Positions 1-64,000 of a stretch of DNA of 64,000 nucleotides are shown here, one piece after another. The stretch comes from Candidatus Gottesmanbacteria bacterium. GTDB lineage: Bacteria; Patescibacteriota; Microgenomatia; UBA10105; UBA927. A program made the position numbers and the translations under genes. Under the pieces are notes generated by a model. It had not been told where the DNA came from, did not search any database, and saw nothing but the letters and a program-made list of their open reading frames with translations. Every line of letters starts with the position of its first letter. Position 1 is the stretch's first letter. The DNA is taken from positions 199,802-263,801 of the forward strand of contig CAIJMI010000005.1 of assembly GCA_903821745.1 (NCBI GenBank). Reading direction: 5' to 3'.

Positions 1-456
1 GGTAAACGTATTCTCCTTACAATTCTTCATGGTAAGACCGATTGGTTTCATGCGAGACCCGCAGGTAGATAACCTGTCACCAGGAGTATGCAGGTCAAGA
101 TGTCGGGAATACAAACAATAGGGACAATGATTACGATTCTTCGTTCCGATAGTAATATTGGAAATGATGGCACAACACGTCAGACACTTGAAGTGTGTCT
201 GACCAGAACAAAATCTTGCTTTGTGCGTTTAAACGAATACATCCAATTGATAGCATACCAAATTTTATAAGAAAATGGAACGTTTTTAAGATAAATCTAT
301 ATATTTACTTGCTGATTGTCTACCCATCGGTACTAACGGATATTATTCATAAATATAGTACATCACTTCATGTAGAAAGTCTGACGTTTGATAACGGCGC
401 GATGCATTTTAAAGGCCAATCGCCACTGAAGGAATACGTCATTACGGAATAAACAA

Positions 457-888
457 TTATTCCTTTTCATCAAAATTGACAAGATATAATGAAATGAATT
501 GTTCAATAGCATCAACAGTTGAATCTCTCAGCACTGCGTCCGATTCTGCCACCCAGATAGTGAACTTATAAAACTGAAAATTGTTCACCCGCAACCATTT
601 TTTGTGTTGCATGAGAAAATATAACATCGTGGTCATGGCAATACGCTTATTCCCATTTTTAAACGGATGATTCTTGATCATGAGATAGAAAAGGATAGAT
701 GCTTTTTCAATAAATCGCGGATATAATGCCTTCCCGCCGAATGATTGAAACGGTGTTGCAAGACAACTTTCTAAAATATTGGGAAAGCGGGTGTTAAATG
801 GAGGTATTGGCTCATCCCAATGCAAAATTCTCCTTGCAAGTTCATAGGCAACATATGCAACTTCATTGACGGTCAATATGTGTCCCAT
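457..888 (-). CDS. doc: Fic/Doc-family toxin (death-on-curing-like)
   Basis: 143-aa ORF carrying the Fic/Doc motif HPFKNGNKR (HxFx[D/N]GNKR). Its start at 888 lies 2 nt after the stop of the upstream small HTH gene, an operon-like arrangement. Confidence 0.8.
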   Translation of the reverse strand: MGHILTVNEVAYVAYELARRILHWDEPIPPFNTRFPNILESCLATPFQSFGGKALYPRFIEKASILFYLMIKNHPFKNGNKRIAMTTMLYFLMQHKKWLRVNNFQFYKFTIWVAESDAVLRDSTVDAIEQFISLYLVNFDEKE

Positions 889-889
889 A

Positions 890-1159
890 TTATCCTTTTC
901 CCAACAGTTTCAACGTCTCACCATATTCCTCAACAACCTTCTTCACACCCTTATTCACTGTGCATTTTTGCTCTGAAGATAACGCAGCTGAAAATATATG
1001 TGGAAGTTCCTGTTTATCAATAAGGTACATTCGACCGTATTTTGTAGCTGGTAATTGCCCTTTTTGAATACGTTTAAATACAGCTATCCGACTAATGCCT
1101 AAAAGATGTGCAACTTCTGAAACAGTACAATATGCTGATGGAATTCCTTTATTAACCAT
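890..1159 (-). CDS. HTH (excisionase/MerR-like) DNA-binding protein, putative antitoxin of Doc
   Basis: 89-aa ORF with an N-terminal helix-turn-helix (TVSEVAHLLGISRIAVFKRIQKG) directly upstream of and abutting the Doc gene. A palindromic operator sits 10 nt upstream of its start. Confidence 0.6.
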   Translation of the reverse strand: MVNKGIPSAYCTVSEVAHLLGISRIAVFKRIQKGQLPATKYGRMYLIDKQELPHIFSAALSSEQKCTVNKGVKKVVEEYGETLKLLGKG

Positions 1160-1164
1160 ATACA

Positions 1165-1205
1165 GTAGGTTAACATATGTTAACCATAAATGTCAAGTTA
1201 ACATT
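1165..1205 (-). promoter_or_regulatory. Perfect 16-bp palindrome GTTAACATATGTTAAC plus a third GTTAAC half-site; putative TA operator/promoter
   Basis: Seen directly at 1169-1184 with another GTTAAC at 1197-1202, immediately upstream of the HTH gene start (1159, minus strand). This is the classic autoregulation architecture of TA operons. Confidence 0.5.
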
Positions 1206-2007
1206 ACCCCAGTACTTTTATTCCTACTTCATTGAGCTTGAAGACGATAAACCCGACAAAACACACAAACTTGTACACGCCGCGAAGTGCAATATGAAAC
1301 CCGCGTTTTGCTGTCCGTTTGTGAAGCATCCGGTCTTCTGCACGTACCCGTGTTGCTTGAGCAATGGTGGAAAGAACACGTTTTCGTAACAGAACTGTTT
1401 CCTTTCTCACCATGGTTCTGTTTCCAATACTTCCTTGTATATATAACGGTTCCCCAAACACCACGGTGTGCCACCCATATCGATACCAAGTGACAATTTG
1501 CAATGAATTTTTTATTACGGTTCTTCGTTTCCAAATCCTTCGCTGATCAAGGTGAATCCCAACTGGGATAACTGGAGCACCTGTTTCCAGCGCTAATCTG
1601 ATTGCTCCCGTATGAAATTTTCGTACACGGGACGCGCTGAAGCTTATATCTCCCTCAGCAAACAACAAAATGGATCGCCCGGAACACAGGGTCTTTTTTG
1701 CCTGCGCGTACACCTGTTTACCATCTGATGTAACTTCAATGTGACCAGCCCGCTTCACAAGTCTCCCAAGAACTGGAATATGAAACACATGTTCGGTAAT
1801 TAATATTGCAACCCGCTCTCCGATAATGCCTAACAGATAAAATGGATCTAAGGTGTTCGGATGGTTCACCACATAAATCTTTGGCCCCTTGGGAAGCATG
1901 GCGGTTTTTCGCACAACCGTAATCAAAAGAACCCGTGCATACAGCCACGATAAAAAATTGCCAACAGCGCAAAGAATGCTTTTTCGCATGATACATAAGT
2001 ATACCAA
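1204..2007 (-). CDS. plsC: 1-acyl-sn-glycerol-3-phosphate acyltransferase (PlsC family)
   Basis: HxxxxD acyltransferase motif (VNHPNTLD) and FAEG block; about 260 aa. Confidence 0.75.
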   Translation of the reverse strand: MVYLCIMRKSILCAVGNFLSWLYARVLLITVVRKTAMLPKGPKIYVVNHPNTLDPFYLLGIIGERVAILITEHVFHIPVLGRLVKRAGHIEVTSDGKQVYAQAKKTLCSGRSILLFAEGDISFSASRVRKFHTGAIRLALETGAPVIPVGIHLDQRRIWKRRTVIKNSLQIVTWYRYGWHTVVFGEPLYIQGSIGNRTMVRKETVLLRKRVLSTIAQATRVRAEDRMLHKRTAKRGFHIALRGVYKFVCFVGFIVFKLNEVGIKVLG

Positions 2008-2058
2008 GTTTTTCCCTATTCAGCCTATTTTCAGCTATGAGTATATAATGTAACGTAC

Positions 2059-2732
2059 ATGAAACTTCTCGTTGTTGAAGATGAACATCGAATAGCCCAA
2101 GAGCTATTAAAAAAGGCCTGGAACAGGAACGCTACATTGTTGACGTCGCCTATGACGGAACCGAAGGATTTGATCTTGCATCCAGCGAATCCTACGATGC
2201 CATTATTCTTGATCTTATGCTTCCGGGTATGGACGGTATTACTATTTGCAAAACCCTTCGGAAAGAAGCAAACCATACACCAATACTCATGTTGACAGCC
2301 AAAGGACAATTACAGGACAAAATTGAGGGGTTTGAAAGCGGCGCCGATGATTACCTTACCAAACCATTTGCATTTGAAGAACTGCTTGCACGCGTCAGAG
2401 CATTAACAAAACGACCTCGGCAACTCACAGAAAATATCCTGACGCTGCACGATTTATCCCTGCATCCGGAAACCTATGAAGTTACACGCAATAAAAAATC
2501 CATTAGTCTCTCAGGAAAAGAATTTTCACTCCTGGAATATATGATGCGCCATCCAAATACCGTCTTGACCAAAGATCAAATTATCAGTCATGTCTGGGAA
2601 TATTCTTCAGATATACTCCCAAATACCGTGGAAGTATATATGAAGAATCTCCGGGCAAAAATAGATATCCCGTTTCCTAAGGAAAAACCCCTTATACAAA
2701 CCGTCCGAGGATTTGGATATAAAATAGGATAA
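2059..2732 (+). pseudogene. OmpR-family response regulator interrupted by a -1 frame break at an A_AAA_AAG heptamer (2109-2115)
   Basis: Frame 1 (2059) encodes MKLLVVEDEHRIAQELLKK, then diverges. Frame 3 from about 2114 encodes GLEQERYIVDVAYDGTEGFDLA...LMLPGMDGITICK...winged-helix C-terminus to 2732. The run has six A where seven would be needed for one ORF. Confidence 0.8.
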
Positions 2733-2736
2733 TCAT

Positions 2737-3006
2737 ATGTTTCGAAACGCGCGCATCAAACTCACTGCATGGTATCTGTTAATTATTATGGCAATTAGTG
2801 TTGCCTTTTCAGGCGTCATTTATCGTATGCTCACCTTTGAGATGGATCGATTTGCAAACATGCAGCGATCCCGAATTGAACGACAATTGCAAAATCGTAC
2901 GACGGTCATTCAACCGCAACACATTGATGAACCGCCATTTGTAATCATTGATCAGGATCTCGTCCATGAAACCAAACGGAGATTACTGCTCCAATTGTAC
3001 GAGTAA
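2737..3006 (+). CDS. Truncated sensor histidine kinase (N-terminal TM/linker fragment only, 89 aa)
   Basis: The N-terminus MFRNARIKLTAWYLLIIMAISVAFSGVIY is typical of HKs that follow OmpR-type RR genes. The ORF stops after 89 aa with no HisKA/HATPase region downstream. Confidence 0.45.
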   Translation: MFRNARIKLTAWYLLIIMAISVAFSGVIYRMLTFEMDRFANMQRSRIERQLQNRTTVIQPQHIDEPPFVIIDQDLVHETKRRLLLQLYE

Positions 3007-3070
3007 CATTTTCAGCTTGGATTCAGAAAACAATTGTATGATCAAAAGATATAAATAGGAGGAAACAAAT

Positions 3071-3517
3071 ATGAAAAATTCTAACGTCGTTATGGGCATC
3101 ATTGCAATCGTCTTTGCAGCAGGTGGATTTTTTGCAGGACTCAAATACCAACAAGGTAAAACTCCAACCTTTACCCGTGGACAATTCGGTATGACAGCCG
3201 GACAAAATACTGGACGACAAAATGGAACACGCGCAGGTGGAGGGATGATTTCAGGAACAATACTCTCTGTTGATGCAACATCCATGACCGTCAAACTTGC
3301 AGATAACAGCTCAAAGATTATCTTATTGGGACAAACAACCACATATGCAAAATCAACAGACGGAGCAATTTCTGATTTGAAGGTTGGTGACCGCGTGAAC
3401 ACATTCGGAGCAACAAATACAGATGGCAGCGTCACCGCACAAACTGTTCAGATTAACCCCCCACAGGGAGCTCGTATGGGAGCAGGAATAGGTGCACCAC
3501 AAGCACCCGCGAAGTAA
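3071..3517 (+). CDS. Hypothetical membrane-anchored/secreted Gly/Thr-rich protein
   Basis: Strong RBS (AGGAGG) 8 nt upstream; N-terminal TM helix; 148 aa. Confidence 0.55.
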   Translation: MKNSNVVMGIIAIVFAAGGFFAGLKYQQGKTPTFTRGQFGMTAGQNTGRQNGTRAGGGMISGTILSVDATSMTVKLADNSSKIILLGQTTTYAKSTDGAISDLKVGDRVNTFGATNTDGSVTAQTVQINPPQGARMGAGIGAPQAPAK

Positions 3518-3520
3518 TGG

Positions 3521-4399
3521 TTACCAAGCAGTAAAATTTTTCTGCTCAAGATACTGGAGTAACTGTTCCCCGGACCTCCCGCCGGTACGAAGCCGAACTA
3601 AATCATATTGATTACTTGGACCATTTTCTATGCCAGGTTTCGTTGCAACAGCGGTGGTAAATCCAGCTGCTTTCACTGCTGCCATCGCCGCTTCATCATA
3701 GGATCCGTTGGGATACGCAAATGAAACAACGGATTGCCCAGTAATCGCTTCAAGCATTTGTTTGCTTTCCCGTACTTCTTTTTCAACAGTAGCAGCATCC
3801 ATATTTTTCAGACTCACGTGATGGACAGTGTGAGCACCAACATCCACTAGCCCACTTGCTGCAATTTCTTGGAGCTGCTTCTCCGTCATATAGTTTCGAA
3901 AATCGACAACCCCAGCAATAACATATACTGTTGCCTTTACGTTGTGTTTTTTGAGTATTGGAAAAGCGTCGGTATAAAAATCACGGTATCCATCATCAAA
4001 CGTAAGCACAATTGGTTTTTCAGGAATCGTTGTTACGTTACCGTCAAATAGTTCCCCTATATCCTTGGCAGTTAAAAACGTATATCCTCCTGCAACAAGT
4101 GTCTCTATTTGTTTTTCAAAGGTATATGGGGTGATATCGAGTGACTGTCGAATGGTATCTCCTTTATCCTGCACATACTCGACATAGTGGTACATAAAGA
4201 TAGGAAGACGCCTTGGCCATGCAATAGGAGCAGTCGTTGGTGTGGGTGTCGCTGATGGTATAGCGTGAGTAAATTCAATGCCAATGCCATTGCTATATAC
4301 ATTTTTAAATAGAAACGGCAGATACAAAATGAAGACAGCCGCAGTAATGATAACACTAACAACGTAATACCAGTGGAAAGCTCCCTTTCCTTTTCTCAT
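3521..4399 (-). CDS. Polysaccharide deacetylase (NodB-homology, CE4), membrane-anchored
   Basis: Motifs TFDDGY, HTVHH and AYPNG, with an N-terminal TM. Start placed at the internal Met (MRKGKG) so it does not overlap the divergent MFS gene; the longest ORF would reach 4486. Confidence 0.8.
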   Translation of the reverse strand: MRKGKGAFHWYYVVSVIITAAVFILYLPFLFKNVYSNGIGIEFTHAIPSATPTPTTAPIAWPRRLPIFMYHYVEYVQDKGDTIRQSLDITPYTFEKQIETLVAGGYTFLTAKDIGELFDGNVTTIPEKPIVLTFDDGYRDFYTDAFPILKKHNVKATVYVIAGVVDFRNYMTEKQLQEIAASGLVDVGAHTVHHVSLKNMDAATVEKEVRESKQMLEAITGQSVVSFAYPNGSYDEAAMAAVKAAGFTTAVATKPGIENGPSNQYDLVRLRTGGRSGEQLLQYLEQKNFTAW

Positions 4400-4448
4400 A
4401 AAAAAATTGTACCATGCTATAATAAAATAATCTCGCAGGGAAAAATAT

Positions 4449-5693
4449 ATGAAAATTCCATCAGTGCTGCATAATAAACAATTCATTAAACTTTGGATTT
4501 CTCAAATGTGCACGGTTACGGGACTCAACATTGTCAACTTCGTGTTACTGCTTCGCTTATTTGACCGTACTGGATCAACACTCGCTGCATCATTTCTTTG
4601 GATTTCCTACAGCCTTCCTATTCTCTTGGTTGGCCCTATTGCTGCAACGGTGGTTGATATCGTCAATAAGAAACGGTTATTAACCATTACCACCCTGTTG
4701 CAGGCATTAACTATTCTTCTTTTTCTTTTTACTGGTGACCGATATTTTCTTCTCTATGCCATCATGTTCATTTATTCCTTATTTTCCCAATTTTATCTTC
4801 CCAGCGAATCCGCAACGTTACCGAACCTGGTACGAAAGGAAGACCTGCCAGAAGCCAATGGCATGTTTCTTTTGACCAAACAGGCGGGCATGCTTATTGG
4901 CTATGGATCCGCAGGATTTTTAACACTCCTTTTGGGATTTCAATCAACGATCATCCTTTGTTCCTCGCTTCTTGCCCTTGCGTGTATAAGCGTTATTTCT
5001 TTACCGACAATGAAAGCCATCCGAAAAATAAATGTTGAGCAGGATCTCGCACAATTCTTTTCCAAAGTCGGTGAAGGATATTTATTTATTAAAAATAACA
5101 AATCTATTCTCTACCCCGTACTTTTGGTAGCAGGCAGTGAAATGATAATGCTTATTGTTGCCATCAATATGCCAGCACTTGCTCGAGATATTCTCCATAT
5201 TCGTATTGAAAATGCTGCAACTTATATCATTATCCCCGCGCTCACCGGTGCATTGGCAGGAGTGATGTTATTTCCAAAACTTTTAAAACAGGGACTCAGG
5301 AAAAAAACCATCATTAAAACAGCGCTCCTTATTTTAGCCTTCTGTTTCTTGGCAATCGGACTCCTTTTAAACTTTTTACCGATTCCAACACGGTTATGGA
5401 TGTTACCAATTCTCTGCCTCGTAGCAGGATTTTGTTTTATTGGAGTAGAAATACCAGCGCAAACGTTTATGCAAGAATCAACACCACCAGAAATGATGGG
5501 CAGGCTTTGGGGAAATTTATGGTTTATGTCTACAATTGCAACCATTGCGCCGATGTTTCTTTCAGCATCCATCACCGAATTTCTTGGTGTTGATACTTTT
5601 TTCGTTATTTTGGGTATTGTTATTTTCATCGCCTGGTTTTATGCTGAACGACAGATTAAAGATCATAGTATGGAACCCATCAAGGAGGAATAA
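4449..5693 (+). CDS. MFS transporter
   Basis: 414 aa with about 12 predicted TM segments and an MFS-like N-terminus; adjacent to thyA. Confidence 0.75.
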   Translation: MKIPSVLHNKQFIKLWISQMCTVTGLNIVNFVLLLRLFDRTGSTLAASFLWISYSLPILLVGPIAATVVDIVNKKRLLTITTLLQALTILLFLFTGDRYFLLYAIMFIYSLFSQFYLPSESATLPNLVRKEDLPEANGMFLLTKQAGMLIGYGSAGFLTLLLGFQSTIILCSSLLALACISVISLPTMKAIRKINVEQDLAQFFSKVGEGYLFIKNNKSILYPVLLVAGSEMIMLIVAINMPALARDILHIRIENAATYIIIPALTGALAGVMLFPKLLKQGLRKKTIIKTALLILAFCFLAIGLLLNFLPIPTRLWMLPILCLVAGFCFIGVEIPAQTFMQESTPPEMMGRLWGNLWFMSTIATIAPMFLSASITEFLGVDTFFVILGIVIFIAWFYAERQIKDHSMEPIKEE

Positions 5694-5695
5694 AA

Positions 5696-6643
5696 ATGAA
5701 AAGTCGCCATCCCGAATATCAGTATCTCGATCTTATGCAGGACATCATGAAACATGGAACGTGGAAGATGTCACATTCGACCGGTGTAAAGCTCAAAAGT
5801 GTCTTCGGACGAATTTGTCGATATGACCTCTCAAAAGGATTTCCACTCCTGACCACGAAAAAAATGTTCACCCGCGGCATTACTCATGAACTCATTTGGT
5901 TTCTCTCAGGATCCAGTAACATTAAATATCTTGTCGACAACAACGTCCATATCTGGGATGAATGGGCATTTAAAAAATATGAATGGGCGGTAAAAGAAGG
6001 CAATGCGACACCCATGACGTTTGAGGCGTTCATGGAAAAAGCAAAAGCAGATCCAAAATTTTTGGAAACCTGGGGCGAGCTAGGTCCGGTCTATGGTGTG
6101 CAGTGGCGGAAATGGCCGAAGGGTGATGGATCAACGATTGATCAACTTGGCTGGGCAATTGAAAAAATAAAGAAATATCCGCAAAAAAAACACTACGTTA
6201 TTTCTGCATGGAATGCAGGATGTATCTATGAGATGAGTGGATCACATAATGCATCCATGGTCATTGCGCCATGTCATACGATGTTCCATATCAACATTAC
6301 AGGAAACAAGCTCTCGCTCCTTCTTTATCAACGGAGTGCAGATTTATTTTTGGGTGTTCCATTTAACATCGCATCATACGCGATGTTGACGATGATGATT
6401 GCACAAGTAACCGGATATGAACCGGGAGAATTTGTTCATGTGTTCGGAGACGTCCATATATATGAAAATCATATGAAACAGTGCCGGGAACAGCTAAAAC
6501 GTAAACCATATAAATTCCCGACATTAAAACTCAATCCGAATGTAAAAACAATCGATGGATTTAAATTTGAGGATATCACCATCGAAAACTACAAACATCA
6601 CGACCCAATTAAAGGTGATATCACGGTCGTCGGAGGTTTTTAA
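5696..6643 (+). CDS. thyA: Thymidylate synthase (long form)
   Basis: IAPCHTMFH active-site Cys region and RSADLFLGVPFNIASYA; 315 aa. Confidence 0.95.
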   Translation: MKSRHPEYQYLDLMQDIMKHGTWKMSHSTGVKLKSVFGRICRYDLSKGFPLLTTKKMFTRGITHELIWFLSGSSNIKYLVDNNVHIWDEWAFKKYEWAVKEGNATPMTFEAFMEKAKADPKFLETWGELGPVYGVQWRKWPKGDGSTIDQLGWAIEKIKKYPQKKHYVISAWNAGCIYEMSGSHNASMVIAPCHTMFHINITGNKLSLLLYQRSADLFLGVPFNIASYAMLTMMIAQVTGYEPGEFVHVFGDVHIYENHMKQCREQLKRKPYKFPTLKLNPNVKTIDGFKFEDITIENYKHHDPIKGDITVVGGF

Positions 6644-6650
6644 ACAACCC

Positions 6651-7154
6651 ATGGGAAAAGAGATGGTCTCAATCATTGCTGCAATTGGAGAAAATCGGGA
6701 GCTTGGGAAAAACAACAAGCTCTTATGGGATATTCCTGAAGACATGGAACACTTCCGCAGTAAAACCCGTGGACATGCGGTCATTATGGGCAGAAAAACG
6801 TATGAATCCATCGGCCACGCACTTCCCAATCGCCCAAACATTGTTATTACCCGGGATGAAACATTTACCACTCCTGATGGCTGTTTTATTGTACATTCTC
6901 TGGATGAAGCAATTGAATTAGGACGACAGAAAGAACAGGAGGAACTCTTTATTATCGGCGGCGCAAATATCTATGAACAGGCAATGGAGAAAACCGATAA
7001 ACTATATCTGACCATCGTTCATCAAACTTTTCCTGATGCAGATACTTTTTTCCCCGACTACTCTCGTTTTTCAAACGTCATATCATCAAAGGAGAGTAAC
7101 GATCAAAACTTTTCCTATACCTTTCTTGAACTTGTCCCAGAAACGGCAGGCTAA
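6651..7154 (+). CDS. folA: Dihydrofolate reductase
   Basis: MVSIIAAIGENRELGKNNKLLW...IMGRKTYESIG DHFR signature, in the classic thyA-folA pairing. Start taken at the ATG at 6651 after the thyA stop; the ORF-track start at 6555 overlaps thyA. Confidence 0.9.
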   Translation: MGKEMVSIIAAIGENRELGKNNKLLWDIPEDMEHFRSKTRGHAVIMGRKTYESIGHALPNRPNIVITRDETFTTPDGCFIVHSLDEAIELGRQKEQEELFIIGGANIYEQAMEKTDKLYLTIVHQTFPDADTFFPDYSRFSNVISSKESNDQNFSYTFLELVPETAG

Positions 7155-7157
7155 GGT

Positions 7158-8309
7158 ATGGAGCTCCCCCTTTCTTACATTGAAATTTCAAAACAAAATA
7201 TTCTCCATAATTTTTCCGTCATTAGAGCATTCATTCATCCTGATACAAAAATAGCATGTGTCATTAAAGCAAACGCCTATGGACATGGACAAAATGAAGT
7301 AGCCAAAATACTGGAACCCGTTGCCGACTATTTCCAGGTTGACGATCTTGCTGAACTGCGACTTCTACGAACAGTTTCCAACAAACCAACTTTGGTCTTC
7401 GGATATGTTGCCAAACAAGAACTTGAAGAAGCGCTTACACTGCATGGCATACTCACGATATACGATACGGAACGGTTACAACAGATTGATACTATTTCTA
7501 AAAAAGTAGGTACGCACGCGAAAGTACATATAAAAATTGATAGCTTTCTTGGAAGACAGGGACTCTTGATTGAAGATATTGAGCCATTTTTAAGAGTCCT
7601 AAAACCTTACAGATATATTGACGTTGACGGTATCTATGCACATTTTGCAAATATTGAAGATACATCTGATTTTTCCCATGCACAAAAGCAGATTGACGGA
7701 TTGGACAAAGCACTCGATATATGCAAAACATGCGGATATACAAACATCAAACATCACATCTCAGCAACATCCGGTATTCTCGTATACGAAAAAGATACCG
7801 GAAAAAACCATATCGTGCGCTTGGGTATCGGTCTCTATGGTATGTGGCCATCTGAAAAGATACAAAAAAAATATCAAAGATCCACGTTTACGTTCAAACC
7901 AGCTCTCCGTTGGGTAACGCATATTGCCCAAGTAAAAATACTACCCAAAAATTATTCCATTGGATACGGTTTAACCTATATCACAAAAGCAATAACAAAA
8001 ATTGCCATCGTTCCGCAAGGATATAGTGATGGCTATGACCGCGGGCTTTCAAACAATGGGGTTGTCCTCATTAACGGCATCCGATGCAACATTCTTGGAA
8101 GAATTACGATGAATATGTTTATGGTGGATGTTACCAATATAAAAAATGTGAAAGCAGAAGACGAGGTAGTTCTCCTTGGATCCCAACAACAAGCATGCAT
8201 GAGTGCTGAGGAAATTGCCAACCAAATTAATACCATTAACTATGAAGTGACAACCCGTATCTCACCCCTTCTTCCTCGTATTACTGTGCCGCATTTCCCA
8301 AACAGCTAA
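7158..8309 (+). CDS. alr: Alanine racemase
   Basis: PLP-site motif VIKANAYGHG near the N-terminus; 383 aa. Confidence 0.9.
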   Translation: MELPLSYIEISKQNILHNFSVIRAFIHPDTKIACVIKANAYGHGQNEVAKILEPVADYFQVDDLAELRLLRTVSNKPTLVFGYVAKQELEEALTLHGILTIYDTERLQQIDTISKKVGTHAKVHIKIDSFLGRQGLLIEDIEPFLRVLKPYRYIDVDGIYAHFANIEDTSDFSHAQKQIDGLDKALDICKTCGYTNIKHHISATSGILVYEKDTGKNHIVRLGIGLYGMWPSEKIQKKYQRSTFTFKPALRWVTHIAQVKILPKNYSIGYGLTYITKAITKIAIVPQGYSDGYDRGLSNNGVVLINGIRCNILGRITMNMFMVDVTNIKNVKAEDEVVLLGSQQQACMSAEEIANQINTINYEVTTRISPLLPRITVPHFPNS

Positions 8310-8478
8310 CTACTCCAACCTCGAAAAAAGCCCAAAAGCGTACCATCCTCTCCATACTCCATACAAGCACAAATAAATACATCGCCTTGCCGCATTGTAA
8401 GGAACGGATAAAACAGATATACTTTTTTGTAATCGATACAAATCATATTTTTTGTTATTTCCTTAAAGGAGCAACACT

Positions 8479-9732
8479 ATGAATATTACAAACATCCATG
8501 CGAGAGAAATTCTTGATTCCAAAGGACACCCAACCGTTGAAGTAGATCTCACCCTTGAAAACGGAATGACAGCTACTGCTTCAGTCCCATCCGGCGCGTC
8601 AACAGGATCTACAGAGGCCGTTGAACTTCGTGATAATGACAACGCACGCTATTTTGGAAAAGGAGTCCTCAAAGCAGTTGCAAATGTAAATACCACAGTA
8701 AAATCCATTGTCGTCGGGCAGGATGTAACAAACCAGCGAAATCTCGATACTCTCATGATTGCAGCAGATGGAACGGAAAACAAAGGAAAACTAGGCGGTA
8801 ATGCAATTGTTGCTGTTTCCATGGCAGCAGCGCGTGCAGCAGCAATGGCACAAAACATGCCGTTATACAAATACTTGGGATCACTCATTGGCAATACAAC
8901 CTTTGTTCTCCCCCAACCGCTCCTTCTCATTTTGGAAGGCGGAAAACATGGCAATTGGTCAACCGATTGTCAGGAATATTTTGTCATTCCTAAAAAGGAA
9001 CGCTTTCCAACATTTAAAGAAGCACTTCGGGCAGGAGCAGAAATTTTTCATACCCTCGAACAACTGCTTCATGATAAACACTATGCAACGGGTGTTGGGT
9101 ATGAAGGCGCATTTTGCCCTATGGAAATGAAATCAAATGAAGAAGCATTTCAACTAATGACAGAGGCAACAGAAAAAGCGGGATATAAAATGCAGGATGA
9201 CATTGTTCTAGGACTCGATGCTGCATCATCAGAATTTTACAAGGATGGAACGTACACATTAAAAAGCGAACACAATGGAAAACTCACCTCAAGACAATGG
9301 ACAGAGAAAGTTATTGAATGGACAAAAAAATATCCGATCTGGTCCTTGGAGGACATGCATAGTGAATCCGATTGGGATGAGTGGGCATACTTTACGGCCA
9401 CGATTGGAAAAGACCATCAGATTGTCGGCGATGATCTCTTGACGACAAACGTCAAACACATCCAAACGGCAATTGATAAAAAAGCAGTTAACAGCGTGCT
9501 CATCAAGGTCAATCAAATCGGCACGGTATCGGAAACCCTTGATGCCATTGCCCTTTCCCATAAGGCAGGATTTACCACCGTTGTGTCACACCGCGGCGGA
9601 GAAACCAATGATGACTTCATTGCAGATCTCGTCGTCGGTACATCAAAACAAAGTAAATTCGGTGGACCGGACCGTGGTGAACGCTTGGCAAAATATAACC
9701 GACTCCTCCGCATTGAGGAAGAACTACAATAA
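8479..9732 (+). CDS. eno: Enolase
   Basis: N-terminus IHAREILDSKGHPTVEVD and SVPSGASTGSTEA; 417 aa; RBS AAAGGAG upstream. Confidence 0.95.
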   Translation: MNITNIHAREILDSKGHPTVEVDLTLENGMTATASVPSGASTGSTEAVELRDNDNARYFGKGVLKAVANVNTTVKSIVVGQDVTNQRNLDTLMIAADGTENKGKLGGNAIVAVSMAAARAAAMAQNMPLYKYLGSLIGNTTFVLPQPLLLILEGGKHGNWSTDCQEYFVIPKKERFPTFKEALRAGAEIFHTLEQLLHDKHYATGVGYEGAFCPMEMKSNEEAFQLMTEATEKAGYKMQDDIVLGLDAASSEFYKDGTYTLKSEHNGKLTSRQWTEKVIEWTKKYPIWSLEDMHSESDWDEWAYFTATIGKDHQIVGDDLLTTNVKHIQTAIDKKAVNSVLIKVNQIGTVSETLDAIALSHKAGFTTVVSHRGGETNDDFIADLVVGTSKQSKFGGPDRGERLAKYNRLLRIEEELQ

Positions 9733-9736
9733 GATT

Positions 9737-11236
9737 ATGACAACAAACAAAGTACTCCTCATTATCATGGATGGTTGGGGATATCGGGAAGCACCTGCGG
9801 GCAATGCCATTGCAATGGCCAAGAAACCGGAGTTTGATCGGTTATGGCAAACGTATCCTCATGCCATTATTCCTGCTTCTGGACTTGCTGTAGGACTTCC
9901 AGACGGACAAATGGGAACCTCTGAGGTCAACCACATGGTAATTGGATCCGGACGGATTATTTATCAGGATCTCGTCAAGATAAACAAGGCAATTTCAGAC
10001 GGTACATTTTTCAAAAATGAGGTATTAATTGCAACCATGGAACATGCTAAAAAACATGAGAGCACTCTCCATCTTCAGGGTCTCTTGGGACCTGGTGGTG
10101 TGCACGCATATTCCACGCATTTTTATGCGTTATTAACACTCGCCAAACAAATAGGAGTACAAAATGTGTGCATTCATGTTTTCACTGATGGTAGAGATAC
10201 AGCGCCAACAAGCGCTAAACAATACATTGCGGAATTAGAACAAAAAATACAAGAAATTGGTGTCGGAAGAATTGGAAGTATCATCGGCAGGTACTACGCC
10301 ATGGACCGGGATACGAATTGGGACAGAATTGAAAAGGCATGGAACATGCTGATCAAAGGAGAAGGCCGTCCATACAAAACAGCCAAAGAAGCAATAGAAG
10401 ACGCGTATAAACGTGGAGAAACGGACGAGTTTGTGAACGCTTCCGTAATTGGAGTACCTGCGCTCGTTAAAGAAAATGACAGTGTTATATTCGTCAATTT
10501 CAGAAGTGACCGAGCCGTAGAATTGACCAAAAAGACGCTTGATGCACACATTCCTGGCCTCAATTTCGTCGCAATGACCCAATATCGGGCAGAGTTTTCT
10601 TGTCCGGTTGCCTTCCCGCCGGAAATCGTCAAAAACACCCTTGGCGAAGTCCTTGGAAACAACAACATCAAGGAACTCCGCATTACAGAGACAGAAAAAT
10701 TCAATCACCTCACCTACTTCTTTAATTGTAAAAAGTTAGATGCCTTCGAAGGTGAAGACAGAATTCTCCTCGACTCCTACTCTGACATCAAGACACATGA
10801 CGAACGACCACAAATGCGTACCCCCGATATTGCCCAAGAAATCCTCGAAGATATCGCGGGAAACAAACACCAGTTCATTGCCACCAATTTATGCAACGCC
10901 GACATGGTGGGACACACCGGAAACATCGAGGCAACCATCAAAGGAATTGAAATAATAGATCAGGCGCTTAGCACTCTAATAACGAGAGCGCTAGAGCGTG
11001 ATTATTCTGTGATTATCACGGCTGATCATGGAAACGCTGACGAAATGATCAATGAAAAAACAGAAGAGAGGGTCACAAGTCATAGCATGAATCCTGTTCC
11101 CCTCATTTTGGTAAGCAACATCTATAGAACCATCACAAAAAAAGACCTATCCCTCGCTGATATAGCGCCAACAATTCTTGAAATCTTTGGCATTCCAAAA
11201 CCCATAGAAATGACAGGAACGTCGTTTATTTCTTAA
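9737..11236 (+). CDS. gpmI: 2,3-bisphosphoglycerate-independent phosphoglycerate mutase
   Basis: MTTNKVLLIIMDGWGYRE N-terminus and ADHGNAD metal-site region. The true ATG is at 9737, immediately after the eno stop; the ORF-track extension to 9473 overlaps eno and is rejected. Confidence 0.9.
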   Translation: MTTNKVLLIIMDGWGYREAPAGNAIAMAKKPEFDRLWQTYPHAIIPASGLAVGLPDGQMGTSEVNHMVIGSGRIIYQDLVKINKAISDGTFFKNEVLIATMEHAKKHESTLHLQGLLGPGGVHAYSTHFYALLTLAKQIGVQNVCIHVFTDGRDTAPTSAKQYIAELEQKIQEIGVGRIGSIIGRYYAMDRDTNWDRIEKAWNMLIKGEGRPYKTAKEAIEDAYKRGETDEFVNASVIGVPALVKENDSVIFVNFRSDRAVELTKKTLDAHIPGLNFVAMTQYRAEFSCPVAFPPEIVKNTLGEVLGNNNIKELRITETEKFNHLTYFFNCKKLDAFEGEDRILLDSYSDIKTHDERPQMRTPDIAQEILEDIAGNKHQFIATNLCNADMVGHTGNIEATIKGIEIIDQALSTLITRALERDYSVIITADHGNADEMINEKTEERVTSHSMNPVPLILVSNIYRTITKKDLSLADIAPTILEIFGIPKPIEMTGTSFIS

Positions 11237-13359
11237 GAAGTTCGTTCCACTGCTATCCGCGCGTCAAGTACTTTCCCGCCGTGTCCCTGAGGAAGCAGGA
11301 CAAACGGATTAATATCAAGTTCTGTTATTTCTGGGTGATCAATAACAAGTCGTGACAAACGTTGTATACACGCCACAAGTGCATCTATATCCATCGCTGG
11401 TTGTCCACGGACCCCCTGCAGAATCTTGTATACATTCAGTCGTTTTACCATAACCTCTACGTCATCATGACCAAGCGGAACAACTCCGAATGCAACATCC
11501 TTAAATGCCTCAACCAATATTCCACCTAAGCCCACCATCACCATGGTGCCAAATCCTGGTTGTTTGTTCACTCCTAAAATCATTTCGATACCGCCCACGG
11601 GCGCCATTTCAACCAAAAGTACACCTTCCAATTTTGCATGTGGTGCATGCTGTGAAACTCGCTCCATAATCGCATCATACGTGCTTTCCACATTTTCTAC
11701 TGTTACATTCAAGGCAATACCGCCAACATCACTTTTATGCGTAATATCCGGTGACACAATCTTCATTGCAACTGGAATACCCATATGTTGCAAAAGTGGT
11801 ACAAGATCCTGACGTCTTGCAACAGTTGCAGAAAGAAGTGTTGGAAAACCATACGCTTTAAGAATTTCGTGTGCGTGCTTTTCAGGAACCAATTCTTTTT
11901 TTTCTTGACCATATTTCATCAAAAGTTCAGTAGCTGCCTTTTGGTCAATATCCGCAAATGTCCGTGTGCTTTCATCAATGTCCTGAACTTTTGCAATCGA
12001 AAACTTTGTTAATGTCGCAAGAGCACGAGACGCATCCTCCGGATAGTTGAATACTGCAACATTTTCTTTCCGAAGCAGTGCCATTCCTGGTGCAACAAGT
12101 GGTCCTCCAACAAAAGACACCCCAATCGGTTTATCAATGCTTTTTTTCAGTGCAATAATCTTTTGGGCCGTCTCCACAATTTCTGTTCCCGCTTGCGGCG
12201 TTAACAAAATCAGTAAACTATCGACATGTTCGTCTTTTGCAATGACATTAAACGCTACTTCATACCGATCGCTTTTCGCATCGCCCAATACATCAATGGG
12301 ATTCATGCAGTTTGCACACATGGGAAGATGTTCTTTTAATGTTGCAACAGTCGTTTCTGAAAGGCTCGCCATCGTGAGGCCTGACACAACTGCCATATCA
12401 GTCATGAGTACTCCCGGTCCTCCTGCATTGGTTATCACTGCCACATGATTCCCTTGTGGTGTCGAATTATGTGCAAACATAAGGGCATTGGAAAATAACT
12501 CCTGAATGGTTTCCACACGAATTGCCCCTGACTGCAATGCTACGGCATCGTAATAGGCATCATTTCCGCCCAGTGCGCCGGTATGAGAAACAGACGCAGT
12601 TGCACCCGCTTGTGTTCTTCCAGCTTTCAAAAAAATAATCGGTTTTGCATACGGTCCATGTGTCACCTGACGAGCAACTTTTACAAACCCGGCAGCATCA
12701 TGAATATCTTCAACATACATGAGAATCACTTTTGTTTTTTCATCTGTTGCAAAATAGGACAACAGGGCAATTTCATCAATAACTGCCTTATTGCCAACGC
12801 TGACAAATTTGGAAAATCCGATATCAAGATCCCGTGCAAAATCAATAACAGCAGTACCGAGTGCCCCACTTTGCGAGATAAATGCAATGGAACCAACTTT
12901 TGGCGTAATGGGAGCAAAAGATGCATTCAGTCCAATTTCCGGATTAATAATACCAAGGCAGTTCGGACCAATGATCGTCATTCCGTATTGTTCACACAAC
13001 GCCTGTAAATCCTCTTCCCGTTGTTTACCTTCTGCGCCTGCCTCTTTAAATCCTGCAGAAATAATTATCAGTCCTTTCACTCCACACTTCCCCGCTTCTT
13101 CAACAACTGGCAGAACAATACCTGCATTCACCGCAATAATGGCAAGATCAACGGGTTTTCCAATAGCTGACAGTGACGCAACTGATTGAATTCCTTCAAT
13201 CAGTTGAGAGGTCGGATTAATCGGATAAATGGTTCCGATAAATCCACTTCCTACTAAATTTTTCATTAAATTATTTCCCACACTCCCTGGTTTTGCAGAA
13301 GCACCAACGAGCGCTACGGTTTTGGGAGCAAATACTAATGAAAGTGTTTGTGTGTCCAT
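11233..13359 (-). CDS. Acetate--CoA ligase (ADP-forming), fused alpha/beta subunits (CoA-binding + ATP-grasp)
   Basis: 708 aa. N-terminal CoA-binding Rossmann region (VALVGASAKPGSVG), succinyl-CoA-synthetase-like flavodoxin domain and C-terminal ATP-grasp. Confidence 0.85.
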   Translation of the reverse strand: MDTQTLSLVFAPKTVALVGASAKPGSVGNNLMKNLVGSGFIGTIYPINPTSQLIEGIQSVASLSAIGKPVDLAIIAVNAGIVLPVVEEAGKCGVKGLIIISAGFKEAGAEGKQREEDLQALCEQYGMTIIGPNCLGIINPEIGLNASFAPITPKVGSIAFISQSGALGTAVIDFARDLDIGFSKFVSVGNKAVIDEIALLSYFATDEKTKVILMYVEDIHDAAGFVKVARQVTHGPYAKPIIFLKAGRTQAGATASVSHTGALGGNDAYYDAVALQSGAIRVETIQELFSNALMFAHNSTPQGNHVAVITNAGGPGVLMTDMAVVSGLTMASLSETTVATLKEHLPMCANCMNPIDVLGDAKSDRYEVAFNVIAKDEHVDSLLILLTPQAGTEIVETAQKIIALKKSIDKPIGVSFVGGPLVAPGMALLRKENVAVFNYPEDASRALATLTKFSIAKVQDIDESTRTFADIDQKAATELLMKYGQEKKELVPEKHAHEILKAYGFPTLLSATVARRQDLVPLLQHMGIPVAMKIVSPDITHKSDVGGIALNVTVENVESTYDAIMERVSQHAPHAKLEGVLLVEMAPVGGIEMILGVNKQPGFGTMVMVGLGGILVEAFKDVAFGVVPLGHDDVEVMVKRLNVYKILQGVRGQPAMDIDALVACIQRLSRLVIDHPEITELDINPFVLLPQGHGGKVLDARIAVERTS

Positions 13360-13364
13360 AAGAG

Positions 13365-14786
13365 CTATATTGTCATAATGCTGACAGTATTCGTCATGCC
13401 GGATTTTCTCCAGGTTGATCCGTGAATAAAAATAATCTTATCTCCAGCTGCAATCAGCTGTTTTGTTTTTAATTCTTTGATAACATCGTGCGTCGTGGTA
13501 ATCATACCATCAGATGGAAATCGCATAAAGATTGGCTTGACGCCATACGATAATGTTAACATTTCAATTGTTTTTTCATTGTCCGATACTGCGAAAATTG
13601 GAACGCCGGGGTGGCAACTGGAAACACACCGTGCGGTGTATCCTGTTTCAGTCAATACGATAATGGCTTTCACTGCGTCTTTTTTTGTATCAGTAACGAT
13701 TGGCAATATCGCATGCACAATAGTATCGGTTGTTCGTTCTTCTGTTGGATTAACCCATGAGGGTACCGTATGTTTTTCATTCCACGCTAAAATCCGTGCC
13801 ATAGTTGCAACAGATTTTTCAGGAAATTGACCTGATGCAGATTCCTGGGACAACATGGTTGCATCTGTAAAATCATAGACAGCATTTGCAACATCCGTTG
13901 CCTCTGCTCGTGTTGGTCGTGGATTATCACACATCGATTGCAGCATTTGTGTTGCAACAATGACTGGCTTTCGTTGTCGTCGGCATTCCAAAATCATGTG
14001 TTTTTGTTCATAGGCAAGGCGCTCAATTGGCGTTTCTATACCAAGATCACCGCGCGCTATCATAATGCCATCGGCTGCGGTAATAATATCCACCAGATGA
14101 TCAAGCGCCGGTTGACTTTCAATCTTTGCAATAATCATCGCATCAACATGTCGTTTTTTCATTTCTTCCCGCAAAATTTCCACGTCTTCTTTTGTTCGGG
14201 TAAACGAAAGCGCGACAAAATCCACGTTATGTTTTACTGCCATATCCAGCTTTGCCAAATCATCAGAAATAAGCGATGGAAGTGCAATATGCTTCCCTGG
14301 TAAATTCACACCTTTTCGATGTTTGATAACAGCATCCTCTTTCATTTCAATAATAAATCCATCCGTATTCACTTCAACAACAGTAGCCTCGATAAATCCA
14401 TCATCAATGAGAAATGCATCGCCGACGTGTAACACCTGAAATACCGGCGCGTTGGGAACAACAATCGATTGTATACCCGGCATATATGCAGGAGTAACCG
14501 GGTATCGGTCACCTTTTTTTACATGGATTTCTTTTTGTTCTGGGGTTTCCAAACGAATTTCTGGCCCCTGTAAATCAATTAAAATACCAACAGGAATATG
14601 CAATTCATCAGCAATCGTTTGCACTAAAGTAATGCGCTCTTCGTGCCATGCAATCGTGTTGTGTTTCATATTAAAACGAAATACATTTACGCCTGCATGC
14701 AACAGGGCGGTAATAAGAGAACGAGTATCTGATGTTGGACCAATAGTTGCAACAATTTTTGTAAATTTTTTCATCGCTTCTTTCAT
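13365..14786 (-). CDS. pyk: Pyruvate kinase
   Basis: N-terminus TKIVATIGPTSD; 473 aa; immediately upstream of acd. Confidence 0.9.
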   Translation of the reverse strand: MKEAMKKFTKIVATIGPTSDTRSLITALLHAGVNVFRFNMKHNTIAWHEERITLVQTIADELHIPVGILIDLQGPEIRLETPEQKEIHVKKGDRYPVTPAYMPGIQSIVVPNAPVFQVLHVGDAFLIDDGFIEATVVEVNTDGFIIEMKEDAVIKHRKGVNLPGKHIALPSLISDDLAKLDMAVKHNVDFVALSFTRTKEDVEILREEMKKRHVDAMIIAKIESQPALDHLVDIITAADGIMIARGDLGIETPIERLAYEQKHMILECRRQRKPVIVATQMLQSMCDNPRPTRAEATDVANAVYDFTDATMLSQESASGQFPEKSVATMARILAWNEKHTVPSWVNPTEERTTDTIVHAILPIVTDTKKDAVKAIIVLTETGYTARCVSSCHPGVPIFAVSDNEKTIEMLTLSYGVKPIFMRFPSDGMITTTHDVIKELKTKQLIAAGDKIIFIHGSTWRKSGMTNTVSIMTI

Positions 14787-14844
14787 TCTACACCAATTGC
14801 AGGTTCCATTGACACCCCGACACTATCCGTGAAAGAATAGACGT

Positions 14845-15219
14845 ATGAAGGAGAAAAAAGACAACACGATTCTTTATATCACCTCAACAATTGCCTTCAT
14901 CCTCATGGGAATCATTCTTACTGGCATTATCAATAAAACAAAAAATACCGACGTAAGAACACGTGCCAGTAGCACAAACGGTATTGCCGCAACGGGGGTT
15001 GTATCAAGCGTGGATTCTATCAAAAACACGATTAGTGTTGATCAACTCTTTTTTGTAAGTAGTCCAAATAAAGGAATGGGAAGTTGGACTGTAACGCCAC
15101 CAATAACATTTAACCTTGATTCAATCACCTCAGGTAACAACATTAGTATTACCATTGATCCAACAACACTCGCAATTACTACGCACACGCTCACTGCAAA
15201 AGAAATAAAAAAGAAGTAA
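14845..15219 (+). CDS. Hypothetical membrane-anchored protein
   Basis: 124 aa with a single N-terminal TM (ILYITSTIAFILMGIILTGII) and a Ser/Thr-rich remainder. Confidence 0.45.
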   Translation: MKEKKDNTILYITSTIAFILMGIILTGIINKTKNTDVRTRASSTNGIAATGVVSSVDSIKNTISVDQLFFVSSPNKGMGSWTVTPPITFNLDSITSGNNISITIDPTTLAITTHTLTAKEIKKK

Positions 15220-15220
15220 A

Positions 15221-16636
15221 TTATTGCAGTTTCACAACGGTTTCATTTGCGGTATCCTGAACACTATAGCCACGATCGGTAATCTGTTTTCGAAGTGCAT
15301 CTGCTTCCTGAAACTTTTTTTCCTTCCGAAGTTCTGTTATTTTTGTTGCAAGTTCCAATATTTCCTTTGGAATTGCTTCTTGTTTAAAATCAGCTAACCC
15401 GAGACCGAACACACGGTCAAAATCCAAAAGCAATGCTCGTTTTTCCCCTTGGGAAATATCGGATTTTGTCATTTCCCACACAATCCCTAAGGCCTGCGGC
15501 ACATTAATATCATCAGAAATTGCACATAAAAATCGCTGCTTAAACGTAAACGCCTCTTTACTCAGCTCGTGTTCTGAAAATGCTTCTTTCCATGTTCCAA
15601 TATACTCTCGCAGTGTTGTAAGTGCACTTTTTGCTCCATCCAGAGCTTCCCACGTAAAATTTTGTTTTGACCGATAATGGGACTGTAAAAAGAAATACCG
15701 CAAAACTAAAGGATCATATCCATGGTCGATAATTTCGGAAAGAGAAAATCCTGTTCCTTCTGATTTTGCCATTTTTTTGTCATTGACGAGCAAATGTTCA
15801 TTATGAAGCCAATAGTGAACGAATGGTACACCATTTGCCGCTTCACTTTGTGCAATCTCATTCGTATGGTGAACTGGAATATGTTCTACTCCTCCCATGT
15901 GAATATCTATCGTATTTCCAAGAAGTGCTTTCGTCATGGCAGAGCACTCAAGATGCCATCCTGGAAATCCTTCCCCGTTTTTCACAAGAAGTGACTGGAA
16001 AGGAGACGGCCAATATTGCAGTGCATTTGTATGTACTCCCGCAGTAAAAAACCACAATACAAAATCAGCTGCATGCTTTTTTCGTGGATCTGATACCTCT
16101 GCTTTCCCCGCTCCTTCCATAAGCTTATCCATTTGCTGGTGCGAAAGTTTTGTATATGTCTCAAATGTTGTTACATCAAAATATACCGCAAGGTCAGTGG
16201 TATATGCATATCCTTTTTCAAGAAGTGTCGAAACAAGTGCAATCATATCCACAATATATGCTGTTGCCAAAGGTTTTACGGTTGGTTCAAGGAGATGAAG
16301 TGCTTGAGTATCAATTTCAAATTGATGAATATACAACGTTGCAATTTCATCTGGTGTTTTTCCTTCTCGTTTTGCCCCCTTTTCCATTTTGTCTTCCCCA
16401 GTATCACTATCTGATGTCAGGTGTCCGACATCAGTATAATTTCTTACATGTTTCACCGTGAGTCCCATATACTCCATTGTTCGCCGTACCAAATCGCCCA
16501 TTGTCATACCACGAAGATTACCGATATGCTGTGTCCAATACACAGTTGGGCCGCAGTGATAAAACAAAACCTGCCCGGGAGAAATCGGCTGGAATTCTTC
16601 TTTCTTTCGAGTTAAGGTGTTAAACAAAGTCAGCAT
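15221..16636 (-). CDS. cysS: Cysteinyl-tRNA synthetase
   Basis: HIGH motif (HIGN) in YHCGPTVYWTQHIGNLRG and KMAKSEG (KMSKS); 471 aa. Confidence 0.9.
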   Translation of the reverse strand: MLTLFNTLTRKKEEFQPISPGQVLFYHCGPTVYWTQHIGNLRGMTMGDLVRRTMEYMGLTVKHVRNYTDVGHLTSDSDTGEDKMEKGAKREGKTPDEIATLYIHQFEIDTQALHLLEPTVKPLATAYIVDMIALVSTLLEKGYAYTTDLAVYFDVTTFETYTKLSHQQMDKLMEGAGKAEVSDPRKKHAADFVLWFFTAGVHTNALQYWPSPFQSLLVKNGEGFPGWHLECSAMTKALLGNTIDIHMGGVEHIPVHHTNEIAQSEAANGVPFVHYWLHNEHLLVNDKKMAKSEGTGFSLSEIIDHGYDPLVLRYFFLQSHYRSKQNFTWEALDGAKSALTTLREYIGTWKEAFSEHELSKEAFTFKQRFLCAISDDINVPQALGIVWEMTKSDISQGEKRALLLDFDRVFGLGLADFKQEAIPKEILELATKITELRKEKKFQEADALRKQITDRGYSVQDTANETVVKLQ

Positions 16637-16653
16637 ATTTTCTTTTGATTATA

Positions 16654-17148
16654 TCAGTCCTGCCGAACATTTTTACTCCTCTCCATCGAACTTTTCCCTT
16701 TGATCCCATACAAATCTCCACGACGTTTTTTGGAAGACATATGCGGAACTGCAGCAAACGCTTCGTTTTTCGCTTGTTCTTTTTGTATCATTTTTTTCTC
16801 TTGTTCCTCTTTTTGTTGTTCCTCAAATATAGAAGGCGCTGGCTTTTCACTATGCCCTGCAAGTTGTTCAAGAGCTGCACGTGCAATAGCTTTTTTTACT
16901 TTCACATCTTTTGTTTCTTCGATAGCACCAAGTGCGCCATCTGGCTTGTTTGACAGTACTGCTCCTCCACCCTCCCATGTACTACCGTCTCCTCCTTGAT
17001 GTTGTCTTTTACTGGAAGAGGATCCTGTTAAACTTTCTAAAATTTTTCCACCGATATCAACAGGAGCCTTTGTCACTTCATGAGCAACATCTTTCCCAAT
17101 GTCTTCAAACGAACCAATCATTGGTGGTTTATATCCTCCTGGTTTCAT
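16654..17148 (-). CDS. Hypothetical low-complexity (Gly/Lys/Glu-rich) protein
   Basis: ORF of 176 aa. Start placed at the internal Met (MKPGGYK) so it does not overlap the upstream DUF59 gene. Confidence 0.35.
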   Translation of the reverse strand: MKPGGYKPPMIGSFEDIGKDVAHEVTKAPVDIGGKILESLTGSSSSKRQHQGGDGSTWEGGGAVLSNKPDGALGAIEETKDVKVKKAIARAALEQLAGHSEKPAPSIFEEQQKEEQEKKMIQKEQAKNEAFAAVPHMSSKKRRGDLYGIKGKSSMERSKNVRQD

Positions 17149-17152
17149 AGTG

Positions 17153-17455
17153 TTATATCCCAAGCTGTGCCCGTGCATCCTCACTCATGAGTTCAATAGA
17201 CCACGGCGGCTCAAACGTAAGCTCAACGGTTACTTTTTTGACACCCTTAATTTTTTTAATCTGCTCTTCGATATCTCCCTGAATAGTTCCAAACAGAGGA
17301 CAACCAACAGAAGTTAATGTCATTATGACTTCTACATTACCTTTTTCGTCAATATGAAGGTCATAAATAAGCCCAAGGTCCCATAAACTAATATGCAGTT
17401 CGGGATCCATAATTTCTTTCAAAACTTTTTCTATTTTTGACCTGATATCTGTCAT
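17153..17455 (-). CDS. Fe-S cluster assembly protein (DUF59/MIP18/SufT-like)
   Basis: MTDIRSKIEKVLKEIMDPELHISLWDLGLIYD...LTSVGCPLF, the characteristic DUF59 pattern. Start at the internal Met avoids overlap with recR. Confidence 0.7.
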   Translation of the reverse strand: MTDIRSKIEKVLKEIMDPELHISLWDLGLIYDLHIDEKGNVEVIMTLTSVGCPLFGTIQGDIEEQIKKIKGVKKVTVELTFEPPWSIELMSEDARAQLGI

Positions 17456-17498
17456 ACCAATCGTATTATCCTTGATTTGAGAAACGGGTGCAAGAAAA

Positions 17499-18104
17499 TT
17501 AAAAGTCGCGTCTACCCTCAAAAGCGCGTTTCAGTGTCACTTCATCCGCATATTCAATATCACCACCAATTGGAATACCATGCGCAAGACGCGTAATTTT
17601 TATAGACATATTTCCAAGCTGTTTTTGGATATACATTGCCGTTGCTTCCCCTTCCATCGTCGGATTCATCGCAAAAATGAGTTCCGTAACTGGTTCACTT
17701 TGATTTTTGATACGCTGGAACAAATCTGCAATATAAATTTCATCTGGACCAATATTATTGAGCGGATCAATACTTCCGTGAAGTACATGATATACCCCAT
17801 GAAATGCACCCGTCCGTTCAACAGACAACACATCTGTTGGTTGTTCAACAAGACAGATCATCGTGTGATCACGCCTGGGATCTGAACAAATCTGGCACGG
17901 ATCTCCCTCCGTCACATTTTTACACACACTGCACAAAACCGTATTTGCCTTCAGTGCAACAAGGGAATCTGCAAACCGTTTAATTTCATCTGCCGGCACA
18001 TGCAGAAGATAAAAGGCAAGCCGCTGTGCGGTTTTCGGTCCAATACCAGGAAGTCGTTCAAACGATTCAACCACCCGTGTTACTGATGTAGGAAGAATAT
18101 TCAT
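17499..18104 (-). CDS. recR: Recombination protein RecR
   Basis: N-terminal HhH (FERLPGIGPKTAQRLAFYLL), C4 zinc finger (CSVCKN...CQIC) and Toprim; 201 aa. Confidence 0.9.
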   Translation of the reverse strand: MNILPTSVTRVVESFERLPGIGPKTAQRLAFYLLHVPADEIKRFADSLVALKANTVLCSVCKNVTEGDPCQICSDPRRDHTMICLVEQPTDVLSVERTGAFHGVYHVLHGSIDPLNNIGPDEIYIADLFQRIKNQSEPVTELIFAMNPTMEGEATAMYIQKQLGNMSIKITRLAHGIPIGGDIEYADEVTLKRAFEGRRDF

Positions 18105-18115
18105 AAAAACGTACG

Positions 18116-19030
18116 TTATCGAATAATAGTTAAAACTGCAGTAGCGATCGTTGATGCTACAGAAACAATTGTCGTTCCTTTCGGAAGACGATCCTCTGAA
18201 TCGATGATGGTATCCGTTAATATCAAATGATCAATTGCTGCTTTTTCCAAATTAGTTTTTGCATCTCCTGCAAGCACTGCGTGAGTTGCACATACGATCA
18301 CCGAAGTGGCACCTGCCTGTCGAAGTGCATCCGCACTATGTATGATCGTACCACCGGTTGAAATCATGTCATCATTGATGATGACAGTTCTTCCCTTCAC
18401 ATCACCGATAATCTGAAAATTTTCACTCACATCATGACGATCAATGAATCGTTTCTTTTCCATAACAACCAAATCTGCGTCCAGTTGGTATGCAAAATTT
18501 CTTGCGCGCCTGACACCACCAACATCAGGTGATACAACAACCGGATCTGTAACATGCAACTTTTTTATTGCATTCACTAACACGGGCATAGCACTAATAT
18601 GAGTCACCGGAATTTGAAAAAATCCAACGATAGCATCATTATGTAAATCAACAACGATCACTTCTTTAAATTTGGAAATTTCAATAAATTTTGCAATGAC
18701 ACGAGATGAAATAGGTTCACCAACCCGATGTTGTTTATCTTGTCTCGAATACCCAAGATATGGGATAACAGCAACCATGGTTTTTGGCGCACTTCTTCGT
18801 AATGCATCACCCATCAAAGACATTTCCATGATATATTCATCCATCGGCGTAGAAAGTGACTGCAGCACAAAAACAGTTTTATCTCGAACATCTTCCTGAA
18901 TCCATGGTCTCACTTCCCCATCAGCAAATCGTGATAAATCAACCTTGCCCAGTGTTATATGGAGTTCTTCTGCAACTTTTTTGGCAAGCGTTTGGTTACT
19001 AGACCCAGAAAACAATAAATAGTCTTTCAT
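18116..19030 (-). CDS. prs: Ribose-phosphate pyrophosphokinase
   Basis: MKDYLLFSGSSNQTLAKKVAEELHITLGKVDLSRFADGE N-terminus and PRPP-binding loop; 304 aa. Confidence 0.9.
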   Translation of the reverse strand: MKDYLLFSGSSNQTLAKKVAEELHITLGKVDLSRFADGEVRPWIQEDVRDKTVFVLQSLSTPMDEYIMEMSLMGDALRRSAPKTMVAVIPYLGYSRQDKQHRVGEPISSRVIAKFIEISKFKEVIVVDLHNDAIVGFFQIPVTHISAMPVLVNAIKKLHVTDPVVVSPDVGGVRRARNFAYQLDADLVVMEKKRFIDRHDVSENFQIIGDVKGRTVIINDDMISTGGTIIHSADALRQAGATSVIVCATHAVLAGDAKTNLEKAAIDHLILTDTIIDSEDRLPKGTTIVSVASTIATAVLTIIR

Positions 19031-19039
19031 ATATATTTG

Positions 19040-19768
19040 TTATACCCGTTTCAGCCCAAAGTAATCAAGGACTGAATTATCCATCAAAGTATCAACTAAG
19101 AAATCAGGATGTTCTGCATTCAGGACAACCGGATCATGATGGCGACCGGTCATGACGGCAATGGTATGGGCACCAATTGCTTTTCCGCACCGGATATCAT
19201 GGACAGTATCTCCAATAACGGAAACATCTTTCGGGGAAAATTGCTCATGAAAAAATGCATCTGCTTTCACAAACACCTTTTTTGCAAGTTCAATCCGGTC
19301 ATCTGCTTCTTCCCCATACAATCCAAACTGAAATATATGATTATATCCTGCTTTATCCAGTTTCCATTCAGCAATGCTTTGGACATTACCAGATAAAATA
19401 CCATATGCGATTCCACTCTTGTTCATCACTAAATCAAGAAAGTGTCGCGCGGTTGGAATTGCGTGATAAAGGGCGGTATCCGTTACTATTGTATCCATAT
19501 ATTCAGCCATTGCTTGAGCAAGCACGGGCAATTTTTTTTCAAATGCTTCTTTCGTAATACTGCTATTTTTTACACAATCCCACAAAATGCTTTTATCAAT
19601 ATACCCATTGTATGTAGAAAAATCGATGTTGACGGAAAGACCAAAAACTTTTCGTACTGCGAAAGAAAATTTAGACTCTCCGTTTGCAATCATCTCAAAA
19701 ACAGAGGCTCCTGTCTGACTAATCAATGTCCCGTCAATGTCAAATAAAATAAGTTTCATGTTAAACAA
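19040..19768 (-). CDS. HAD-superfamily hydrolase
   Basis: Motif I LILFDIDGTLI; 242 aa. Confidence 0.75.
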   Translation of the reverse strand: MFNMKLILFDIDGTLISQTGASVFEMIANGESKFSFAVRKVFGLSVNIDFSTYNGYIDKSILWDCVKNSSITKEAFEKKLPVLAQAMAEYMDTIVTDTALYHAIPTARHFLDLVMNKSGIAYGILSGNVQSIAEWKLDKAGYNHIFQFGLYGEEADDRIELAKKVFVKADAFFHEQFSPKDVSVIGDTVHDIRCGKAIGAHTIAVMTGRHHDPVVLNAEHPDFLVDTLMDNSVLDYFGLKRV

Positions 19769-20144
19769 ATACCGGTTCCGGAAGTTTCACTTGCGCATCC
19801 TGATTGGATAGAAGAAAAAGAAACACCCGACGTTTAATATCTATCCATGCTTCACCTGGGTGCTTTGCCGCCTCTTCCTCCATTACTTTATATTGCTCTG
19901 TCGTTATGATTTGAGAAAAAACTGGTCTTTTGTCTTCGTCAACTAAAATACCAACTTTGTATCGTAGTTGTCCTGCGTCTGCATTCTGTTTTAATCCAAA
20001 TATATGAAGTTCATCAGCTGTTGCCATTGCAACTGCTGCCATGGATGGCGTTCCGTGATAGGAAACATCTGCTCGAAATGGCTGTGCACCAAACAAACGA
20101 TCAATATACGGTGACTGTCCAACGGTTTGTTCGTGACCACCCAT
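19761..20144 (-). CDS. Hypothetical protein
   Basis: 127-aa ORF packed between the ahcY and HAD genes with an 8-nt overlap; no family recognised. Confidence 0.4.
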   Translation of the reverse strand: MGGHEQTVGQSPYIDRLFGAQPFRADVSYHGTPSMAAVAMATADELHIFGLKQNADAGQLRYKVGILVDEDKRPVFSQIITTEQYKVMEEEAAKHPGEAWIDIKRRVFLFLLSNQDAQVKLPEPVFV

Positions 20145-20187
20145 AGTTACCCTTTCTTTTTAAGCAGATTATATACCATTCAATAAT

Positions 20188-21450
20188 TTATGTGCCTTCT
20201 TGCCAACTCCCAAGATATGCTTCCTGTTCTTTGGTGAGCGTATCAAATTGCACGCCCATCCCTTTGAGTTTCAGTCTCGCGATTTCCTGATCCATTTCCT
20301 TTGAAATAGTATACACCTTCACCTCAAGCTTCCCCTTATTTTTTATGAAAAATTCCGCGGCGAGGGCCTGATTGGCAAAACTCATATCCATAACTTCTGC
20401 GGGATGTCCTTCAGCAGCGGATAAATTAATCAGTCTTCCTTCGGCAAGCAAAAACCGTTTCGTCCCATCAGCAAGGGTATACTCTTCGACGTATGTCCGA
20501 ATTATCCGATGTGCTTTTGCTTTTTTCTGAAGCGCTTCGACTGCAACCTCAACATTGAAATGTCCGGAATTTGCAATCACTGCGCCGTCTTTCATCGCCA
20601 GTATATGATCAAAAGACACAACATTTTTATCTCCCGTCACCGTCACAAACATGTCCCCGATTTTCGCAGCCTTTGCCATAGGCATGACCGTATATCCGTC
20701 CATCACCGCTTCGAGTGCCTTTATAGCATCAACTTCCGTCACCACGACGTGCGCGCCCATACCGTGTGCCCTGCTTGCCAGTCCTCGTCCGCACCATCCG
20801 TATCCTGCAACCACAAATGTTTTTCCGGCAAGTAGCATATTGGTTGCCCGCATGATCCCGTCGAGCGTCGATTGTCCTGTCCCGTACCTGTTATCAAACA
20901 TATGTTTGGTATCACTGTCATTAACGGCAAATACAGGAATTTTAAGCGCCGCATCCTTCATCATAGCCTTCAGTCTGATGACACCTGTCGTCGTTTCTTC
21001 GCTTGATCCGATAATTTCAGAAAGCTGATTTTTTCGTTTTGTATGAAGAAGTGATACGAGATCTGCTCCGTCATCCATCGTGATATTCGGATGCGTGTCC
21101 AAAACCGCATTCAAATGGGAATAATAGGTCTTCGTATCTTCGCCTTTGATGGCAAATGTCGGAATCTGATAATCTTTGACAAGTGATGCGGCGACGTCAT
21201 CTTGTGTTGAAAGCGGATTGCTTGCACACAAATAGACTTTTGCTCCTCCAGCTTTGAGTGTCAACATCAAATTTGCAGTTTCCGCCGTCACATGCAAACA
21301 CGCAGCAATGACCAAACCCTTCAGCGGCTTTTCTTTGATAAACCGTTTTTCAATAAGTTTTAAAACTGGCATCGCATTCCCAGCCCATTCAATACGAAGT
21401 TTTCCTGCCGCCGCGAGTGCAATATTTTTTACGTCACCTGATGGATTCAT
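20188..21450 (-). CDS. ahcY: Adenosylhomocysteinase
   Basis: [30 protein letters not shown] and NAD-binding Rossmann (GYGWCGRG). Start at the internal Met (MNPSGDV); the ORF-track extension to 21573 overlaps the upstream gene. Confidence 0.9.
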
Positions 21451-21463
21451 AGCTCTTTCTCCT

Positions 21464-22405
21464 TTATAAAACAATCGATTTTTTATACTTCTTTTTATAC
21501 CGCAGGCAAAAGTCTTTCTGGGTATAGACATGCGTTTGCGTCCCGTAGGTTTCAACCGTATAGACCGCCGCAATCGATCCCATTTGTCCGCATGTTTTTA
21601 AATCATACCCCCGTAAAAATCCAGCAAGAAATCCAGCGCGATATGCATCACCTGCTCCTGTCGGATCAACAATACCCTTCGCTTTTGCAGGTTGAATAGC
21701 AATAACTGTCTCTTTCGTTTCGATGAGTGATCCTTTTCCGCCACGTGTCGTGATAACGATCGGACAACATGCAAGTAATGCTTTATGCGAAAGTTCTAAA
21801 CGTTTTTCCATCAATGAAATCTCGTAATCATTGCCAATACACATAGCCGCATGAGAAACCCCCTGTAATAATTCCGCTTTTGAAAAATTCCCAATCTGAA
21901 ACGAAGGATCGTACATATATGGGATTTGTCGCTTGATACATTCTGCAACATACTGCACCATTGCCTTTGGTTCATTGGCAGAAATCACCACAAAATTAAA
22001 CGGATCATGAATGGTTGCAAGATGAAGCGTGGTATTTCTCACTAATGCACCTTTGTAATACGCACCGATTTGGTTATCTGCTTGATCCGTTACTACAAAA
22101 TATGTCCCACTCACATTTTTTGGATCAATACGGATATAGGCTGTTGAAATTGGTTGTTTTTTCCAAAACACCTGATATTCTCCAAAATCATTTCCAACGT
22201 ATGACTGAACCAATGGCTCAATACCAAGAAGATTCAGTGAATACGCCATATTCCCTGCAGTTCCGCCAAATTGCTTATGCAGTTTATCAGCAAGAAGTGA
22301 CAATGATATCGTATGGATTTTATCCGGCATAATCCGGTCAGCAATCTTTCCTGGGAAACCCATAATGAAGTCGTATCCAAGACTGCCGGTAACAACAATA
22401 GCCAT
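21464..22405 (-). CDS. PfkB-family kinase (putative adenosine kinase)
   Basis: C-terminal [14 protein letters not shown] ribokinase-family signature. Its position next to ahcY suggests adenosine kinase. Start at the internal Met (MAIVVTG). Confidence 0.75.
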
Positions 22406-22412
22406 GATTTGA

Positions 22413-22673
22413 TTACATTCCTTTAGACATCTGTGCAAGTTGTCCTGCTGCTGCTTGTTGGGATTGTTTAATGACATTGCCAATGGCCCGCTTCACGGAT
22501 TCATTTGGCACACCGCCAATCGTGACGGATTGCACTTCCTGATTTCCGTTCATGGTAATTTCCACTTCTCCTTCTTTTGCAGTAAATAGCATGCCGGACA
22601 ATGCCTTTTGAATGGCCATGGCACTTTTTCTCATTTCATTCATATCCCCGAGTTGTTTAAACGGATTAAACAT
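22413..22673 (-). CDS. ybaB: Nucleoid-associated protein YbaB/EbfC
   Basis: 86 aa directly downstream of dnaX in the conserved dnaX-ybaB arrangement, with a typical YbaB sequence pattern. Confidence 0.85.
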   Translation of the reverse strand: MFNPFKQLGDMNEMRKSAMAIQKALSGMLFTAKEGEVEITMNGNQEVQSVTIGGVPNESVKRAIGNVIKQSQQAAAGQLAQMSKGM

Positions 22674-22688
22674 ATATATTTCCTTTCC

Positions 22689-24098
22689 TTAAACTTTTTC
22701 TAATATAACTTCTACGCGAACATGGACACCAAAAAGTTTCTTCAAGACTGCTCCCAACATATCACGCACCATTGGTTCTGACAAGCGTTCTTGGTGAAAC
22801 TGGTATTGGGTAGTAATAGTCACAATACCATTTTCAATTTTTTTTGGATGCGTTGACCGCAACACGCCGGCAACAGAATGATTAAATGGTTTACACCCTT
22901 CTATCACATCTTTCCAACATTCTTCTAATTTTTCAATCGTAAATGACTCATCAACCGATCCCATAGGTTCGGAATGTGTGAGTGAAACAACGGGTTGATT
23001 CACTTCTTGGACAACAGCGGCAACAACAGGGGTTGACGAAACGGATTGCTGCACGTGCGGAATGAAAACCGACCCTTTACAATATTCCATGACGGCAAGT
23101 TCAATCGGAATTTCGGCAACCGGTGACGATTTCATGAGTCCGTATGCTTCAATAAGCTGTTTCATAATAAGCTGTATACTCACACGATCCCATCCTGCAA
23201 CCGTTTGTCCTTTGCCGAGGGTTACAAGAATCGTTTGACAGTCACGGAGCATATCGCTCAAAAACCCCTTTATATCTTTTGTCTCAGATACAAGATGTTC
23301 AACCACTGCAAGTGCTGCTTTTTCATCCTTTTGAGACAATGCTTTTAAAAAACGTTCCCGTTCTCCGCTGTCACCTGACGACAAAAGGCCGGTTATATAA
23401 TCGATCGTTATCTTTTTCTTTGAAAAACTAACCTGCTCTAAAATCTTCACTGCATCCCGGAAAGCACCATCGGATTCCGTAGCAATGAAGGCAAGTGCAT
23501 CATCATCAATATCCATTTTTTCTTTTGTAACAATTTTCTTTAAAGCCCCAATTAATTCTTCCTGCGTTGCTCGCCGAAATTGAATCCCGATACAACGCGA
23601 TTTTATGGTTGCCGGAATCTTTTGCGGATCAGTCGTTGCCAGAATAAACACGACGTGCTTAGGCGGCTCTTCCAACGTTTTAAGGAGAGCATTAAATGCT
23701 TCTGTTGTTAACATGTGGACTTCATCAATGATGTAAATTTTGTATGCACCGTGGGTTGGCGCAAGCGCTATTCTATCCCGCAGTTCCCGAATTTCATCAA
23801 TCCCGCGGTTTGAGGCTGCATCAATTTCCAACACATCCATATTTGTTCCATTAGCAATGGACGTACAGGATTCACACACACCACATGGTCCACTTTTTTT
23901 TGTGGATTTTGTACAAAGATAAATTTTAGCTAGAATGCGTGCAGTTGTGGTTTTTCCCGCACCTTTTGGTCCGGTTAAAAGATACGCGTGCGGAAGCTCT
24001 GATGGTTCTTTTTTGAGAAGTGAAGTGATGTGTTCCCGAACATGAATATTATCTATCTCATCAATAATTTGCGGTCGATAGGTTCGGTAAAACGACAT
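22689..24098 (-). CDS. dnaX: DNA polymerase III subunit gamma/tau
   Basis: Walker A LLTGPKGAGKTTTARILAK, a C4 zinc module (CGVCESC) and DEVHML. Confidence 0.9.
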   Translation of the reverse strand: MSFYRTYRPQIIDEIDNIHVREHITSLLKKEPSELPHAYLLTGPKGAGKTTTARILAKIYLCTKSTKKSGPCGVCESCTSIANGTNMDVLEIDAASNRGIDEIRELRDRIALAPTHGAYKIYIIDEVHMLTTEAFNALLKTLEEPPKHVVFILATTDPQKIPATIKSRCIGIQFRRATQEELIGALKKIVTKEKMDIDDDALAFIATESDGAFRDAVKILEQVSFSKKKITIDYITGLLSSGDSGERERFLKALSQKDEKAALAVVEHLVSETKDIKGFLSDMLRDCQTILVTLGKGQTVAGWDRVSIQLIMKQLIEAYGLMKSSPVAEIPIELAVMEYCKGSVFIPHVQQSVSSTPVVAAVVQEVNQPVVSLTHSEPMGSVDESFTIEKLEECWKDVIEGCKPFNHSVAGVLRSTHPKKIENGIVTITTQYQFHQERLSEPMVRDMLGAVLKKLFGVHVRVEVILEKV

Positions 24099-24117
24099 AG
24101 GCTTTATAATAGCATAC

Positions 24118-24516
24118 TTACTCGGGATGATGAATGCCGAGTAAATGATTTAGTCCATGAAGAATAAGAAACTCAATGACGTCATCCACTAGTTTATTTT
24201 CTTCCCCCGCCTCCCGTACTGCCTGTGGGTATGAAACAACAATGTCACCAAGATGCAAAATATCATCGGGCGGACCGATAAACGGAACATCACTGTATGT
24301 TCCCATTTCCTGGAGGGGAAATGACAACACATCGGTTGGATAATCTTTCTGACGATAGGTGCTGTTTAATTGAAGCATCTTCCGATCACCGACAATGGAA
24401 ATGGAAACATCCGCATCGCTTTCAATTTTTCCGACCAAAAAATCTTGAACTGCTTTCGTAATACGTTTTCTTGCAATGGGGTATCGGGATTCTGTCTGAA
24501 TGGTAACAGTAACCAT
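24118..24516 (-). CDS. ybeY: rRNA maturation endoribonuclease YbeY
   Basis: HGLNHLLGIHH zinc-binding H3 motif; 132 aa. Confidence 0.8.
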   Translation of the reverse strand: MVTVTIQTESRYPIARKRITKAVQDFLVGKIESDADVSISIVGDRKMLQLNSTYRQKDYPTDVLSFPLQEMGTYSDVPFIGPPDDILHLGDIVVSYPQAVREAGEENKLVDDVIEFLILHGLNHLLGIHHPE

Positions 24517-24517
24517 A

Positions 24518-24964
24518 TTATTTCGAAATCAAGGTCTTGAGCATCAAAGAAACGCGTCCACCATCTGCTTTTCCTGCAACTGCCTGCATGGCATTCCGCA
24601 TCAGTAAACCAAAATTGGTTTCCCCAGATGCAACAACTGGCGCAAGCAAGGTTTTTAATGCTTCATCGCTCATTTCTGCAGGTACATAGGCTGACAGAAC
24701 ATCAAGTTCTCCCTGTTCTTTGGAAACAAGCTCTGATCGACCAGCTGTCGTAAATGCTTCTACAGATTCTTTATGGGTCTTGACTTGTTTTTTAATTGTA
24801 TCCATCACGTCACCATCGGTAAGCGCTGTATCACTTGCAGCACCGTATTTGGCAATTGCAGCATTTCGGATGGCAGACAATAAAAACCGCAGGGTATCCA
24901 CCTTCACGGCATCATGCGATTTCATAGCTGTCACAAGATCAGCTTTTAAAGTATCAAGTAACAT
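24518..24964 (-). CDS. GatB/YqeY-domain protein
   Basis: 148 aa with the YqeY-like pattern; the conserved neighbour of rpsU. Confidence 0.75.
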   Translation of the reverse strand: MLLDTLKADLVTAMKSHDAVKVDTLRFLLSAIRNAAIAKYGAASDTALTDGDVMDTIKKQVKTHKESVEAFTTAGRSELVSKEQGELDVLSAYVPAEMSDEALKTLLAPVVASGETNFGLLMRNAMQAVAGKADGGRVSLMLKTLISK

Positions 24965-24980
24965 ATGTAAAACTCCTTCC

Positions 24981-25169
24981 TTAAATTCTTCCTGGATGTC
25001 GAAGTCTTCGTGCTAATTCTCTACTTTTTTCTTTTTTGATTTCAGCTGGCTTCTGGTAAAATTCCCGTTTTTTAAGATCCTGAAGTACGCCTTCCATCAA
25101 GACTTTACGGGTAAATTTCCGAATTAATGAATCTGAATTATCTCCTGGTTGTGCTTTCACAAATACCAT
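24981..25169 (-). CDS. rpsU: 30S ribosomal protein S21
   Basis: 62 aa, basic, KREFYQKPAEIKKEK...RRLR pattern. Confidence 0.8.
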   Translation of the reverse strand: MVFVKAQPGDNSDSLIRKFTRKVLMEGVLQDLKKREFYQKPAEIKKEKSRELARRLRHPGRI

Positions 25170-25186
25170 ATAAACAAAACACCCCC

Positions 25187-25597
25187 TTACCGAATTTGTT
25201 TTTTAATTTTTTCTTGTATCTCTCCGAGCGGGTCTTTTCCTTCCCGTTCAACTACTGATTGTATCACACCGCCCGCGTCATCCGAAAACCGCGGCAAGAC
25301 ATGCATATGCAGATGGTGCACGCCATTTACCTCTTTATGGTTCATTCCAATCGTAAACACCTCTGTTTTGTACACGACCGTTAACGCTGCAATGACCTTT
25401 TGCACTGTCGCCATGAGAGTGCCAAGCTCAAGTGGAGAATAGTCACTAATCGCCCATCCGTGTTTTTTCAAAATCACGACAACGTGTCCAGGGGTGGAAG
25501 GAAAAATATCCAAGAATGCTTTCGTTTCCTCATCCTCATACACGGTGTATGACGGCGTCGTCTGTTCAACAATTTTACAAAATAAACAGTTATCCAT
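25187..25597 (-). CDS. HIT-family (histidine triad) hydrolase
   Basis: HLHMHVLP histidine triad. Start at the internal Met (MDNCLFCKIV). Confidence 0.85.
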   Translation of the reverse strand: MDNCLFCKIVEQTTPSYTVYEDEETKAFLDIFPSTPGHVVVILKKHGWAISDYSPLELGTLMATVQKVIAALTVVYKTEVFTIGMNHKEVNGVHHLHMHVLPRFSDDAGGVIQSVVEREGKDPLGEIQEKIKKQIR

Positions 25598-26414
25598 ACA
25601 GTATTTTAACCTCGGCAATTAAATCAGAAAGAGTTAGTGTTGACGGCTTCATATCGGGATTTTTTGCGCTACCATTTAAGAGCATGTGGCGGCTTGGGTG
25701 CAAAAACCAAGTTGCTGTTGGATCCTTCTTTAACAAAGATTCATAAAGCGCAGTTAAATCAATTTCATCTTTTGGAATCGTCTTTACCTGAGCATTCCCG
25801 TTTTTTGGGTCTTTCCGGACAACCAGAACATACCCCATCTTTTGTCCATAATGCACCACTTCCCGATTAATCGTCTCTATCCCAAATGCTTTCCCAAATT
25901 GCGTTTCAAAAACAATAGCATTGTCTTTAATATCTTTTTCTGCCCACACTTTGTTTTGAAACATTTTGTACGCTCCGTCCAAACAATCCATCACCGCATC
26001 CATCATTCCAATTGGGTTATCGACCATGTTAAGCTGTAATCCATCAATAATGACCGGAAGCGACAAATCCCAAAAATCAGCTGTAGGATTTGGAAAAAAT
26101 ACCTCACGAAAATGGTCAACGTCATTGACCACCCGAAGCAGCCGTTCTAATGCTTCATCTTTTTTCCCGAGTGATTGATACACCAACAGTGCTGCACACG
26201 TGTCATCATTTGCCTGGTGATGGTCAAATTTCCCGTATCCCGTATCAACATGAATAATTTCCGGATCATTATCAGGCTGCATTCCGTTTAACGTCTTTCC
26301 AGCGGGGACAAACGCAATAGCTGCTTCCTTTAACTCTGGTACGAACGTCTTCAAAAGCCAAACAGACGTAATGGCATCAAGATCAGGCGCAAAATGCGTA
26401 ATAATCGTTTTCAT
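25590..26414 (-). CDS. DHH-family phosphoesterase-like protein (putative)
   Basis: N-terminal HFAPDLDAITS (DHH motif I-like) and GKFDHHQ (DHH motif); 274 aa. Confidence 0.5.
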   Translation of the reverse strand: MKTIITHFAPDLDAITSVWLLKTFVPELKEAAIAFVPAGKTLNGMQPDNDPEIIHVDTGYGKFDHHQANDDTCAALLVYQSLGKKDEALERLLRVVNDVDHFREVFFPNPTADFWDLSLPVIIDGLQLNMVDNPIGMMDAVMDCLDGAYKMFQNKVWAEKDIKDNAIVFETQFGKAFGIETINREVVHYGQKMGYVLVVRKDPKNGNAQVKTIPKDEIDLTALYESLLKKDPTATWFLHPSRHMLLNGSAKNPDMKPSTLTLSDLIAEVKILYG

Positions 26415-26457
26415 ACCCCGTAGTATACCGCAATGGATGGCCGAATTGAAAGCTCTT

Positions 26458-26913
26458 TCAGAAAGAAAAACACCGTGGAAGAATAATTTCTTTAATATTC
26501 GAATACAGCGCTAAGGCGTCTACATCTTCCTTCCCAACCCATTTCATATCCGCATATTCCCGTTCCGGAAATACTTGTTTAAACTCCGGAACCTCAATAA
26601 CGTAAACAAAATCCATATGAATATGTTCCAGTTTTTCACCACGAGCAGGAATTGGTTCTTCAAAAAGATAATCTGGAACCGGAAGTGAATTGACCCGTTC
26701 GTCCAGTTTCTGTGTCTTTGGCAAATACGGCGTAACATCAAATCCTGCTTCTTCATAAACTTCACGAATTAAACACTCAAACGGATTTTCATTTTCTTCC
26801 TGGTGTCCCCCTGGCGGAAGCCACATCTGTAGTTTTTGATGGAGTCCTAAAAGAACTTTTCGGGGTGTAGTATTCGTCACCAATACTGCCGTTGAGGTAT
26901 AATGTTTGACCAT
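26458..26913 (-). CDS. NUDIX hydrolase
   Basis: Nudix box GGHQEENENPFECLIREVYEEAGF. Start at the internal ATG (26913), 1 nt after the proS stop. Confidence 0.8.
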   Translation of the reverse strand: MVKHYTSTAVLVTNTTPRKVLLGLHQKLQMWLPPGGHQEENENPFECLIREVYEEAGFDVTPYLPKTQKLDERVNSLPVPDYLFEEPIPARGEKLEHIHMDFVYVIEVPEFKQVFPEREYADMKWVGKEDVDALALYSNIKEIILPRCFSF

Positions 26914-26914
26914 A

Positions 26915-28357
26915 TCAATAACTCTGCCCAAATATCCAACGGTGTGTTGCCGGTTTTCCACAGTGTATACATACTCCTTTTTCTTCTTTGGTATCCATTG
27001 GCAGGCACCGAGTTGTTGCTTTAGTCTCATTCTTTATTTCTTTCTCACATCCTGCATCCTCACACCAAAATGCTTTCAACAATCCCTTTGTTGTTTCCAT
27101 AATTTTTTTAAACTCTTCGTAGGAGGAAACATCATGTGTGTGCTCTTTCAAAAATGCTTTTTGCTTTTCGAGTAACCGAAGCTGCATTGCTTTCAGTTCA
27201 TCGTCAATTTGCATAATGGCTTCTTTCCATGGCATCGTTTTCTTTTCCCCAGTGTCACGGAATACAAGCGTAACCGTTTCATCATCTGTTTCCTTCACGC
27301 CAATTTCAATCCGAATTGGCACACCCTTCATTTCCCATTTGTTAAACTTTTTCCCCGGACTGTCATCCGTATCATCCAGTTTCACACGCACCTGTTGGGA
27401 AACGAGTGCCTGATACATCCGATCAACATATGCTGACTGATCTTTTTTTGCCGGTATTTTTGAGGAAAGAATCGGAACAACAACGACCTGAATCGGTGCA
27501 ACTTTTGGAGGCAAAATGAGCCCTGCATCATCGCCATGTGTTAAAAAGAGCCCGCCGAGTGCACGCGTCGATAATCCCCAAGAGGTCTGCCATGCGTAGT
27601 CGAGTTTCTTTTCTTTGTCCTGAAATTGAATGCCAAACACTTTGGAAAAATTCTGCCCAAGATCATGACTTGTTGCTGCCTGCAATGCTTTTCCATCCGG
27701 CATTAAACTTTCAACCGTATAGGTGGTTGCAGCACCCGCAAATTGTTCAGTTTTACTCTTTTTTCCAAGAAGTACGGGCATGGCAAAATAGTCGACAAAA
27801 ATCTGCCGATACCATTCATGTGCTTTGAGGGCAAACGAAATTGCTTCTTCGTGACTCGCATGTGCAGTATGTCCTTCCTGCCACAAAAATTCTGTGGTCC
27901 GCAGAAACAAATACGTCCGTTTTTCCCACCGCACAATATTGCACCATTGATTCAGAAGCAGAGGCAAATCCCGCCAGCTTTTCACCCATTTGGCAAACAT
28001 GGAATACATGATGGTTTCTGATGTTGGGCGAACAACAAGCGGTTCTGCAAGTTTTTCCCCCCCAGCATGGGTAACAACCGCAAGTTCCGGAGAAAACCCT
28101 TCCACATGTTCTTTTTCCTTTTTAAGAAAAGATTCAGGAATAAACATCGGAAAGTAGGCATTCTCCACACCTGCCGATTTAATCATCCCATCAAAAATAT
28201 GCTGGACGGTTTCCCAAATGGCATACCCGTACGGCCGGATCACCATCGTTCCCCGTACTGGACCATAATCTGCAAGCTCTGCTTTCAGTACAATATCGTT
28301 ATACCAATCGGAAATATGATCGGATTTTTTCTTGACGTCTTTTTTATCAAATGCCAT
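26915..28357 (-). CDS. proS: Prolyl-tRNA synthetase (archaeal/eukaryotic-type, no editing insertion)
   Basis: 480 aa with class II motifs and a ProRS C-terminal zinc-binding domain (CIHCGKPATHRWIFGQSY). Confidence 0.9.
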   Translation of the reverse strand: MAFDKKDVKKKSDHISDWYNDIVLKAELADYGPVRGTMVIRPYGYAIWETVQHIFDGMIKSAGVENAYFPMFIPESFLKKEKEHVEGFSPELAVVTHAGGEKLAEPLVVRPTSETIMYSMFAKWVKSWRDLPLLLNQWCNIVRWEKRTYLFLRTTEFLWQEGHTAHASHEEAISFALKAHEWYRQIFVDYFAMPVLLGKKSKTEQFAGAATTYTVESLMPDGKALQAATSHDLGQNFSKVFGIQFQDKEKKLDYAWQTSWGLSTRALGGLFLTHGDDAGLILPPKVAPIQVVVVPILSSKIPAKKDQSAYVDRMYQALVSQQVRVKLDDTDDSPGKKFNKWEMKGVPIRIEIGVKETDDETVTLVFRDTGEKKTMPWKEAIMQIDDELKAMQLRLLEKQKAFLKEHTHDVSSYEEFKKIMETTKGLLKAFWCEDAGCEKEIKNETKATTRCLPMDTKEEKGVCIHCGKPATHRWIFGQSY

Positions 28358-28381
28358 ATACGTAAAAGTATACTCGAAAGG

Positions 28382-29485
28382 CTACCCTCTCACAATCCGA
28401 AGGATATCATTGACCGTCACAAGAAGAATAAGTGCCATCAGAATAATCATGCCAACCTGATGAATCACACGTTCAACAGCAGGCCGTGCTTTCTTCCCAA
28501 ACTTATCCGCAATCACAAATGCAAGTCGTCCTCCATCAAGAGCTGGAAATGGCAGAATATTTAACAAAGCAAGATTAAGAGACAAAATCGCCATGAATTC
28601 GAGAACCGCATCAAATCCGTATTTTACTGCCTGACCCGTTACCTGAGCTATACCAATCGGTCCAGAAATTTCTCCTGATGCCAGTTTTTGTCCTGTGATG
28701 AGTTTTGAAATAACAGAGCCCAACGATGTAAGCATCATCCACATCCGTTCAACATTAATCTTCACTGCCATAAATGGCGCTTTGGATAACGGATATTTGT
28801 GTTTTTCTAAATTCGAAACCGCAACTCCGAGTGGTCCTTCACCTTGTGGTGGACTTACCCGTGGCACGAGATGCACAGTCATTGGTTTTCCATCCCGAAC
28901 GATCGCAAGCGTAATCGATGTTCCTGATTGTCCCTTTACAATATCAATCAGTTCCTGTGGTTCCTGGAGTTTTTTGATCTGCAATCCCGTTTTATCCGTG
29001 TATTGAATGGATGAAATAACATCCTTCTCTTTCAGTCCTGCAAGCGCTGCCGGACTATTAGCAGATACGGTCTCTACATGAACAATTTTCGTGGGTTCCG
29101 TTATTCCGCGCGTCAAGAGAACCGTTGTTAAAACAACCGCAAGCAAAAAATTCATACAAACACCGGCCGATAAAATGAGCGCGCGTTGTCCACGTGACTT
29201 TGCCCAAAAATATTTACTCCGTTCTGTTTCTGATTTTATTTTTCCTTTTTCCCGATCCACATCTTCTTCATCTTCTCCTGCAAGTTTTACAAATCCACCA
29301 ATGGGAAGCCAGTTAAAAGAATACATCGTTCCTTTAATTTTTTTGCCAAATATTCGTGGAGGAAGTCCAAATCCAAATTCCTCAACATGCACGCCAAACA
29401 GTCTCGCCACCGTATAGTGACCAAGTTCGTGGATCATAACAAGAACGCTGAGGATAGCGATAAATACAATGGCAGTAACAAACAT
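28382..29485 (-). CDS. rseP: Site-2 protease RseP (RIP zinc metalloprotease)
   Basis: HELGH in TM1, a PDZ domain and a C-terminal LDGG motif. Confidence 0.85.
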   Translation of the reverse strand: MFVTAIVFIAILSVLVMIHELGHYTVARLFGVHVEEFGFGLPPRIFGKKIKGTMYSFNWLPIGGFVKLAGEDEEDVDREKGKIKSETERSKYFWAKSRGQRALILSAGVCMNFLLAVVLTTVLLTRGITEPTKIVHVETVSANSPAALAGLKEKDVISSIQYTDKTGLQIKKLQEPQELIDIVKGQSGTSITLAIVRDGKPMTVHLVPRVSPPQGEGPLGVAVSNLEKHKYPLSKAPFMAVKINVERMWMMLTSLGSVISKLITGQKLASGEISGPIGIAQVTGQAVKYGFDAVLEFMAILSLNLALLNILPFPALDGGRLAFVIADKFGKKARPAVERVIHQVGMIILMALILLVTVNDILRIVRG

Positions 29486-29494
29486 AAAAAGTAA

Positions 29495-30058
29495 TTAGAT
29501 CTGCGTCAATTCCGTTTCTTTTTTCTCGCCGATATTATCAATTTCAGAAATCATTTCATCCGTGAGTTCCTGAATTTTCTTCTCACCGACTTTTTGTTGG
29601 TCTTCTGAAATCGTTGCAGCTTCTGTTTCCTTTTTTAAATCCTTCATTGCCTCCTGACGGATTTGTCGAATCATAATCCGACCACCTTCCAATTTTGTCC
29701 GGGCAAGTTTTATATATTCTTCCCGTTGTTCCTGGCTCATGGGAGGGATGGTAATCCGAATCATCTCTCCTTCTGATACCGGATTGAGTCCCGTATCAGC
29801 CGATTGAATGCTCTTGACGATATCCTGCAAAACGGACGGGTCATACGGCGTAATGAGAATCGTTTTTGCATCCGGCACGCCAATAGTTGCCATTTCCTGA
29901 AGTTTTAATTTCTGTGATCCGTCATACGCGGTAATGATCAAGTTCTCCACCAATGCTCCTGTTGCACGGCCAGATCGAATCGATGAAAGATCATTGCGGG
30001 TAATTTCTATTGCTTTACGCATTTTCCCCTGCGCGAGGGATAGGATGATTTCTATCAT
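29495..30058 (-). CDS. frr: Ribosome recycling factor
   Basis: 187 aa with a typical Frr sequence pattern; downstream of tsf. Confidence 0.9.
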   Translation of the reverse strand: MIEIILSLAQGKMRKAIEITRNDLSSIRSGRATGALVENLIITAYDGSQKLKLQEMATIGVPDAKTILITPYDPSVLQDIVKSIQSADTGLNPVSEGEMIRITIPPMSQEQREEYIKLARTKLEGGRIMIRQIRQEAMKDLKKETEAATISEDQQKVGEKKIQELTDEMISEIDNIGEKKETELTQI

Positions 30059-30107
30059 AGTGACTCTATACTACGAGAAACCATAACACACAGTCAAGAG
30101 AAACAAA

Positions 30108-30578
30108 TTACACGAGTTCTTTTTTATCAAGCTGCATGCGGGTAAATTGAATAACCGTAATGTTTTCGCCCAATTTGGTAATTGTTTGTTTCACCAAATC
30201 CTGCATCGTGGTTTTTCCATCACGAATATACGAACTTGCTAAAAGTTCTGAAACGTCTTTTGGCTCCATAGCTGCAATTTGAAGTGCAAGTTCATGAGCA
30301 AGTTTTTTGAACTCTTCGTTCTTTGCCACAAAGTCCGTCTCGCAGCGCACTTCAACAAGCACCCCTACTTTTCCATTTGCATGCACATAGGATTCAATCA
30401 TACCAATAGCGGTTTCCCGATCGCCTTTTTTTGCCGCTTTTTCAATGCCCCATTCCTTCAAAAGCTCAATTGCTTTTTTGTAATCCCCATTGGATTCATC
30501 CAAGGCACGCTTACAATCAGCAACACCTGCCTGTGTTTCTTCACGAAGTTTCTTTAATGCATCAAGAGAAAAATTCAT
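30108..30578 (-). CDS. tsf: Elongation factor Ts (short form)
   Basis: N-terminal UBA-like LKKLREETQAGVADCKRAL; 156 aa. Confidence 0.9.
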   Translation of the reverse strand: MNFSLDALKKLREETQAGVADCKRALDESNGDYKKAIELLKEWGIEKAAKKGDRETAIGMIESYVHANGKVGVLVEVRCETDFVAKNEEFKKLAHELALQIAAMEPKDVSELLASSYIRDGKTTMQDLVKQTITKLGENITVIQFTRMQLDKKELV

Positions 30579-30599
30579 ATATAACTCCTTAGTACTATA

Positions 30600-31472
30600 T
30601 TATTTTGTTTCTGGTTTCTTGGCTACTCGCACTTTTTTTGTTACTTTTGGCATTTCTTCAGCAACCGTAAGTGTTGCGGTAATTTCTTCTGCTTTCATTG
30701 CTGCTTTTTCTTCTTTCACTGCTACTTTTTTCTCTTCCTTTTTCTTTTGGGCTTCCATCTTTTCCTGTACATCAGCAGCCTGTTTCATTGCTGTTGCTTT
30801 TCCTTCTGCATATGCATCAGCAATGGTTTTAGTGAGAAATGAAATAGAACCAACTGCATCATCATTTGCTGGAATCACATGGGTTATTCCTGTTGGATCA
30901 GAATTCGTATCCACAATTGCCACAATTGGGATTTCCGTACGAAGTCCTTCCCGTACAGCTGCGATTTCTTTTTTGACATCAATAACGAATAAAGCCTGTG
31001 GAGGAACATTCAAGGATAAGACACCACCATAAAATGTTTTGAGTCTTCGGACATATCGGCCAAGTTTCATCTGTTCATGCTTTGGAAATTTTTTCCATTT
31101 ACCGGTTGCTTCTTCTTCATCCAAACGGATAATTTTTTGAATATTCCGATGAATTCCATCCCAGTTGGTCAAAAATCCGCCAATCCAGCGCTCTGTAATA
31201 AATGGTGCTCCGACGCGTGTTGCTTCTTCTTTCACGATTGCCTTTGCCTGCCTCTTTGTTCCGACAAACAAAATTTCGCTTCCTGCGGCAACAAGATCGC
31301 GGACAAACGTTGCAGCAGCTTCAAGTCCCTCTTTGGTTTTTGCAAGATCAATAATATGGATACCGTCTTTTTCAATATAAATAAACTGTTGTGCTTTTGG
31401 GTGCCACCGTTCTGATTTGTGGCCAAAATGACAACCAGCTTCCAAAAGATCCTGCAATGTAATTTCTTTCAT
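30600..31472 (-). CDS. rpsB: 30S ribosomal protein S2 (with Lys/Glu-rich C-terminal tail)
   Basis: MKEITLQDLLEAGCHFGHKSERWHP. Start at 31472; the extension to 31502 would run into an upstream hairpin. Confidence 0.9.
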   Translation of the reverse strand: MKEITLQDLLEAGCHFGHKSERWHPKAQQFIYIEKDGIHIIDLAKTKEGLEAAATFVRDLVAAGSEILFVGTKRQAKAIVKEEATRVGAPFITERWIGGFLTNWDGIHRNIQKIIRLDEEEATGKWKKFPKHEQMKLGRYVRRLKTFYGGVLSLNVPPQALFVIDVKKEIAAVREGLRTEIPIVAIVDTNSDPTGITHVIPANDDAVGSISFLTKTIADAYAEGKATAMKQAADVQEKMEAQKKKEEKKVAVKEEKAAMKAEEITATLTVAEEMPKVTKKVRVAKKPETK

Positions 31473-31482
31473 AAAAAACCTT

Positions 31483-31519
31483 TCAAAAAAACAAAAAAGC
31501 ACCGATACGCTGGTGCTTT
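31483..31519 (-). terminator. GC hairpin (AGCACC-n8-GGTGCT) followed by a U-run; terminator of the GGDEF gene and/or rpsB leader attenuator
   Basis: The plus strand reads A-run then AGCACCGATACGCTGGTGCT, so on the minus strand it is a hairpin followed by T-rich sequence. It lies 116 nt downstream of the GGDEF stop and only about 12 nt upstream of the rpsB start codon. Confidence 0.5.
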
Positions 31520-31634
31520 ATAATACAAAAACCAAGGCGTATCTTCTTATTCCTCCGTCCGCTTCCCCTGGAAACCCAGAGAGAAGATACAAATGCGAAC
31601 GTGTGTAATAGAAGGAAGTATACCAAAAGGACGG

Positions 31635-32387
31635 TTATTTCGCAACTTTTGGACGAGGAAGAGAAGCTAGTGAGCCGTGGATAGCTTCCTGAAAAGGAAC
31701 GTACGTTGAAGGGAAAAACGCTAAAGGAATAAATACATCTTGTTGGTGAAACATGGTTTTCACAAACTCCTTTGTACCGGAAAGTTTTTTCGCATCCTTC
31801 ATCGCCATATTTGCCGCAACAATTGCCCGCTTCAAACCCTCATCCGTCACTTCGGGCCCTATAAACACTCCGCCAATAGAAACGGTTGGAATAACCGTCC
31901 CGTCAGATTCGTAGTTGCCTCCGGGGAATTTTTCAACAAGGCGGTTTCCAATCTCATCGAGCTCTTCCTTCGAATGAATTTGCTTTAAGAAAACAACAAA
32001 TTCATCACCACCAAGACGAAATATTTCACTTTTGTTTTCATCAAAATTAACGGTTAATAGCCGACTCGTCCGTTGTAAAAAATCATCTCCATATTCCTCT
32101 GATAATGTTTTATTAATTTGGCCAAAACCATTTCCGTCGACAAAAAGAAATCCGATGTTTCGAACATTGTCATCAAGAAGCTGTGTCATCCGTTCATTCA
32201 ACAAACGCCGAGTTTTTACTCCCGTTAACGGATCAACTGCTACTCGTTCCTCAAGAATCCGCACATAATCGTCACTGTGATAATCAGGACGAAATTGATC
32301 TTCATTTGGATCATTAGTAATTGCGTTCGTTAACGCAATATATTCTTCCTCGATATCCTTTGGCATTTCAGGGATTGGTTCAGACAT
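31635..32387 (-). CDS. GGDEF-domain protein (diguanylate cyclase), no sensor domain
   Basis: DPLTGVKTRR and intact RLGGDEFVVF motifs. Start at the internal Met (MSEPIPEM) just after the upstream gene stop; the ORF-track extension to 32591 overlaps the phosphorylase gene. Confidence 0.8.
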   Translation of the reverse strand: MSEPIPEMPKDIEEEYIALTNAITNDPNEDQFRPDYHSDDYVRILEERVAVDPLTGVKTRRLLNERMTQLLDDNVRNIGFLFVDGNGFGQINKTLSEEYGDDFLQRTSRLLTVNFDENKSEIFRLGGDEFVVFLKQIHSKEELDEIGNRLVEKFPGGNYESDGTVIPTVSIGGVFIGPEVTDEGLKRAIVAANMAMKDAKKLSGTKEFVKTMFHQQDVFIPLAFFPSTYVPFQEAIHGSLASLPRPKVAK

Positions 32388-32391
32388 ACAA

Positions 32392-33225
32392 CTATTTAAT
32401 AATAGCAGGAACAGTCCATTGTTTCTTGGTCTTCCTTTTTTCTTTATCCCACCCTTCCAAAATATGAACCGCAAGGGATGCAACTTTCCCGGCCCGTTTC
32501 TGATATTCGTCCGTGATATTAAATTCGTTCGTAACGCGGTTGGCAATAACGGTACACACTGCCCCTGCCCGTTTTCCAAAAAGACTGGCAAGGGTAAAGA
32601 GACAGGAAGCTTCCATTTCGAAATTCTCTACTCTGGCAAGTTGCATATCCTTCACGATATGTGCTTTGTGACTGGGAAAATAATCTTGAAACCCTGGACG
32701 TCCCTGACCACAATAAAAGGTATCGGTTGATGCAGTAATGCCGACATGATAGGGAATCTTTAACGCTTCTGCTGCAGCAATCAATGCTTGTACAACTTCA
32801 AAATGCGCAATGGCTGGATATTCGGAAATCACATAGTCGCGACTTGCTCCATCAAGCCGAACTGCGCCGGTTGAAATAATGACATCACCTAAATGATGTT
32901 TCTTTTGCAACCCTCCAGTTGTGCCAACGCGGATAAACGTATCGACATTGATACGAGATAATTCCTCAATGGCAATTGCCAAAGATGGCGCACCAATCCC
33001 GGTTGATGTACAGGAAATCGGTGTTTCTTGAAACTTTCCCGTCATCGTATGGTATTCCCGATGATGCGCTACTTCTTTGGCACCATCCCAATCCGATGCA
33101 ATTTTTGAAACTCTCCCTGGGTCACCAGGAAGAAGGACAGAAGATGCAACATCATGCGGTCCACAATCGATATGATATTGCTTACCACCAATAACAGGAG
33201 CTTTTGCTGAAACTTTTTTTACCAT
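32392..33225 (-). CDS. Nucleoside phosphorylase (PNP/UDP family 1; uridine phosphorylase-like)
   Basis: LLPGDPGRV, EMEASCLFT and TGIGAPS blocks. Start at the internal Met (MVKKVSAKAPVIGG). Confidence 0.75.
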   Translation of the reverse strand: MVKKVSAKAPVIGGKQYHIDCGPHDVASSVLLPGDPGRVSKIASDWDGAKEVAHHREYHTMTGKFQETPISCTSTGIGAPSLAIAIEELSRINVDTFIRVGTTGGLQKKHHLGDVIISTGAVRLDGASRDYVISEYPAIAHFEVVQALIAAAEALKIPYHVGITASTDTFYCGQGRPGFQDYFPSHKAHIVKDMQLARVENFEMEASCLFTLASLFGKRAGAVCTVIANRVTNEFNITDEYQKRAGKVASLAVHILEGWDKEKRKTKKQWTVPAIIK

Positions 33226-33407
33226 ATTATTCTCCTTCGGCAAGTGTTGCCGGTTGCGGCCCATCATCTTTGCAAAGTCGTGTCGTTTCTCTTTCAAGGT
33301 TTGGGTCAAACACAGTTTCAGTTTGATATTCAGCGCCACTTTCTCCCATAACTATACCGATCTTTGCGCTTGGATCCCCTTCATTCATATATCCTCCTTT
33401 ATAGACA

Positions 33408-34019
33408 TTATTTATATATCCGATGACAATGTTCGCAAACCGCAATATATTTATCCCCAGCTCCTACATCAATAACTCCCTTTGTGCCACCAACTCGTTC
33501 GCTGTGCCGTGCAAGACCGCCACATTTTTGACAAACTGCCATAAGCTCCAAATATTCATCCGCAAGTCCAACAAGATCCGGCGTTGCGCCAAACGGCTGC
33601 CGTTTATAATCATATAAAAGACCAGCGGCTATAACATGAATGCCTTTTTTCTTCAGTGTACTAATGACTGCCTTAATTTTTTCCTTGTCAAAAAACTGCA
33701 CCTCATCGACAATCACTTTGTCTGCTTCCGTTGCCAAAATCTTTTCAATCATGACGTCCTTGGATTCCCCATTTATAACTAATGCTTTAGACCGCTTATG
33801 GTCATGACTGTGAATTTCTTTTTTCCCACCATAGCGGTCATCAATTTTTGGTTTGACGGTGAGAACAGAATGCCCCATACGGGTGAAGACTTCAACCAAG
33901 GTAACCAGTTTCCCGGTTTTCCCGGAAAACATAGGTCCAGCAATGACCGTTAATTTCCCTGTTCTTCTGCTTCCTTTAGATGATATGTTTTTCCTTGAGT
34001 GCACCGATGATTTTTTCAT
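33408..34019 (-). CDS. tdk: Thymidine kinase
   Basis: P-loop GPMFSGKTG and a C-terminal zinc ribbon (CQKCG...CEHCH); 203 aa. Confidence 0.9.
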   Translation of the reverse strand: MKKSSVHSRKNISSKGSRRTGKLTVIAGPMFSGKTGKLVTLVEVFTRMGHSVLTVKPKIDDRYGGKKEIHSHDHKRSKALVINGESKDVMIEKILATEADKVIVDEVQFFDKEKIKAVISTLKKKGIHVIAAGLLYDYKRQPFGATPDLVGLADEYLELMAVCQKCGGLARHSERVGGTKGVIDVGAGDKYIAVCEHCHRIYK

Positions 34020-35088
34020 GGATTACCTCTTTGGGCAGCAGAGTACCTTGTTCATTCACACAATCTATTTTTATCCAGTTTTTCCGTTCTTTTGCAAGCC
34101 GAAGATACATGCGTTCTGATTCTGCGCGATGTTTCAAATCTGCCTCAGCGATATCAAGTTTTCCTTTTGTATAATTTCGCTGTTCTTTTTTGAGTGTCAG
34201 GTCATATCCAATTTTCCATGGAACATAGAGATAGATAACGATATCCTCCCGTGGAATTTTATGTACTTTGTATTCCATTTCATCGAGCCAGGAAATAAAC
34301 TCGGTTCGTTTTGCTTCAGGCAACTTTGCAGCCTGATGTGCCATGGATGACGTTGCATAACGGTTTGACAATAACACCCCACCTTGAGATAACCACGCAT
34401 CCATCTCTTCCTTTGCTGATGCGCGGTCAAGCGCATACGAAAGCGCCGCAAGATAGGGAGAAACGACATCTAGTGCACCAAATTCACCACTTAAAAAACG
34501 TCCGACAACACGTCCGTGGAATGAACTGTAATAACGAGGAAAATCCATATACTTCACTTTTTTCCCTTGTTTTTCCAGTGCTGCTTTTAACAGCTCGGAT
34601 TGCGTTGCTTTTCCGGATCCATCACCACCGTCAATGACGATCAATTTTCCTTTTCTCTTTTTAAGTGTGCTGACTTCTGCAAAAAAATGTTTCAAGATAA
34701 TCAAAATATTGTCATCTTCATAATGCTCAAGATACAAATGATCTGATGGATTTCCGGCAATCATGGGAGACAACAAATTCTCCGCATCTTTATAAAACAA
34801 CGCAAGCACAGGTTTGTTATGAATTAAGGCATACACGATCTCTCCTCCAACACCACTGGATGGACTCGTTACCTCAGCAACCACACAATCCGCTGCTTCG
34901 ATCCGGTCTTTTTCTCGGGTAAATATTTCCTTCGCACTCAATTTTTCATCTTTTTTTCGAAGCAGTGGTGTAATTATTTGATCACCGGAAACGCTGGAGT
35001 GACCGAGCATTTTAATTGCGGAAAGAATTTCCTTATTTCGTGTTCCATGTCCATCATGCGTTGTAGCTGCAGTAAAATATACCTTCAT
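33976..35088 (-). CDS. tmk: Fusion protein: N-terminal nucleoside 2-deoxyribosyltransferase/Rcl-like domain + C-terminal thymidylate kinase
   Basis: Residues 1-150: MKVYFTAA...IEAADCVVAEVTSPSSGVGGEIVYALIHNKPVLALF, an NDT/DNPH1-like flavodoxin-fold pattern. From about residue 160: IVIDGGDGSGKATQ P-loop and DRY-like Tmk core. 370 aa; overlaps tdk by 44 nt. Confidence 0.75.
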   Translation of the reverse strand: MKVYFTAATTHDGHGTRNKEILSAIKMLGHSSVSGDQIITPLLRKKDEKLSAKEIFTREKDRIEAADCVVAEVTSPSSGVGGEIVYALIHNKPVLALFYKDAENLLSPMIAGNPSDHLYLEHYEDDNILIILKHFFAEVSTLKKRKGKLIVIDGGDGSGKATQSELLKAALEKQGKKVKYMDFPRYYSSFHGRVVGRFLSGEFGALDVVSPYLAALSYALDRASAKEEMDAWLSQGGVLLSNRYATSSMAHQAAKLPEAKRTEFISWLDEMEYKVHKIPREDIVIYLYVPWKIGYDLTLKKEQRNYTKGKLDIAEADLKHRAESERMYLRLAKERKNWIKIDCVNEQGTLLPKEVIHEKIIGALKEKHII

Positions 35089-35093
35089 AGTGT

Positions 35094-35732
35094 TTATACT
35101 ACCACATGTAATTGTTTTTTTACTTGGTCAATCATATGTTCCTGGGCTTTTGCGCTCGTTACAATATTTAATCCGTCTGTTGCAATGACAAGGACAGGAA
35201 TTTCTTTTTGTTCTGTAAGCCATTTGTGATTGAGCATATCCAAAAGTTCGAGGTAACTTTGCGGAATTTTTTGCTCATATCCCCGACCACGTGAAGAGAT
35301 GCGTTTCGTAATATGGGGCATAGACGTTTCAAGATACACAATACAATCTGGTTTTGGAAAGAGTGGCTCAAAGGAAAAATATATTTTTTGATAGAGCTTC
35401 CATTCTGCATCATCAATATTACCAAGAACGTGTTGCGCTTTTGCATATGAAAAAACATCCTGTTGAATGGGCGTATCCTGAATAATGGATTTTTTTTCAA
35501 GCAATGCACAGGTATCCATCATCTGGGTTATTTTTTCCATCAAGAAAAATGTTTGGGAATGAAACGCCCACCGTTTCATATCACTATAAAACCGAGAGAG
35601 AAATGCATTCTCACCAAAATTCTCTTCAAGAAGTTGAAACTGTAAGTGCCGAGCAAGAAGTCTAGCAGCGGTCGTCTTTCCGCTTCCCATGGTGCCCATG
35701 ACTGAAATATACCAATGGTTTTTTGTGTTCAC
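35094..35732 (-). CDS. Deoxynucleoside kinase (dAK/dGK/dCK family)
   Basis: P-loop GTMGSGKTT, ERS-like region; 212 aa. Confidence 0.85.
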   Translation of the reverse strand: MNTKNHWYISVMGTMGSGKTTAARLLARHLQFQLLEENFGENAFLSRFYSDMKRWAFHSQTFFLMEKITQMMDTCALLEKKSIIQDTPIQQDVFSYAKAQHVLGNIDDAEWKLYQKIYFSFEPLFPKPDCIVYLETSMPHITKRISSRGRGYEQKIPQSYLELLDMLNHKWLTEQKEIPVLVIATDGLNIVTSAKAQEHMIDQVKKQLHVVV

Positions 35733-35776
35733 AATATCAATCGTTGTATCACGTCACGGGCAAAAATGACAAGATA

Positions 35777-35950
35777 TCAGAATACTGTTTTAGTACACAA
35801 TATGTTCAAACACCCACTACTTCGAATATCCATCCCACCGTTTGAACATGCAATATATAACACAACGAGTGCTAAAACGGTGAACGCTATACCAAGAGCA
35901 ATGATAAACGGCTTTTCATAATTGTGAGTACCAAGAGCAGATTTTTTCAT
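35777..35950 (-). CDS. Small hypothetical single-TM protein (57 aa), below the ORF-track cutoff
   Basis: Minus-strand ORF MKKSALGTHNYEKPFIIALGIAFTVLALVVLYIACSNGGMDIRSSGCLNILCTKTVF found by manual translation in an otherwise empty 316-nt gap upstream of the dNK operon. Confidence 0.3.
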   Translation of the reverse strand: MKKSALGTHNYEKPFIIALGIAFTVLALVVLYIACSNGGMDIRSSGCLNILCTKTVF

Positions 35951-36048
35951 ACATACTTTTCCTTACACTCTATCTACTATTCACGATTTGTTCATCCCTG
36001 TCAAATCGTTTGACAAAAGTTCATATACCCAATACGATTACATACATT

Positions 36049-37815
36049 ATGTGTGGAATTTTTGGCTACATTGGAAAACGAGAAGATGCAGCAACCATTG
36101 TATTTGAAGGAATAAAAACACTAGAATATCGAGGATATGACAGTTGGGGTGTAGGATGTGTTCCACTAACCAAAAGTGACACACTCATCCTCAAAAAACG
36201 CGTCGGAAAAATTGGGAATGAAGACGTAAAAGATTTACCCAAAAGCACACTTGCGTTTGGTCATACGCGCTGGGCAACACATGGGGGCGTAACCGAAAAA
36301 AATACTCATCCCCATCTTGATTGCACCGGAACCATTGCCATTATCCACAACGGAATCATAGAAAATTACGATACACTCAAAAAACAAGTATCTGGGACCC
36401 ATACCTTTGTTTCCGAAACGGACAGTGAGGTTGCAACACACATGATCGAAGTTGCTTCTTCCGCACATCCCTTTATCGAAGCAGTCCGCTCAACTTTTTT
36501 ACAATTTGAAGGATCTAATGCCATTATTGCCATTTCTCAAAAAGAACACATGATGGTTGCAGCCCGCAATGGATCCCCCCTCGTTGTAGGATTTGGAGAT
36601 CATGAACAATTTATCGCCAGTGATGCATCAGGATTACTTCCATATACGAAACGTATTTACTTTTTGGAAGACAATGAGATGGCAGTTCTCACGGACGATG
36701 CGATCATTATTCTTGACGCGGTAACAGGAAAAGAAAAACACATCACCCCAACAATACTTACGTGGAGTGTCACTGCAGCAAACAAAAATGGGTTTTCAAC
36801 ATTCATGGAAAAAGAAATTCATGAACAACCCATAGTGCTTGAACAATGTCTGCATCGTTCAGATATTCAGAGCATCGCGGAGGCCATTAAAAACGCACGG
36901 GGTGCCTATCTTATCGGCTGCGGTACAGCATACTATGCGTGTCTTGCAGGAACATACCTTTTTTCAACAATCGCTCAACGGCACATTAATGCATGTGTTG
37001 CCAGCGAATTTACCTACCAGGAAGAATTTATAAACAATGCATCACTCGTACTTGCACTTTCACAATCTGGAGAAACCATGGATCTTATCGATGCAGTGAA
37101 GCGGGCAAAAAAACACGATGCAAGCATTGCATCAATTGTTAATGTCCAGGGGTCAACACTGTGGCGTCTCTCCAATCTTCCCATCCCGTGTATGGCAGGA
37201 CCAGAGATTGGGGTTGCATCAACAAAAGACATGACCACCAAAATCGCCATCCTTCTGATGACCGCTTATGATATCGCGGGCCATACAAAGGAAGGAAAAC
37301 AAGTCATGAAACAAGTTCTTGCATCAGTAAAAAATATTTTTGAAAAGGATTCGTTGAACACGATTCATGCTGTGGCCAATCATTTCAAAACAAGTACGAA
37401 TTTATTTGTTGTTGGCCGTGGAACATCCTACCCTGCTGCCTTAGAAACAGCGCTTAAAATTAAAGAGATCAGTTATATCCATGCAGAAGGACTTGCAGCA
37501 GGAGAACTGAAACATGGCGCCATCGCCCTCATTGAAAAAGGCACGCCGTGCATTGTCTTTTTACCACATGATGAAACGTATAGTGCAAACCTCGCCGCAG
37601 CAATGGAAATGAAAGCACGGGGTGGATATATTATCGGCATCTCTCCTCAACAACAGGAAGCATTTGATGCATTCATTGAAGTAAAAGATGCGGGAACCGG
37701 AACGATCATTCCAAACATTATTGTCGGACAACTACTTGCCTATGACGTAACTATTGCAAAAAATCTCGATCCCGACAAACCAAGAAATTTAGCCAAAAGT
37801 GTTACGGTGAAATAA
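36049..37815 (+). CDS. glmS: Glutamine--fructose-6-phosphate aminotransferase
   Basis: MCGIFGYIG N-terminal nucleophile, two SIS domains, C-terminal ...KSVTVK. Start at the MCGI Met (36049). Confidence 0.95.
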   Translation: MCGIFGYIGKREDAATIVFEGIKTLEYRGYDSWGVGCVPLTKSDTLILKKRVGKIGNEDVKDLPKSTLAFGHTRWATHGGVTEKNTHPHLDCTGTIAIIHNGIIENYDTLKKQVSGTHTFVSETDSEVATHMIEVASSAHPFIEAVRSTFLQFEGSNAIIAISQKEHMMVAARNGSPLVVGFGDHEQFIASDASGLLPYTKRIYFLEDNEMAVLTDDAIIILDAVTGKEKHITPTILTWSVTAANKNGFSTFMEKEIHEQPIVLEQCLHRSDIQSIAEAIKNARGAYLIGCGTAYYACLAGTYLFSTIAQRHINACVASEFTYQEEFINNASLVLALSQSGETMDLIDAVKRAKKHDASIASIVNVQGSTLWRLSNLPIPCMAGPEIGVASTKDMTTKIAILLMTAYDIAGHTKEGKQVMKQVLASVKNIFEKDSLNTIHAVANHFKTSTNLFVVGRGTSYPAALETALKIKEISYIHAEGLAAGELKHGAIALIEKGTPCIVFLPHDETYSANLAAAMEMKARGGYIIGISPQQQEAFDAFIEVKDAGTGTIIPNIIVGQLLAYDVTIAKNLDPDKPRNLAKSVTVK

Positions 37816-37824
37816 GCACTTCTT

Positions 37825-38163
37825 TTATCGAACTCGGGAAGGAATTTTCAATGGTTGAATAAGCTTTCTTTCTAGTCCTGATTCTATTGTTACAGAAGAA
37901 GCAGGATGAATTTGAATTTTGTTGTCAAATATTGGTCCTCTTGTTCGATATTGTCCATCAAAAACAGAACCATTTTCATCGCTTGTTAACCGAAGCGTTT
38001 GTTCTTGTGATGGATCCACAGACAAAATGGTATTATATCCATCCATTGTATTTGGGGTTATTGTAGTTTCGACCATTCTCTGTTCCACCTTAACATCACC
38101 ATAAAATGATTTTGAAATAAACGCTTCCCCATTTGGACCAATCAGCTCTGCAAGAGGTGCCAT
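37825..38163 (-). CDS. Hypothetical protein (112 aa)
   Basis: ORF with no recognisable motif. Its N-terminus MAPLAEL is similar to the start of the adjacent upstream ORF. Confidence 0.4.
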   Translation of the reverse strand: MAPLAELIGPNGEAFISKSFYGDVKVEQRMVETTITPNTMDGYNTILSVDPSQEQTLRLTSDENGSVFDGQYRTRGPIFDNKIQIHPASSVTIESGLERKLIQPLKIPSRVR

Positions 38164-38203
38164 ATATTGATTAATATAGCACTAGGATCCGCTAAACGCA
38201 AAT

Positions 38204-38515
38204 TTACCGTATATGAATTGATGAAGTTCCTATATATTGAACGCCAGAAATAGCCAGAGTCTTCCTATCATGGAGCCAAACCCGTTTTCCATGTTCGTCA
38301 ACAATATATCCCCCAAGTTCCGTCCCAACAACCGTTGTTGAAGCTTCTTCAACAACACCATCAATATGACGAACTGATATACCTACAGTCCTATGCGCTA
38401 AAACAGTATGGGAACAAAACAATTCAGACTCTTTTTTTGTAGGATCAGTAACGAATAATAAATCCGTTGGTGCTACAGGACATGCTTCAATTGGTGCCAT
38501 AGTACCGTCAAACAT
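38204..38515 (-). CDS. Hypothetical protein (103 aa)
   Basis: ORF with no recognisable motif, in tandem with the 37825-38163 ORF. Confidence 0.4.
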   Translation of the reverse strand: MFDGTMAPIEACPVAPTDLLFVTDPTKKESELFCSHTVLAHRTVGISVRHIDGVVEEASTTVVGTELGGYIVDEHGKRVWLHDRKTLAISGVQYIGTSSIHIR

Positions 38516-38552
38516 AGCATATCAACAAAAATTGTCAATAAAACGGAAACTA

Positions 38553-39125
38553 TTATTCGAGGTCTTTGGCAATTTGACTTGCAACAGGGGCATTCTGATT
38601 TTTGTATTTTGCATCACCTCGCGTCAAATATGGTTGTTCAGAAGAGTGTGTTAACTCCTCAAACGTAAAAGAACAAATCCGCATGCCGGTATACAGGGCA
38701 ACGGGCATGCGCCCTAAATTTCCCAATTCAAGTACCGCAACCCCATGCCAGCCGGGATCAAAGACGGACGCTGTTGAATGAACGACAATACCAAGTCGTC
38801 CTAAACTCGATCTCCCTTCAAGACGAGCAAGTAAGTTATCTGGAATAGTAATGGTTTCCATCGTGGTTGCGAGCACAAAATCGCCTGGCTGAAGAATAAA
38901 CGGTTCGCCATCTTTTACCGTTATTTCTGTCATGAGATCATCAGTGACATTGGGATTATTCGTATCAATGAGGGCAATTTTACTATGATTAAAGACGCGA
39001 AATTTTGCACCCAGTCGGAGATCGATAGAACAGGACCCAAGTTGTGTTGCAACATCCGGAACAGGATCAATAACGATCCGTTTTTCTACTAATGCTTTTT
39101 TAATATCACCGTCAGATAAAATCAT
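38553..39125 (-). CDS. dcd: dCTP deaminase
   Basis: MILSDGDIKKALVEKRIVIDP N-terminus and dUTPase-like fold motifs. Start at the internal Met. Confidence 0.85.
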   Translation of the reverse strand: MILSDGDIKKALVEKRIVIDPVPDVATQLGSCSIDLRLGAKFRVFNHSKIALIDTNNPNVTDDLMTEITVKDGEPFILQPGDFVLATTMETITIPDNLLARLEGRSSLGRLGIVVHSTASVFDPGWHGVAVLELGNLGRMPVALYTGMRICSFTFEELTHSSEQPYLTRGDAKYKNQNAPVASQIAKDLE

Positions 39126-39276
39126 AAGTGGGTGTGCATGGAATCGGACCATGTGCCTCTTTCTTATCAGGAAAGCGTTCTACCGATGAACTACACACCC
39201 GGTAAGGTTTTAGTAACTTCAGTCTTCCATTGTACTATAGCTACCCACTATGCATCAATCAGGGTCAATAAACGTG

Positions 39277-39348
39277 AGGCGCGTGCCGGAATCGAACCGG
39301 CGCATAGAAGTTTTGCAGACTCCCGCGTTACCTCTTCGCCAACGCGCC
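39277..39348 (-). tRNA. tRNA-Cys (GCA)
   Basis: The reverse complement reads GGCGCGT-TGGCGAAGAGGTAACGC-GGGAGT-CTGCAAA-ACTTC-...-GGTTCGATTCC-GGCACGCGCC-T. This gives a 7-bp acceptor stem, a GGTTCGATTCC T-arm and a GCA anticodon in a 7-nt loop; CCA is not encoded. Confidence 0.75.
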
Positions 39349-39431
39349 ATAATCAAGCTTCCCTATTGTATCATCTCGCTATGGAAGTTTTCTATGCGGT
39401 ACTATAGAATAACTACAATATCACTCTCATT

Positions 39432-40097
39432 ATGACAACAACACTCGTTATTTGTTGTAAAAACGAAGCCCCATCACTTGCTGCTGTCATCAATAAGGCA
39501 AAGCCGTACGTACATGAAATAATTGTCATCGATGGTCATTCAACCGATGGATCACGCACTATTGCCAAAAATGCAGGAGTAAAAGTATTTGAAGATAATG
39601 GAAAAGGCAAAGGAGCAGCAATACAACTGGGTATACAGAAAGCATCAGGAGACATCATCATATTTATGGATGCAGATGGCTCACATAAAGCGTCTGATAT
39701 CCCAAAACTTACTAAACCAATACATAAAAACAAAGCAGACCTTGTTATTGCATCGCGTGGAATTGGTGGCAGTAACGAACTACACGGGGATTTTGAAAAA
39801 ACATTGCGTCTTATCGGGAGTGCCATCATTACTCAAATAATTAACTGGCGGTACCATGCTCATATTACTGATTCCCAAAATGGATTTCGAGCAATTCGTC
39901 GCTCTGTTGCAAAATCACTGAATCTCCAAGCAAATAGTTTCGCTATCGAACAAGAAATGCTAATGCAAATTTTAAAACGTAATGCAAAAGTTAGTGAAAC
40001 AGGAAGTCATGAATTTGCACGTAAGTATGGAAATTCAAAAATTAATCTTCCAAGAATGTGGTATAAATACTTAATTAATTTAATACAAAATCTATAA
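39432..40097 (+). CDS. GT2 glycosyltransferase (DPM1/ArnC-like polyprenyl-phosphate sugar synthase)
   Basis: VICCKNEAPSL...IIVIDGHSTDGS...IIFMDADGSH, the DxD-containing GT-A fold pattern; 221 aa, a short soluble form. Confidence 0.8.
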   Translation: MTTTLVICCKNEAPSLAAVINKAKPYVHEIIVIDGHSTDGSRTIAKNAGVKVFEDNGKGKGAAIQLGIQKASGDIIIFMDADGSHKASDIPKLTKPIHKNKADLVIASRGIGGSNELHGDFEKTLRLIGSAIITQIINWRYHAHITDSQNGFRAIRRSVAKSLNLQANSFAIEQEMLMQILKRNAKVSETGSHEFARKYGNSKINLPRMWYKYLINLIQNL

Positions 40098-40132
40098 ATT
40101 AACTTGTACATTACAATGCACTTTCGTTCGTT

Positions 40133-41242
40133 TCAATAAAATGCATTATCTTTATTAACAATATTAACTACGATATTATAAAGAGAAAAAGCAATTCTAG
40201 CTTGGGATTCTTGATACAAATGCATTATGTCCATAAACATTGTTTCCTCTACGTTGGCAACGGCTGAAGATAGATCAACAAAGTAAACATTCTTATTACC
40301 CATAGCGTCAACGACTCGTTTCTTCATATCACGAAACCACTCCTGTTCTGTTGACATCACTAATGGTTTTTCTTCATCGGTTAAATACAATTTGTCATAC
40401 AAAATTGGCTGCAATATCGCAATATACTCACTTCCAAACGCATGACTTATTTTGTGGGCTTTTTGTAAATTATCACTGTATACGGAAATAATAGTATTTT
40501 TCCATGATTCTGAACCGTACATAGCCTCATTACGTATTTGTGTGAGAGGAACAAATTGATTCAGATACCATTCAGGAGCAAATCGTTCCGCAAAAAACTG
40601 AACAACCGGTAACTTAGATATAAAAAACTTCCAGATTGACATTCTTTCAGGATAAAGCAATGGACTAACCTCATACATCATATAATCATATGGATAACCT
40701 GGTCTTGGATCATAATATAAAGGGTGATACAAATCGTTTACTCCATCATATTGAATAATAAGATCTGGCTGTAAATTAGAGAGATTTGTTACGATAGTCA
40801 TTAATTCTTGAGAAGACACAGCAGAAATAACCCCAAAATTATACACTCGTACATTATAATATCCTCGTTTATGAAATTCTTCTTCAAGTAAAACTGGTAA
40901 AGACGGATCTCCTATGTATACTGTTGATCCACCCAATATACATATTCTGTATTCATCTACGGGTTTCGGTACAACAGGATATGGACCGCGATATCCTTCT
41001 TGATTATGATCTTCCCAATACGGAAGTCCTTTAAACATAATATATGGGTATGGAATCTTATAGGTATCTGTACGAAAACGTTCCTGTACAGGGTTACGAA
41101 TGCTAAGATACGCACTAAAAATAATGTTGATAATGGAAAAAAATAATATTATAGCGATCACAACTGCACTAATTTTCCCCAAAAGCGCTATCCAATAAGA
41201 TGTTTTTTTCTCTTTAAATAATCGTTTAGGTACGAAAAACAT
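40133..41242 (-). CDS. Membrane-anchored SGNH/GDSL-family hydrolase (paralog 1 of 5)
   Basis: N-terminal TM; block I ILGGSTVYIG, block III QYDGVNDL (GxND), block V DIMHLY (DxxH). Confidence 0.6.
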   Translation of the reverse strand: MFFVPKRLFKEKKTSYWIALLGKISAVVIAIILFFSIINIIFSAYLSIRNPVQERFRTDTYKIPYPYIMFKGLPYWEDHNQEGYRGPYPVVPKPVDEYRICILGGSTVYIGDPSLPVLLEEEFHKRGYYNVRVYNFGVISAVSSQELMTIVTNLSNLQPDLIIQYDGVNDLYHPLYYDPRPGYPYDYMMYEVSPLLYPERMSIWKFFISKLPVVQFFAERFAPEWYLNQFVPLTQIRNEAMYGSESWKNTIISVYSDNLQKAHKISHAFGSEYIAILQPILYDKLYLTDEEKPLVMSTEQEWFRDMKKRVVDAMGNKNVYFVDLSSAVANVEETMFMDIMHLYQESQARIAFSLYNIVVNIVNKDNAFY

Positions 41243-41297
41243 ATTGTATCTACATATATTCTTTTTCTTTAATATTTTATACTATAACATAGAATAT

Positions 41298-42773
41298 ATT
41301 ATGTCATTTACGAGGAGTTCGAGAAAATCACTATTCTCCATTCATACATACGAAAAAGCAATGTTTTGTCTCTGTGTGCTACACATTTTTTTAAGACTAC
41401 CTCTTCGAACTATGATTCCATTTAATGACGGGAATGTGTACTATGCAACAGTTTTTAACATTATCCAGAATAACCTCAATCCATTTATTTTTACAATATC
41501 ATATAAACCACCAGTCATTAGCGAGCTCATGGCTATTATTTTCTCGGTATTCCATCCATCTATCGTCATTGGAAACATAGCAATGTATATCATTTCATCC
41601 GTAACGTTATGGTATATATATCTTCTCGGGAAACGTGTATTTACTCCAGTTGTTGGTTTTTATGCCGCGTTACTATGTTCCTTATTTCCTCTTTTTACTG
41701 CTCAAAGCGTTGTTTTTAACGACGCCGTTATTGTCACAACTGTTGTTCTTGCTACGGTCTATTATTTCTTTTCATCTAATTGGATTGGGTATGGCATTGC
41801 CTGTTCGCTTCTTGTCTTAACAAAAGAACCACTTCTCGCTGTCCCTGTATTGCTCTATATATACTCCGTCATATATACATTTCAAAAATCACATACATCA
41901 TTTCTCACAATACTGATAAAACGAATTCCACTCCTTTTTCCACTTATATTATTTCCGATATGGATGTATATAAATAAACAAACACTCGGTATATATCTGG
42001 ATCCGATAAACCAAAACAAATCGTATCTACATCGTTTTTACGGAGCGCCCATTCAAGAAATCTTAAAATATCTTTTTGTTAAAAATGGCATGTGGTGGAT
42101 ATGGTTAACATTCGGTGTAACACTACTTAAACACTCAAACAGGATAAAAAAACAATGGATCATCATTATGTGGTTCATAACGATTTTTTTGTTCTACGGA
42201 ATATTCTTTTCTCTAAGCGCCTTTAATCCAAGATACATGCTCCCATATTTTCCATATGTTTTCATAAGCTTTTGTGCTGTACTGTTCTTCGCATATTCCA
42301 AAAAATTTTTTCGACTCTTTATACTCCTAACAGTTATTATGTTCCTCGGAATACATATCAATCTCTTTTTCTTCAACGTATCTGATGGCTGGGGAGAAGG
42401 TGATTTACGTATTATTCAAACAACGTCTCTTTATACAAAAACTTTTGAGTATGTCTACGAACATTACCAACATCCTCTCATCGTCACCTATCCTGAAGTG
42501 TATACGTGGAGCGATACTGCATTTGGAAAAACTCCAGGCGCATACAAATATGAATGTTACTTTTTTAATCAAATTAATGATGAGAAAGAAGAAATGCAAC
42601 GCATGTTCACCTATGCAAAAGAAAAAAATGCGTCTCCTATTATCTTTATTCAACCAAGTTACATGGGTGAAGTAAACGAAATAAACGCAATACGAAAATT
42701 GCCTATTAAACGAATTAATAATCCGTGGAATAAATATAACTATCACGACTTATACGAAATTGCAGTACAATAA
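41298..42773 (+). CDS. GT-C fold glycosyltransferase, ArnT/PMT(PMT_2)-like (paralog 1 of 3)
   Basis: Polytopic. First extracytoplasmic loop FNDGNVYYA...NPF...YKPPV resembles the ArnT/PMT DExxYA...KPPL signature; about 12 TMs. Start at the internal Met (41298) to leave a divergent promoter; the ORF begins at 41244. Confidence 0.5.
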   Translation: MMSFTRSSRKSLFSIHTYEKAMFCLCVLHIFLRLPLRTMIPFNDGNVYYATVFNIIQNNLNPFIFTISYKPPVISELMAIIFSVFHPSIVIGNIAMYIISSVTLWYIYLLGKRVFTPVVGFYAALLCSLFPLFTAQSVVFNDAVIVTTVVLATVYYFFSSNWIGYGIACSLLVLTKEPLLAVPVLLYIYSVIYTFQKSHTSFLTILIKRIPLLFPLILFPIWMYINKQTLGIYLDPINQNKSYLHRFYGAPIQEILKYLFVKNGMWWIWLTFGVTLLKHSNRIKKQWIIIMWFITIFLFYGIFFSLSAFNPRYMLPYFPYVFISFCAVLFFAYSKKFFRLFILLTVIMFLGIHINLFFFNVSDGWGEGDLRIIQTTSLYTKTFEYVYEHYQHPLIVTYPEVYTWSDTAFGKTPGAYKYECYFFNQINDEKEEMQRMFTYAKEKNASPIIFIQPSYMGEVNEINAIRKLPIKRINNPWNKYNYHDLYEIAVQ

Positions 42774-43833
42774 ACAAGATATGCAACGATTACTCGCCAG
42801 CGTACTACCTGTTCTCCAATCAAATTTCAAAAGACTTCCCCATCCATATAAATTAACCTTTGCAATAACCTATCGGTGTAACTCACGATGTACCATTTGT
42901 AATATCTGGAAAAAACCGCATTTCCCTGAAATGACGCTTGATAACATCAAAAAATTTTTCACCGCTAATCCTTACTTTCGCTGGGTAAATTTAACAGGAG
43001 GAGAAGTATTTTTACGACCTGATCTTATTGAGATTATCAAGATAATTCTTCATACACAAAAAAATCTATATTTTTTAAACTTTCCAACAAACGGCATCAT
43101 GACAAAACAGATTGTTAAACAATTACAACAAATTCTTAATCTTAATCCACCCCATTTCATTGTATCTATCTCTCTTGACGGTCCCAAAACAACACATGAT
43201 ACGCTTCGTGGAATAACAGGAAACTGGGAAAAGGCAGTAAAAACTTATAAAGAATTAAAGAAACTACGATCCAGTCATTTTGACACCTATTTCGGAATGA
43301 CACTCTCTCATTATAATAATGGACTCATCGAACAAACTTATGAGGAACTAAAAAAAGCCATCCCCTCACTTAAGCGGTCTGATATTCACTTCAATATTGC
43401 CCATCATTCATCTCATTATTATGGAAATACTGCTCAAGACGGAAACGTCAACATAAAAACAATAGAGCATCTTGATGCGTACAACAAAAAAAAGAGCTTT
43501 GTGTTAACAAAAATATCGTTCATAGAATATGTTTACCAACGCCACATAAAACAATATCTCACAACAAAAAAAACACCTCTCCCATGTCTTGCGCTCTCAA
43601 GTTCAGTATTTCTTAACCCCTATGGCATGATTTATCCATGCTCCATGTGGAATATGCCTCTTGCCAATATTCAAGATATTAATTATGATCTCCAAGCGCT
43701 CTGGAATACAAAAAAAACAAAACAGGCAAGAATCCTCATTGCGCGAAAAAAATGTTCAAATTGCTGGACACCATGTGAAGCATATCAAAGCATCTTGGGC
43801 AATATGTTTACATCTGAAGTATGGGAAAAATAA
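42760..43833 (+). CDS. Radical SAM protein with C-terminal SPASM/twitch-like Cys cluster
   Basis: CNSRCTIC (Cx3Cx2C) at residues 40-47 and a C-terminal Cys cluster ...PCLA...YPCS...CSNCWTPCEAY; 357 aa. Confidence 0.8.
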   Translation: MQYNKQDMQRLLASVLPVLQSNFKRLPHPYKLTFAITYRCNSRCTICNIWKKPHFPEMTLDNIKKFFTANPYFRWVNLTGGEVFLRPDLIEIIKIILHTQKNLYFLNFPTNGIMTKQIVKQLQQILNLNPPHFIVSISLDGPKTTHDTLRGITGNWEKAVKTYKELKKLRSSHFDTYFGMTLSHYNNGLIEQTYEELKKAIPSLKRSDIHFNIAHHSSHYYGNTAQDGNVNIKTIEHLDAYNKKKSFVLTKISFIEYVYQRHIKQYLTTKKTPLPCLALSSSVFLNPYGMIYPCSMWNMPLANIQDINYDLQALWNTKKTKQARILIARKKCSNCWTPCEAYQSILGNMFTSEVWEK

Positions 43834-45296
43834 CATTTCCCCGCGTACAACGACTTCTTCTTATCAATCCCTACGCAGGGTATGCACAAGGAACAAATGA
43901 ATCGACTGTATATCCTCCCATCGGACTTTCTTATGTTGCAGCCAGCGCTGAACAATGTGGCGTACACTGTAACATTATTGATGCCGCAGCACTAAAATTA
44001 CCGATAAAATCGTTGTTTGCCACAATTAAAGCATTTGTACCCGATTGTATTGGTATTACGAGTAACATTGTTACCGCTGAAGCAGCAATTCAAACTGGGA
44101 AAGAGATACATGCACGGTTTCCAACAATTCCCCTTATTTTTGGTGGTCCTTATGCAACGGCATATCCTGAATATATCTTAAAACAAACACAAGGCTATCT
44201 TGTTATTCGAGGAGAAGCAGAAGAAACTATCAAGGAACTTCTATCCAGACGCGTTTCTCTTTCATCAATACGTGGTATTTCATATAAAAAGGGACGTAGA
44301 TATATACACACAAATCAACGCCCATTAATTCAGGATATCAACACAATTCCCTTCCCCGCTTACCATTTACTCCCTCCACTATCCGTATATAAATCAAGAA
44401 ATAGAAAAACACCAATAGGCGTCATCCTCTCAAGTCGTGGATGTCCCTATCAATGTATTTATTGCAATGCAAATATTTTTGGAAAACAATTTCGCCCAAG
44501 AAGTGTCGATAATGTATTAAAAGAAATAGATATATTAGTTACTACATATCACATCAAACAACTAGATGTTTTAGACGATAATTTTACATTACTTATTGAG
44601 AGAGCTGAAGCAATTTTTGACGGTATTATTAAAAATAAGTTTAACATTCGTATCAATCTTCAAAACGGCGTACGAGCAGATCGACTTAGCCCACGGCTTA
44701 TTCGAAAAATGAAACAGGCAGGTGTCTACAAAGCCACCATAGGCGTAGAATCAGCCGATCTCCACATACAAAAAACCATAAAAAAAACATTGTCACTTCC
44801 AAAGGTTGTATGGGCAATCAAACAATTTCGCAAATACGATATTATTACTGCGTGCACATTTATCTTCGGCCTACCTGGAGAAACAAAGAAAACCATTGAA
44901 AAAACAATAGCATTTGCTATACGCGCTAACCCACATATGGCAAATTTTTCTGCTCTTGTTCCTTTACCGCAAACAGCAGTATACGAAATGATTCAAAAAA
45001 ATGGAACATTTCTCCGGCCTATCGAGCATGGATTACCAACTGGTTTTATCACAAACACATTATATTTTAAACTTGACGCAATAAATCAAGAATTGATTTC
45101 ATTCGCCATGTCTTCTGCTTTTCGACTTTTTTACTTCAGAATTTCAAAACTTATAGATTTATCCAAAACAATCCGTTCGTGGGGAGAATTTACTTGGAGT
45201 CTTTCTATGATTTACGGAGTGATAAAAAATATTAATATTTTTCCATCAACAAAAATATTTTCGCGTTATTTATTACATGAAAGTGAGATATGCTGA
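43821..45296 (+). CDS. B12-binding (class B) radical SAM protein
   Basis: N-terminal B12-binding Rossmann region (LLINPY...YPPIGLSYVAA...IGITS), then SSRGCPYQCIYC (Cx3Cx2C). 491 aa; overlaps the preceding rSAM gene by 13 nt. Confidence 0.8.
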   Translation: MGKITFPRVQRLLLINPYAGYAQGTNESTVYPPIGLSYVAASAEQCGVHCNIIDAAALKLPIKSLFATIKAFVPDCIGITSNIVTAEAAIQTGKEIHARFPTIPLIFGGPYATAYPEYILKQTQGYLVIRGEAEETIKELLSRRVSLSSIRGISYKKGRRYIHTNQRPLIQDINTIPFPAYHLLPPLSVYKSRNRKTPIGVILSSRGCPYQCIYCNANIFGKQFRPRSVDNVLKEIDILVTTYHIKQLDVLDDNFTLLIERAEAIFDGIIKNKFNIRINLQNGVRADRLSPRLIRKMKQAGVYKATIGVESADLHIQKTIKKTLSLPKVVWAIKQFRKYDIITACTFIFGLPGETKKTIEKTIAFAIRANPHMANFSALVPLPQTAVYEMIQKNGTFLRPIEHGLPTGFITNTLYFKLDAINQELISFAMSSAFRLFYFRISKLIDLSKTIRSWGEFTWSLSMIYGVIKNINIFPSTKIFSRYLLHESEIC

Positions 45297-46300
45297 ATTT
45301 CTGAAACTAGTATTTGTGCTATACGGTTGTGGCCTGCTTCAGCGACGTGGCACTCATCGACTAACTCATTAGAATATGAATCTAAAAACAACTGTTCTAA
45401 ATCAACAAATGGAACCTGTTCTTTCTGAGCGACAACCCGTAATAAGGCATTATATTTCGGAACAGATGCACGCCAATTATCTGACGCTGTTTGAGAAACG
45501 TCACCGTGTAAGCGGGTTAGTAATAACACTGACGTTCCCTGAGACCGAGCAATTCGGATAAACTCCTCTATATTATGTACATAGTCTGAGTAAGAAACCC
45601 TTGATACGTTACCTTGCGTTTTTCGAAACACAAGACTCACCTTATCAGAATAATAAAATATCACTTGAAACAAACGAGATATTGACAATGGCGTAATAAT
45701 GCCGGAAAGAAATGAATGGAACTCGTTATCTGGAATTCCCATAGCCGGAGCTGCATCATTCCAACCAAAAGATATAATAATTAGGGATGGATGAAATACA
45801 AATACATCTTGTTTAAATTTCTCCAGCCCTTGATACGATGAGTATCCCATCACTCCCATATTTAAAACACGAAACGGTGTGGATTGATCTTTTAAATAGG
45901 AAGCGAGTACTTCTGGCCATGGAGTATCAACATATCTGCCAGGAATAATCCCTAACGTATTCGAATCTCCATACGTGAGGATAGTACATCCTGAAACGGT
46001 TGCTATATTTTCTTGTATCGATGATCCGCGAATACCCAACTCATTAAATACTCCCCAATTCTTTTTTGGTTTCCAAAATAACACAGGGTCATATTCTAAA
46101 TCAGAGTCATTTTCAGAAAGTACAAAATCCAAACGCAGTTCTTCTTTTTCAACACGCTCTTTTTTTAGTTCTATCGGTTTGTAGTATGAAAGAATATGAA
46201 ACGCGGTAAGTATACGAGCAATACATTCAAAACCAACAAAAAGCAAAATGAAAAAACAAACCCCAAGAATAACAGATAGTATTTTTTCTTTATATGTCAT
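45266..46300 (-). CDS. Membrane-anchored SGNH/GDSL-family hydrolase (paralog 2 of 5)
   Basis: N-terminal TM; block I ILTYGDSNTLG, block III FGWNDAA, block V DECHVAEAGH. Confidence 0.7.
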   Translation of the reverse strand: MTYKEKILSVILGVCFFILLFVGFECIARILTAFHILSYYKPIELKKERVEKEELRLDFVLSENDSDLEYDPVLFWKPKKNWGVFNELGIRGSSIQENIATVSGCTILTYGDSNTLGIIPGRYVDTPWPEVLASYLKDQSTPFRVLNMGVMGYSSYQGLEKFKQDVFVFHPSLIIISFGWNDAAPAMGIPDNEFHSFLSGIITPLSISRLFQVIFYYSDKVSLVFRKTQGNVSRVSYSDYVHNIEEFIRIARSQGTSVLLLTRLHGDVSQTASDNWRASVPKYNALLRVVAQKEQVPFVDLEQLFLDSYSNELVDECHVAEAGHNRIAQILVSEIQHISLSCNK

Positions 46301-46348
46301 ACAGTTATTATATACATATAAGACTAATCACATGAACACGCTAACCAT

Positions 46349-47677
46349 ATGATATCAAAGAAAAAAAATATAATCTCATTTCTTCACAATATACCTGTAC
46401 GCCTCTTGATTCTTTCTCTTATACTTGGAATAGCAGCATTTACTCCTTTGTTTGCTTATACCTATCCTAATATAGATACCATAACTGACGTTTTTAATGC
46501 AGGAAAAACTATTCCTGACATAGCAATATTTTTTGATTTTACAGGAAGATATAGGGCTTCATGGACGTTATTTGCAACAGTGTTGAACGCAATTTTTTCC
46601 TATCACATTCGTTGGTATTTTTTACTGTATGGTGTCGCACTTGGCGTAACATTGTGGACTATGTTCATGCTTGTGTACCAAAAAAATAAGAGAGTACAAC
46701 ATGAACTACTTATTATTCCAGTATTGATGCTCTTAAACAACATCACTGTAGCAACGTATTGGAGATTAGGTGCATGTGAATCAATATTTACATTGATCCT
46801 AATATGGAGTGTTCTATGCATACAGCAAAAACGGTATACGTTGTGCATTCTATCTCTCCTGTCATTAATTCCATTAAAAGAAATATCAATTATCGTTCTT
46901 CTTATAACTAGTGTTTATATGTTTGTCATAAAAAAATATAGATATGCACTTATTTTATTTATAAGTTCCGCTATGTATGGATTATTCATAAAACATTTCA
47001 TTGCAGAAAGTCTTACCGAAGCAACAACGCCATATTTTCTCACGTTTACATTTACCAGTACTAGGCTTATTGAAATGTTTCATACGTGGGGATTCAAAAT
47101 ACCGTTTGTTTTTATTTTAAGTGGCATCAACACGTTACTTCTCATCATTCATCAAATTGAATTTAAACGGGTAGCGAATATACCACTTTATCTCCTTATA
47201 TTAAGCGTCGGATTACTTTCTCCATATCTCTTTCTTGCGTACACAGAAGAATATTATCTTTTTCCCTCCTATACATGTTCCATACTATGTTTTACTTACT
47301 TAAGTACAACGACACTACAACGTAAAAAACATATACAGTTAGGAATTCTCGTTGGAAGTTGTATATTATTTTTCTACAGCCAATCACATAAAGCATTCAT
47401 TCAACAAGCTTCTTTAATGCATCAAGCGTATATTCAACATACCAAATTAATTGAACGTATGTTTCAATATCCATACTATTTCTATCAACGACAATACAAT
47501 AAAACAGTTACAGAAGATGCATTTACTTCTTGGGTAAATACACAAAACGGTACAAATCAAGATAATACCTCTTTACGAGCAATTGTACATGAATCCCCTA
47601 CACAATCTGAATATAATGGAGCAATGTGGTACGGACCAGATAACGCGTGGGGTATTGAATACATCACCAATAATTAG
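46349..47677 (+). CDS. Polytopic membrane protein, unknown function (possibly polymerase/ligase-like)
   Basis: 442 aa with more than 10 predicted TM helices and a soluble C-terminal tail; no motif recognised. Confidence 0.5.
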   Translation: MISKKKNIISFLHNIPVRLLILSLILGIAAFTPLFAYTYPNIDTITDVFNAGKTIPDIAIFFDFTGRYRASWTLFATVLNAIFSYHIRWYFLLYGVALGVTLWTMFMLVYQKNKRVQHELLIIPVLMLLNNITVATYWRLGACESIFTLILIWSVLCIQQKRYTLCILSLLSLIPLKEISIIVLLITSVYMFVIKKYRYALILFISSAMYGLFIKHFIAESLTEATTPYFLTFTFTSTRLIEMFHTWGFKIPFVFILSGINTLLLIIHQIEFKRVANIPLYLLILSVGLLSPYLFLAYTEEYYLFPSYTCSILCFTYLSTTTLQRKKHIQLGILVGSCILFFYSQSHKAFIQQASLMHQAYIQHTKLIERMFQYPYYFYQRQYNKTVTEDAFTSWVNTQNGTNQDNTSLRAIVHESPTQSEYNGAMWYGPDNAWGIEYITNN

Positions 47678-49371
47678 CAAATATAGTTTTTTTTATGATT
47701 CTTCCTTGTTTTCTTAAAAAATAACACTACTTCATAAATCATACACAAAGAAAATATACCCATCAGTGGATACACCGGGGAAACATATAAAAGTGCATCC
47801 AACTCAAAACAAATAGATTCAATATAACTTATTAAGGTTATCAAAAACATCATGCTCATACCCATCCCAATGATAAACAAATCATATTTATTCATATTTT
47901 TTGTTACAATTTTATGTCTTATTGTAACGATGAAACACAAAATTCCTATACTAAAAAGAACACATCCAATCATCCTAAATAAACGTTGAAACATTCCAAT
48001 AACGACGGTGTGAATTCCTGTTGACTGTATAAGACTACCTTCTGTTTCTTGATCACTGTGATACTTGGTTGTTACTATATGTCCCGTTACAGATTTGGTT
48101 AAGTCAATGTCAGCGATATCACCAGTGCTTTCGTTTGTCAATGTGCCAATTGTATCTAATGATGGAATCCTAAATACTAATCTTGTCACCGACTGTAAAA
48201 ACAACACACTATATTCCATATGAAATTGAGGAATTAAATCGAACGGCCATGCAGTGCATTCTAAAGATTTGTTTTTACATGCATATACTAGTTCTTTATG
48301 AATTTCTTGAAAGAACGTATTTGCGATTTTGTAGGAAGGATAATATCCAAGCCTAAAAGCTGCATCACGTATATCAAATATTAAATTTGCACCCGATATT
48401 TCGTTCGTAGCGATAGTAAAACTGCTTTTGTGTGGAGAAGTTCTATACGTCTCATTTATTAGTTCTTCAACAATTTTAAAATGAGGACTCACGAGCGCCG
48501 CCTTATGCAATGTCAATTTTGATATCGTAGCGTGCCTGATGGGAGTCTCTTGCTTTATTCGAATCAAATCACCGTATACTTTTGTGTATGCTGATTGTTT
48601 TAATTCATTTATGACAAACGTACCATAGTAAAATTTGTTTACACAACTAACAATACACACAAACAATATACCAACAAAATATCCAAATAACACTGTACGG
48701 AAAAACACTGGATGTAAATGTTTACGAAATATATATGTAGAGAGACAATGTCCTATTGGAACAAGATACAAAGGGATAAACCACATAAATTCTTCACGAG
48801 TCAAATAGAACATTGCGCTGAATATACCGAATCCTAATGCCCAAAGTGCATGCTTAAAGCTCCGTTGTTTTTCACTGGCCAACAGTCCGAATATACATGC
48901 AACCGTTCCGATTGTTAAAGACGAGTAAAAATGATGTCGTGTAACACGTTCTGCGATTTGATAAGAAAAAGGGTTAAAAAGAACAAAAAGAAAAACGATA
49001 AATGAACATGCTGTATTATATTTTTTCTTTAACGCAAAAAACAATAAACACGTAGCAAAAATATACAACACTTGTTGACTTTGTAATAAAGGAATGTGAC
49101 TAAAATTAGAAAAGGCTATAAACATTGGATACATTGGTCCTTTTGCCAACGTCATTTCGCTATACTTCCCTAACCATTCTCCATGTATCAATGCATTCGC
49201 CAATTTAATAAACAACATGTCATCAAACCATGAACCACCAACTGCAATTAACATCTGAGTAGAACTCAACCAATAACGAAACAGTATTACACTACCAAAC
49301 AACAATAGAAATAGTATTTTCTTGTACTTTCTTAAAAAGAAGGAGCAATTATGTTTCATACCCTTCCACAT
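47674..49371 (-). CDS. GT-C fold glycosyltransferase, ArnT/PMT-like (paralog 2 of 3)
   Basis: 565 aa. Loop 1 WFDDMLFIKLANALIHGEWLGKY...TLAKGPMYP (DD-x-x-F...GEW...KGP) matches the ArnT DExRYAE...GDW...EKPP architecture. Clearly homologous to the 54629-56302 ORF. Confidence 0.55.
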   Translation of the reverse strand: MWKGMKHNCSFFLRKYKKILFLLLFGSVILFRYWLSSTQMLIAVGGSWFDDMLFIKLANALIHGEWLGKYSEMTLAKGPMYPMFIAFSNFSHIPLLQSQQVLYIFATCLLFFALKKKYNTACSFIVFLFVLFNPFSYQIAERVTRHHFYSSLTIGTVACIFGLLASEKQRSFKHALWALGFGIFSAMFYLTREEFMWFIPLYLVPIGHCLSTYIFRKHLHPVFFRTVLFGYFVGILFVCIVSCVNKFYYGTFVINELKQSAYTKVYGDLIRIKQETPIRHATISKLTLHKAALVSPHFKIVEELINETYRTSPHKSSFTIATNEISGANLIFDIRDAAFRLGYYPSYKIANTFFQEIHKELVYACKNKSLECTAWPFDLIPQFHMEYSVLFLQSVTRLVFRIPSLDTIGTLTNESTGDIADIDLTKSVTGHIVTTKYHSDQETEGSLIQSTGIHTVVIGMFQRLFRMIGCVLFSIGILCFIVTIRHKIVTKNMNKYDLFIIGMGMSMMFLITLISYIESICFELDALLYVSPVYPLMGIFSLCMIYEVVLFFKKTRKNHKKNYIC

Positions 49372-49431
49372 GAAAATTATTCCTAATATTACTAATGTAT
49401 CGCATCTAGTCAGAAATAACTAATGTGTATC

Positions 49432-49465
49432 CACAAAAAATCCCGCGTGCAAAGCGGGATAAGAA
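49432..49465 (-). terminator. Intrinsic terminator downstream of the 16S rRNA
   Basis: The minus strand reads ATCCCGC-TTTGCAC-GCGGGAT-TTTTTG: a 7-bp GC-rich stem, 7-nt loop and U-tract, about 195 nt downstream of the 16S 3' end. Confidence 0.7.
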
Positions 49466-49658
49466 ACGAAAACAGTAAATACTTGATGCACTAGACGGTG
49501 ACAGGAACTTAGGGTTTTTGAGAGAACTATTCTGCTCGAGAATAGTTTATATATACGCACTCTCTCAAGAGATGCGTGTCAAAATCTAACGACACTCTTC
49601 ATATAGTGGAATGATTGCTCATTCATGTATGCTTTGTTGTCTTCGATTTTTTAATTAG

Positions 49659-51143
<1,485 letters not shown>

Positions 51144-51228
51144 AAATTTCCTATCACCGTTTAATTCACCAAGATATTTACTGTACTGACTATACTGCTT
51201 GCAAATATGTTAACGAGCAAAAAGAGAG

Positions 51229-51254
51229 AAAAAAAGCCCCGCCTTGTGCGGGGT
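51229..51254 (-). terminator. Intrinsic terminator-like hairpin about 90 nt upstream of the 16S 5' end (insulator or leader structure)
   Basis: The minus strand reads CCCCGC-ACAAG-GCGGGG followed by CTTTTTTT. Confidence 0.5.
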
Positions 51255-51394
51255 TCATACCCAAAAACACGAAGCGAATTGGCTTACTTTCTCATTGCAA
51301 ATGTCAATTATACGGGAAGGGGTAATCTGCGTCAATCCCCAATGTATTTATGGCTAAATTTACAAACGGAAGCATATACGATACACTAAATACT

Positions 51395-51547
51395 ATGTTT
51401 CAAACCATGAAGCAATTACTCATACTTGCTATCCATTCGAAAAAAATTTGGATTATTCCCATTATCCTCTTTCTCATTATTATCGCCCTTCTTATTATCA
51501 GCGCGCAAATAAGCCCCCTGCCTGTCTTCCTCTACCCGATTTTATGA
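51395..51547 (+). CDS. Small hydrophobic single-TM protein (about 50 aa)
   Basis: MFQTMKQLLILAIHSKKIWIIPIILFLIIIALLIISAQ... Its TGA stop overlaps the ATG of the next small ORF (ATGA coupling). Confidence 0.35.
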   Translation: MFQTMKQLLILAIHSKKIWIIPIILFLIIIALLIISAQISPLPVFLYPIL

Positions 51548-51732
51548 ACGTCATAAAAAAGTTAAACACATTGTTTATAGCATTCAGTGTTGGAATTATC
51601 TACGTTTTTATCATTGGTTTAGCGTGGATCATATATCGGCTGACCCAACATGTTTCTTCAGTTTCAGATAGCTATTGGTTGATACCAGAAAAGAAAAAAT
51701 TACCTAAACACTTTTTTTCATCACCCTATTAA
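51544..51732 (+). CDS. Small single-TM protein (62 aa) immediately upstream of the carbamoyltransferase
   Basis: MNVIKKLNTLFIAFSVGIIYVFIIGLAWIIYRL... It ends 2 nt before the carbamoyltransferase start. Confidence 0.4.
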   Translation: MNVIKKLNTLFIAFSVGIIYVFIIGLAWIIYRLTQHVSSVSDSYWLIPEKKKLPKHFFSSPY

Positions 51733-51733
51733 T

Positions 51734-53431
51734 ATGATCATTCTTGGAATATCAGCGTTTTATCACGACAGCGCAGCAGCCCTTATTGTCAATGGAAAAG
51801 TTGTGGCCGCACTTGAAGAAGAACGGTTCACGAGAATTAAACATGATAATCAATTCCCTATCAATGCAATAACGCGTCTGCTTCAAATAACAAACTACAC
51901 CATTGATGACGTAGACGTGATTGCGTATTATGAAAAACCGCTCTTAAAATTTGAGCGGCTGCTTGAAACGTTTGTAACGACCTATCCATATGCCCTCCGA
52001 CCGTTTCTCAAATCCATTCCTGACTGGTTGGGATCAAAAATTACCGTTGAACATATCATACGAAAAAAATTGCACTTCAAAAAGGAAATTATGTTTGTTC
52101 CCCATCATCTTTCCCATGCTGCATCATCCTTTTTTACGTCCCCGTTTACCCATGCGGCAATCCTCACTATAGACGGTGTTGGTGAATATGAAACAACAGG
52201 ACTTTGGTCTGCAAAAAACAATTCCCTCACTCACCTTGCAGCAATCAATTTCCCCCATTCTATTGGCCTTTTGTATTCGACATTCACAGCATTTCTCGGA
52301 TTTAAAATCAATGAAGATGAATATAAAGTCATGGGACTGGCTGCGTATGGAAAACCGACGTATGAAGATAAAATACGCCAACTCATCGACATAAAACCCG
52401 ATGGCAGTTTTTATCTCAATACAGCATATTTCGGATTTGTAACATCATTTTGCATGTGGAATAAAAAATTTGAATCACTGTTTGGTACCCCACGAAAGTC
52501 ACACGAAGTGGTCAAAAAACGCCACAAAGACCTTGCTGCAAGTCTCCAAAAGATAACAGAAGAAATCCTGTTTGCCATGATCAACCATCTCGCAAACATA
52601 ACAAAAGAAAAAAATCTTTGTATGAGTGGCGGTGTGGCACTCAATGCACTTGCAAACGGAAAACTCTATAAAAACACGCCATTCAGAAGAATTCATATTT
52701 TAGGGAGCGCGAGTGATAGTGGAACAGCAATCGGCGCAGCGCTCTATGTCTACTATAATTTTTTTGGATCGCCGATCAGTCGTCACGAACCACTTGCATC
52801 ACTTGCGCTTGGGACAAGTCCAAGTGATGAGGAAGTCGAACGTGTGCTTTCACAATATTCAACACTCACCTATCAAAAAATTGCAGATGAACAAACACTC
52901 ATCAAAAAAGCAGCAACACTGCTCGCACAGCATAAAATAATCGGATGGTTTCAAGGACCAATGGAATTTGGGCCACGTGCACTTGGCAACAGATCCATTG
53001 TAGCTGCAACCAATCCTCGAAGGATGAAAACGAAAATGAATATTATCAAACATCGGGAGCAATTTCGGCCGTTTGCGGGATCAGCGCTCCAGGAGACGAT
53101 TCATGAATATTTCGAAGTGCCACAAAACAAACATGCGTCGCCTTTTATGAATTTTTGCTTCAACGTAAAAAAACGCAAACAAGAAGCGCTTGCGGCAATT
53201 GTCCATCAGGATGCATCGTGTCGCATACAGACGGTATCACAGGCAAACGGAAGATATTACCGTCTTATTCAGGCATACGCAAAAAAAACGCATATTGATT
53301 GCATCATGAACACGAGTTTTAATCTTCAAGGCGAACCCATTGTTGAAACTCCAAGACAAGCAATTGAAGATTTTCTGAAAACACCGATGGATTATCTCAT
53401 CATTAATGATAATTTCATTTCGAAGCGCTGA
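51734..53431 (+). CDS. O-carbamoyltransferase (NodU/CmcH/TobZ family)
   Basis: N-terminal Kae1/YgjD-like domain MIILGISAFYHDSAAALIVNGKVVAALEEERFTRIKHD, HHLSHAASSFF, and a C-terminal YrdC-like carbamoyltransferase domain; 565 aa. Confidence 0.85.
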   Translation: MIILGISAFYHDSAAALIVNGKVVAALEEERFTRIKHDNQFPINAITRLLQITNYTIDDVDVIAYYEKPLLKFERLLETFVTTYPYALRPFLKSIPDWLGSKITVEHIIRKKLHFKKEIMFVPHHLSHAASSFFTSPFTHAAILTIDGVGEYETTGLWSAKNNSLTHLAAINFPHSIGLLYSTFTAFLGFKINEDEYKVMGLAAYGKPTYEDKIRQLIDIKPDGSFYLNTAYFGFVTSFCMWNKKFESLFGTPRKSHEVVKKRHKDLAASLQKITEEILFAMINHLANITKEKNLCMSGGVALNALANGKLYKNTPFRRIHILGSASDSGTAIGAALYVYYNFFGSPISRHEPLASLALGTSPSDEEVERVLSQYSTLTYQKIADEQTLIKKAATLLAQHKIIGWFQGPMEFGPRALGNRSIVAATNPRRMKTKMNIIKHREQFRPFAGSALQETIHEYFEVPQNKHASPFMNFCFNVKKRKQEALAAIVHQDASCRIQTVSQANGRYYRLIQAYAKKTHIDCIMNTSFNLQGEPIVETPRQAIEDFLKTPMDYLIINDNFISKR

Positions 53432-53434
53432 ACT

Positions 53435-54610
53435 ATGATCAAACAGGTTTTATACAGTATCATAGGCATGTGTATTGTTTTTGTACTCTCTGAACTTTTT
53501 CTTGGAGAAGCTAAAAAATTTTCTCCAAAATTACTTTTTTTTACAAAAAATCCATATCAGCAAAGCCGGTATGTGACCAATATTGACTGGCAAGGATTAT
53601 GGACATTGTCTAACTGCCCTACTCCACCAGAATTTGAATTATATGGATTTGTTTTAAATTCTAAAGGATTCAGGACTCCTGAAACTCCCTACCAAAAACC
53701 ATCAGATACGAAACGGTTAGTCCTACTTGGAGATTCTCAAGCTGTTGGACCAATTCCGTATAATCAATTATTTCTTAACCTATTAGAAAAAAACATTAGG
53801 GCAGAGTATCCAAAAAAATTTCAAGCTATTAATCTCGCATTGCCTTGCATAGGACCCCCCATTGAAGAGATACTGCTTTCTTTAGAAGGAATTCGATATC
53901 AGCCAGACATTATTGTACTTGCATTTTATGTAGGAAACGATTTTTTGGACGCAAATTTAGATATTGAACGGTACGCCAGTGAAAAAAATAAACAACCACA
54001 TATCCTCCCTTTTATATTCTATCAATCAAAACTCATATCGTTAACGCGAAATTTGTATTACACGTTTCGTTTTGGTCGAAAATCTATGATGACGAAGCAA
54101 ACTAAATCATCCCCTTCTTATGGCACGATGGGAATCGATGATTATTCGTCTTACAACCCTCATGAACCAACATTTCCATTGGAGGAATTTTTAGCTTTGG
54201 AAATGGACAAATCATCCATTCTATTACCACATAGCGACGTATACGCTTCATTACCGCAAATTCAGCAAAATATTAGCCATATGAAAGAATTAACTGAAAA
54301 AGCACGGGCACATTTTTTAGTTCTTATTATTCCAGAAGAAATGCAAGTAAATAGAGATCTATTGCATACAATAGCGTTGAAACAAAATATTCCAGTTGAT
54401 TCGTTTGATGTAGAATTGCCACAACGCGTGCTCAAGCAGTATTTCGACCAAAATCATATCAACTATATTGATCTATTGGAAATGTGGAAATCAGATACCT
54501 CAGCAATGCAGTATTTCCAACCGCAAGATACCCATTTAAACACCTTAGGTAACCAATCGGTTGCTCGTATTCTTTTTCCAGAAATAATAAAATTACTAAA
54601 CGAACAATAA
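53435..54610 (+). CDS. Membrane-anchored SGNH/GDSL-family hydrolase (paralog 3 of 5)
   Basis: N-terminal TM; LVLLGDSQAVGP (block I), YVGNDFLD (block III), QDTHLNTLGN (block V). Confidence 0.65.
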   Translation: MIKQVLYSIIGMCIVFVLSELFLGEAKKFSPKLLFFTKNPYQQSRYVTNIDWQGLWTLSNCPTPPEFELYGFVLNSKGFRTPETPYQKPSDTKRLVLLGDSQAVGPIPYNQLFLNLLEKNIRAEYPKKFQAINLALPCIGPPIEEILLSLEGIRYQPDIIVLAFYVGNDFLDANLDIERYASEKNKQPHILPFIFYQSKLISLTRNLYYTFRFGRKSMMTKQTKSSPSYGTMGIDDYSSYNPHEPTFPLEEFLALEMDKSSILLPHSDVYASLPQIQQNISHMKELTEKARAHFLVLIIPEEMQVNRDLLHTIALKQNIPVDSFDVELPQRVLKQYFDQNHINYIDLLEMWKSDTSAMQYFQPQDTHLNTLGNQSVARILFPEIIKLLNEQ

Positions 54611-54628
54611 AAAATACGCTGCATATCC

Positions 54629-56302
54629 ATGAAGAAACCAAAAGTCATTCAGAGAAATACTACTATCGTTTCGACTATTCTTTTTATTATGATAATCGTA
54701 TCACTCACAGTGTTTCGTGTATGGTTGATTAAAAATAGAGAACTAGTTGCCATTACTCCCTCACCTCACGATATGCAGCTGTATATAACAAACGCTGAAT
54801 CCATTGCGAATGGAAATTGGCTTGGTCCATATAATGAACGAATTATTACGAGAGGACCCGTATTCCCACTGTTTATTGCAATAACATATCTTCTTCATAT
54901 TCCGCTTACCATAGCACAGACACTCCTCTATTGTGCCGCAGCATTTTTATTTCTCGGTTGTGCGATACCGTTGGTAAAAAAGAAATGGATCCTGATACCG
55001 CTCTATACGCTCATTTTATTTAATCCTTTTATGATTGATCATGAAACTTTTTTTGAACTCACGCGATCTGCTTTATATCCAGCTCTCAGTATGGCAGTTG
55101 CAATGAGTTGTTTCGGCCTCGTTACTTCGGTACATACAGCGTATAAAAAAAGTGTATTCTATACATGCTCTCTTGGTATATTCTTTTTCCTCTTTTGGTA
55201 CTATCGGGAAGAAGGGTTTTTCTTACTTCCCCTCATTGGTGTATGTTATGGATATTCTTTGTGGATAACATGGAAACAAAAAAAAGTATCAAAAAAATAC
55301 GTCATAGCACTCATAATTCCCATTCTCATATTCCTTGGTGGAACACACATAGTAAGTTCCGTCAATAAAAAAACGTATGGGATATACACAGCACGAGAAT
55401 TTTCTTACCCGAGTTATACAAAAGCGTTTTCAGCATTGCTCCGCATTCAACCAGAAGAGCATAATCCACTCATCAGTCTGCCAAAATCGACAAGACAAAT
55501 ACTGTATGTGGTAAGTCCAACATTTGCAAAGCTCCGATCATTCTTTGAAGGAGAAGGTGGATATGATTGGGCACGCAACAGTGTTGTCTGGACAGGGATA
55601 CCACCGGAAGAGCATGAACTCGCCGGAGGCGCTTTTCATTTTGCCCTCCGTGACGCAATATGGCGGATCACGAGACCTTCACAAAAAAATGAACAACTGC
55701 TTTTCGAGAAACTCACCAAAGAAATCAATGCTGCGTGTAAGGCAAAATATATTTCCTGTGGTCTCTTACCAATTAGCGGATTTACTTTGTTTAATCAGGA
55801 AGATCGTGAACATTTTTATAATCAATTTGTGAACACCATACAAACAGGGGTGCTTGCCGATAACCTCGATCTCTCAACAACTCCCAAATATAGTCATGGA
55901 CCGGAAAATCAAATTGCACTATTTAAAAAAATGACAAGAGGAATTATTCTTACTGATAACCAACGACCTCCATATCAATCATCACTTGTGCCATTCACGA
56001 ACACATATATCCAATATTGGTATCAACAGTTCATGCCAATAATATTTTTGTTGTCGTATGTGTATTTTCTTATACGACTTTTCAAACAACAAAAACTTAC
56101 CTTCACCGATTGGTTTCAGGCCTCATTACTCCTTTGTTCACTATTATTTTACGGCGTAGTCGCATTCTTTGGAACAATTAAATCCCCAACCAATACAACC
56201 GCCAGCTCTTATACATCAGGGGCGTACGCATTATTGCTTCTCTTTGTGTGTTTAGAAATACTCACACTCCAAACCAAGCCTACTGTGAAACACAGGAAAT
56301 AA
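54629..56302 (+). CDS. GT-C fold glycosyltransferase, ArnT/PMT-like (paralog 3 of 3)
   Basis: 557 aa. Loop 1 PHDMQLYITNAESIANGNWLGPY...ITRGPVFP; homologous along its length to the 47674-49371 ORF (FNPF..., K.YG.YT..E...YTKA... blocks). Confidence 0.55.
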   Translation: MKKPKVIQRNTTIVSTILFIMIIVSLTVFRVWLIKNRELVAITPSPHDMQLYITNAESIANGNWLGPYNERIITRGPVFPLFIAITYLLHIPLTIAQTLLYCAAAFLFLGCAIPLVKKKWILIPLYTLILFNPFMIDHETFFELTRSALYPALSMAVAMSCFGLVTSVHTAYKKSVFYTCSLGIFFFLFWYYREEGFFLLPLIGVCYGYSLWITWKQKKVSKKYVIALIIPILIFLGGTHIVSSVNKKTYGIYTAREFSYPSYTKAFSALLRIQPEEHNPLISLPKSTRQILYVVSPTFAKLRSFFEGEGGYDWARNSVVWTGIPPEEHELAGGAFHFALRDAIWRITRPSQKNEQLLFEKLTKEINAACKAKYISCGLLPISGFTLFNQEDREHFYNQFVNTIQTGVLADNLDLSTTPKYSHGPENQIALFKKMTRGIILTDNQRPPYQSSLVPFTNTYIQYWYQQFMPIIFLLSYVYFLIRLFKQQKLTFTDWFQASLLLCSLLFYGVVAFFGTIKSPTNTTASSYTSGAYALLLLFVCLEILTLQTKPTVKHRK

Positions 56303-56339
56303 GCACTACAGATCTCTTTATTTGCATGGTTATGATCCT

Positions 56340-57323
56340 CTATAACATGTGACAGGATTTCAACATTCCGGAAGTTAACAATTGAAAAATAATTTGCGCG
56401 ATATGTGCATGTCCCAAAATATTCGGATGATAATCATGCGGTGCAAAGGTATCAACATCGCCTATTTCTGCATATGCAATATGCGCGTCAGCTGATAGAA
56501 AATGTTGCAATATTCTTTTATACTCTTGGGATTCATCTTGAAGCGTCAAAAATAATAATGGAGATGTCTTCTGTTGTATGAGCGTTCGTATTGCCGTAAG
56601 TTCGGGTTGAAGAAAGATTTCTTTCTTATCTGATGATAACCTGTTCAATGAATCCATATAGTCCTTATACGACAATGTTGATGCCGCATATGGGTCATTC
56701 ATGTCAACCTGATACCGCTTGGAGGCTCCGGTCTTTTGCAGTTCCTTTTTATAAAATTCTTCCCGTTCCCGATATATATCCGTATTCATAAATATATTTT
56801 CACCCCGCACAAACCATATCAGATAATCAGGATGATATTTGGCACCTATATCCTCATATCGTTTTGCAATATAGCGCACATCAAATCCGGGCGCACCTAA
56901 ATTAAGCACCTCAAATTTTTGAATGGTAGAACACGCTATTGTTGTATTTAACCGCGTCTCTAACAGTTCAGAAAAATTCTCATGTTGATTTACCCACATA
57001 CCAAAAACGAAAGAATCACCGAGTGTCATAATTCGAAATACTCCATCATCCTTTTTCACCGAATAGTCGATAGGATCCGCAAGGCCGTCACTATTGTAAT
57101 GATATGTTACTTTTTCTGGCAACCACGCAGCAGTTGCCACATCGTCAATATTTGTGGGAAAAAGATAATAATATTGAAATGTAGCATCAGGTGCGAACGT
57201 CAATAACAAACGAGGTAATGCATTGTGTTGCGGAAAAAACGGTTTTTTAAAAACATATTTCCAAATAAAAAAAATCGCAATCAACTCCATGGACACAGTT
57301 GCAATAAAAATATATTTTTTCAT
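56340..57323 (-). CDS. Membrane-anchored SGNH/GDSL-family hydrolase (paralog 4 of 5)
   Basis: N-terminal TM; RIMTLGDSFVFGMW (block I), LNLGAPGFD (block II), DYHPNILGH (block V). Confidence 0.6.
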   Translation of the reverse strand: MKKYIFIATVSMELIAIFFIWKYVFKKPFFPQHNALPRLLLTFAPDATFQYYYLFPTNIDDVATAAWLPEKVTYHYNSDGLADPIDYSVKKDDGVFRIMTLGDSFVFGMWVNQHENFSELLETRLNTTIACSTIQKFEVLNLGAPGFDVRYIAKRYEDIGAKYHPDYLIWFVRGENIFMNTDIYREREEFYKKELQKTGASKRYQVDMNDPYAASTLSYKDYMDSLNRLSSDKKEIFLQPELTAIRTLIQQKTSPLLFLTLQDESQEYKRILQHFLSADAHIAYAEIGDVDTFAPHDYHPNILGHAHIAQIIFQLLTSGMLKSCHML

Positions 57324-58312
57324 ATACCTTTACAGGAAAAATATGCCGATGTTGTTATCTTATTAAATAAAAACTCTGCAAAAATCGTATGTCCTGTAGC
57401 TGATGGATGCTGATCTGGGAGCTGAGGAAAATTGTCTGGTATCTCTGGATAGAAATGTACTGATGGATACTTGGAAACAACGGATTCTATCTTCAAACGG
57501 ATATCTTCAGGAAATGAGGCGAGAGTAAAAATAATTGTTGGACGAGCAATGCGCTTCAAAAGCTCTTGCAAATATTCCATTTCCTGTACAATTAATGCTT
57601 CACGCGGATGTGTTTCATAAAATTTATTAAACAATACTGTTTGTTCCGGATAAAAATCACCAAGTGAACGGTATTTTTCTACGAGAACAGGCTCCTGCAC
57701 TTGCGGTTCCCACTGAGAATTAAATACTCGAAGCGATTCACTCGGCACTAAAAAATCATTATCATTCGTCCACAACAAAACCAAATCAGGAGTGTACTTC
57801 ATTCCTTTCCGTTGATATCGTATCAGATTATATTGCATATCATATCCGGAAACTCCTAAATTAATAACTTCAAAACGCATTTTGTTGGCACACTGTACGT
57901 GGGCATTTAACATATCTTCCAATACTTCTGAATAATTCTGTTCGGTATTGAGATATACACCCTGCGTGAACGAATCACCAAGAGAAATAATACGAAAAAC
58001 GTCAGGACTTTTCTGTGTTGAATAATCAAACCGCTCATGCAGACCATCTGCATTAAAAGTTTGCGTAATCATTTCGTCCACTCCGAATTTCGCAAAATTT
58101 TCATGTATCTGAATATTTGCTTTTGGTTCGTCGTAAAATTGCAGACCACTATCTTGAAGAATCTGGGTATAGTCTTTTTCTACTGGCAATACATGAATTT
58201 TTTTTGGAGTATGTACAAAACGTCTGTCGTAATACCGATATCCAAGCACACAAATACATCCGCATTCGATCAGGATAAAAATCCACCAAACGAATATCAT
58301 TGGTCTAAACAT
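57320..58312 (-). CDS. Membrane-anchored SGNH/GDSL-family hydrolase (paralog 5 of 5, tandem with paralog 4)
   Basis: N-terminal TM; RIISLGDSFTQGVY (block I), INLGVSGYD (block II), WTNDNDF (block III), DQHPSATGH (block V). 4-nt ATGA overlap with the downstream paralog. Confidence 0.6.
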   Translation of the reverse strand: MFRPMIFVWWIFILIECGCICVLGYRYYDRRFVHTPKKIHVLPVEKDYTQILQDSGLQFYDEPKANIQIHENFAKFGVDEMITQTFNADGLHERFDYSTQKSPDVFRIISLGDSFTQGVYLNTEQNYSEVLEDMLNAHVQCANKMRFEVINLGVSGYDMQYNLIRYQRKGMKYTPDLVLLWTNDNDFLVPSESLRVFNSQWEPQVQEPVLVEKYRSLGDFYPEQTVLFNKFYETHPREALIVQEMEYLQELLKRIARPTIIFTLASFPEDIRLKIESVVSKYPSVHFYPEIPDNFPQLPDQHPSATGHTIFAEFLFNKITTSAYFSCKGI

Positions 58313-58329
58313 AGTAAAAATAATTATTT

Positions 58330-58863
58330 CTATTTTGTTAACTGACGAACAATATCGTAGAGTACTATTCCCGTCGTTACCATTACATTGAGGGATGTAT
58401 TGATTCCAAACATCGGTAGTTCCACAATCGTATCCACATGTTTCAGAACCTCTTTTGAGACACCATAAGATTCATTGCCAATCACAATTGCCACAGGGGT
58501 GGAATATGTTATTTTTTCAAACGGAATGCTTCGCGTATCCTGTTCTACGGCAATAATTTGTAATTTTGGATTTTCTTTTTTTACTTGAATAACTAAAGCA
58601 GCAGTATCCGGTGCATATTCCCAATTCACCCATTGCCAGGTATTGATAGAGGCTTTTTTGATCCGCGTGTTTGGCGGAGTTTCAGTAGACCCACATAAAT
58701 ACACTTTTTCTGCTGCGACCGCATCGGCAAGACGAAAAATGGATCCGATGTTATAGGTGTCCAACACATTATCCAAGATTATAATGATTGGATTTTTCTT
58801 AATCTTTTTTGCAACCTGTTCGTCAACTGGTTGCGTCCTTAGTTCTGCTGCATTTAATTTCAT
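58330..58863 (-). CDS. SpoU/TrmH-family RNA 2'-O-methyltransferase (SPOUT)
   Basis: IIILDNVLDTYNIGSIFRLADAV and a C-terminal IVIGNESYGVS...ELPMFGINTSLNV trefoil-knot pattern; 177 aa. Confidence 0.8.
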   Translation of the reverse strand: MKLNAAELRTQPVDEQVAKKIKKNPIIIILDNVLDTYNIGSIFRLADAVAAEKVYLCGSTETPPNTRIKKASINTWQWVNWEYAPDTAALVIQVKKENPKLQIIAVEQDTRSIPFEKITYSTPVAIVIGNESYGVSKEVLKHVDTIVELPMFGINTSLNVMVTTGIVLYDIVRQLTK

Positions 58864-58930
58864 ATTGTGTAGTATATAAAACTATGAAACAAATTGCACA
58901 GTATCTGATACTTAGTGTATTGTAATAGGA

Positions 58931-60334
58931 ATGGCAAAGATAGTCATGGTTCAACTTCAATGCGCTCCCTACTGCGGCACCGCATATTTACACGCTGCAG
59001 CAAAAAAGGCAGGCCACCAATTTATTCTCATCCTCAGCACAGATAGCCAACAGATCTGTCAAAAAATTACGAAAGAGAAACCAGACATCATCGGTTTTTC
59101 CTGTTTAAGCAGTTTTATGAACGATACGCTTGATATTTGTCGGAGCATCAAAAAAATAACAAAAACACCAATTATTTTAGGCGGTCCACATCCCACGTTA
59201 TTTCCTGAGGTTATACACGAAAAATCCATCGATCTTATCTGTCGAGGGGAAGGTGAATTTGCGCTCATGGATCTGCTGAATGCAATCGAACAAAAAAAAT
59301 CATATGCACATATCAAAAATCTTTGGGTCAAAGAAAAAAAGAACATTATCAAAAATCCGCTTCGTCCACTTGTCTATCCGCTCGATACCATTCCCCTCAT
59401 CGATTGGTCCTGTTACCAAAATACGCCAGTCCTCTATGGATCCCCAACGGTATTTCTCATTCGGGGTTGTCCATTCTCCTGTAATTATTGTTTCAATGAA
59501 AAAACACGGGCACTCTACCATGGATTAGGACCATACCTCAGACACTTCAGTGTTCAGCGGTCCATTCAGGAAATCCAAGCTGCATTACAATATTTCCCAC
59601 CAAATCCAATTATTTTTGCATCCGATTCCTTCGGGGTTGACCTTCCGTGGATGAATGAAGTATTCAAAGCATATACAAAAATCACTCCACTCCCCTTTGT
59701 CATATTATTACGACCTGAACTCACAACAAACGCATGCATTAAAATTTTGGCAAAATATAATTGTTACAGCGTCTCAATCGGTGTCGAATCCGGGTCGCGC
59801 CGTGTACGACAAGACATCGTACAAAGAAATTATACAAATGACTATCTCATATCGATGGCAACAACCCTCCATGAGCATGGAATAAAATTTAAGACATTCA
59901 ATATGCTTGGACTTCCGACAGAAACAGAACAGGAAATGTGGGAAACAATTATGATCAACGTTCGAATGAAAACAGATTATCCAAGGGCTGCAATTTTTAC
60001 ACCATTCCCCGGAACAAAAATTGTCGATATTGCGAAGAAATACGGATATTTAGACCAGGACTATGATTTCACCAACTTACCAGAAACCGTTCTTGACAGG
60101 ACCATCCTGAAAAGACTGAATCCAAATTATGTACAGAACATGCTGTTCTTTTTTCAAACCGCCGTACAATTTCCTTGGCTCATTCCTATCATAAAAAAAC
60201 TTGTCCGGTGGAAGTCAAACCTACTGTTTCGCATCTGGTTTTATAGTGTCTATGCGCTGATAAACGGACTTTCGGAAAAACGGTCCCTGCGTACGTATAT
60301 ACCGTATCTGTATGCAAACCGAACATATCGTTAA
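58931..60334 (+). CDS. B12-binding (class B) radical SAM protein (second copy)
   Basis: N-terminal B12-binding domain (IVMVQLQCAPY...IIGFSC...ILGGPHPT), RGCPFSCNYC (Cx3Cx2C); 467 aa. Confidence 0.8.
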   Translation: MAKIVMVQLQCAPYCGTAYLHAAAKKAGHQFILILSTDSQQICQKITKEKPDIIGFSCLSSFMNDTLDICRSIKKITKTPIILGGPHPTLFPEVIHEKSIDLICRGEGEFALMDLLNAIEQKKSYAHIKNLWVKEKKNIIKNPLRPLVYPLDTIPLIDWSCYQNTPVLYGSPTVFLIRGCPFSCNYCFNEKTRALYHGLGPYLRHFSVQRSIQEIQAALQYFPPNPIIFASDSFGVDLPWMNEVFKAYTKITPLPFVILLRPELTTNACIKILAKYNCYSVSIGVESGSRRVRQDIVQRNYTNDYLISMATTLHEHGIKFKTFNMLGLPTETEQEMWETIMINVRMKTDYPRAAIFTPFPGTKIVDIAKKYGYLDQDYDFTNLPETVLDRTILKRLNPNYVQNMLFFFQTAVQFPWLIPIIKKLVRWKSNLLFRIWFYSVYALINGLSEKRSLRTYIPYLYANRTYR

Positions 60335-60337
60335 TTC

Positions 60338-60907
60338 TTACCGTCTCCGTTTGTTATGAAGTTTTTTTGGTTTCGTCCGGTTCATCTTATCATATTGATA
60401 CCATTGCATGATTCCATACCCAATCATCCATCCTACAGCAGCTCCGGCAAGCACGTCTCCTGGATAATGCGCCCCAAGATAAATTCTGGAAAATCCAACG
60501 AAAACCGCAAGGAGATACAGCCATTTTTTAAACCGCGGTTCCTTAGAGGAAAGCACATAGGCAAGTGCAAATGCAAATGTTGTGTGTGTTGAAGGGAATG
60601 AATATCCGTTTGGAAATCCGACAACAATAGCAGTATCCAGAATGGTCGATGGACGAAGCCGAGCAACGAAATCCTTGATGGCAAATTCGGAAAGAATCCA
60701 GGTAAACACCCCGGCAAGTCCAAGAGGGAGAAAAAATTGTTTGTCTTTCCGTTCTTCCTTCGCAATCAACCAGATACCGATCACAAACCAAATAAATCCG
60801 TTGTCCCCGATACCGGAAATTAAACTAAAAAACCCGTCCGATAACCACCCGTGCGGTAAATGATTGATTGCAAAAAAGAGGGTTGTATCGATAGCGCCAA
60901 TATTCAT
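60338..60907 (-). CDS. PAP2-family lipid phosphatase (polyprenyl-diphosphate/PA phosphatase-like)
   Basis: KDFVARLRP (KX6RP), FPSTHT (PSGH), SRIYLGAHYPGDV (SRX5HX3D); 6 TMs. Confidence 0.8.
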   Translation of the reverse strand: MNIGAIDTTLFFAINHLPHGWLSDGFFSLISGIGDNGFIWFVIGIWLIAKEERKDKQFFLPLGLAGVFTWILSEFAIKDFVARLRPSTILDTAIVVGFPNGYSFPSTHTTFAFALAYVLSSKEPRFKKWLYLLAVFVGFSRIYLGAHYPGDVLAGAAVGWMIGYGIMQWYQYDKMNRTKPKKLHNKRRR

Positions 60908-60932
60908 ACCATTACAGTATCAAAAACTACCC

Positions 60933-61151
60933 TTATCTGCCAGAGGCACCTTTTGGTGTTGCAGACACGGATGCAGGAATGGCAGGTGTGATCGGTGTGG
61001 GAGAAATAAAAATAATTTTAATGGATCCTTCGGGGGGAACTGGAGAAACGACTTTCCTTCCGGCAAATATGATGCCCATCACAATGATAATAAGAACGAC
61101 AAACCCAATGAGAATGGTGATTGCTGCAACAGTTTTCGTCCTATCCTCCAT
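60933..61151 (-). CDS. Small hypothetical membrane protein (72 aa)
   Basis: Single TM (VAAITILIGFVVLIIIVMGIIFA) followed by a Pro/Thr-rich tail; fills the gap between the PAP2 gene and topA. Confidence 0.4.
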   Translation of the reverse strand: MEDRTKTVAAITILIGFVVLIIIVMGIIFAGRKVVSPVPPEGSIKIIFISPTPITPAIPASVSATPKGASGR

Positions 61152-61168
61152 ATAGAATTAGTATAGCA

Positions 61169-63193
61169 CTACTTAATATCTTCTTTTTTCCACGCAGCAA
61201 AAGTGCAGGTCGGATAATTACTGCATCCGTAAAATGTTTTTCCACGGTGTGTTTTTTTTACAACAATATCCCCGCCACATTTCGGACACTTCATATCAAT
61301 AGTCTCCAATTTTTGTCTCGTGTATTTACAGGTTGGAAAATTACTGCAGGCAATAAATTTGCCGTATCTCCCCGTTCGAACAACTAATTGACTACCGCAT
61401 TCTGGGCATTTTTCATCCAGTTCCTCAACTGGTGCTTTCACTTTTTCTGCTGTCTCAATCGTATTTTTAACGGCTTCCGCGAATGGCTCATAAAACGCCC
61501 GGATAACCGGCGCCCATTCTTTTTGGCCCGTGGCAATTTCATCCAAACTATCCTCCATTGCGGCGGTGAAGGGCAAACTCATAATGTTGGAAAAATAGGT
61601 AATCAGAAAATCCGTTACCTGATCGCCAAGTTCTGTTGGAACAAACTTCTTTTCTACCTTTGCCACATACTGCCGATCAATAATCGTTGAAATAATTGGC
61701 GCATAGGTGCTTGGCCGGCCAATATCTTTTTCTTCAAGTGCTTTGATAAGACTCGCCTCAGAATACCGTGGAGGGGCCTGCGTCTCATGTGGCTCAGGAA
61801 TTGCCTCTTTCAATTTCACTGTTGTTCCAACGGTAACAGCTGGAAGAACCGTTTCATGTGCATCATGGCCCATGATTGCTAAAAATCCATCAAACGTAAT
61901 GACAGATCCCTGTGCTTGAAATACATACCCATTATCGCTCGTGATCACAATCGTTGTGGAATCAAACAATGCTTCTTTCATTTGTGTTGCAACTGCCCGT
62001 TTCCAAATAAGCTCATAGAGCCTAACATGATCATGATTAAATTCCGGATTATTTTTTAACAGTTCATCAGATACGCCAACATCCGTCGGACGGATGGCTT
62101 CATGTGCTTCCTGCGCAACCTTTGATTTTGTCTGGTACACACGGACTTCCGCTGGCACGTATTGCGCTCCGTAGACGGAGGTAATAAATGCACGTGCTTC
62201 TCCAATAAATTTTTCAGAAAGATTAACGCTATCCGTCCGGTGATAGGTAATCATTCCTTCCTCATACAATTTCTGCGCAAGCTGCATGGTCTTTTTGGCG
62301 GAAAAATACAGTTTGCGTCCTGCATCCTGCTGCAAGGTACTCGTCGTATACGCAGGCCCAGGAGTTCGTTTCGATTCCTTTTTATCAACCGCCGATACGG
62401 TAAATGGAGATTGCAAATCCCCAATAATGTTTTTTGCATCCGCTTCAGTTGCAATGCTGGTTTTGGTCGTGGTGTATTTTCCGTCAAACAGGGTTAATGC
62501 TAATGACTGCTCATACCTAATCCCATCTTTGGAAATGAGTTGTGCGGTAATGGATTCACCGTTGATAAACGTTCCAGCAATCGTAAAATACGGGGTTTTC
62601 TCAAATTTCTTTATTTCCCGTTCCCGCTCAACGATAAGCCGGACAGTAACGGATTGCACACGACCGGCGGATAACCAACGTTTGGATAACTTCTGCCATA
62701 AAATCGGGGATAATTTATATCCCACTAACCGATCGAGAACCCGTCTTGCTTGTTGCGCAGACACAAGCTTCATGTCTATTTTCCCAGGATGGGCAAGCGC
62801 GTGGCTGATTGCTGATTCCGTAATTTCATGAAACGTAATTCTCGTATACGGAGACACTGCTTCTTCCTTTTTCTTTTTGGTACTTTTTTTCGGTTTCGAT
62901 TCCTCAAGAATTGACGCAACATGCCATGCGATCGCTTCTCCTTCACGGTCAGGATCGCTGGCAAGAATGATATGATCTGCTTTTTTCATTTTAGAAAGCA
63001 GTTCACTGACCTGTTTTTTCTTGTCCCGGGGAATGACATAACTGGGAGCAAAATCATGCTCCACATCAACACCCAAACTTGCCTTTGGCAAGTCCCGAAT
63101 ATGACCCATGGTGGCCTCAACGGCATACTTCCCTTTCAAAAACCGAGATAGTGTTCGTGCTTTGGTTGGTGATTCAACAATGATTAAATCCAT
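61169..63193 (-). CDS. topA: DNA topoisomerase I
   Basis: Toprim N-terminus MDLIIVESPTKARTLSRFL, active-site region and C-terminal zinc ribbons (CPECG..., CPKCG...); 674 aa. Confidence 0.95.
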   Translation of the reverse strand: MDLIIVESPTKARTLSRFLKGKYAVEATMGHIRDLPKASLGVDVEHDFAPSYVIPRDKKKQVSELLSKMKKADHIILASDPDREGEAIAWHVASILEESKPKKSTKKKKEEAVSPYTRITFHEITESAISHALAHPGKIDMKLVSAQQARRVLDRLVGYKLSPILWQKLSKRWLSAGRVQSVTVRLIVEREREIKKFEKTPYFTIAGTFINGESITAQLISKDGIRYEQSLALTLFDGKYTTTKTSIATEADAKNIIGDLQSPFTVSAVDKKESKRTPGPAYTTSTLQQDAGRKLYFSAKKTMQLAQKLYEEGMITYHRTDSVNLSEKFIGEARAFITSVYGAQYVPAEVRVYQTKSKVAQEAHEAIRPTDVGVSDELLKNNPEFNHDHVRLYELIWKRAVATQMKEALFDSTTIVITSDNGYVFQAQGSVITFDGFLAIMGHDAHETVLPAVTVGTTVKLKEAIPEPHETQAPPRYSEASLIKALEEKDIGRPSTYAPIISTIIDRQYVAKVEKKFVPTELGDQVTDFLITYFSNIMSLPFTAAMEDSLDEIATGQKEWAPVIRAFYEPFAEAVKNTIETAEKVKAPVEELDEKCPECGSQLVVRTGRYGKFIACSNFPTCKYTRQKLETIDMKCPKCGGDIVVKKTHRGKTFYGCSNYPTCTFAAWKKEDIK

Positions 63194-63262
63194 ACTCTGT
63201 TCACTTCAGCAAAAAAGAGATACTACCAGTATCCTAACATGTCTGTCAAATATGCTTTCTAT

Positions 63263-64000
63263 CTATTGTTCTCCAAGTTCCCCCTGTTTTGCAAGCCCCA
63301 AACTCGACAAGATATCGTCAGACGACGTTGCAACCTGAGCGCCTGACTTGATGAGTTTTGCCGGTCCCTGACTCATTTTGCTGGTAATTGGACCCGGCAC
63401 GGCAAAGACGTCCCGGCCCTGTTCTGCCGCGTTTCGTGCGGTGATCAAGGTCCCGCTGTCATCTGCCCCTTCAATGACAACCGTTGCCAAAGACAGCCCG
63501 CTAATAATTCTGTTTCGTTGAGGAAACAGTCCTTTATTTGGCCGGACACCAATAGGCATTTCAGAAACGATTGCACCATATCCTTCCTCCGTCAATTTTT
63601 TGTAGATATGATAATTTGCATAGGGCGCACAGATATCAGCACCGCATCCTAACACGGCAATGGTTTTTCCATGTTTTGCAACGACCGTCTCATGAGCAAT
63701 AGCATCAATTCCGTATGCCATCCCAGATACAATCGTACAGGATTCGTCAACCAAATCGGAGACAATTTGTTTCGTCACCGTTATGCCGTAGGCAGTCGGA
63801 TGCCGGGTTCCAACAACAGCAATTGTTTTTGTCATATCAATCGGTATTTCTCCTTTTTTGCCTTTCACATACAAAACAATCGGCGCATCGGATATTTCCT
63901 TGAGAAGGTGCGGATAATGGGGATGCGTTTTTGGAAGTGCGACGATGTGAAGTCGTTCTAATGCTTTTTTGTATGCATCAAGGGAAAATGATGCCCGAAA
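63263..64000 (-). CDS. dprA: DNA-processing protein DprA/Smf (partial; N-terminus beyond the window end)
   Basis: IAVVGTRHPTAYG...IVSGMAYGIDAIAHE...RNRIISGLS...VIEGADDSGTLITA...GRDVFAVPGPI DprA Rossmann domain. The reading frame stays open to position 64000 (…FRASFSLDAYKKALERLHIVALPKTHPHYPHLLKEISDAPIVLYV…). Conserved dprA-topA pairing. Confidence 0.85.
   Translation of the reverse strand, partial: FRASFSLDAYKKALERLHIVALPKTHPHYPHLLKEISDAPIVLYVKGKKGEIPIDMTKTIAVVGTRHPTAYGITVTKQIVSDLVDESCTIVSGMAYGIDAIAHETVVAKHGKTIAVLGCGADICAPYANYHIYKKLTEEGYGAIVSEMPIGVRPNKGLFPQRNRIISGLSLATVVIEGADDSGTLITARNAAEQGRDVFAVPGPITSKMSQGPAKLIKSGAQVATSSDDILSSLGLAKQGELGEQ

What the first reader, a model, noticed from the sequence alone, without database searches (positions are those of the whole stretch)
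32392..35950. Thymidine/deoxynucleoside salvage block with a thymidylate kinase fused to a nucleoside 2-deoxyribosyltransferase/Rcl-like domain
Nucleoside phosphorylase, tdk, tmk and a deoxynucleoside kinase are contiguous, with tdk overlapping tmk by 44 nt. thyA-folA and dcd lie elsewhere in the window. The tmk ORF carries a 150-aa N-terminal extension whose pattern (MKVYFTAA...AADCVVAEV...GGEIVYALIHNKPVLALF) looks like the NDT/DNPH1 flavodoxin-like fold, which binds or cleaves 2'-deoxynucleosides or dNMPs. The fusion would couple deoxyribosyl transfer or dNMP hydrolysis to dTMP phosphorylation. For an organism lacking de novo nucleotide synthesis, this is a compact scavenging module.
Basis: partly seen in the sequence, partly recalled or inferred. 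Interest (0 to 1): 0.55.

Follow-up and report, generated by a model that had tools for sequence, protein, structure and literature searches.

The report
DNPH1-like domain fused to thymidylate kinase
A candidate-phyla-radiation bacterium (Gottesmanbacteria-like) makes its thymidylate kinase as one rigid protein with a domain resembling the human nucleotide-pool "sanitiser" DNPH1; this fusion is conserved across many related uncultured bacteria, has not been studied, and may edit or rebuild DNA precursors before they are phosphorylated.

Summary
On the minus strand, dNK (35094-35732), a 370-aa fusion ORF (33976-35088), tdk (33408-34019, 44-nt overlap) and a uridine-phosphorylase-like gene (32392-33225/33339) are contiguous. 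thyA-folA and dcd lie elsewhere in the window.

The fusion's C-terminal part is a Mycobacterium-type dTMP kinase with its substrate-binding residues intact. Residues 1-145 are DNPH1/Rcl-type (dNMP N-glycosidase), not classical nucleoside 2-deoxyribosyltransferase:
- The family profile hits DNPH1 at E 1e-15; the best NDT hit is E 0.006.
- The top 50 PDB fold matches are all DNPH1.
- The nucleophile Glu (E83), Tyr (Y4) and both 5'-phosphate serines (S77, S107) are kept.
- The general acid is Glu (E59) instead of Asp.
- The hmU-recognising Arg and His are replaced by T10 and Q37.

The fusion is real and old. More than 200 distinct full-length sequences exist in Gottesman-, Woese- and Roizmanbacteria, and dN/dS is about 0.04 in both halves. 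A rare, independent reverse-order fusion (Tmk followed by canonical DNPH1) sits in a dcd-thyX-dut cluster.

The most likely function is a dNMP N-glycosidase that edits or recycles deoxynucleotides next to Tmk. A DmtZ-like phosphodeoxyribosyl transferase that makes dTMP is a live rival. I found no paper describing the fusion. It is a new variant of known kinds and of moderate interest.

The parts
35094..35732 (-). Deoxynucleoside kinase (dNK). The ORF is 212 aa from a GTG start; the likely start is the ATG at 35690, giving 198 aa. It is the first gene of the co-directional run and stops 5 nt before the fusion start.
   Evidence: PF01712 at 1e-43. Gene call of 198 aa on an identical contig. dNK lies upstream of the fusion in 19 of 80 related loci.
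34654..35088 (-). Residues 1-145 of the fusion: a DNPH1/Rcl-like (NDT superfamily) domain. Proposed active-site residues are Y4, E59, E83 (nucleophile), S77 and S107' (5'-phosphate), I55, Q37 and T9-T10. Family-specific invariant motifs are GNPS (112-115) and LEHY (120-123).
   Evidence: PF05014 at 31.8 bits, above the gathering score. DNPH1 hits at E 1e-9 for the single sequence and 1e-15 for the profile. AF2 pLDDT 87.9, with the top 50 PDB matches all DNPH1 at TM 0.64-0.83. Residue conservation.
33976..34653 (-). Residues 146-370 of the fusion (plus the stop codon): a dTMP kinase domain of the Mycobacterium tuberculosis type. It has the P-loop GGDGSGK (K160), FPRY (Y186), Y218/R222 (matching Mtb F70/R74) and NRY (R243, matching Mtb R95).
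   Evidence: PF02223 at 58.4 bits and PRK07933 at 6.6e-38. Mtb TMPK 1g3u at E 1.8e-17, with the printed alignment. Foldseek TM (target-normalised) 0.73-0.86 to TMPKs. K160 and R222 are invariant in 205 relatives and R243 is kept in 204 of 205.
33976..34019 (-). The 44-nt overlap between the 3' end of the fusion ORF and the 5' end of tdk. An AAGAGGT Shine-Dalgarno-like motif lies 6 nt upstream of the tdk ATG, which suggests translational coupling.
   Evidence: tblastn shows tdk matches starting before the fusion ORF ends in the closest relatives L001 and L002.
33408..34019 (-). Thymidine kinase (tdk), 203 aa, with the P-loop GPMFSGKT and two CxxC zinc motifs.
   Evidence: PF00265 at 4.9e-42 and NF003296 at 3e-48.
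32392..33225 (-). Uridine-phosphorylase-like nucleoside phosphorylase, 277 aa from M39. The mechanical ORF extends to 33339.
   Evidence: PF01048 at 3.7e-39 and TIGR01718 at 276.8 bits against a cutoff of 280.3. Gene call of 277 aa. AAGGAG lies upstream of the ATG at 33225.
5696..7154 (+). thyA (5696..6643) and folA (ORF 6555..7154). This is thymidylate synthesis elsewhere in the window. In some relatives, thyA-folA lies immediately upstream of the fusion.
   Evidence: PF00303 at 6.5e-104 and PF00186 at 2.3e-52. Loci L050 and L069.
38553..39152 (-). dCTP deaminase (dcd). It is adjacent to the fusion in several relatives.
   Evidence: PF22769 at 1.9e-47. Loci L037, L048 and L060.

Best explanation
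The 370-aa protein is a rigid two-enzyme fusion. Residues 1-145 form a DNPH1/Rcl-type 2'-deoxynucleoside 5'-monophosphate N-glycosidase domain. Residues 146-370 form a Mycobacterium-type dTMP kinase.

**Proposed chemistry of the N domain.** It binds a dNMP with its 5'-phosphate held by S77 and by S107 from a partner subunit. It cleaves the base-sugar bond by covalent catalysis: E83 is the nucleophile, positioned by Y4, and E59 is the general acid. The products are a free base and deoxyribose 5-phosphate. The Tmk domain phosphorylates dTMP to dTDP.

**Proposed role.** The gene is translated in a run dNK -> fusion -> tdk (44-nt overlap) -> uridine-phosphorylase-like gene. It is therefore made together with the enzymes that turn scavenged deoxynucleosides into dNMPs. 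I propose that the N domain edits the dNMP pool at the point where it enters the thymidylate branch. It would destroy unwanted or surplus dNMPs before Tmk commits them to DNA, and recycle their base and sugar phosphate. The most plausible targets are non-canonical 5-substituted dUMP-type nucleotides, which Tmk could otherwise phosphorylate.

**Shown:**
- The architecture, the fold and the presence and conservation of the catalytic and phosphate-binding residues.
- The lineage-wide conservation of the fusion.
- An independent reverse-order fusion in a thymidylate-synthesis cluster.

**Inferred:**
- That the domain is catalytically active.
- The identity of its substrate. The base-recognition residues differ from those of human DNPH1.
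- That hydrolysis rather than transfer is the physiological reaction.
For: **Domain identity**
- Pfam PF05014 scores above its gathering score, together with PF02223.
- DNPH1/Rcl are the only solved relatives of the single sequence (E 1e-9).
- The family profile hits DNPH1/Rcl at E 1e-15 over positions 3-139 of 145. The best NDT hit is only E 0.006.
- The AF2 N-domain model (pLDDT 87.9) has DNPH1 chains as all of its 50 best PDB matches, at TM 0.64-0.83.

**Active-site mapping against human DNPH1**
- Reference residues (PMC10603095): triad Y24/D80/E104; phosphate S98 and S128'; base recognition R30, H56 and I76.
- Here they map to Y4, E59, E83, S77, S107 and I55 (alignments).
- Conservation in 205 fusions: Y/F4 in 201; E83 in 189; S77 in 194; S107 in 183, plus T in 15; E59 in 168.

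**Evidence for one functional site**
- In the 16 sequences that lost E83, S107 falls from 0.94 to 0.31, Q37 from 0.92 to 0.44 and S115 from 0.98 to 0.50.
- In the same sequences Tmk residues K160 and R222 stay at 1.00.
- This pattern is expected if these residues form one site that is maintained for catalysis in the majority.

**Selection and structure**
- dN/dS is 0.044 (N half) and 0.041 (C half) against L001.
- The full-length model has pTM 0.83. Helix 128-144 runs into Tmk strand 148-154 with a 3-residue linker.

**Tmk domain**
- The dTMP-site residues are conserved relative to Mtb TMPK.
- TMPK fold matches have TM 0.73-0.86.

**Functional linkage**
- The fusion is found full-length in at least 80 species-level genomes of Gottesman-, Woese-, Roizmanbacteria and other Microgenomates.
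- A reverse-order fusion, Tmk followed by canonical DNPH1 (P0144 and P0278; E 2e-31 to rat Rcl), sits between a ThyX-like gene and dUTPase, next to dCTP deaminase, in two independent samples.
- Neighbours of the fusion in other lineages are dcd, thyA-folA, SHMT, dNK and tdk.
Against: - No biochemical data exist for any member of this family.
- The general-acid position is Glu, not Asp, and it is Gln in 24 of 205 sequences.
- The residue aligned with E55, the water-activating residue of human DNPH1, is variable; it is E in only about 55% of sequences. Neither the substrate nor the hydrolytic second step can therefore be inferred from DNPH1.
- The alignment register around residues 34-37 differs by two residues between alignments.
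- 8% of family members have lost the nucleophile yet keep the domain. The domain must therefore also have a non-catalytic value.
- A broad-specificity dNMP hydrolase co-expressed with dNK and tdk would create a futile cycle.
I could not check active-site geometry or the distance between the two active sites.
Confidence: 0.55

Rival explanations
1. The N domain is a natural phosphodeoxyribosyltransferase, like phage DmtZ. It forms the E83-deoxyribose-5-phosphate intermediate from an abundant dNMP and passes it to free thymine or another base instead of water. That would make dTMP directly for the fused Tmk and rebalance a scavenged dNMP pool without ATP.
For: - DmtZ is a DNPH1-like phage enzyme shown to hydrolyse dAMP and to transfer dR5P to 2-aminoadenine. 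It is sometimes fused to a Dut-like domain (PMC12884076). This chemistry and this kind of fusion therefore exist in nature.
- The phosphate-binding serines are conserved here.
- The position matching the water-activating E55 of DNPH1 is not conserved, which would favour a long-lived intermediate.
- Transfer would cooperate with the co-expressed kinases rather than oppose them.
- The nucleoside phosphorylase next door can supply free pyrimidine base.
Against: - No residue diagnostic of transfer could be identified.
- The Pro said to shield transferase active sites is not conserved in this family (P41 is present only in close relatives).
- DmtZ itself transfers only about 20% in vitro.
- No phage relative of the N domain was detected.
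Confidence: 0.17
2. The N domain no longer works as an enzyme in this family's biology. It would instead serve as a dimerisation scaffold or as a dNMP-binding regulatory module that tunes Tmk activity.
For: - 16 of 205 fusions have lost the nucleophile (to L, Q, I, F or D) in several lineages but retain the domain with an intact Tmk.
- More distant members (P0127, P0139, P0141, P0135) have strongly degenerate N domains.
- The junction is rigid.
- Both DNPH1 and Tmk are dimers (DNPH1: PMC10603095; Tmk: established knowledge, not tested here).
Against: - In the window's protein and in 92% of relatives, the nucleophile, the Tyr and both phosphate serines are kept.
- These residues decay together only where E83 is lost. 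That is the signature of an active site under selection in the majority.
- The N-half dN/dS of 0.044 equals that of the essential kinase half.
Confidence: 0.15
3. The N domain is a classical nucleoside 2-deoxyribosyltransferase. It swaps bases at the nucleoside level (dN + thymine -> thymidine), feeding tdk and then Tmk.
For: - The Pfam family name, and the NCBI product name on some members.
- It would give a neat three-step path NDT -> Tdk -> Tmk with the overlapping tdk.
- A singleton triple fusion N-domain-Tmk-TK exists (P0122).
Against: - The profile hits DNPH1 at 1e-15 but the best NDT only at 0.006.
- All 50 top fold matches are DNPH1.
- The 5'-OH-binding Asp/Asn of NDTs are Ser/Ser here, as in the monophosphate-specific enzymes.
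- The triple fusion has lost the nucleophile (E83 to F) and occurs on a single contig.
Confidence: 0.06
4. The fusion is an artefact: two adjacent genes joined by a sequencing or assembly frameshift.
For: None found.
Against: - The identical 370-aa protein occurs on 11 contigs from different sources.
- There are more than 200 distinct full-length relatives.
- The junction is conserved.
- The model is confident and continuous across the junction.
Confidence: 0.01

Closest known systems
DNPH1 / Rcl (2'-deoxynucleoside 5'-phosphate N-hydrolase 1; 5-hydroxymethyl-dUMP N-hydrolase) of mammals
   Same: - The fold matches (TM 0.64-0.83, 25-29% identity).
- The domain length is similar.
- It has the nucleophile Glu in a GVG-x-E motif, the Tyr in the N-terminal VYF strand, both phosphate-binding serines (including the one donated across the dimer), and the Ile that stacks on the base.
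   Different: - It is fused to a kinase rather than free-standing.
- The general acid is Glu, not Asp.
- The GSIRGG loop is replaced by TAATT-x-x-G, so R30 is absent.
- H56 is replaced by a conserved Gln.
- The E55 position is variable.
- There are new invariant GNPS and LEHY motifs.
- The substrate is unknown.
DmtZ of Z-genome phages (DNPH1-like dAMP hydrolase / dR5P transferase, sometimes fused to Dut-like DutZ; PMC12884076)
   Same: - It is a DNPH1-like domain acting on dNMPs.
- It occurs fused to another deoxynucleotide-metabolism enzyme.
- It shows that the superfamily can transfer deoxyribose 5-phosphate to a base.
   Different: - No detectable sequence match between the window's N domain and any phage record.
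- The fusion partner differs (Tmk rather than a Dut-like domain).
- This is a cellular core-genome gene, not a phage gene.
- DmtZ has Asn at the general-acid position, whereas this domain has Glu.
Classical nucleoside 2-deoxyribosyltransferases (NDT/PDT, Lactobacillus type) and MilB/BlsM CMP N-glycosidases
   Same: They share the superfamily (PF05014), covalent Glu catalysis and a dimeric active site.
   Different: - NDTs bind the 5'-OH with Asp/Asn, whereas this domain has Ser/Ser.
- The best NDT profile hit is only E 0.006.
- MilB uses Phe instead of Tyr to accept ribose, and an Arg for the phosphate. This domain has Tyr and no such Arg.
Mycobacterium tuberculosis-type thymidylate kinase (PRK07933; PDB 1g3u)
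   Same: - It is the best sequence match for the C half (E 1.8e-17).
- The dTMP-site residues D9, K13, Y39, R74 and R95 are all matched (D156, K160, Y186, R222, R243).
- The FPRY and LDRA motifs are the same.
   Different: - It carries a 145-aa N-terminal domain.
- F70 is replaced by Tyr, Y103 by His and D94 by Asn.
- It scores below the NCBIfam equivalog cutoffs (130 against 193; 56 against 83).
Reverse-order CPR fusion Tmk-DNPH1 (P0144, P0278)
   Same: It combines the same two enzyme families in one polypeptide, in a candidate-phyla-radiation genome, within a thymidylate-metabolism gene cluster.
   Different: - The domain order is opposite.
- The DNPH1 part is canonical (GSIRGGR, TEH and PSLGVGYE motifs; E 2e-31 to rat Rcl).
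- The Tmk part is of the Parcubacteria type.
- It is rare: two clusters were found.
- It is therefore an independent fusion event.

Membership tests
DNPH1/Rcl-type dNMP N-glycosidase (NDT superfamily, PF05014) | Sequence membership in PF05014 above the curated threshold | tested here: met
   31.8 bits against a gathering score of 28.8, residues 15-104. Most relatives carry the precomputed PF05014 hit.
DNPH1/Rcl-type dNMP N-glycosidase (NDT superfamily, PF05014) | Rossmann-like alpha/beta fold superposable on DNPH1 | tested here: met
   AF2 model with pLDDT 87.9. The top 50 Foldseek PDB hits are all DNPH1/Rcl, with E down to 8e-9 and TM 0.64-0.83.
DNPH1/Rcl-type dNMP N-glycosidase (NDT superfamily, PF05014) | Catalytic nucleophile Glu (human E104) and its positioning Tyr (Y24) | tested here: met
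   E83 and Y4 align with E104 and Y24. E83 is kept in 189 of 205 relatives, and position 4 is Y in 175 and F in 26.
DNPH1/Rcl-type dNMP N-glycosidase (NDT superfamily, PF05014) | General-acid Asp (human D80) | tested here: inconclusive
   The aligned residue is E59. It is E in 168, Q in 24 and D in 3 of 205 sequences. A carboxylate is present, but it is one methylene longer, and its geometry could not be checked without coordinates.
DNPH1/Rcl-type dNMP N-glycosidase (NDT superfamily, PF05014) | 5'-phosphate pocket formed by two serines (S98 and S128' from the partner subunit), instead of the Asp/Asn that bind the 5'-OH in NDTs | tested here: met
   S77 lies six residues before E83, as S98 does before E104. 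S107 lies in LSPMI, matching LSAMI. S77 is kept in 194 of 205; S107 is S in 183 and T in 15 of 205. The residue roles come from PMC10603095 and PMC12884076.
DNPH1/Rcl-type dNMP N-glycosidase (NDT superfamily, PF05014) | [quoted passage not shown] | tested here: not met
   R30 aligns with T10 and H56 with Q37. E55 aligns with D36, a position that is variable across the family. The domain should therefore not be filed as an hmdUMP hydrolase orthologue. It is a divergent DNPH1-like subfamily.
DNPH1/Rcl-type dNMP N-glycosidase (NDT superfamily, PF05014) | Measured dNMP N-glycosidase activity | not testable with these tools
   Requires enzyme assays.
Classical nucleoside 2-deoxyribosyltransferase (class I/II NDT) | 5'-OH-binding Asp (L. 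leichmannii D92) and Asn (N123'), and closest similarity to NDTs | tested here: not met
   Both positions are Ser here. The best NDT in the PDB (7m5h) hits at E 0.006 and only partially, against 1e-15 for DNPH1. The D92/N123 numbering is from my own knowledge. The principle is stated in PMC12884076.
dTMP kinase (PF02223) | Pfam membership, P-loop GxxGxGK, and the dTMP-binding Arg/Tyr residues | tested here: met
   58.4 bits against a gathering score of 27. GGDGSGK, with K160 invariant. D156, Y186, R222 and R243 align with Mtb D9, Y39, R74 and R95. K160 and R222 are invariant and R243 is kept in 204 of 205 relatives.
dTMP kinase (PF02223) | NCBIfam equivalog thresholds (PRK07933, TIGR00041) | tested here: not met
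   130.2 bits against a cutoff of 193, and 56 bits against 83.25. It is a divergent CPR-type Tmk. Standalone CPR Tmks are 45-50% identical to it.
dTMP kinase (PF02223) | TMPK fold | tested here: met
   Foldseek TM (target-normalised) 0.73-0.86 to P. falciparum, Mtb and human TMPK.

The most novel reading that the evidence does not exclude
The N domain is a cellular, naturally evolved phosphodeoxyribosyltransferase. It would move deoxyribose 5-phosphate from whichever dNMP is in excess onto thymine and hand the resulting dTMP to the covalently attached Tmk. That would be an ATP-free base-swapping route, letting genome-reduced CPR bacteria rebuild a balanced dNTP pool from scavenged DNA of different composition.
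Probability: 0.15. Interest if true: 0.75.

Novelty: new variant of a known kind. Interest (0 to 1): 0.45.

Why it matters
DNPH1 became prominent only recently, as the hmdUMP "sanitiser" whose loss sensitises BRCA-deficient tumours to PARP inhibitors. Its relatives in bacteria are essentially unstudied.

Here a divergent DNPH1-like domain is welded to the essential thymidylate kinase throughout a large clade of uncultured, host-dependent bacteria. An independent fusion in the opposite order sits in a dcd-thyX-dut cluster. Together these argue strongly, in the Rosetta-stone sense, that dNMP N-glycosidase chemistry belongs to the thymidylate branch in these organisms.

If the domain is a sanitiser, it would show that scavenging bacteria police the dNMPs they import. 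If it is a transferase, it would be the first cellular phosphodeoxyribosyltransferase, and of biocatalytic interest. Either way it gives a concrete, easily expressed target of 370 aa, with no cofactors expected, for learning how CPR bacteria manage DNA precursors.

Tried and rejected
- **Classical NDT reading.** Rejected on profile scores, fold ranking and the Ser/Ser 5'-pocket.
- **Frameshift or assembly artefact.** Rejected.
- **A conserved four-gene "salvage module".** Not supported beyond the closest relatives. tdk is adjacent in 5 of 80 loci and udp in 1 of 80.
- **The triple fusion N-domain-Tmk-TK (P0122) as support for NDT -> TK -> Tmk channelling.** Down-weighted. It is a singleton on one contig, it has lost E83, and it could be a one-base indel in the 44-nt overlap.
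- **Homology search with the N domain alone.** It returned only 6 short proteins, probably truncated fusions, so the origin of the domain could not be traced.
- **tblastn of the N domain against 50,697 phage records.** No match.
- **Foldseek of the full-length model against the PDB.** It is dominated by TMPKs and says nothing about the N domain, so I made a second, N-domain-only model.
- **AFDB fold search.** The library was unavailable.
- **Literature searches for the fusion.** Four term combinations found nothing relevant. The two papers that mention both enzymes list them as separate viral genes.
- **Kaminski & Labesse 2013.** The paper could not be read.
- **dN/dS beyond the two closest relatives.** Synonymous sites are saturated, so it is not usable.
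- **Model coordinates.** They are not exposed, so inter-domain geometry and active-site distances could not be measured.

Full report
**1. Observation**

The minus strand carries four contiguous genes (families).

| Gene | Coordinates | Evidence |
|---|---|---|
| dNK | 35094..35732 | PF01712, 1e-43 |
| fusion ORF (370 aa) | 33976..35088 | PF05014 + PF02223 |
| tdk | 33408..34019 | PF00265, 5e-42 |
| nucleoside phosphorylase | 32392..33339 | PF01048, 4e-39; TIGR01718 uridine phosphorylase 276.8 bits, just under the 280.3 cutoff |

- tdk overlaps the fusion by exactly 44 nt. Its ATG is preceded by AAGAGGT inside the fusion ORF.
- A gene caller on an identical public contig gives the same overlap. 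It starts dNK at 35690 and the phosphorylase at M39, position 33225.
- The fusion starts 5 nt after the dNK stop.
- The window also holds prs, a PfkB kinase, AdoHcy hydrolase, a HAD hydrolase and a NUDIX protein.
- No second Tmk or DNPH1-like sequence is present in the window.

**2. The fusion is real**

- The ORF is uninterrupted, and the identical protein is on 11 contigs from ENA, NCBI and Logan assemblies.
- A search of 5.8 billion proteins found 2179 relatives. The best 120 are almost all full-length, at 62-100% identity (two cover 86% and 95% of the query). Their sources name them Candidatus Gottesmanbacteria, Microgenomates or Patescibacteria, with product names "dTMP kinase" or "nucleoside 2-deoxyribosyltransferase".
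- In one-genome-per-species GTDB contigs, 165 stretches encode relatives. The 80 best all span both domains; 76 match from residue 1. They come from Gottesman-, Woese-, Roizmanbacteria and other Microgenomates.
- Many of these records are titled "uncultured Gammaproteobacteria". That is evidently a placeholder label, since they share this gene and the rpsB-tsf-frr synteny.
- In the 50%-identity representative library, roughly a dozen clusters have the fusion architecture. After them come standalone Tmks of 220-235 aa at 45-50% identity.
- dN/dS against the closest relative is 0.044 for the N half and 0.041 for the C half.

**3. The C-terminal half is a dTMP kinase**

- It scores PF02223 at 58.4 bits and PRK07933 at 6.6e-38, though below the NCBIfam equivalog cutoffs.
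- The best solved relative is M. tuberculosis TMPK (1g3u, E 1.8e-17). The printed alignment matches Mtb D9, K13, Y39, R74 and R95 with D156, K160, Y186, R222 and R243. F70 is Tyr here and Y103 is His.
- K160 and R222 are invariant across 205 relatives, and R243 is kept in 204 of 205.
- The full-length AF2 model (pLDDT 87.9, pTM 0.83) matches TMPK structures at a target-normalised TM of 0.73-0.86.

**4. The N-terminal half is DNPH1-type, not classical NDT**

*Similarity*
- Pfam PF05014 scores 31.8 bits, above its gathering score of 28.8.
- At E <= 0.1, the only PDB sequences matched by residues 1-147 are human and rat DNPH1/Rcl, at about 1e-9.
- A profile of 29 family N domains hits DNPH1/Rcl at 1e-15 across positions 3-139 of 145. 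The best true NDT (7m5h) reaches only E 0.006.
- An N-domain-only AF2 model (pLDDT 87.9, pTM 0.85) has DNPH1/Rcl chains as all 50 best Foldseek matches, at TM 0.64-0.83 and 25-29% identity.

*Residue mapping*

The roles of the human residues come from PMC10603095. The alignments are, and the counts among 205 distinct fusions are.

| Human DNPH1 residue | Role | Residue here | Conservation |
|---|---|---|---|
| Y24 | triad | Y4 | Y 175, F 26 |
| D80 | general acid | E59 | E 168, Q 24 |
| E104 | nucleophile | E83 | 189 of 205 |
| S98 | 5'-phosphate | S77 | 194 of 205 |
| S128' | 5'-phosphate, from partner subunit | S107 | S 183, T 15 |
| I76 | base stacking | I55 | nearly invariant |
| R30 | base recognition | T10 | not kept |
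| H56 | base recognition | Q37 | conserved Gln |
| E55 | water activation | D36 | variable; E in about 55% |

- The register of the 34-37 segment differs by two residues in the profile alignment. The Q37/H56 equivalence is therefore probable, not certain.
- NDTs hold the 5'-OH with Asp/Asn. Monophosphate-specific members have small uncharged residues at those positions (PMC12884076). This domain has Ser/Ser, so its ligand should be a nucleotide rather than a nucleoside.
- The invariant family-specific motifs GNPS (112-115) and LEHY (120-123) have no DNPH1 counterpart.

**5. Is the site maintained for catalysis?**

- In the 189 sequences that keep E83, S107, Q37, N113, S115 and S77 are 92-98% conserved.
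- In the 16 that lost E83 (to L, Q, I, F or D, in several lineages), these fall to 31%, 44%, 62%, 50% and 69%. The Tmk catalytic residues stay at about 100%.
- This co-decay marks these residues as one functional unit under selection in the majority, including the window's protein.
- It also shows that the domain is kept after losing its nucleophile. It therefore also has structural or regulatory value.
- That fits the rigid junction: helix 128-144 leads into Tmk strand 148-154 through three residues.

**6. Functional linkage to thymidylate metabolism**

- The same CPR-type Tmk is found fused to several partners:
  - DHFR (P0133)
  - a ThyX-like domain (P0220)
  - dUTPase (P0260)
  - a second Tmk (P0190)
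  - a canonical DNPH1 at its C-terminus (P0144)
- That DNPH1 has the GSIRGGR, TEH, PSLGVGYE and LSAMIEG motifs. It matches rat Rcl at 2e-31 and is 35% identical to the window's N domain.
- The reverse-order fusion is rare (P0144 and P0278), and its Tmk is of the Parcubacteria type, so it arose independently.
- In two independent samples it lies in the order dCTP deaminase, ThyX-like gene, [Tmk-DNPH1], dUTPase.
- Around the Microgenomates fusion the neighbours vary:
  - dNK upstream in 19 of 80 loci
  - tdk downstream in 5 of 80
  - udp in 1 of 80
  - dcd adjacent in L037, L048 and L060
  - thyA-folA directly upstream in L050 and L069
- In L010 the order is dNK, HAD, fusion, histidine phosphatase, an unassigned ORF, SHMT, rpsB.
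- The block in this window is therefore lineage-specific. The association of the fusion with deoxypyrimidine and thymidylate genes is general.

**7. Mechanism**

*Best-supported reading (confidence about 0.55)*

The N domain is an active dNMP N-glycosidase using DNPH1 chemistry: an E83 covalent intermediate, with Y4 and E59 assisting, and the phosphate held by S77 and S107'. It works beside Tmk at the point where scavenged or newly made dNMPs are committed to DNA.

Because dNK and tdk are co-expressed, a non-selective hydrolase would be futile. By analogy with DNPH1, I therefore favour a selective editing role against non-canonical dNMPs that Tmk could otherwise phosphorylate, such as 5-substituted dUMP-type nucleotides. 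The base and deoxyribose 5-phosphate would be recycled. The substrate is inferred, not shown, and the changed base-recognition residues argue that it is not simply hmdUMP.

*Rivals*
- **A DmtZ-like phosphodeoxyribosyl transferase that makes dTMP for the attached kinase (0.17).** The chemistry and a comparable fusion are documented in phages. The variable E55 position would favour a long-lived intermediate.
- **A non-catalytic scaffold or sensor (0.15).**
- **A classical NDT (0.06).**
- **An artefact (0.01).**

**8. Comparison with known systems and novelty**

- Both halves belong to known families.
- The N half passes the tests for fold, nucleophile, Tyr and phosphate pocket for DNPH1-type enzymes. 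It fails the hmdUMP base-recognition test and has Glu in place of the general-acid Asp. It is a divergent DNPH1-like subfamily, not an orthologue.
- I found no publication describing a DNPH1-Tmk fusion. Databases label it only automatically.
- I class it as a new variant of known kinds, of moderate interest (0.45).
- The most novel reading not excluded is a cellular phosphodeoxyribosyltransferase channelling dTMP to Tmk (probability about 0.15).

Noticed in passing
window 49659..51145 (-): A complete bacterial 16S rRNA gene (1347 bits) with no 23S or 5S rRNA next to it in the window. Protein-coding ORFs lie on both sides (47674..49371 and 51734..53431). It appears to be an unlinked rRNA gene, and it also explains the local GC peak of 0.458.
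   Followed up: partly
window 39128..39200 and 39276..39348 (-): tRNA-Ile(GAT) and tRNA-Cys(GCA) lie directly upstream of dcd. The mechanical dcd ORF (to 39152) overlaps the tRNA-Ile, so the true dcd start is probably the 190-aa version called on the identical contig.
   Followed up: partly
window ~40000..48000: A low-GC stretch (0.32-0.37, against about 0.41 elsewhere). It holds a family-2 glycosyltransferase, a PMT_2-type glycosyltransferase, radical SAM/SPASM and B12-binding radical SAM genes, and ORFs with no Pfam hit. It may be a cell-surface glycan or peptide-modification island.
   Followed up: no
proteins P0133, P0220, P0260, P0190 (metagenomic relatives): The same CPR-type Tmk occurs fused to DHFR, to a ThyX-like domain, to dUTPase and to a second Tmk. 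Tmk seems to be a hub for domain fusions of the thymidylate pathway in these lineages.
   Followed up: partly
proteins P0175, P0184, P0181, P0160: These are Tmk proteins with 160-190-aa N- or C-terminal extensions that have no Pfam match. The P0181 extension looks like a very divergent DNPH1-like domain (PSTGLGYE motif). The others are unassigned.
   Followed up: no
L083:194-1924 (protein P0122): A single 576-aa ORF joins the N domain (nucleophile lost, E83 to F), Tmk and thymidine kinase, and is followed by SHMT and rpsB-tsf. It occurs on one contig only. It could be a genuine triple fusion or a one-base indel in the tdk/tmk overlap.
   Followed up: partly
L010:5055-5714, 7107-7691, 8740-10044: In another Gottesmanbacteria genome the fusion is flanked by a HAD-family hydrolase and by a histidine phosphatase that overlaps the fusion's end by 4 nt. 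Serine hydroxymethyltransferase lies downstream. The two hydrolases are possible nucleotidases of the same pathway.
   Followed up: no
window 33227..33388 (-): A 53-aa ORF between tdk and the phosphorylase is called as a gene on the identical public contig. It has no family hit and overlaps the long version of the phosphorylase ORF.
   Followed up: no
window 31635..32387 (-): A GGDEF diguanylate-cyclase-domain protein (PF00990, 1e-22) lies directly downstream of the phosphorylase and co-directional with it. It was found in this position in only 1 of 80 related loci.
   Followed up: partly
loci L002-L080 record titles: Many MAG records that carry this Microgenomates-specific fusion and the rpsB-tsf-frr synteny are titled "uncultured Gammaproteobacteria bacterium" (binchicken TPA assemblies). 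The organism label looks wrong or is a placeholder.
   Followed up: no

Follow-up and report, generated by a model that had tools for sequence, protein, structure and literature searches.

A putative species-variable envelope-glycan decoration region between conserved tRNA and topA loci of a Gottesmanbacteria genome

Positions 39432 to 61151 of a 64-kb stretch of Candidatus Gottesmanbacteria DNA (the window) carry approximately 20 kb of glycan genes, which we interpret, on balance, as a probable species-variable envelope-glycan decoration region built around polyprenyl-phosphate GT2 and GT-C chemistry and not as one inserted pathway. The host belongs to the Microgenomates within the CPR, a groundwater-type organism with a tiny genome, and the closest TopA relatives come from Gottesmanbacteria and other Microgenomates genomes. 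The interpretation draws on what was obtained directly: domain and fold assignments, a conserved scaffold, variable gene content, atypical composition, and recurrence of B12-binding radical-SAM enzymes with GT-C genes. Pfam, NCBIfam, and PDB searches bore out, almost item by item, the gene inventory originally listed for this interval.

The scaffold runs in the order dcd, tRNA-Ile, tRNA-Cys, a lone 16S rRNA, SpoU, PAP2, a 72-aa membrane protein, topA, and dprA. Both flanks named in the original prediction, dcd/tRNA-Cys and topA/dprA, were recovered, and tRNA-Ile(GAT) beside tRNA-Cys must be added to them. On the left, dcd (38553 to 39152, NCBIfam) lies just outside the boundary formed by tRNA-Ile(GAT) (39128 to 39200, minus strand) and tRNA-Cys(GCA) (39276 to 39348, minus strand), both called by ARAGORN and Rfam; this boundary is conserved in relatives (locus L055, as dcd-tRNA-Ile-tRNA-Cys, and also L054 and L007). 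The 16S rRNA gene (49659 to 51145, minus strand; Rfam RF00177, 1347 bits, full length) stands alone, with no 23S or 5S rRNA in the window, and is flanked by promoter-like and terminator-like sites. Its internal position is kept in L007 and L010, making it a conserved internal landmark, with no role in glycan function.

On the right, topA (61169 to 63193) and dprA (63263 to 63874; both by Pfam) are preceded by three minus-strand genes: a SpoU/TrmH-class RNA 2'-O-methyltransferase resembling RlmB/TrmH (58330 to 58863; PF00588, E 5.4e-34), a PAP2 phosphatase (60338 to 60907; PF01569, E 4.9e-25), and, adjoining topA, a 72-aa protein with one transmembrane (TM) segment and a Pro/Ser/Thr-rich tail (60933 to 61151; sequence and TM prediction). 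The order dprA-topA-72aa-PAP2-SpoU is kept across loci L005 to L013, apart from contig ends in some loci and from L010, which retains SpoU and the 72-aa gene and has BacA where PAP2 stands in the other relatives. Because these three genes are conserved beside topA, they belong to the scaffold and lie outside the variable block, so the idea that the 16S rRNA is the only housekeeping gene here is wrong. SpoU is unrelated housekeeping with no glycan role. The best NCBIfam matches of the PAP2 protein are SepP and UppP-type undecaprenyl-diphosphatases and, since BacA replaces it in L010, it is most likely a general undecaprenyl-diphosphate phosphatase.

Two cargo slots are set into this scaffold, one from tRNA-Cys to the 16S rRNA (left) and one from the 16S rRNA to SpoU (right), with operon-like gene packing and overlaps of 4 to 31 nt. 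Left-slot content ranges between species from one to at least nine genes, and the closest relative carries a different nucleotide-sugar gene set at the right slot. The right half is retained in L006. In L007 the SGNH pair is present, with one SGNH gene in the left slot, but GT-C and the second B12 enzyme are absent; L008 encodes the carbamoyltransferase trio but no counterpart of the SGNH proteins seen here; L009 has SGNH-5, the second B12 enzyme, and GT-C. An epimerase-fusion/GT2/UDP-GlcNAc 2-epimerase set occurs in L008 and L005, to which L005 adds RmlD-like, sugar C-methyltransferase, and dTDP-sugar isomerase genes, and L054 has one extra PMT_2 and one extra SGNH gene.

Whether the block was inserted as a unit, as first proposed, can be weighed against these comparisons. 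In favor of mobility, relatives differ in gene content and the composition of the left half stands out: the left slot has a GC content of 0.34, GC3 of 0.24 to 0.32 versus 0.358 ± 0.041 in flank genes, and a tetranucleotide distance of 0.35 versus 0.12 to 0.16 for the flanks. Pfam domain and repeat searches of the region, however, detected neither an integrase or transposase gene nor repeats resembling att sites, and insertion stays conjectural. In related genomes the genes again sit together in clusters and are not scattered. A single dedicated pathway fares worse: the cargo modules assort independently among relatives, as L007, L008, and L009 illustrate, and both SpoU and the 16S rRNA are unrelated housekeeping genes. 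Modules are found separately in relatives, and a substrate common to all of them is therefore conjectural. We thus retain the reading of a species-variable region with modular cargo.

The glycosyltransferases supply its core. The first gene (39432 to 40097, plus strand) encodes a soluble GT2 of 221 aa (PF00535, E 8.7e-28), whose ortholog in L054 (75% identity) also adjoins tRNA-Cys. Its best NCBIfam matches, AglJ, PpgS, and a dolichyl-P hexose transferase, all fall far under the equivalog cutoffs, and its top PDB match is the Pyrococcus furiosus Dol-P-Man synthase (DPMS; 5mlz, E 1.2e-14), followed by ArnC. These nearest characterized relatives are polyprenyl-phosphate sugar synthases, making it a candidate enzyme of that kind. 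GtrB and ArnC carry TM segments, whereas none is predicted in this GT2; for this reason, and because it scores under every equivalog cutoff, its lipid-phosphate acceptor can be assigned only provisionally.

Three GT-C-fold proteins are encoded, as predicted, but only two of them are detectably paralogous. The PMT_2/ArnT-type protein (41244 to 42773, plus strand; approximately 9 to 10 TM segments) is placed by Pfam (PF13231, E 3.1e-9; 37.7 bits against a cutoff of 26.1); its true start is likely Met20 at 41301, in agreement with a 490-aa gene call, and an invariant Asp62 follows TM1. The other two, of 565 aa (47674 to 49371, minus strand) and 557 aa (54629 to 56302, plus strand), match no Pfam family, and their GT-C assignment comes from structure. 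By blastp they share 28% identity over 452 aa (E ~9e-43), and the 557-aa protein, with orthologs in L006 (71%) and L009 (56%), has the residues invariant in the 565-aa family. Profile comparison finds no significant relation between this family and the PMT_2 protein. In a set of 65 members of the family, D50, which follows TM1, never varies and D51 is at least 90% conserved, in line with a GT-C fold. One member (P0034) is fused to GtrA, another neighbors a GtrA gene (L003), a third (P0018) has its start overlapped by a GtrB-type GT2 (PF00535 plus GT2_TM_C) and is followed by a PMT_2 gene, and a fourth (P0009) is surrounded by polysaccharide genes; these contexts suggest a link to polyprenyl-phosphate sugars. 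A further polytopic protein of 442 aa (46349 to 47677, plus strand; 8 to 10 TM segments) is a near-orphan with no Pfam or NCBIfam match, only two homologs (31 to 35% identity), and no significant hhalign match to either GT-C profile.

Five proteins, each with a single TM anchor, carry SGNH or SGNH-like domains. SGNH-1 (40133 to 41242, minus strand; TM residues 24 to 42) has the motifs GGS, GVND, and DxxH, a weak Lipase_GDSL_2 match (E 5.5e-3), and a 52% ortholog in L054. SGNH-2 (45266 to 46300, minus strand; TM residues 10 to 28) is canonical (GDS, GWND, DECH; PF13472, E 3.5e-18), and its homolog is the sole gene between the 16S rRNA and tRNA-Cys in L007. SGNH-3 (53435 to 54610, plus strand; GDS, GND, D-T-H) has a weak ALGX match (E 1.5e-3), a 74% ortholog in L006, and a relationship to SGNH-4 and SGNH-5 (E 3e-6). 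The latter two (56340 to 57323 and 57320 to 58312, minus strand; PF13472, E 6.3e-4 and 2.7e-9) form a tandem pair with a 4-nt overlap and 29% mutual similarity (E 7e-37); their orthologs are only 27 to 47% identical in relatives whose TopA is 73 to 80% identical. Only SGNH-2 and SGNH-5 pass the Pfam threshold, but the block-I Ser and block-V His are invariant in the alignment of all five, paralogy connects them, and their joint profile matches solved GDSL/SGNH esterases (best 1yzf, E 5.5e-11), which places the whole set in SGNH. The expansion originally noted consists of old, divergent paralogs (17 to 29% identity) and is not recent. No MBOAT or AT3 membrane acyltransferase partner was found, which speaks against acyl transfer by the SGNH proteins.

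The remaining cargo comprises a carbamoyltransferase trio and three radical-SAM enzymes. The NodU/CmcH-type O-carbamoyltransferase (51734 to 53431, plus strand; PF02543, E 2.9e-84; PF16861, E 1.1e-62) is probably cytoplasmic, with NovN (E 2.8e-91), GdmN, and TobZ as PDB relatives. Upstream lie two single-TM proteins on the plus strand. One (51395 to 51547, 50 aa) is a DUF5989 protein (PF19451, E 3.3e-7; 30.7 bits against a cutoff of 27) that L007 and L008 also keep alongside the carbamoyltransferase. The other (51544 to 51732, 62 aa) has no Pfam match, is conserved at 30 to 53% in the same loci, overlaps the DUF5989 stop with its start (ATGA), and ends 1 nt ahead of the carbamoyltransferase start. 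A SPASM radical-SAM enzyme (42760 to 43833, plus strand; PF04055, E 2.4e-15; PF13186, E 1.4e-7) has no NCBIfam equivalog and an 86% ortholog in L054, where the PMT_2-SPASM-B12 order is the same. B12-binding enzyme a (43821 to 45296, plus strand; HpnJ/BchE-like; PF02310, E 1.4e-18; PF04055, E 7.7e-22) matches HpnJ best in NCBIfam (161 bits, under the cutoff). It is 21% identical to enzyme b (58931 to 60334, plus strand; PF02310, E 2.4e-18; PF04055, E 6.8e-20), which has orthologs in L006 (84%) and L009 (68%) and is a mobile gene of the region: here it separates SpoU from PAP2, whereas in those loci it follows SpoU. Relatives of enzyme a elsewhere adjoin PMT_2-like GT-C and GT2 genes, and one operon (L056) holds three B12 radical-SAM, three PMT_2, and two GT2 genes. 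PMT_2-like ORFs, called with a home-made HMM, lie near homologs of enzyme a in 9 of 79 loci versus none of 40 control loci (Fisher p = 0.028, small numbers). This association, recurring in other metagenomic lineages, is a modest new lead.

From these parts we infer a scheme in which each chemical step, its topology, and the acceptor are provisional. The DPM1/AglJ-like GT2 would place a sugar from a nucleotide sugar on polyprenyl phosphate at the inner membrane face, some flipping component would turn it across the membrane, and the GT-C-fold transferases, the PMT_2-type protein and the two from the unannotated family, would pass it to acceptors outside, perhaps a wall polymer, lipoglycan, or Ser/Thr/Pro-rich proteins. 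Tailoring would be modular: DUF5989 and the second mini-TM protein may tether the carbamoyltransferase to the membrane, where it would carbamoylate a hydroxyl of the lipid-linked intermediate; the B12 and SPASM enzymes may alter the sugar on its lipid carrier through C-methylation or an HpnJ/Cds-like rearrangement; and the outward-facing SGNH enzymes may add or remove acyl esters of the exported glycan. The lipid-carrier logic first proposed keeps its GT2 and extracytoplasmic GT-C elements but probably loses PAP2 as a dedicated component, and neither the block nor the rest of the window yielded a recognizable flippase of the GtrA, Wzx, or MATE type. The region contains no initiating phosphoglycosyltransferase, polymerase, or exporter.

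That this was not a described system proved only partly true. Multicomponent transmembrane glycosylation systems are described (PMC8035078), PMC12041528 offers a further known framework, and radical-SAM enzymes have a precedent on lipid-linked sugars in HpnI/HpnK/HpnJ and Cds (PMC13459092). A carbamoyltransferase with SxtJ and SxtK has also been reported (PMC2679770); the DUF5989 protein is similar in size to saxitoxin SxtK (54 aa) and may be its equivalent, and the 62-aa protein sits at an SxtJ-like position. Hypervariable glycan regions anchored by tRNA and rRNA genes are known, including the SAR11 HVR (bioRxiv 10.64898/2026.04.03.716430), and the Gottesmanbacteria region resembles the SAR11 HVR2 layout, tRNA bounded with rRNA inside. 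Variable glycan regions of this kind are familiar, but this one includes a glycosyltransferase family without annotation and an unusual radical-SAM link.

The block at 39432-61151 is better described as a mosaic, species-variable surface-decoration region on a conserved scaffold than as the single inserted pathway with extreme paralog expansion proposed in the original prediction. The gene inventory on which that proposal was built was right, and Pfam and NCBIfam searches confirmed most of its calls. ORFs are densely packed on both strands from 39.4 to 61.2 kb, with orientation alternating inside the block, and tight gene overlaps within sub-operons imply co-translation. Model searches identified a GT2 glycosyltransferase (39432-40097), a PMT_2 GT-C protein (41244-42773), a Radical_SAM protein with a SPASM domain (42760-43833), two B12-binding Radical_SAM enzymes (43821-45296 and 58931-60334, here B12a and B12b), two Lipase_GDSL_2 proteins above threshold (45266-46300 and 57320-58312), a Carbam_trans_N plus Carbam_trans_C protein (51734-53431), SpoU (58330-58863), and PAP2 (60338-60907), with topA, dprA, and dcd in the flanks. 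ARAGORN and Rfam scans placed tRNA-Ile(GAT) at 39128-39200, tRNA-Cys(GCA) at 39276-39348, and a complete, solitary 16S rRNA gene on the minus strand at 49659-51145. Nine of the 19 block proteins are membrane-anchored envelope enzymes, and the families of the variable glycan genes (the cargo) are all envelope or glycan related and are absent from the other 42 kb of the window.

The tRNA-Ile(GAT) gene beside tRNA-Cys was missing from the original prediction. The longest dcd ORF (38553-39152) overlaps it by 25 nt, so the true dcd start is probably downstream, in agreement with a 190-aa gene call. Between glmS and dcd (37825-38515) lie two small ORFs of 112 and 103 aa with no family assignment on record, which gene calling picked up in every copy of the contig. 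The lone 16S gene is not accompanied in the window by a 23S, a 5S, or a spacer tRNA gene. The minus-strand flanks of this gene (51335-51237 and 49460-49440) contain a promoter-like site matching the consensus at 11 of 12 positions, a GC-rich leader hairpin, and a terminator-like hairpin after the gene; apart from these sites, a promoter and terminator scan gave no enrichment over shuffled sequences.

The scaffold and its cargo were distinguished by comparison with relatives. TopA is 86%, 80%, and 79% identical to proteins of Candidatus Gottesmanbacteria/Microgenomates metagenome-assembled genomes (MAGs). Several MAGs with TopA 47-79% identical are titled "uncultured Gammaproteobacteria bacterium," which is probably a taxonomic mislabel of co-assembly bins. 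The same contig is present in several ENA samples, and every place retrieved for this species shows the same locus. Across nine relatives' loci (L005-L013), tblastn with the block proteins recovered a conserved dprA-topA-72aa-PAP2-SpoU run, with PAP2 replaced in L010 and some truncations at contig ends. The content beyond SpoU differs from one relative to another. L006 keeps the SGNH hydrolases SGNH-4 (56340-57323 in the window) and SGNH-5 (57320-58312), the 557-aa GT-C protein, SGNH-3 (53435-54610), and the carbamoyltransferase, with B12b shifted to after SpoU; alone among the relatives, it has a PIN_12-domain gene (12146-13159) between topA and the 72-aa gene. L007 carries SGNH-4, SGNH-5, SGNH-3, the carbamoyltransferase, and both of its mini-ORFs, followed by 16S, a single homologue of SGNH-2 (45266-46300), and tRNA-Cys. 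In L008 an unrelated protein with 8 TM segments comes first, the carbamoyltransferase trio follows, and an epimerase fusion, a GT2, and a UDP-GlcNAc 2-epimerase lie beyond it; L009 has SGNH-5, B12b, and GT-C. In L005, the closest species, the epimerase fusion, GT2, and UDP-GlcNAc 2-epimerase come directly after SpoU, in a set that also includes an RmlD-like protein, a sugar C-methyltransferase, and a dTDP-sugar isomerase.

The left side of the region varies as well. L054, in which B12a is 84% identical, begins with tRNA-Cys, GT2, an extra PMT_2, an extra SGNH, and SGNH-1 (40133-41242 in the window) and continues with PMT_2, SPASM, B12a, a 31%-identical homologue of a 442-aa membrane protein, and SGNH-2; the last two are swapped relative to the window. 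In L055 a B12a homologue immediately follows tRNA-Cys, and in the distant L015 (TopA 51%) topA and dcd are 3 kb apart with only pyrG and dut between them. We therefore recognize tRNA-Ile/Cys, 16S, and SpoU-PAP2-72aa-topA as the scaffold and the glycan genes as the occupants of two variable slots, a left one from tRNA-Cys to 16S and a right one from 16S to SpoU. PAP2, SpoU, and 16S, which had been counted as members of the block, are thus not cargo, being kept beside topA or between the slots in relatives. In L010, BacA (11280-12050) lies between the 72-aa gene and SpoU, exactly in the place of PAP2, which looks like a non-orthologous replacement and indicates that PAP2 is probably a general undecaprenyl-diphosphate phosphatase.

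Rates of divergence vary among cargo genes. In relatives whose TopA shares 73-80% identity, the orthologues of SGNH-4 and SGNH-5 share only 27-47%; B12b (84%), GT-C (71%), and the carbamoyltransferase (~80%) keep pace with the housekeeping genes. The 16S genes of the window and L007 are 99.2% identical (1475/1487), with leader and trailer at 85-97% (window 49426-51314 versus L007 18750-20660); the flanking protein genes are at 67-73% DNA identity (TopA 79% at the amino acid level), and identity is ~50-60% just outside the interval. This reflects either rRNA-unit exchange or gene conversion between lineages or a consensus artefact of a co-assembled MAG. A partial 16S in L010 is only 85% identical.

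Composition separates the slots. Left-slot genes have a GC content of 0.33-0.37 and a GC3 of 0.24-0.32, compared with 0.358 +/- 0.041 for 23 flank genes, and tetranucleotide usage in 4-kb segments lies at a distance of 0.35 from the flanks in the left slot and 0.19-0.22 in the right slot, against 0.12-0.16 within the flanks. The comparison of 39.4-61.2 kb with its flanks that the original prediction had called for gave a deviation in GC3 and tetranucleotides for the left slot and an intermediate tetranucleotide distance for the right. No integrase, transposase, or recombinase was detected by Pfam and no att-like repeat was longer than chance, and the cargo sits 5' of tRNA-Cys. A classical, integrase-mediated tRNA island was rejected given the lack of integrases and of direct repeats of the tRNA 3' end. 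The region has conserved flanks, content that differs between related genomes, and low-GC, glycan-enriched cargo, as a hypervariable surface-glycan region does.

Within the cargo, the lipid-carrier logic previously read from the combination of GT2 and GT-C genes proved reasonable. The GT2 domain of 39432-40097 is certain by Pfam; the protein has no predicted TM segment and is therefore classed as soluble, and its nearest named relatives are AglJ, PpgS, DPMS, and ArnC, with a weak match to PgfS and every NCBIfam score below the equivalog cut-off. Because its nearest characterized relatives are polyprenyl-phosphate sugar synthases, we infer that it is a candidate synthase of this kind. [quoted passage not shown] A polytopic orphan of 442 aa (46349-47677) is a possible flippase candidate; it has two homologues only, hhalign against both GT-C profiles was non-significant, and an HMM search of all relatives' loci compared revealed no further copies. 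Neither Pfam nor NCBIfam detected an initiating phosphoglycosyltransferase, polymerase, ABC exporter, or ligase among the block proteins. The block is predicted to decorate a polymer and not to build one; it is not a complete O-antigen, capsule, or teichoic-acid synthesis locus.

Three GT-C paralogs had been predicted, and three GT-C-fold proteins are indeed present, but they fall into two sequence families with no significant profile relation between them. The 565-aa (47674-49371) and 557-aa (54629-56302) proteins are paralogous (28% identity over 452 residues, E 9e-43) and match nothing in Pfam, NCBIfam, or, by sequence, the PDB; a PDB sequence search with the PMT_2 protein also returned nothing meaningful. 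A word-indexed search with the 565-aa protein found 3 relatives, to which a 4-sequence alignment query added none. When 1.84 billion cluster representatives were scanned exhaustively with HMMER, 2886 matched the family at E<=1e-3, of which 644 reached E<=1e-30. GT-C Pfam models matched none of the 65 members sampled, and the members that carry a source name are all called "hypothetical protein," the others being unnamed. AlphaFold2 gave an unusable model of the 565-aa protein from the 4-sequence alignment (pLDDT 51), which was replaced by a confident one from 65 sequences (pLDDT 91.8, pTM 0.92). With this model, the top Foldseek match was ArnT (E 3.4e-4, probability 1.0), although the global TM-score was low, at 0.32. 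Across the family D50 is invariant and D51 and R192-E193-E194 are conserved at >=90%, with D50/D51 just after TM1. The block contains a polytopic transferase of GT-C fold whose first outer loop carries an acidic motif. The 565- and 557-aa proteins do not belong to the PMT/PMT_2 sequence models (CAZy GT39/GT83 type), and hhalign of the family against a local PMT_2 profile was non-significant (probability 31%). The two proteins share the GT-C fold, yet they fall outside the PMT/PMT_2 sequence families.

Gene context elsewhere ties the 565-aa family to polyprenyl-phosphate sugars. One member (P0034) has an N-terminal GtrA domain, and other variants (among P0034, P0005, P0006, and P0063) have ~200 aa added at the N terminus or, with two stretches that match, run to more than 1100-1480 aa. 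The start of one member overlaps the end of a GtrB-type GT2 carrying GT2_TM_C, and a PMT_2 gene then follows; another is located amid polysaccharide genes, and a member from Desulforhopalus (L003) has GtrA as a neighbor. In that locus (8414-13959) the homologue is flanked by two NAD_binding_8/amino-oxidase genes and the GtrA gene, a neighborhood that suggests a dedicated sugar-modifying module.

The radical-SAM proteins of the block match NCBIfam models only far below family or equivalog cut-offs; the best match of B12a, to HpnJ, scores 161 bits against a cut-off of 578. HpnI/HpnK/HpnJ and Cds provide cases in which radical-SAM enzymes rearrange lipid-linked sugars, and radical-SAM modification of lipids is well documented (PMC13459092). 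PMT_2-like ORFs occur near B12a homologues at 9 of 79 loci, compared with 0 of 40 control topA loci (Fisher p = 0.028), and in 5 of the 9 the ORF is immediately downstream. B12a-related genes lie beside PMT_2-like GT-C genes in several unrelated metagenome contigs (L056, L063, L064, L072, L073, and L087). In L056, from a different organism with a 42%-identical B12a, a single operon (1-16000) contains three B12 radical-SAM, three PMT_2, and two GT2 genes and an 11-TM orphan, together with an epimerase, a hexapeptide acyltransferase, a GT4, and a methyltransferase. Close B12a orthologues (>45% identity) are confined to Gottesmanbacteria-like contigs, and the exact PMT_2-SPASM-B12 trio recurs only in L054 among 80 metagenome loci.

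Five membrane-anchored SGNH proteins had been called, and all five stand on paralogy, invariant Ser and His residues, profile matches, and N-terminal anchors. SGNH-1, SGNH-3, and SGNH-4 are single-TM proteins with sub-threshold GDSL or AlgX matches only, and the weak members are paralogues of the clear ones (E 7e-37 and 3e-6). In a five-way alignment the block-I Ser and block-V His are invariant and the Asn/Asp blocks can be recognized too; GGS, GEN, and DxH occur as variants. This agrees with the superfamily pattern of block I Ser, block III Asn, and block V Asp-x(1,2)-His. Only SGNH-2 and SGNH-5 score above the Pfam cut-off, and the five-protein profile matches solved GDSL/SGNH esterases in the PDB (best E 5.5e-11). 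Each has one N-terminal hydrophobic anchor. No MBOAT or Acyl_transf_3 (AT3) partner matched in the block or window, which makes esterases or trans-esterases acting on exported glycan more likely than PatB-like acetyl transfer.

Two mini-ORFs precede the carbamoyltransferase (51734-53431), whose closest solved relatives are NovN, GdmN, and TobZ. Read from an internal Met, the first (51395-51547, 50 aa) matches DUF5989 above the Pfam cut-off. The second (51544-51732, 62 aa, one TM) overlaps the DUF5989 stop and ends one base before the carbamoyltransferase start; it has no detectable SxtJ similarity, and its position is conserved in L007 and L008. We infer that this trio acts on a membrane-bound intermediate. 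The 72-aa protein (60933-61151), with one TM and a Pro/Ser/Thr-rich tail, has its gene immediately after topA in every Gottesmanbacteria relative; the Ser/Thr-rich tails of streptococci make it conceivable, by analogy, as an O-glycosylation acceptor.

Other explanations of the locus were considered. Independent envelope modules could have gathered in a recombination-tolerant slot, acting on different substrates and forming no single system, which we consider unlikely. Modules do assort independently: L008 has CmcH (the carbamoyltransferase) and DUF5989 but none of the window's SGNH proteins, L007 lacks GT-C and B12b yet carries the SGNH pair, SGNH-3, and CmcH, and L009 combines SGNH-5, B12b, and GT-C. 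Furthermore, the genes are not in a fixed order (B12b changes place, and L054 has SGNH-2 and the 442-aa gene the other way round), strands alternate, and the housekeeping 16S, SpoU, and PAP2 genes are interspersed. Such a collage is hard to square with cargo families that are without exception envelope or glycan related and missing from the remaining 42 kb, with overlaps implying co-translation in sub-operons, with the co-occurrence of GT2, GT-C, and B12 radical-SAM genes in the unrelated L056 operon, and with a sugar-nucleotide gene set in the same slot of L005 and L008. A narrower form of the decoration reading, dedicated protein O-glycosylation of the Pmt/Ppm1 or PgfS/PgfM type, would have the GT-C enzymes modify Ser/Thr/Pro-rich tails such as that of the 72-aa protein. 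We regard it as unlikely, since no MIR or other Pmt-typical acceptor-binding domain was found, fold comparison cannot tell acceptors apart, and the 72-aa gene persists in L005 and L008 without a GT-C homologue in the region covered (left slot excluded), even though the GT2 weakly matches PgfS, the one-TM protein with its Pro/Ser/Thr-rich tail is kept in all relatives, and a streptococcal precedent has two GT-C enzymes per locus (PMC12041528).

Lipid scavenging or remodeling, in which anchored SGNH (lyso)phospholipases or acyltransferases harvest host lipids, radical-SAM enzymes and PAP2 modify them, and GT2 and GT-C make glycolipids, presumes a cell unable to synthesize its own lipids. The SGNH profile matches lipase/acylhydrolase and thioesterase I/lysophospholipase L1 structures and NCBIfam TesA, the best named relatives of the B12 enzymes include HpnJ, HpnR, and the "lipid biosynthesis B12-binding/radical SAM protein" TIGR04072, PAP2 is a lipid phosphatase family, and radical-SAM lipid modification has precedent (PMC13459092). 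We nevertheless find this reading quite improbable: the radical-SAM matches are far below family cut-offs, PAP2 is interchangeable by position with BacA, a carrier-lipid phosphatase, L005 and L008 have nucleotide-sugar enzymes in the equivalent slot, lipid harvesting gives no role to the carbamoyltransferase or to the three GT-C proteins, and the SGNH family equally holds carbohydrate esterases (acetyl-xylan esterases are among the PDB matches). Scarcely credible is a secondary-metabolite or RiPP cluster in which SPASM/B12 maturases, the carbamoyltransferase, and glycosyltransferases tailor a small molecule or peptide. A precursor-peptide gene, protease, exporter, and core synthase were not found in the block, 9 of 19 proteins are membrane-anchored envelope enzymes, the radical-SAM matches are far below equivalog cut-offs, and the fact that Pfam has a family for DUF5989 (PF19451) indicates that carbamoyltransferases linked to it are not confined to toxin clusters. 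The resemblances behind it are those of the SPASM protein to the peptide maturases AlbA, PapB, and WgkB, among its best named relatives, and of the carbamoyltransferase to the antibiotic-tailoring NovN, GdmN, and TobZ.

We also entertain, as a tentative and rather unlikely possibility, the combination of B12 radical-SAM enzymes functionally coupled to GT-C, 565- and 557-aa proteins that establish a new GT-C family, and a locus that is the CPR counterpart of the SAR11 hypervariable region HVR2. Were this so, a polyprenyl-phosphate-linked sugar would be radical-tailored (C-methylated or ring-rearranged, by analogy with HpnJ/Cds) before transfer outside the cell, an undescribed route; a family of at least 2886 cluster representatives with no Pfam model would be a new GT-C family; and cassettes exchanged between lineages via the tRNA, 16S, and topA anchors would set host or phage recognition.

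CPR/Patescibacteria cells are attached to or dependent on other microbes, and to our knowledge almost nothing is known of their surface chemistry. Here, one CPR genome devotes ~2% of a ~1-Mb chromosome (an estimate from a relative's 1.02-Mb contig) to predicted lipid-carrier-dependent surface decoration. O-antigen loci vary in content between related genomes, as does the SAR11 hypervariable region, and the difference in content between sister species here points to selection by hosts, grazers, or phages. The large unannotated GT-C family with its conserved His-Asp-Asp motif is a testable lead, as is the recurrent pairing of B12 radical-SAM and GT-C genes; this pairing might bring to light new chemistry of polyprenyl-bound sugars. 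For annotators, PAP2, SpoU, and 16S are scaffold genes and not pathway members.

PatA/PatB, AlgI/AlgJ/AlgX, and OatA are extracytoplasmic glycan O-acetylation systems. Like them, the block has membrane-anchored, predicted outward-facing SGNH-fold proteins in a glycan locus, one with a weak AlgX match; unlike them, it has no MBOAT/AT3, and its five divergent copies keep the canonical SGNH order (Ser first, His last). The chemistry of the block, as far as sequence can predict it, is of the GtrB/GtrC, CsbB/YfhO, PgfS/PgfM, or ArnC/ArnT type. Multi-component transmembrane glycosylation systems include GtrB/GtrA/GtrC, CsbB/GtcA/YfhO, GacI-J/GacK/GacL, and ArnC/ArnE-F/ArnT, and GacI is a soluble GT2 that works with a small membrane partner (PMC8035078). 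The block shares with them a GT2 resembling polyprenyl-phosphate sugar synthases, soluble as GacI is, polytopic GT-C transferases that carry an Asp motif in their first outer loop, and several GT-C per locus (as in PgfM1/M2 and YkcB/YkoS). It differs in having no recognized GtrA, Wzx, or MATE flippase, in drawing two of its three GT-C from a Pfam-less family whose sampled members are unnamed or "hypothetical protein," and in adding radical-SAM, carbamoyl, and SGNH modules.

In the HpnI/HpnK/HpnJ pathway to hopanoid cyclitol ether and in archaeal calditol synthesis by Cds, a GT2 glycosylates a lipid and a radical-SAM enzyme then rearranges the sugar (PMC13459092). The block likewise pairs GT2 with radical-SAM, and HpnJ is the best NCBIfam match of B12a, but only at 161 bits against the 578 cut-off; there are no hopanoid genes, the predicted lipid is a polyprenyl phosphate carrier, and the product would pass to a GT-C enzyme. 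The saxitoxin trio sxtI/sxtJ/sxtK, proposed to act together (PMC2679770), resembles the block in combining a NodU/CmcH-family O-carbamoyltransferase with two very small proteins, of which the 50-aa one here matches DUF5989 (SxtK is 54 aa). Here, however, the minis precede the enzyme, the 62-aa one-TM protein has no detectable similarity to SxtJ (134 aa), and the context is an envelope glycan rather than a toxin pathway. Literature searches on DUF5989, Gottesmanbacteria glycosyltransferases, CPR cell-envelope variability, and B12 radical-SAM/ArnT in Patescibacteria found nothing relevant. Three things are new: that a CPR genome contains such a region, with this composition; the unannotated GT-C family; and the association of B12 radical-SAM with GT-C.

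The SAR11/Pelagibacter HVR2 has been described in bioRxiv 10.64898/2026.04.03.716430, which cites Wilhelm et al. 2007. The block differs from it in its phylum (CPR), its size (~20 kb versus a median of ~47 kb between rRNA landmarks), its right boundary (SpoU-PAP2-topA, not a tRNA), its variability (documented here between species rather than within a population), and its cargo, dominated by GT-C, SGNH, and radical-SAM genes and not by Leloir glycosyltransferases. The two are alike in being fixed-position variable regions of streamlined genomes that hold genome-specific surface-polysaccharide genes, with a tRNA at the boundary, an unlinked rRNA gene inside, and cargo of lower GC.

What the first reader, a model, noticed from the sequence alone, without database searches (positions are those of the whole stretch)
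42760..45296. Adjacent overlapping radical-SAM pair (SPASM-type followed by B12-binding class B) with no visible peptide precursor, inside the glycan block
The 42760 gene has Cx3Cx2C at residues 40-47 and a C-terminal multi-Cys cluster typical of SPASM/twitch auxiliary Fe-S domains. The 43821 gene overlaps it by 13 nt and has an N-terminal cobalamin-binding domain plus Cx3Cx2C. SPASM enzymes usually act on peptides (RiPPs, anSME), yet no small precursor ORF lies nearby. Class B rSAMs methylate unactivated carbons in sugars (GenK, Fom3) or lipids (HpnP), or form C-C bonds in membrane-spanning lipids. The context suggests tailoring of a glycan or lipid rather than a peptide.
Basis: partly seen in the sequence, partly recalled or inferred. 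Interest (0 to 1): 0.62.

Follow-up and report, generated by a model that had tools for sequence, protein, structure and literature searches.

The report
Radical-SAM enzymes tailoring lipid-carried surface sugars
Two adjacent iron-sulfur "radical SAM" enzymes in this small-genome bacterium do not modify peptides; they belong to two widespread uncharacterised families that sit beside the enzymes that load a sugar onto a lipid carrier and transfer it to the cell surface, so they most likely edit that sugar.

Summary
The window has a 350-aa radical SAM (rSAM) enzyme with a SPASM-type C-terminus (42781-43833; the TTG at 42760 is probably not the start). It overlaps a 491-aa B12-domain rSAM enzyme (43821-45296) by 13 nt. 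There is no room for a precursor peptide. Neither protein reaches any curated family cutoff.

The SPASM-type enzyme keeps only five C-terminal cysteines, not seven, so it probably holds one auxiliary cluster (twitch-like). Its family comprises about 2,000 clusters at 50% identity and occurs in 499 species genomes, bacterial and archaeal.

In 80 genomes, a Dpm1/AglJ-like GT2 lies within 5 kb in 46 and a GT-C transferase in 48. An O-carbamoyltransferase is there in 17 and a B12-rSAM in only 16. One natural protein fuses this rSAM to the GT2. The B12 family shows the same GT2/GT-C linkage on its own, so the pair is facultative.

Best reading: both enzymes tailor a sugar that travels the polyprenyl-phosphate/GT-C route to the cell surface. 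This would be a radical-SAM variant of known three-component glycosylation systems. The substrate and the chemistry are inferred, not shown.

The parts
39432..40097 (+). Small soluble GT2, a Dpm1/AglJ/PpgS-like polyprenyl-phosphate sugar synthase (221 aa)
   Evidence: Pfam Glycos_transf_2 97.8 bits. Best NCBIfam hits are AglJ 126.9 and PpgS 87, both below cutoff. Best solved relative is P. furiosus Dol-P-Man synthase 5mlz, 1.2e-14. No TM segment. It is 44% identical to the GT2 half of the rSAM::GT2 fusion P0284.
40133..41242 (-). Membrane-anchored SGNH/GDSL-like protein (369 aa), weak match
   Evidence: Pfam Lipase_GDSL_2 E 0.0055, below cutoff. It groups with the other SGNH-like paralogs in the iterated HMM. 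One N-terminal TM segment.
41301..42773 (+). GT-C glycosyltransferase (PMT_2/ArnT-like), first gene of the three-gene operon
   Evidence: Pfam PMT_2 37.7 bits against cutoff 26.1. Nine TM-like segments. Start at 41301 as called on identical contigs; the longest ORF begins at TTG 41244.
42781..43833 (+). Radical SAM enzyme with a five-Cys SPASM/twitch-type C-terminal domain (350 aa; longest ORF from TTG 42760)
   Evidence: AF2 model pLDDT 93.4. No close solved structure, TM at most 0.61. Family of 2,029 clusters at E<=1e-30.
43821..45296 (+). Radical SAM enzyme with an N-terminal B12-binding-type Rossmann domain (491 aa), overlapping the previous gene by 13 nt
   Evidence: AF2 model pLDDT 91.7. 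Best superposition is AprD4, TM 0.73-0.80.
45266..46300 (-). Membrane-anchored SGNH/GDSL hydrolase or acyltransferase (344 aa), convergent with the operon
   Evidence: Pfam Lipase_GDSL_2 67.2 bits. One N-terminal TM segment. The same position is conserved in L003, L010 and L093.
46349..47677 (+). 8-TM membrane protein with no family match (442 aa); candidate flippase or further transferase
   Evidence: No Pfam or NCBIfam hit. Eight TM-like segments. Role not established.
47674..49371 (-). Multi-TM protein with a large loop domain (565 aa), paralog of 54629-56302
   Evidence: 28% identity, E 8e-44 to 54629-56302. No Pfam family.
51350..51547 (+). Small single-TM DUF5989 protein (65 aa) upstream of the carbamoyltransferase
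   Evidence: Pfam DUF5989 29.6 bits against cutoff 27. Same arrangement in L003.
51734..53431 (+). O-carbamoyltransferase (NodU/NovN/TobZ family, 565 aa)
   Evidence: Pfam Carbam_trans_N 283.9 and Carbam_trans_C 211 bits. PDB NovN 2.8e-91, GdmN, TobZ. Within 5 kb of the SPASM-type rSAM in 17 of 80 genomes.
53435..54610 (+). Membrane-anchored SGNH-like (AlgX-like) protein (391 aa), weak match
   Evidence: Iterated SGNH HMM 290 bits. Pfam ALGX E 0.0015, below cutoff. One N-terminal TM segment.
54629..56302 (+). Multi-TM protein (557 aa), paralog of 47674-49371
56340..58312 (-). Two tandem membrane-anchored SGNH/GDSL-like genes (56340-57323 and 57320-58312)
   Evidence: Pfam Lipase_GDSL_2 E 6e-4 (below cutoff) and 2.7e-9 (38.2 bits against cutoff 32.9). 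One N-terminal TM segment each.
58931..60334 (+). Second B12-domain radical SAM enzyme of a different subfamily (467 aa); membership in the system is uncertain
   Evidence: Pfam B12-binding plus Radical_SAM. Only 21% identical to 43821-45296. Best NCBIfam hit TIGR04013, 106.8 bits against cutoff 251.

Best explanation
The two genes encode soluble, cytoplasmic radical SAM enzymes that tailor a sugar on its way to the cell surface by the polyprenyl-phosphate/GT-C route.

Proposed pathway:
1. The small GT2 (39432-40097) transfers a hexose or HexNAc from a nucleotide sugar to polyprenyl phosphate at the inner face of the membrane.
2. The SPASM/twitch-type enzyme abstracts a hydrogen atom from an unactivated sugar carbon. 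It uses its single auxiliary Fe-S cluster, and possibly the fifth conserved Cys, to finish an oxidation, epimerisation or deoxygenation/rearrangement.
3. Where present, the B12-domain enzyme adds a second radical edit. This would be C-methylation if it really uses cobalamin. Otherwise it would be an AprD4-like dehydration or an HpnJ-like ring rearrangement.
4. The NovN/TobZ-type enzyme O-carbamoylates the sugar.
5. The carrier is flipped across the membrane.
6. The GT-C enzyme, encoded just upstream in the same tight operon, transfers the edited sugar to an extracytoplasmic acceptor (a surface protein or wall polymer).
7. The membrane-anchored SGNH proteins add or remove acyl groups outside the cell.

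Shown: domain content; lack of any curated family; operon structure; the cross-domain genomic linkage of each rSAM family to the GT2 and GT-C; the rSAM::GT2 fusion; absence of a precursor peptide.

Inferred: the substrate (lipid-linked rather than nucleotide-linked sugar), the chemistry of each enzyme, cobalamin use, the order of steps, and the acceptor.
For: Domains and motifs.

No curated family is reached. The SPASM-type enzyme's best hit is PTO1314, 58.9 bits against a cutoff of 306. The B12 type scores HpnJ 161 against 577 and BchE 160 against 481.

Tight operon GT-C / rSAM / rSAM, with a 7-nt gap and a 13-nt overlap.

Census around 80 species-level homologs of the SPASM-type gene, within 5 kb: GT-C 48, GT2 46, SPASM paralog 27, carbamoyltransferase 17, B12-rSAM 16. 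Directly adjacent: GT2 26, GT-C 24. GT2 and GT-C density is about 10-fold higher within 1 kb than at 5-10 kb in the same loci.

Independent census around 80 B12-family homologs: GT2 44 (32 adjacent), GT-C 35, SPASM type 13. Among the 32 loci with at least 3 kb on both flanks, 23 have the GT2 and 23 a GT-C.

The gene order is shuffled between lineages while the gene set is kept, in both bacteria and archaea.

Rosetta-stone fusion P0284: an rSAM of this family joined to a GT2 that is 44% identical to the window's GT2. It is a continuous ORF in two metagenome samples.

The GT2's nearest solved relative is Dol-P-Man synthase. The carbamoyltransferase is nearest to sugar and natural-product O-carbamoyltransferases.

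Topology fits: GT2, both rSAMs and the carbamoyltransferase are predicted soluble; the GT-C has 9 TM segments; the SGNH proteins each have one anchor.

Structural neighbours include sugar-editing rSAMs: BlsE, DesII, BtrN and AbmM for gene 1 and AprD4 for gene 2.

Precedent for rSAMs acting on lipid-linked sugars: HpnJ and Cds (PMC13459092). MoeK5 acts in moenomycin biosynthesis (PMC9204698).
Against: No biochemical or genetic data exist for either family.

Nothing tested here separates action on the polyprenyl-P-sugar from action on the nucleotide sugar before the GT2 step.

Structural similarity to every solved enzyme is low: TM 0.55-0.61 for gene 1. Its top hits by E-value include peptide-modifying SPASM enzymes (SkfB, anSME, CteB, SuiB).

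No flippase was recognised in the window.

About 40% of homolog loci show no GT2 or no GT-C within 5 kb, partly because contigs are short and partly for real. In diderm lineages a GT9 (heptosyltransferase-family) gene is often the direct neighbour, which does not require a polyprenyl carrier.

The fusion is a single rare cluster.

Organisms of this kind generally cannot make cobalamin (general knowledge), which makes a true B12-dependent methylation less certain.
Confidence: 0.6

Rival explanations
1. The enzymes edit a nucleotide sugar in the cytoplasm (as DesII and viperin act on nucleotide-linked substrates). The neighbouring GT2, or in other lineages GT9, then uses the unusual donor. The glycan context is right, but the substrate is not lipid-linked.
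For: Structural neighbours of gene 1 include the nucleotide- and nucleoside-binding twitch or rSAM enzymes MoaA, viperin, BlsE and DesII. GT9, which as I recall uses a nucleotide sugar, is the direct neighbour in 17 loci. Adjacency to a GT2 or fusion with it fits a donor-producing enzyme as well as a product-modifying one.
Against: The most constant partners are the GT2 together with a GT-C, which is the signature of a lipid-carrier route, and most GT9 loci also carry a GT-C. The known precedents nearest to the B12 type by HMM score or sequence-network grouping (HpnJ, MoeK5) act on lipid-anchored sugars (the MoeK5 substrate is from memory). No nucleotidyltransferase or sugar-nucleotide dehydratase recurs next to the rSAM.
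Confidence: 0.25
2. The enzymes modify a lipid rather than a sugar: either the polyprenyl carrier itself or a membrane lipid. Candidate chemistries are methylation, cyclisation or C-C coupling, as in HpnP/HpnR, GrsA, Tes/GDGT-MAS or the ladderane enzyme.
For: The B12 type has below-cutoff hits to a lipid-biosynthesis B12-rSAM (TIGR04072, 107 bits against 360) and to HpnR (81 against 650). GDGT-MAS appears among the weak fold matches of gene 1, TM 0.42. The substrates would sit at the membrane, as the GT2 and GT-C partners do.
Against: All lipid-family scores are far below cutoff. Lipid synthesis genes do not recur nearby; the partners are glycosyltransferases and a sugar-type O-carbamoyltransferase. 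The families are common in CPR and DPANN organisms, which largely lack their own lipid synthesis (general knowledge).
Confidence: 0.07
3. The SPASM-type enzyme is a peptide (RiPP) or protein maturase such as a sactisynthase or anSME. Its precursor or target is encoded elsewhere, and the B12 enzyme methylates the same peptide.
For: Pfam SPASM domain hit. The only PDB sequence hit is SkfB, 1e-8. The top Foldseek hits include SkfB, anSME, CteB and SuiB. Below-cutoff NCBIfam hits to AlbA, PapB and WgkB.
Against: There is no intergenic space and no small Cys/Gly-rich ORF. No protease, transporter or precursor family recurs beside 80 homologs; only 2 of 103 neighbours are Peptidase_C39_2. Only five C-terminal Cys are conserved instead of seven. 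All RiPP equivalog scores are at most 51 bits against cutoffs of 300-850. The conserved partners are glycosyltransferases, and one family member is fused to a GT2.
Confidence: 0.04

Closest known systems
Three-component polyprenyl-phosphate sugar / GT-C glycosylation systems with auxiliary tailoring enzymes (GtrA/B/C; ArnC-ArnD-ArnE/F-ArnT; PpgS with a GT-C; the pentofuranose systems of Kelly et al. 2024, PMC11127046)
   Same: A small GT2-type polyprenyl-P sugar synthase and a GT-C transferase are encoded together. Accessory enzymes diversify the carried sugar, as the epimerases do in PMC11127046. The split between cytoplasmic and extracytoplasmic steps matches the predicted topology.
   Different: The accessory enzymes here are radical SAM proteins plus an O-carbamoyltransferase. 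I found no described system that uses these. No flippase gene was recognised. The acceptor is unknown. The system occurs in CPR bacteria and DPANN archaea as well as in diderm bacteria.
HpnI / HpnK / HpnJ in hopanoid head-group synthesis (a GT2, a deacetylase and a B12-domain rSAM)
   Same: A glycosyltransferase attaches a sugar to a lipid and a B12-domain rSAM then rearranges that lipid-linked sugar (PMC13459092 and PMC9204698). HpnJ is the best NCBIfam match of gene 2.
   Different: The score is 161 bits against a cutoff of 577, so gene 2 is not an HpnJ ortholog. No hopanoid genes appeared among the window genes scanned. The lipid here would be a polyprenyl-P carrier and the sugar is passed on by a GT-C.
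AprD4 (aminoglycoside 3'-deoxygenation; an rSAM 1,2-diol dehydratase with a B12-like domain)
   Same: Best structural superposition of the gene-2 model: TMq 0.73-0.74, TMt 0.79-0.80, rmsd 4.6-4.7 A. Same domain order. The substrate is a sugar.
   Different: 17% identity; the NCBIfam AprD4 model scores 62 bits against a cutoff of 500. AprD4 acts on a soluble pseudodisaccharide in an antibiotic pathway.
Cobalamin-dependent rSAM sugar C-methyltransferases (GenK, Fms7, MoeK5)
   Same: Domain architecture. MoeK5 belongs to a pathway (moenomycin) in which, as I recall, a lipid-phosphate-linked sugar is both C-methylated and O-carbamoylated (by MoeM5). The window has the same pairing of enzyme types.
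   Different: No sequences of these enzymes were available for direct comparison. Cobalamin binding is untested. They work in actinomycete antibiotic pathways, not in a cell-surface GT-C pathway.
Twitch-domain rSAM enzymes acting on sugars or cyclitols (BtrN, BlsE)
   Same: An rSAM core followed by a shortened SPASM-like domain. The conserved pattern C-x17-C ... C-x2-C fits one auxiliary cluster (definition of twitch from PMC9012708). BlsE gives the best TM score for gene 1, 0.61/0.65.
   Different: 14-16% identity and rmsd 6-9 A. Gene 1 has an extra invariant Cys in the family-specific motif CWTPCEAYQ. The partners are GT2 and GT-C rather than antibiotic genes.
SPASM-domain peptide maturases (SkfB, AlbA, anSME, CteB, SuiB)
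   Same: Pfam SPASM hit; best E-values in the sequence and fold searches.
   Different: Five Cys rather than seven, no precursor, no RiPP neighbours, and glycosyltransferase partners.

Membership tests
Radical SAM superfamily (PF04055) | CxxxCxxC motif for the SAM-binding [4Fe-4S] cluster, within a partial TIM barrel | tested here: met
   Gene 1 has C40/C44/C47 in the 357-aa numbering (C33/C37/C40 from the ATG), invariant in 32 sequences. Gene 2 has C208/C212/C215, invariant in 33 sequences. Pfam scores are 57.5 and 78.7 bits against a cutoff of 29.5.
SPASM domain (PF13186 / TIGR04085) | HMM match above the gathering score | tested here: met
   32.1 bits against a cutoff of 21.5, covering profile positions 1-67 of 67.
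SPASM domain (canonical, two auxiliary clusters) | Seven-Cys motif Cx9-15Gx4C ... Cx2Cx5Cx3C ... C that ligates two [4Fe-4S] clusters (established knowledge: Haft and Basu 2011; Grell et al. 2015) | tested here: not met
   Only five invariant Cys: C269-x12-G-x4-C287 and C325-x2-C328-x3-C332. The Cx5C cysteine and the distal Cys are absent across the family.
Twitch subclass (BtrN or MoaA type) | A truncated SPASM domain binding a single auxiliary cluster (PMC9012708) | tested here: inconclusive
   The number and spacing of the Cys fit one cluster plus one spare Cys. The number of clusters cannot be read from sequence, and fold matches to BtrN, MoaA and BlsE are only TM 0.42-0.61.
RiPP rSAM-SPASM maturases (AlbA, SkfB, PapB, WgkB, DynA and others) | Equivalog-level HMM score, and a precursor peptide gene nearby | tested here: not met
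   Scores are 37-51 bits against cutoffs of 300-850. No small ORF lies in any gap. No recurrent peptide, protease or transporter neighbour appears in 80 loci.
Anaerobic sulfatase-maturating enzyme (anSME) | Family-level sequence match, a full SPASM domain and a sulfatase partner | tested here: not met
   Not among the top NCBIfam hits. Fold TM 0.56-0.60 at 15-17% identity. Five Cys only. No sulfatase among the window genes scanned.
Class B (B12-binding domain) radical SAM enzymes | N-terminal B12-binding Rossmann domain (PF02310) followed by the rSAM core | tested here: met
   PF02310 67.3 bits at residues 30-140, then PF04055 at residues 204-366. The fold matches TsrM, CysS, TokK, MgmA, OxsB and AprD4.
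Class B (B12-binding domain) radical SAM enzymes | Actual binding and use of cobalamin | not testable with these tools
   The best structural match, AprD4, has the same domain but does not use cobalamin (from memory). There is no diagnostic sequence motif.
HpnJ (TIGR03471) | Equivalog score and a hopanoid (hpn/shc) gene context | tested here: not met
   161.4 bits against a cutoff of 577.6. No hopanoid genes among the window genes scanned.
BchE (TIGR02026) | Equivalog score and a bacteriochlorophyll context | tested here: not met
   160.2 bits against a cutoff of 481.
Lipid-modifying rSAMs (HpnR, ladderane-type TIGR04072, GDGT-MAS/Tes) | Family-level match | tested here: not met
   HpnR 81 against 650 and TIGR04072 107 against 360. 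GDGT-MAS fold TM 0.42 for gene 1.
Housekeeping rSAMs (MiaB/RimO, RlmN, QueE) | Family-level match | tested here: not met
   MiaB/RimO TIGR00089 29.8 against 251; RimO 25 against 357. RlmN and QueE are absent from the listed top hits.
Three-component polyprenyl-P sugar / GT-C glycosylation system | A GT2-type polyprenyl-phosphate sugar synthase | tested here: inconclusive
   Homology to Dol-P-Man synthase (1.2e-14) and to AglJ and PpgS below cutoff. Activity and sugar identity are untested.
Three-component polyprenyl-P sugar / GT-C glycosylation system | A GT-C fold transferase encoded with the synthase | tested here: met
   PMT_2 37.7 bits against a cutoff of 26.1, with 9 TM segments, in the same operon as the rSAMs. 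A GT-C lies within 5 kb in 48 of 80 and 35 of 80 homolog loci.
Three-component polyprenyl-P sugar / GT-C glycosylation system | A dedicated flippase (GtrA, MATE or ArnE/F type) | tested here: not met
   No such Pfam family in the window genes scanned or among recurrent neighbours. The 8-TM protein at 46349-47677 is an untested candidate.

The most novel reading that the evidence does not exclude
Two large, unnamed radical SAM families, present in both bacteria and archaea, form a previously unrecognised class of tailoring enzymes. They would perform C-H chemistry directly on polyprenyl-phosphate-linked sugars before GT-C transfer. The products, for example C-branched or C-methylated, epimerised, deoxygenated or ring-contracted (carbocyclic) and carbamoylated sugars, would end up on the surfaces of CPR and DPANN cells and on the envelopes of many diderm bacteria.
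Probability: 0.4. Interest if true: 0.75.

Novelty: new variant of a known kind. Interest (0 to 1): 0.6.

Why it matters
If the model is right, it adds radical chemistry to the known ways of diversifying lipid-carried sugar donors. It would also give a first functional context to two families that are now annotated only as 'radical SAM protein'. The SPASM type has about 2,000 clusters at 50% identity. The B12 type gave 3,256 homolog clusters at 90% identity among the 8,000 candidates scored.

It would point to unusual surface sugars in CPR bacteria and DPANN archaea. Their cell envelopes, and so their contacts with hosts, are almost unknown chemically.

It also corrects a common annotation reflex. 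A Pfam SPASM hit should not be read as a RiPP maturase when the partners are a Dpm1-like GT2 and a GT-C.

The system is small (GT2, rSAM, GT-C) and occurs in a cultured Geobacter, so it can be tested.

Tried and rejected
- RiPP or peptide maturase reading: rejected. There is no precursor space, no RiPP neighbours, only five Cys, and scores far below cutoff.
- Housekeeping rSAM (MiaB/RimO and others): rejected.
- Membrane-lipid enzymes (HpnR, ladderane type, GDGT-MAS): no support.
- Obligate 'pair' idea: rejected. L003 has the same gene frame without the B12 gene, and the B12 gene lies within 5 kb in only 16 of 80 loci.
- First tblastn census: it under-detected GT-C proteins (8 of 80), so iterated HMMs replaced it. 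My first script also read only 37 of the 80 loci and was redone.
- GlmS, which lies upstream in the window and in L003, is not a conserved partner elsewhere.
- The second putative fusion, P0495 (rSAM plus GT1), rests only on 'faint' Pfam hits in a transposase-rich region, so it was not used.
- The promoter/terminator scan found fewer promoter-like sites than shuffled sequence gives, so it is uninformative.
- Literature searches for any description of rSAM with GT2/GT-C, with GT9/LPS, in CPR/DPANN, or of PTO1314/TIGR03961 found nothing relevant.
- Two papers could not be read: Grell et al. 2015 and Zeng et al. 2018.

Full report
**1. The observation**

Gene 1: the longest ORF is 42760-43833 (357 aa, TTG start). 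It carries C40-x3-C44-x2-C47 and matches Pfam Radical_SAM (57.5 bits) and SPASM (32.1 bits against a cutoff of 21.5).

Gene 2: 43821-45296 (491 aa) has a B12-binding domain (67.3 bits, residues 30-140) followed by a radical SAM core (78.7 bits). Its cluster motif is C208-x3-C212-x2-C215.

The two genes overlap by 13 nt. Contigs from other samples that encode an identical B12 protein show the same arrangement. On those contigs gene 1 is called from the ATG that corresponds to 42781 (350 aa), and the upstream GT-C gene from 41301. An alignment of 32 homologs agrees with the ATG start. The operon therefore reads GT-C, a 7-nt gap, rSAM, a 13-nt overlap, rSAM.

No ORF of 20 aa or more lies in an intergenic gap between 39.4 and 46.4 kb. 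Taking the longest ORFs, the gaps are 35, 1, 0 and 48 nt. The statement 'no visible precursor' is correct.

**2. Family assignment**

Neither protein reaches a curated NCBIfam cutoff.

| Protein | Model | Bits | Cutoff |
|---|---|---|---|
| Gene 1 | PTO1314 family (best hit) | 58.9 | 306 |
| Gene 1 | RiPP maturase equivalogs | 37-51 | 300-850 |
| Gene 2 | HpnJ | 161 | 577 |
| Gene 2 | BchE | 160 | 481 |
| Gene 2 | Ladderane-type lipid enzyme (TIGR04072) | 107 | 360 |
| Gene 2 | HpnR | 81 | 650 |
| Gene 2 | AprD4 | 62 | 500 |
| Gene 2 | MiaB/RimO | 30 | 251 |

By sequence, the only solved relative of gene 1 is SkfB (1e-8). For gene 2 the best is MgmA/QCMT (PDB 9CCB, 4.8e-13), followed by TokK, CysS, AprD4 and OxsB.

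**3. The C-terminal domain of gene 1**

In 32 homologs sharing 42-80% identity with the window protein, the invariant cysteines are the three of the SAM cluster plus only five more. These are C269-x12-G-x4-C287 and C325-x2-C328-x3-C332, the latter in the family-specific motif CWTPCEAYQ.

A canonical SPASM domain has seven cysteines and binds two auxiliary clusters. A 'twitch' domain is a shortened SPASM domain that binds one (PMC9012708; the seven-Cys rule is established knowledge). Five cysteines fit one auxiliary cluster plus a spare Cys. The spare Cys could ligate a substrate or donate a hydrogen atom, as in the rSAM epimerases (from memory). This is inference.

The AlphaFold model is confident (pLDDT 93.4) but has no close solved neighbour. 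Its best matches are SkfB, BlsE (best TM, 0.61/0.65), anSME, MoaA, CteB, SuiB, EpeE, DesII, viperin, BtrN and AbmM, all at 12-19% identity. Peptide-modifying and sugar- or nucleotide-modifying enzymes are mixed in this list, so the fold alone does not decide the substrate.

**4. Gene 2 structure**

The model is confident (pLDDT 91.7). It superposes best on AprD4, a sugar 1,2-diol dehydratase with a B12-like domain (TMq 0.73-0.74, TMt 0.79-0.80, rmsd 4.6-4.7 A). The cobalamin-dependent enzymes CysS, OxsB, TokK, TsrM and MgmA follow at TM 0.63-0.70.

Reviews list HpnJ and BchE, the two best HMM matches, as non-methylases. They place MoeK5, Fom3 and HpnJ together in sequence networks (PMC9204698; PMC12931638). 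'Class B methyltransferase' is therefore one of at least three possible chemistries.

**5. Genomic context in the window**

The region from 39.4 to 58.3 kb is a surface-glycan block. It contains:
- A small soluble GT2. Its best solved relative is Pyrococcus Dol-P-Man synthase (1.2e-14), and its best NCBIfam hits are AglJ and PpgS.
- The GT-C/PMT_2 gene.
- The two rSAM genes.
- Five SGNH/GDSL-like paralogs, each with one N-terminal membrane anchor. Two match Pfam above the cutoff; the other three are weak matches grouped by the iterated HMM.
- An 8-TM protein.
- Two paralogous multi-TM proteins (28% identity).
- A DUF5989 mini-protein.
- An O-carbamoyltransferase closest to NovN, GdmN and TobZ (2.8e-91).

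A 16S rRNA gene interrupts the block. The GT2, both rSAMs and the carbamoyltransferase are predicted soluble, and the GT-C has nine TM segments.

**6. Comparative evidence**

This is the core of the argument.

The gene-1 family is large. A profile search finds 2,029 clusters (at 50% identity) with E<=1e-30. Among one-genome-per-species representatives, 499 encode a relative. They span Patescibacteria, Omnitrophota, Planctomycetota, Nitrospirota, Acidobacteriota, Ignavibacteria, a cultured Geobacter sp. AOG1, and DPANN and Altiarchaeota archaea.

I built iterated HMMs for the window's protein families and scanned the best 80 of these loci.

| Family | Within 5 kb of the gene-1 homolog | Directly adjacent (gap up to 300 bp) |
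|---|---|---|
| GT-C | 48 | 24 |
| Small GT2 | 46 | 26 |
| Second SPASM-type paralog | 27 | 10 |
| Carbamoyltransferase | 17 | 2 |
| B12-rSAM | 16 | 5 |

As an internal control I compared densities by distance within the same loci.

| Family | Hits per 10 kb within 1 kb | Hits per 10 kb at 5-10 kb |
|---|---|---|
| GT2 | 1.97 | 0.18-0.19 |
| GT-C | 1.71 | 0.04-0.19 |

The B12-rSAM density is 0.39-0.45 per 10 kb within 2.5 kb of the gene, against 0.09-0.16 at 5-10 kb.

Among 103 otherwise unassigned close neighbours, the only recurrent Pfam family is GT9, the heptosyltransferase family (17 members). It is mostly the gene directly upstream in diderm lineages whose loci usually also carry a GT-C. 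No peptide-related family recurs.

Individual loci show the same gene set in different orders:
- L003, Microgenomates: GT2, GT-C, rSAM, SGNH, with no B12 gene.
- L005, Altiarchaeota: the carbamoyltransferase lies next to the rSAM, with a GT-C and a GT2 nearby.
- L006, an archaeon with MCM and TBP genes: GT2, GT2, rSAM, GT-C, GT-C, carbamoyltransferase.

I then ran the census from the other side. Around 80 metagenomic homologs of gene 2:
- The GT2 is within 5 kb in 44 (adjacent in 32).
- A GT-C is within 5 kb in 35.
- A further B12 paralog is within 5 kb in 18.
- The SPASM type is within 5 kb in 13.

Of the 32 loci with at least 3 kb on both flanks, 23 have the GT2 and 23 a GT-C (examples in L008 and L009).

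Each rSAM family is thus tied to the GT2/GT-C module on its own, and the two co-occur only in a minority of loci. Where they do co-occur the order varies: SPASM-B12 in L010, L022, L041, L053, L078 and L104; B12-GT2-SPASM-GT-C in L014 and L099; SPASM-GT-C-B12 in L112. This argues for functional linkage rather than inherited synteny.

**7. Rosetta-stone fusion**

P0284 (595 aa) is one polypeptide. Its N-terminal part belongs to the gene-1 family (382 bits to the family profile, with the CWTPC motif). Its C-terminal part is a GT2 domain 44% identical to the window's GT2 over the GT2's full length (E 7e-62).

It is a continuous ORF on contigs from two different metagenome samples. It is rare: no second fusion cluster appeared among the top hits. 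A second candidate, P0495, rests on faint hits and was set aside.

**8. Explanation**

In established systems, a Dpm1-like GT2 paired with a GT-C means that a sugar is loaded on polyprenyl phosphate in the cytoplasm, flipped, and transferred outside. Examples are GtrB/GtrC, ArnC/ArnT, PpgS with a GT-C, AglJ/AglD with AglS, and the pentofuranose systems of PMC11127046. Accessory enzymes edit the carried sugar in several of them.

I therefore propose that both rSAM enzymes, together with the O-carbamoyltransferase, edit the sugar of this pathway. Precedents for rSAM chemistry on lipid-anchored sugars exist: HpnJ and calditol synthase Cds (PMC13459092). From memory, MoeK5 together with the carbamoyltransferase MoeM5 acts on the lipid-phosphate-linked sugar of moenomycin.

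I favour the lipid-linked stage over the nucleotide-sugar stage, but no data here separate them. I give the overall glycan-tailoring reading about 0.8, and the lipid-linked version stated as the best explanation 0.6 including its uncertainties. The exact chemistry is open: oxidation, epimerisation or deoxygenation for gene 1; methylation, dehydration or rearrangement for gene 2.

**9. Rivals**

- Nucleotide-sugar editing (0.25) is the serious rival. The GT9 neighbours and the fold matches to nucleotide-binding enzymes favour it.
- Lipid-tail chemistry (0.07) lacks support.
- Peptide maturation (0.04) also lacks support. Its only basis is the generic SPASM resemblance.

**10. Novelty**

I found no paper describing radical SAM enzymes in GT2/GT-C systems, and no curated family for either protein. 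The library does not cover most subscription journals, so this absence is not proof.

I rate the finding a new variant of a known kind: a three-component-type glycosylation system with radical SAM tailoring. Interest is 0.6. It is not shocking for a specialist, but it is a clear, broad and testable functional context for two large unnamed families, and a window on CPR and DPANN surface chemistry.

**11. Organism**

The closest named homologs are from Microgenomates and other Patescibacteria. The window has nucleoside-salvage genes and an isolated 16S gene. It is probably a CPR bacterium, but this was not tested directly.

Noticed in passing
window 49659-51145 (- strand): A complete bacterial 16S rRNA gene (1347 bits) sits inside the glycan gene block. 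No 23S or 5S gene, and no spacer tRNA, lies anywhere in the 64-kb window, so the rRNA genes are unlinked.
   Followed up: partly
window 58931-60334 (+ strand): A second B12-domain radical SAM gene (467 aa), only 21% identical to the first. Its best NCBIfam hit is TIGR04013 (106.8 bits against a cutoff of 251). It lies next to a SpoU methylase gene and just beyond the SGNH genes. Extra B12-rSAM paralogs are also common in related loci (18 of 80).
   Followed up: partly
window 40133-41242, 45266-46300, 53435-54610, 56340-57323, 57320-58312: Five SGNH/GDSL-like paralogs in 18 kb, each with a single N-terminal membrane anchor. This suggests extensive extracytoplasmic O-acylation or de-acylation of the glycan. 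Three of the five are weak Pfam matches only.
   Followed up: partly
window 47674-49371 (-) and 54629-56302 (+); also 46349-47677 (+): Two paralogous multi-TM proteins (28% identity, E 8e-44) with a large loop domain, and an 8-TM protein, all without any Pfam or NCBIfam family. They may be further GT-C-like transferases, a polymerase or the missing flippase.
   Followed up: partly
window 51350-51547 (+) and 51448-51732 (+): A DUF5989 mini-protein (65 aa, one TM segment) and a second small membrane ORF lie directly upstream of the carbamoyltransferase. The same trio occurs in the Microgenomates genome L003 (16093-18128). The function of DUF5989 is unknown.
   Followed up: partly
window 40000-50000: G+C falls to 0.32-0.37 in the glycan block, against about 0.40-0.43 on either side. 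This is typical of variable or horizontally exchanged surface-polysaccharide islands.
   Followed up: no
L016, L021, L026, L031, L043, L047, L050, L054, L064, L065, L068, L071, L074, L083 (gene directly upstream of the rSAM homolog): In Nitrospirota, Planctomycetota, Geobacter and Omnitrophota, the gene directly upstream of the SPASM-type rSAM appears to be a GT9 (heptosyltransferase-family) gene: 17 of the 103 unassigned neighbours scanned match GT9, and these loci share a ~400-aa upstream ORF (only L016 confirmed individually). This points to an LPS-core-related version of the system.
   Followed up: partly
L170 6001-7785 and L171 3053-4840: A natural single-polypeptide fusion of the SPASM-type rSAM with the Dpm1-like GT2 (P0284, 595 aa), present in two metagenome samples. 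It would be a convenient construct for biochemical work.
   Followed up: yes
window 33976-37815 and 38553-39152: A nucleotide-salvage cluster lies just upstream: deoxynucleoside kinase, a thymidylate-kinase/nucleoside 2-deoxyribosyltransferase fusion, dCTP deaminase, and GlmS. Its synteny is conserved with the Microgenomates genome L003, which fits a reduced, CPR-type metabolism.
   Followed up: no
L028-L030, L036, L038, L040, L044, L086 (Planctomycetota): A second SPASM-type rSAM paralog lies about 2.8-3.0 kb upstream of the focal gene. In L028, L038 and L040 a GT-C gene lies between the two; in the other loci the intervening sequence matched none of the families scanned. This planctomycete-specific layout was not analysed further.
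   Followed up: no
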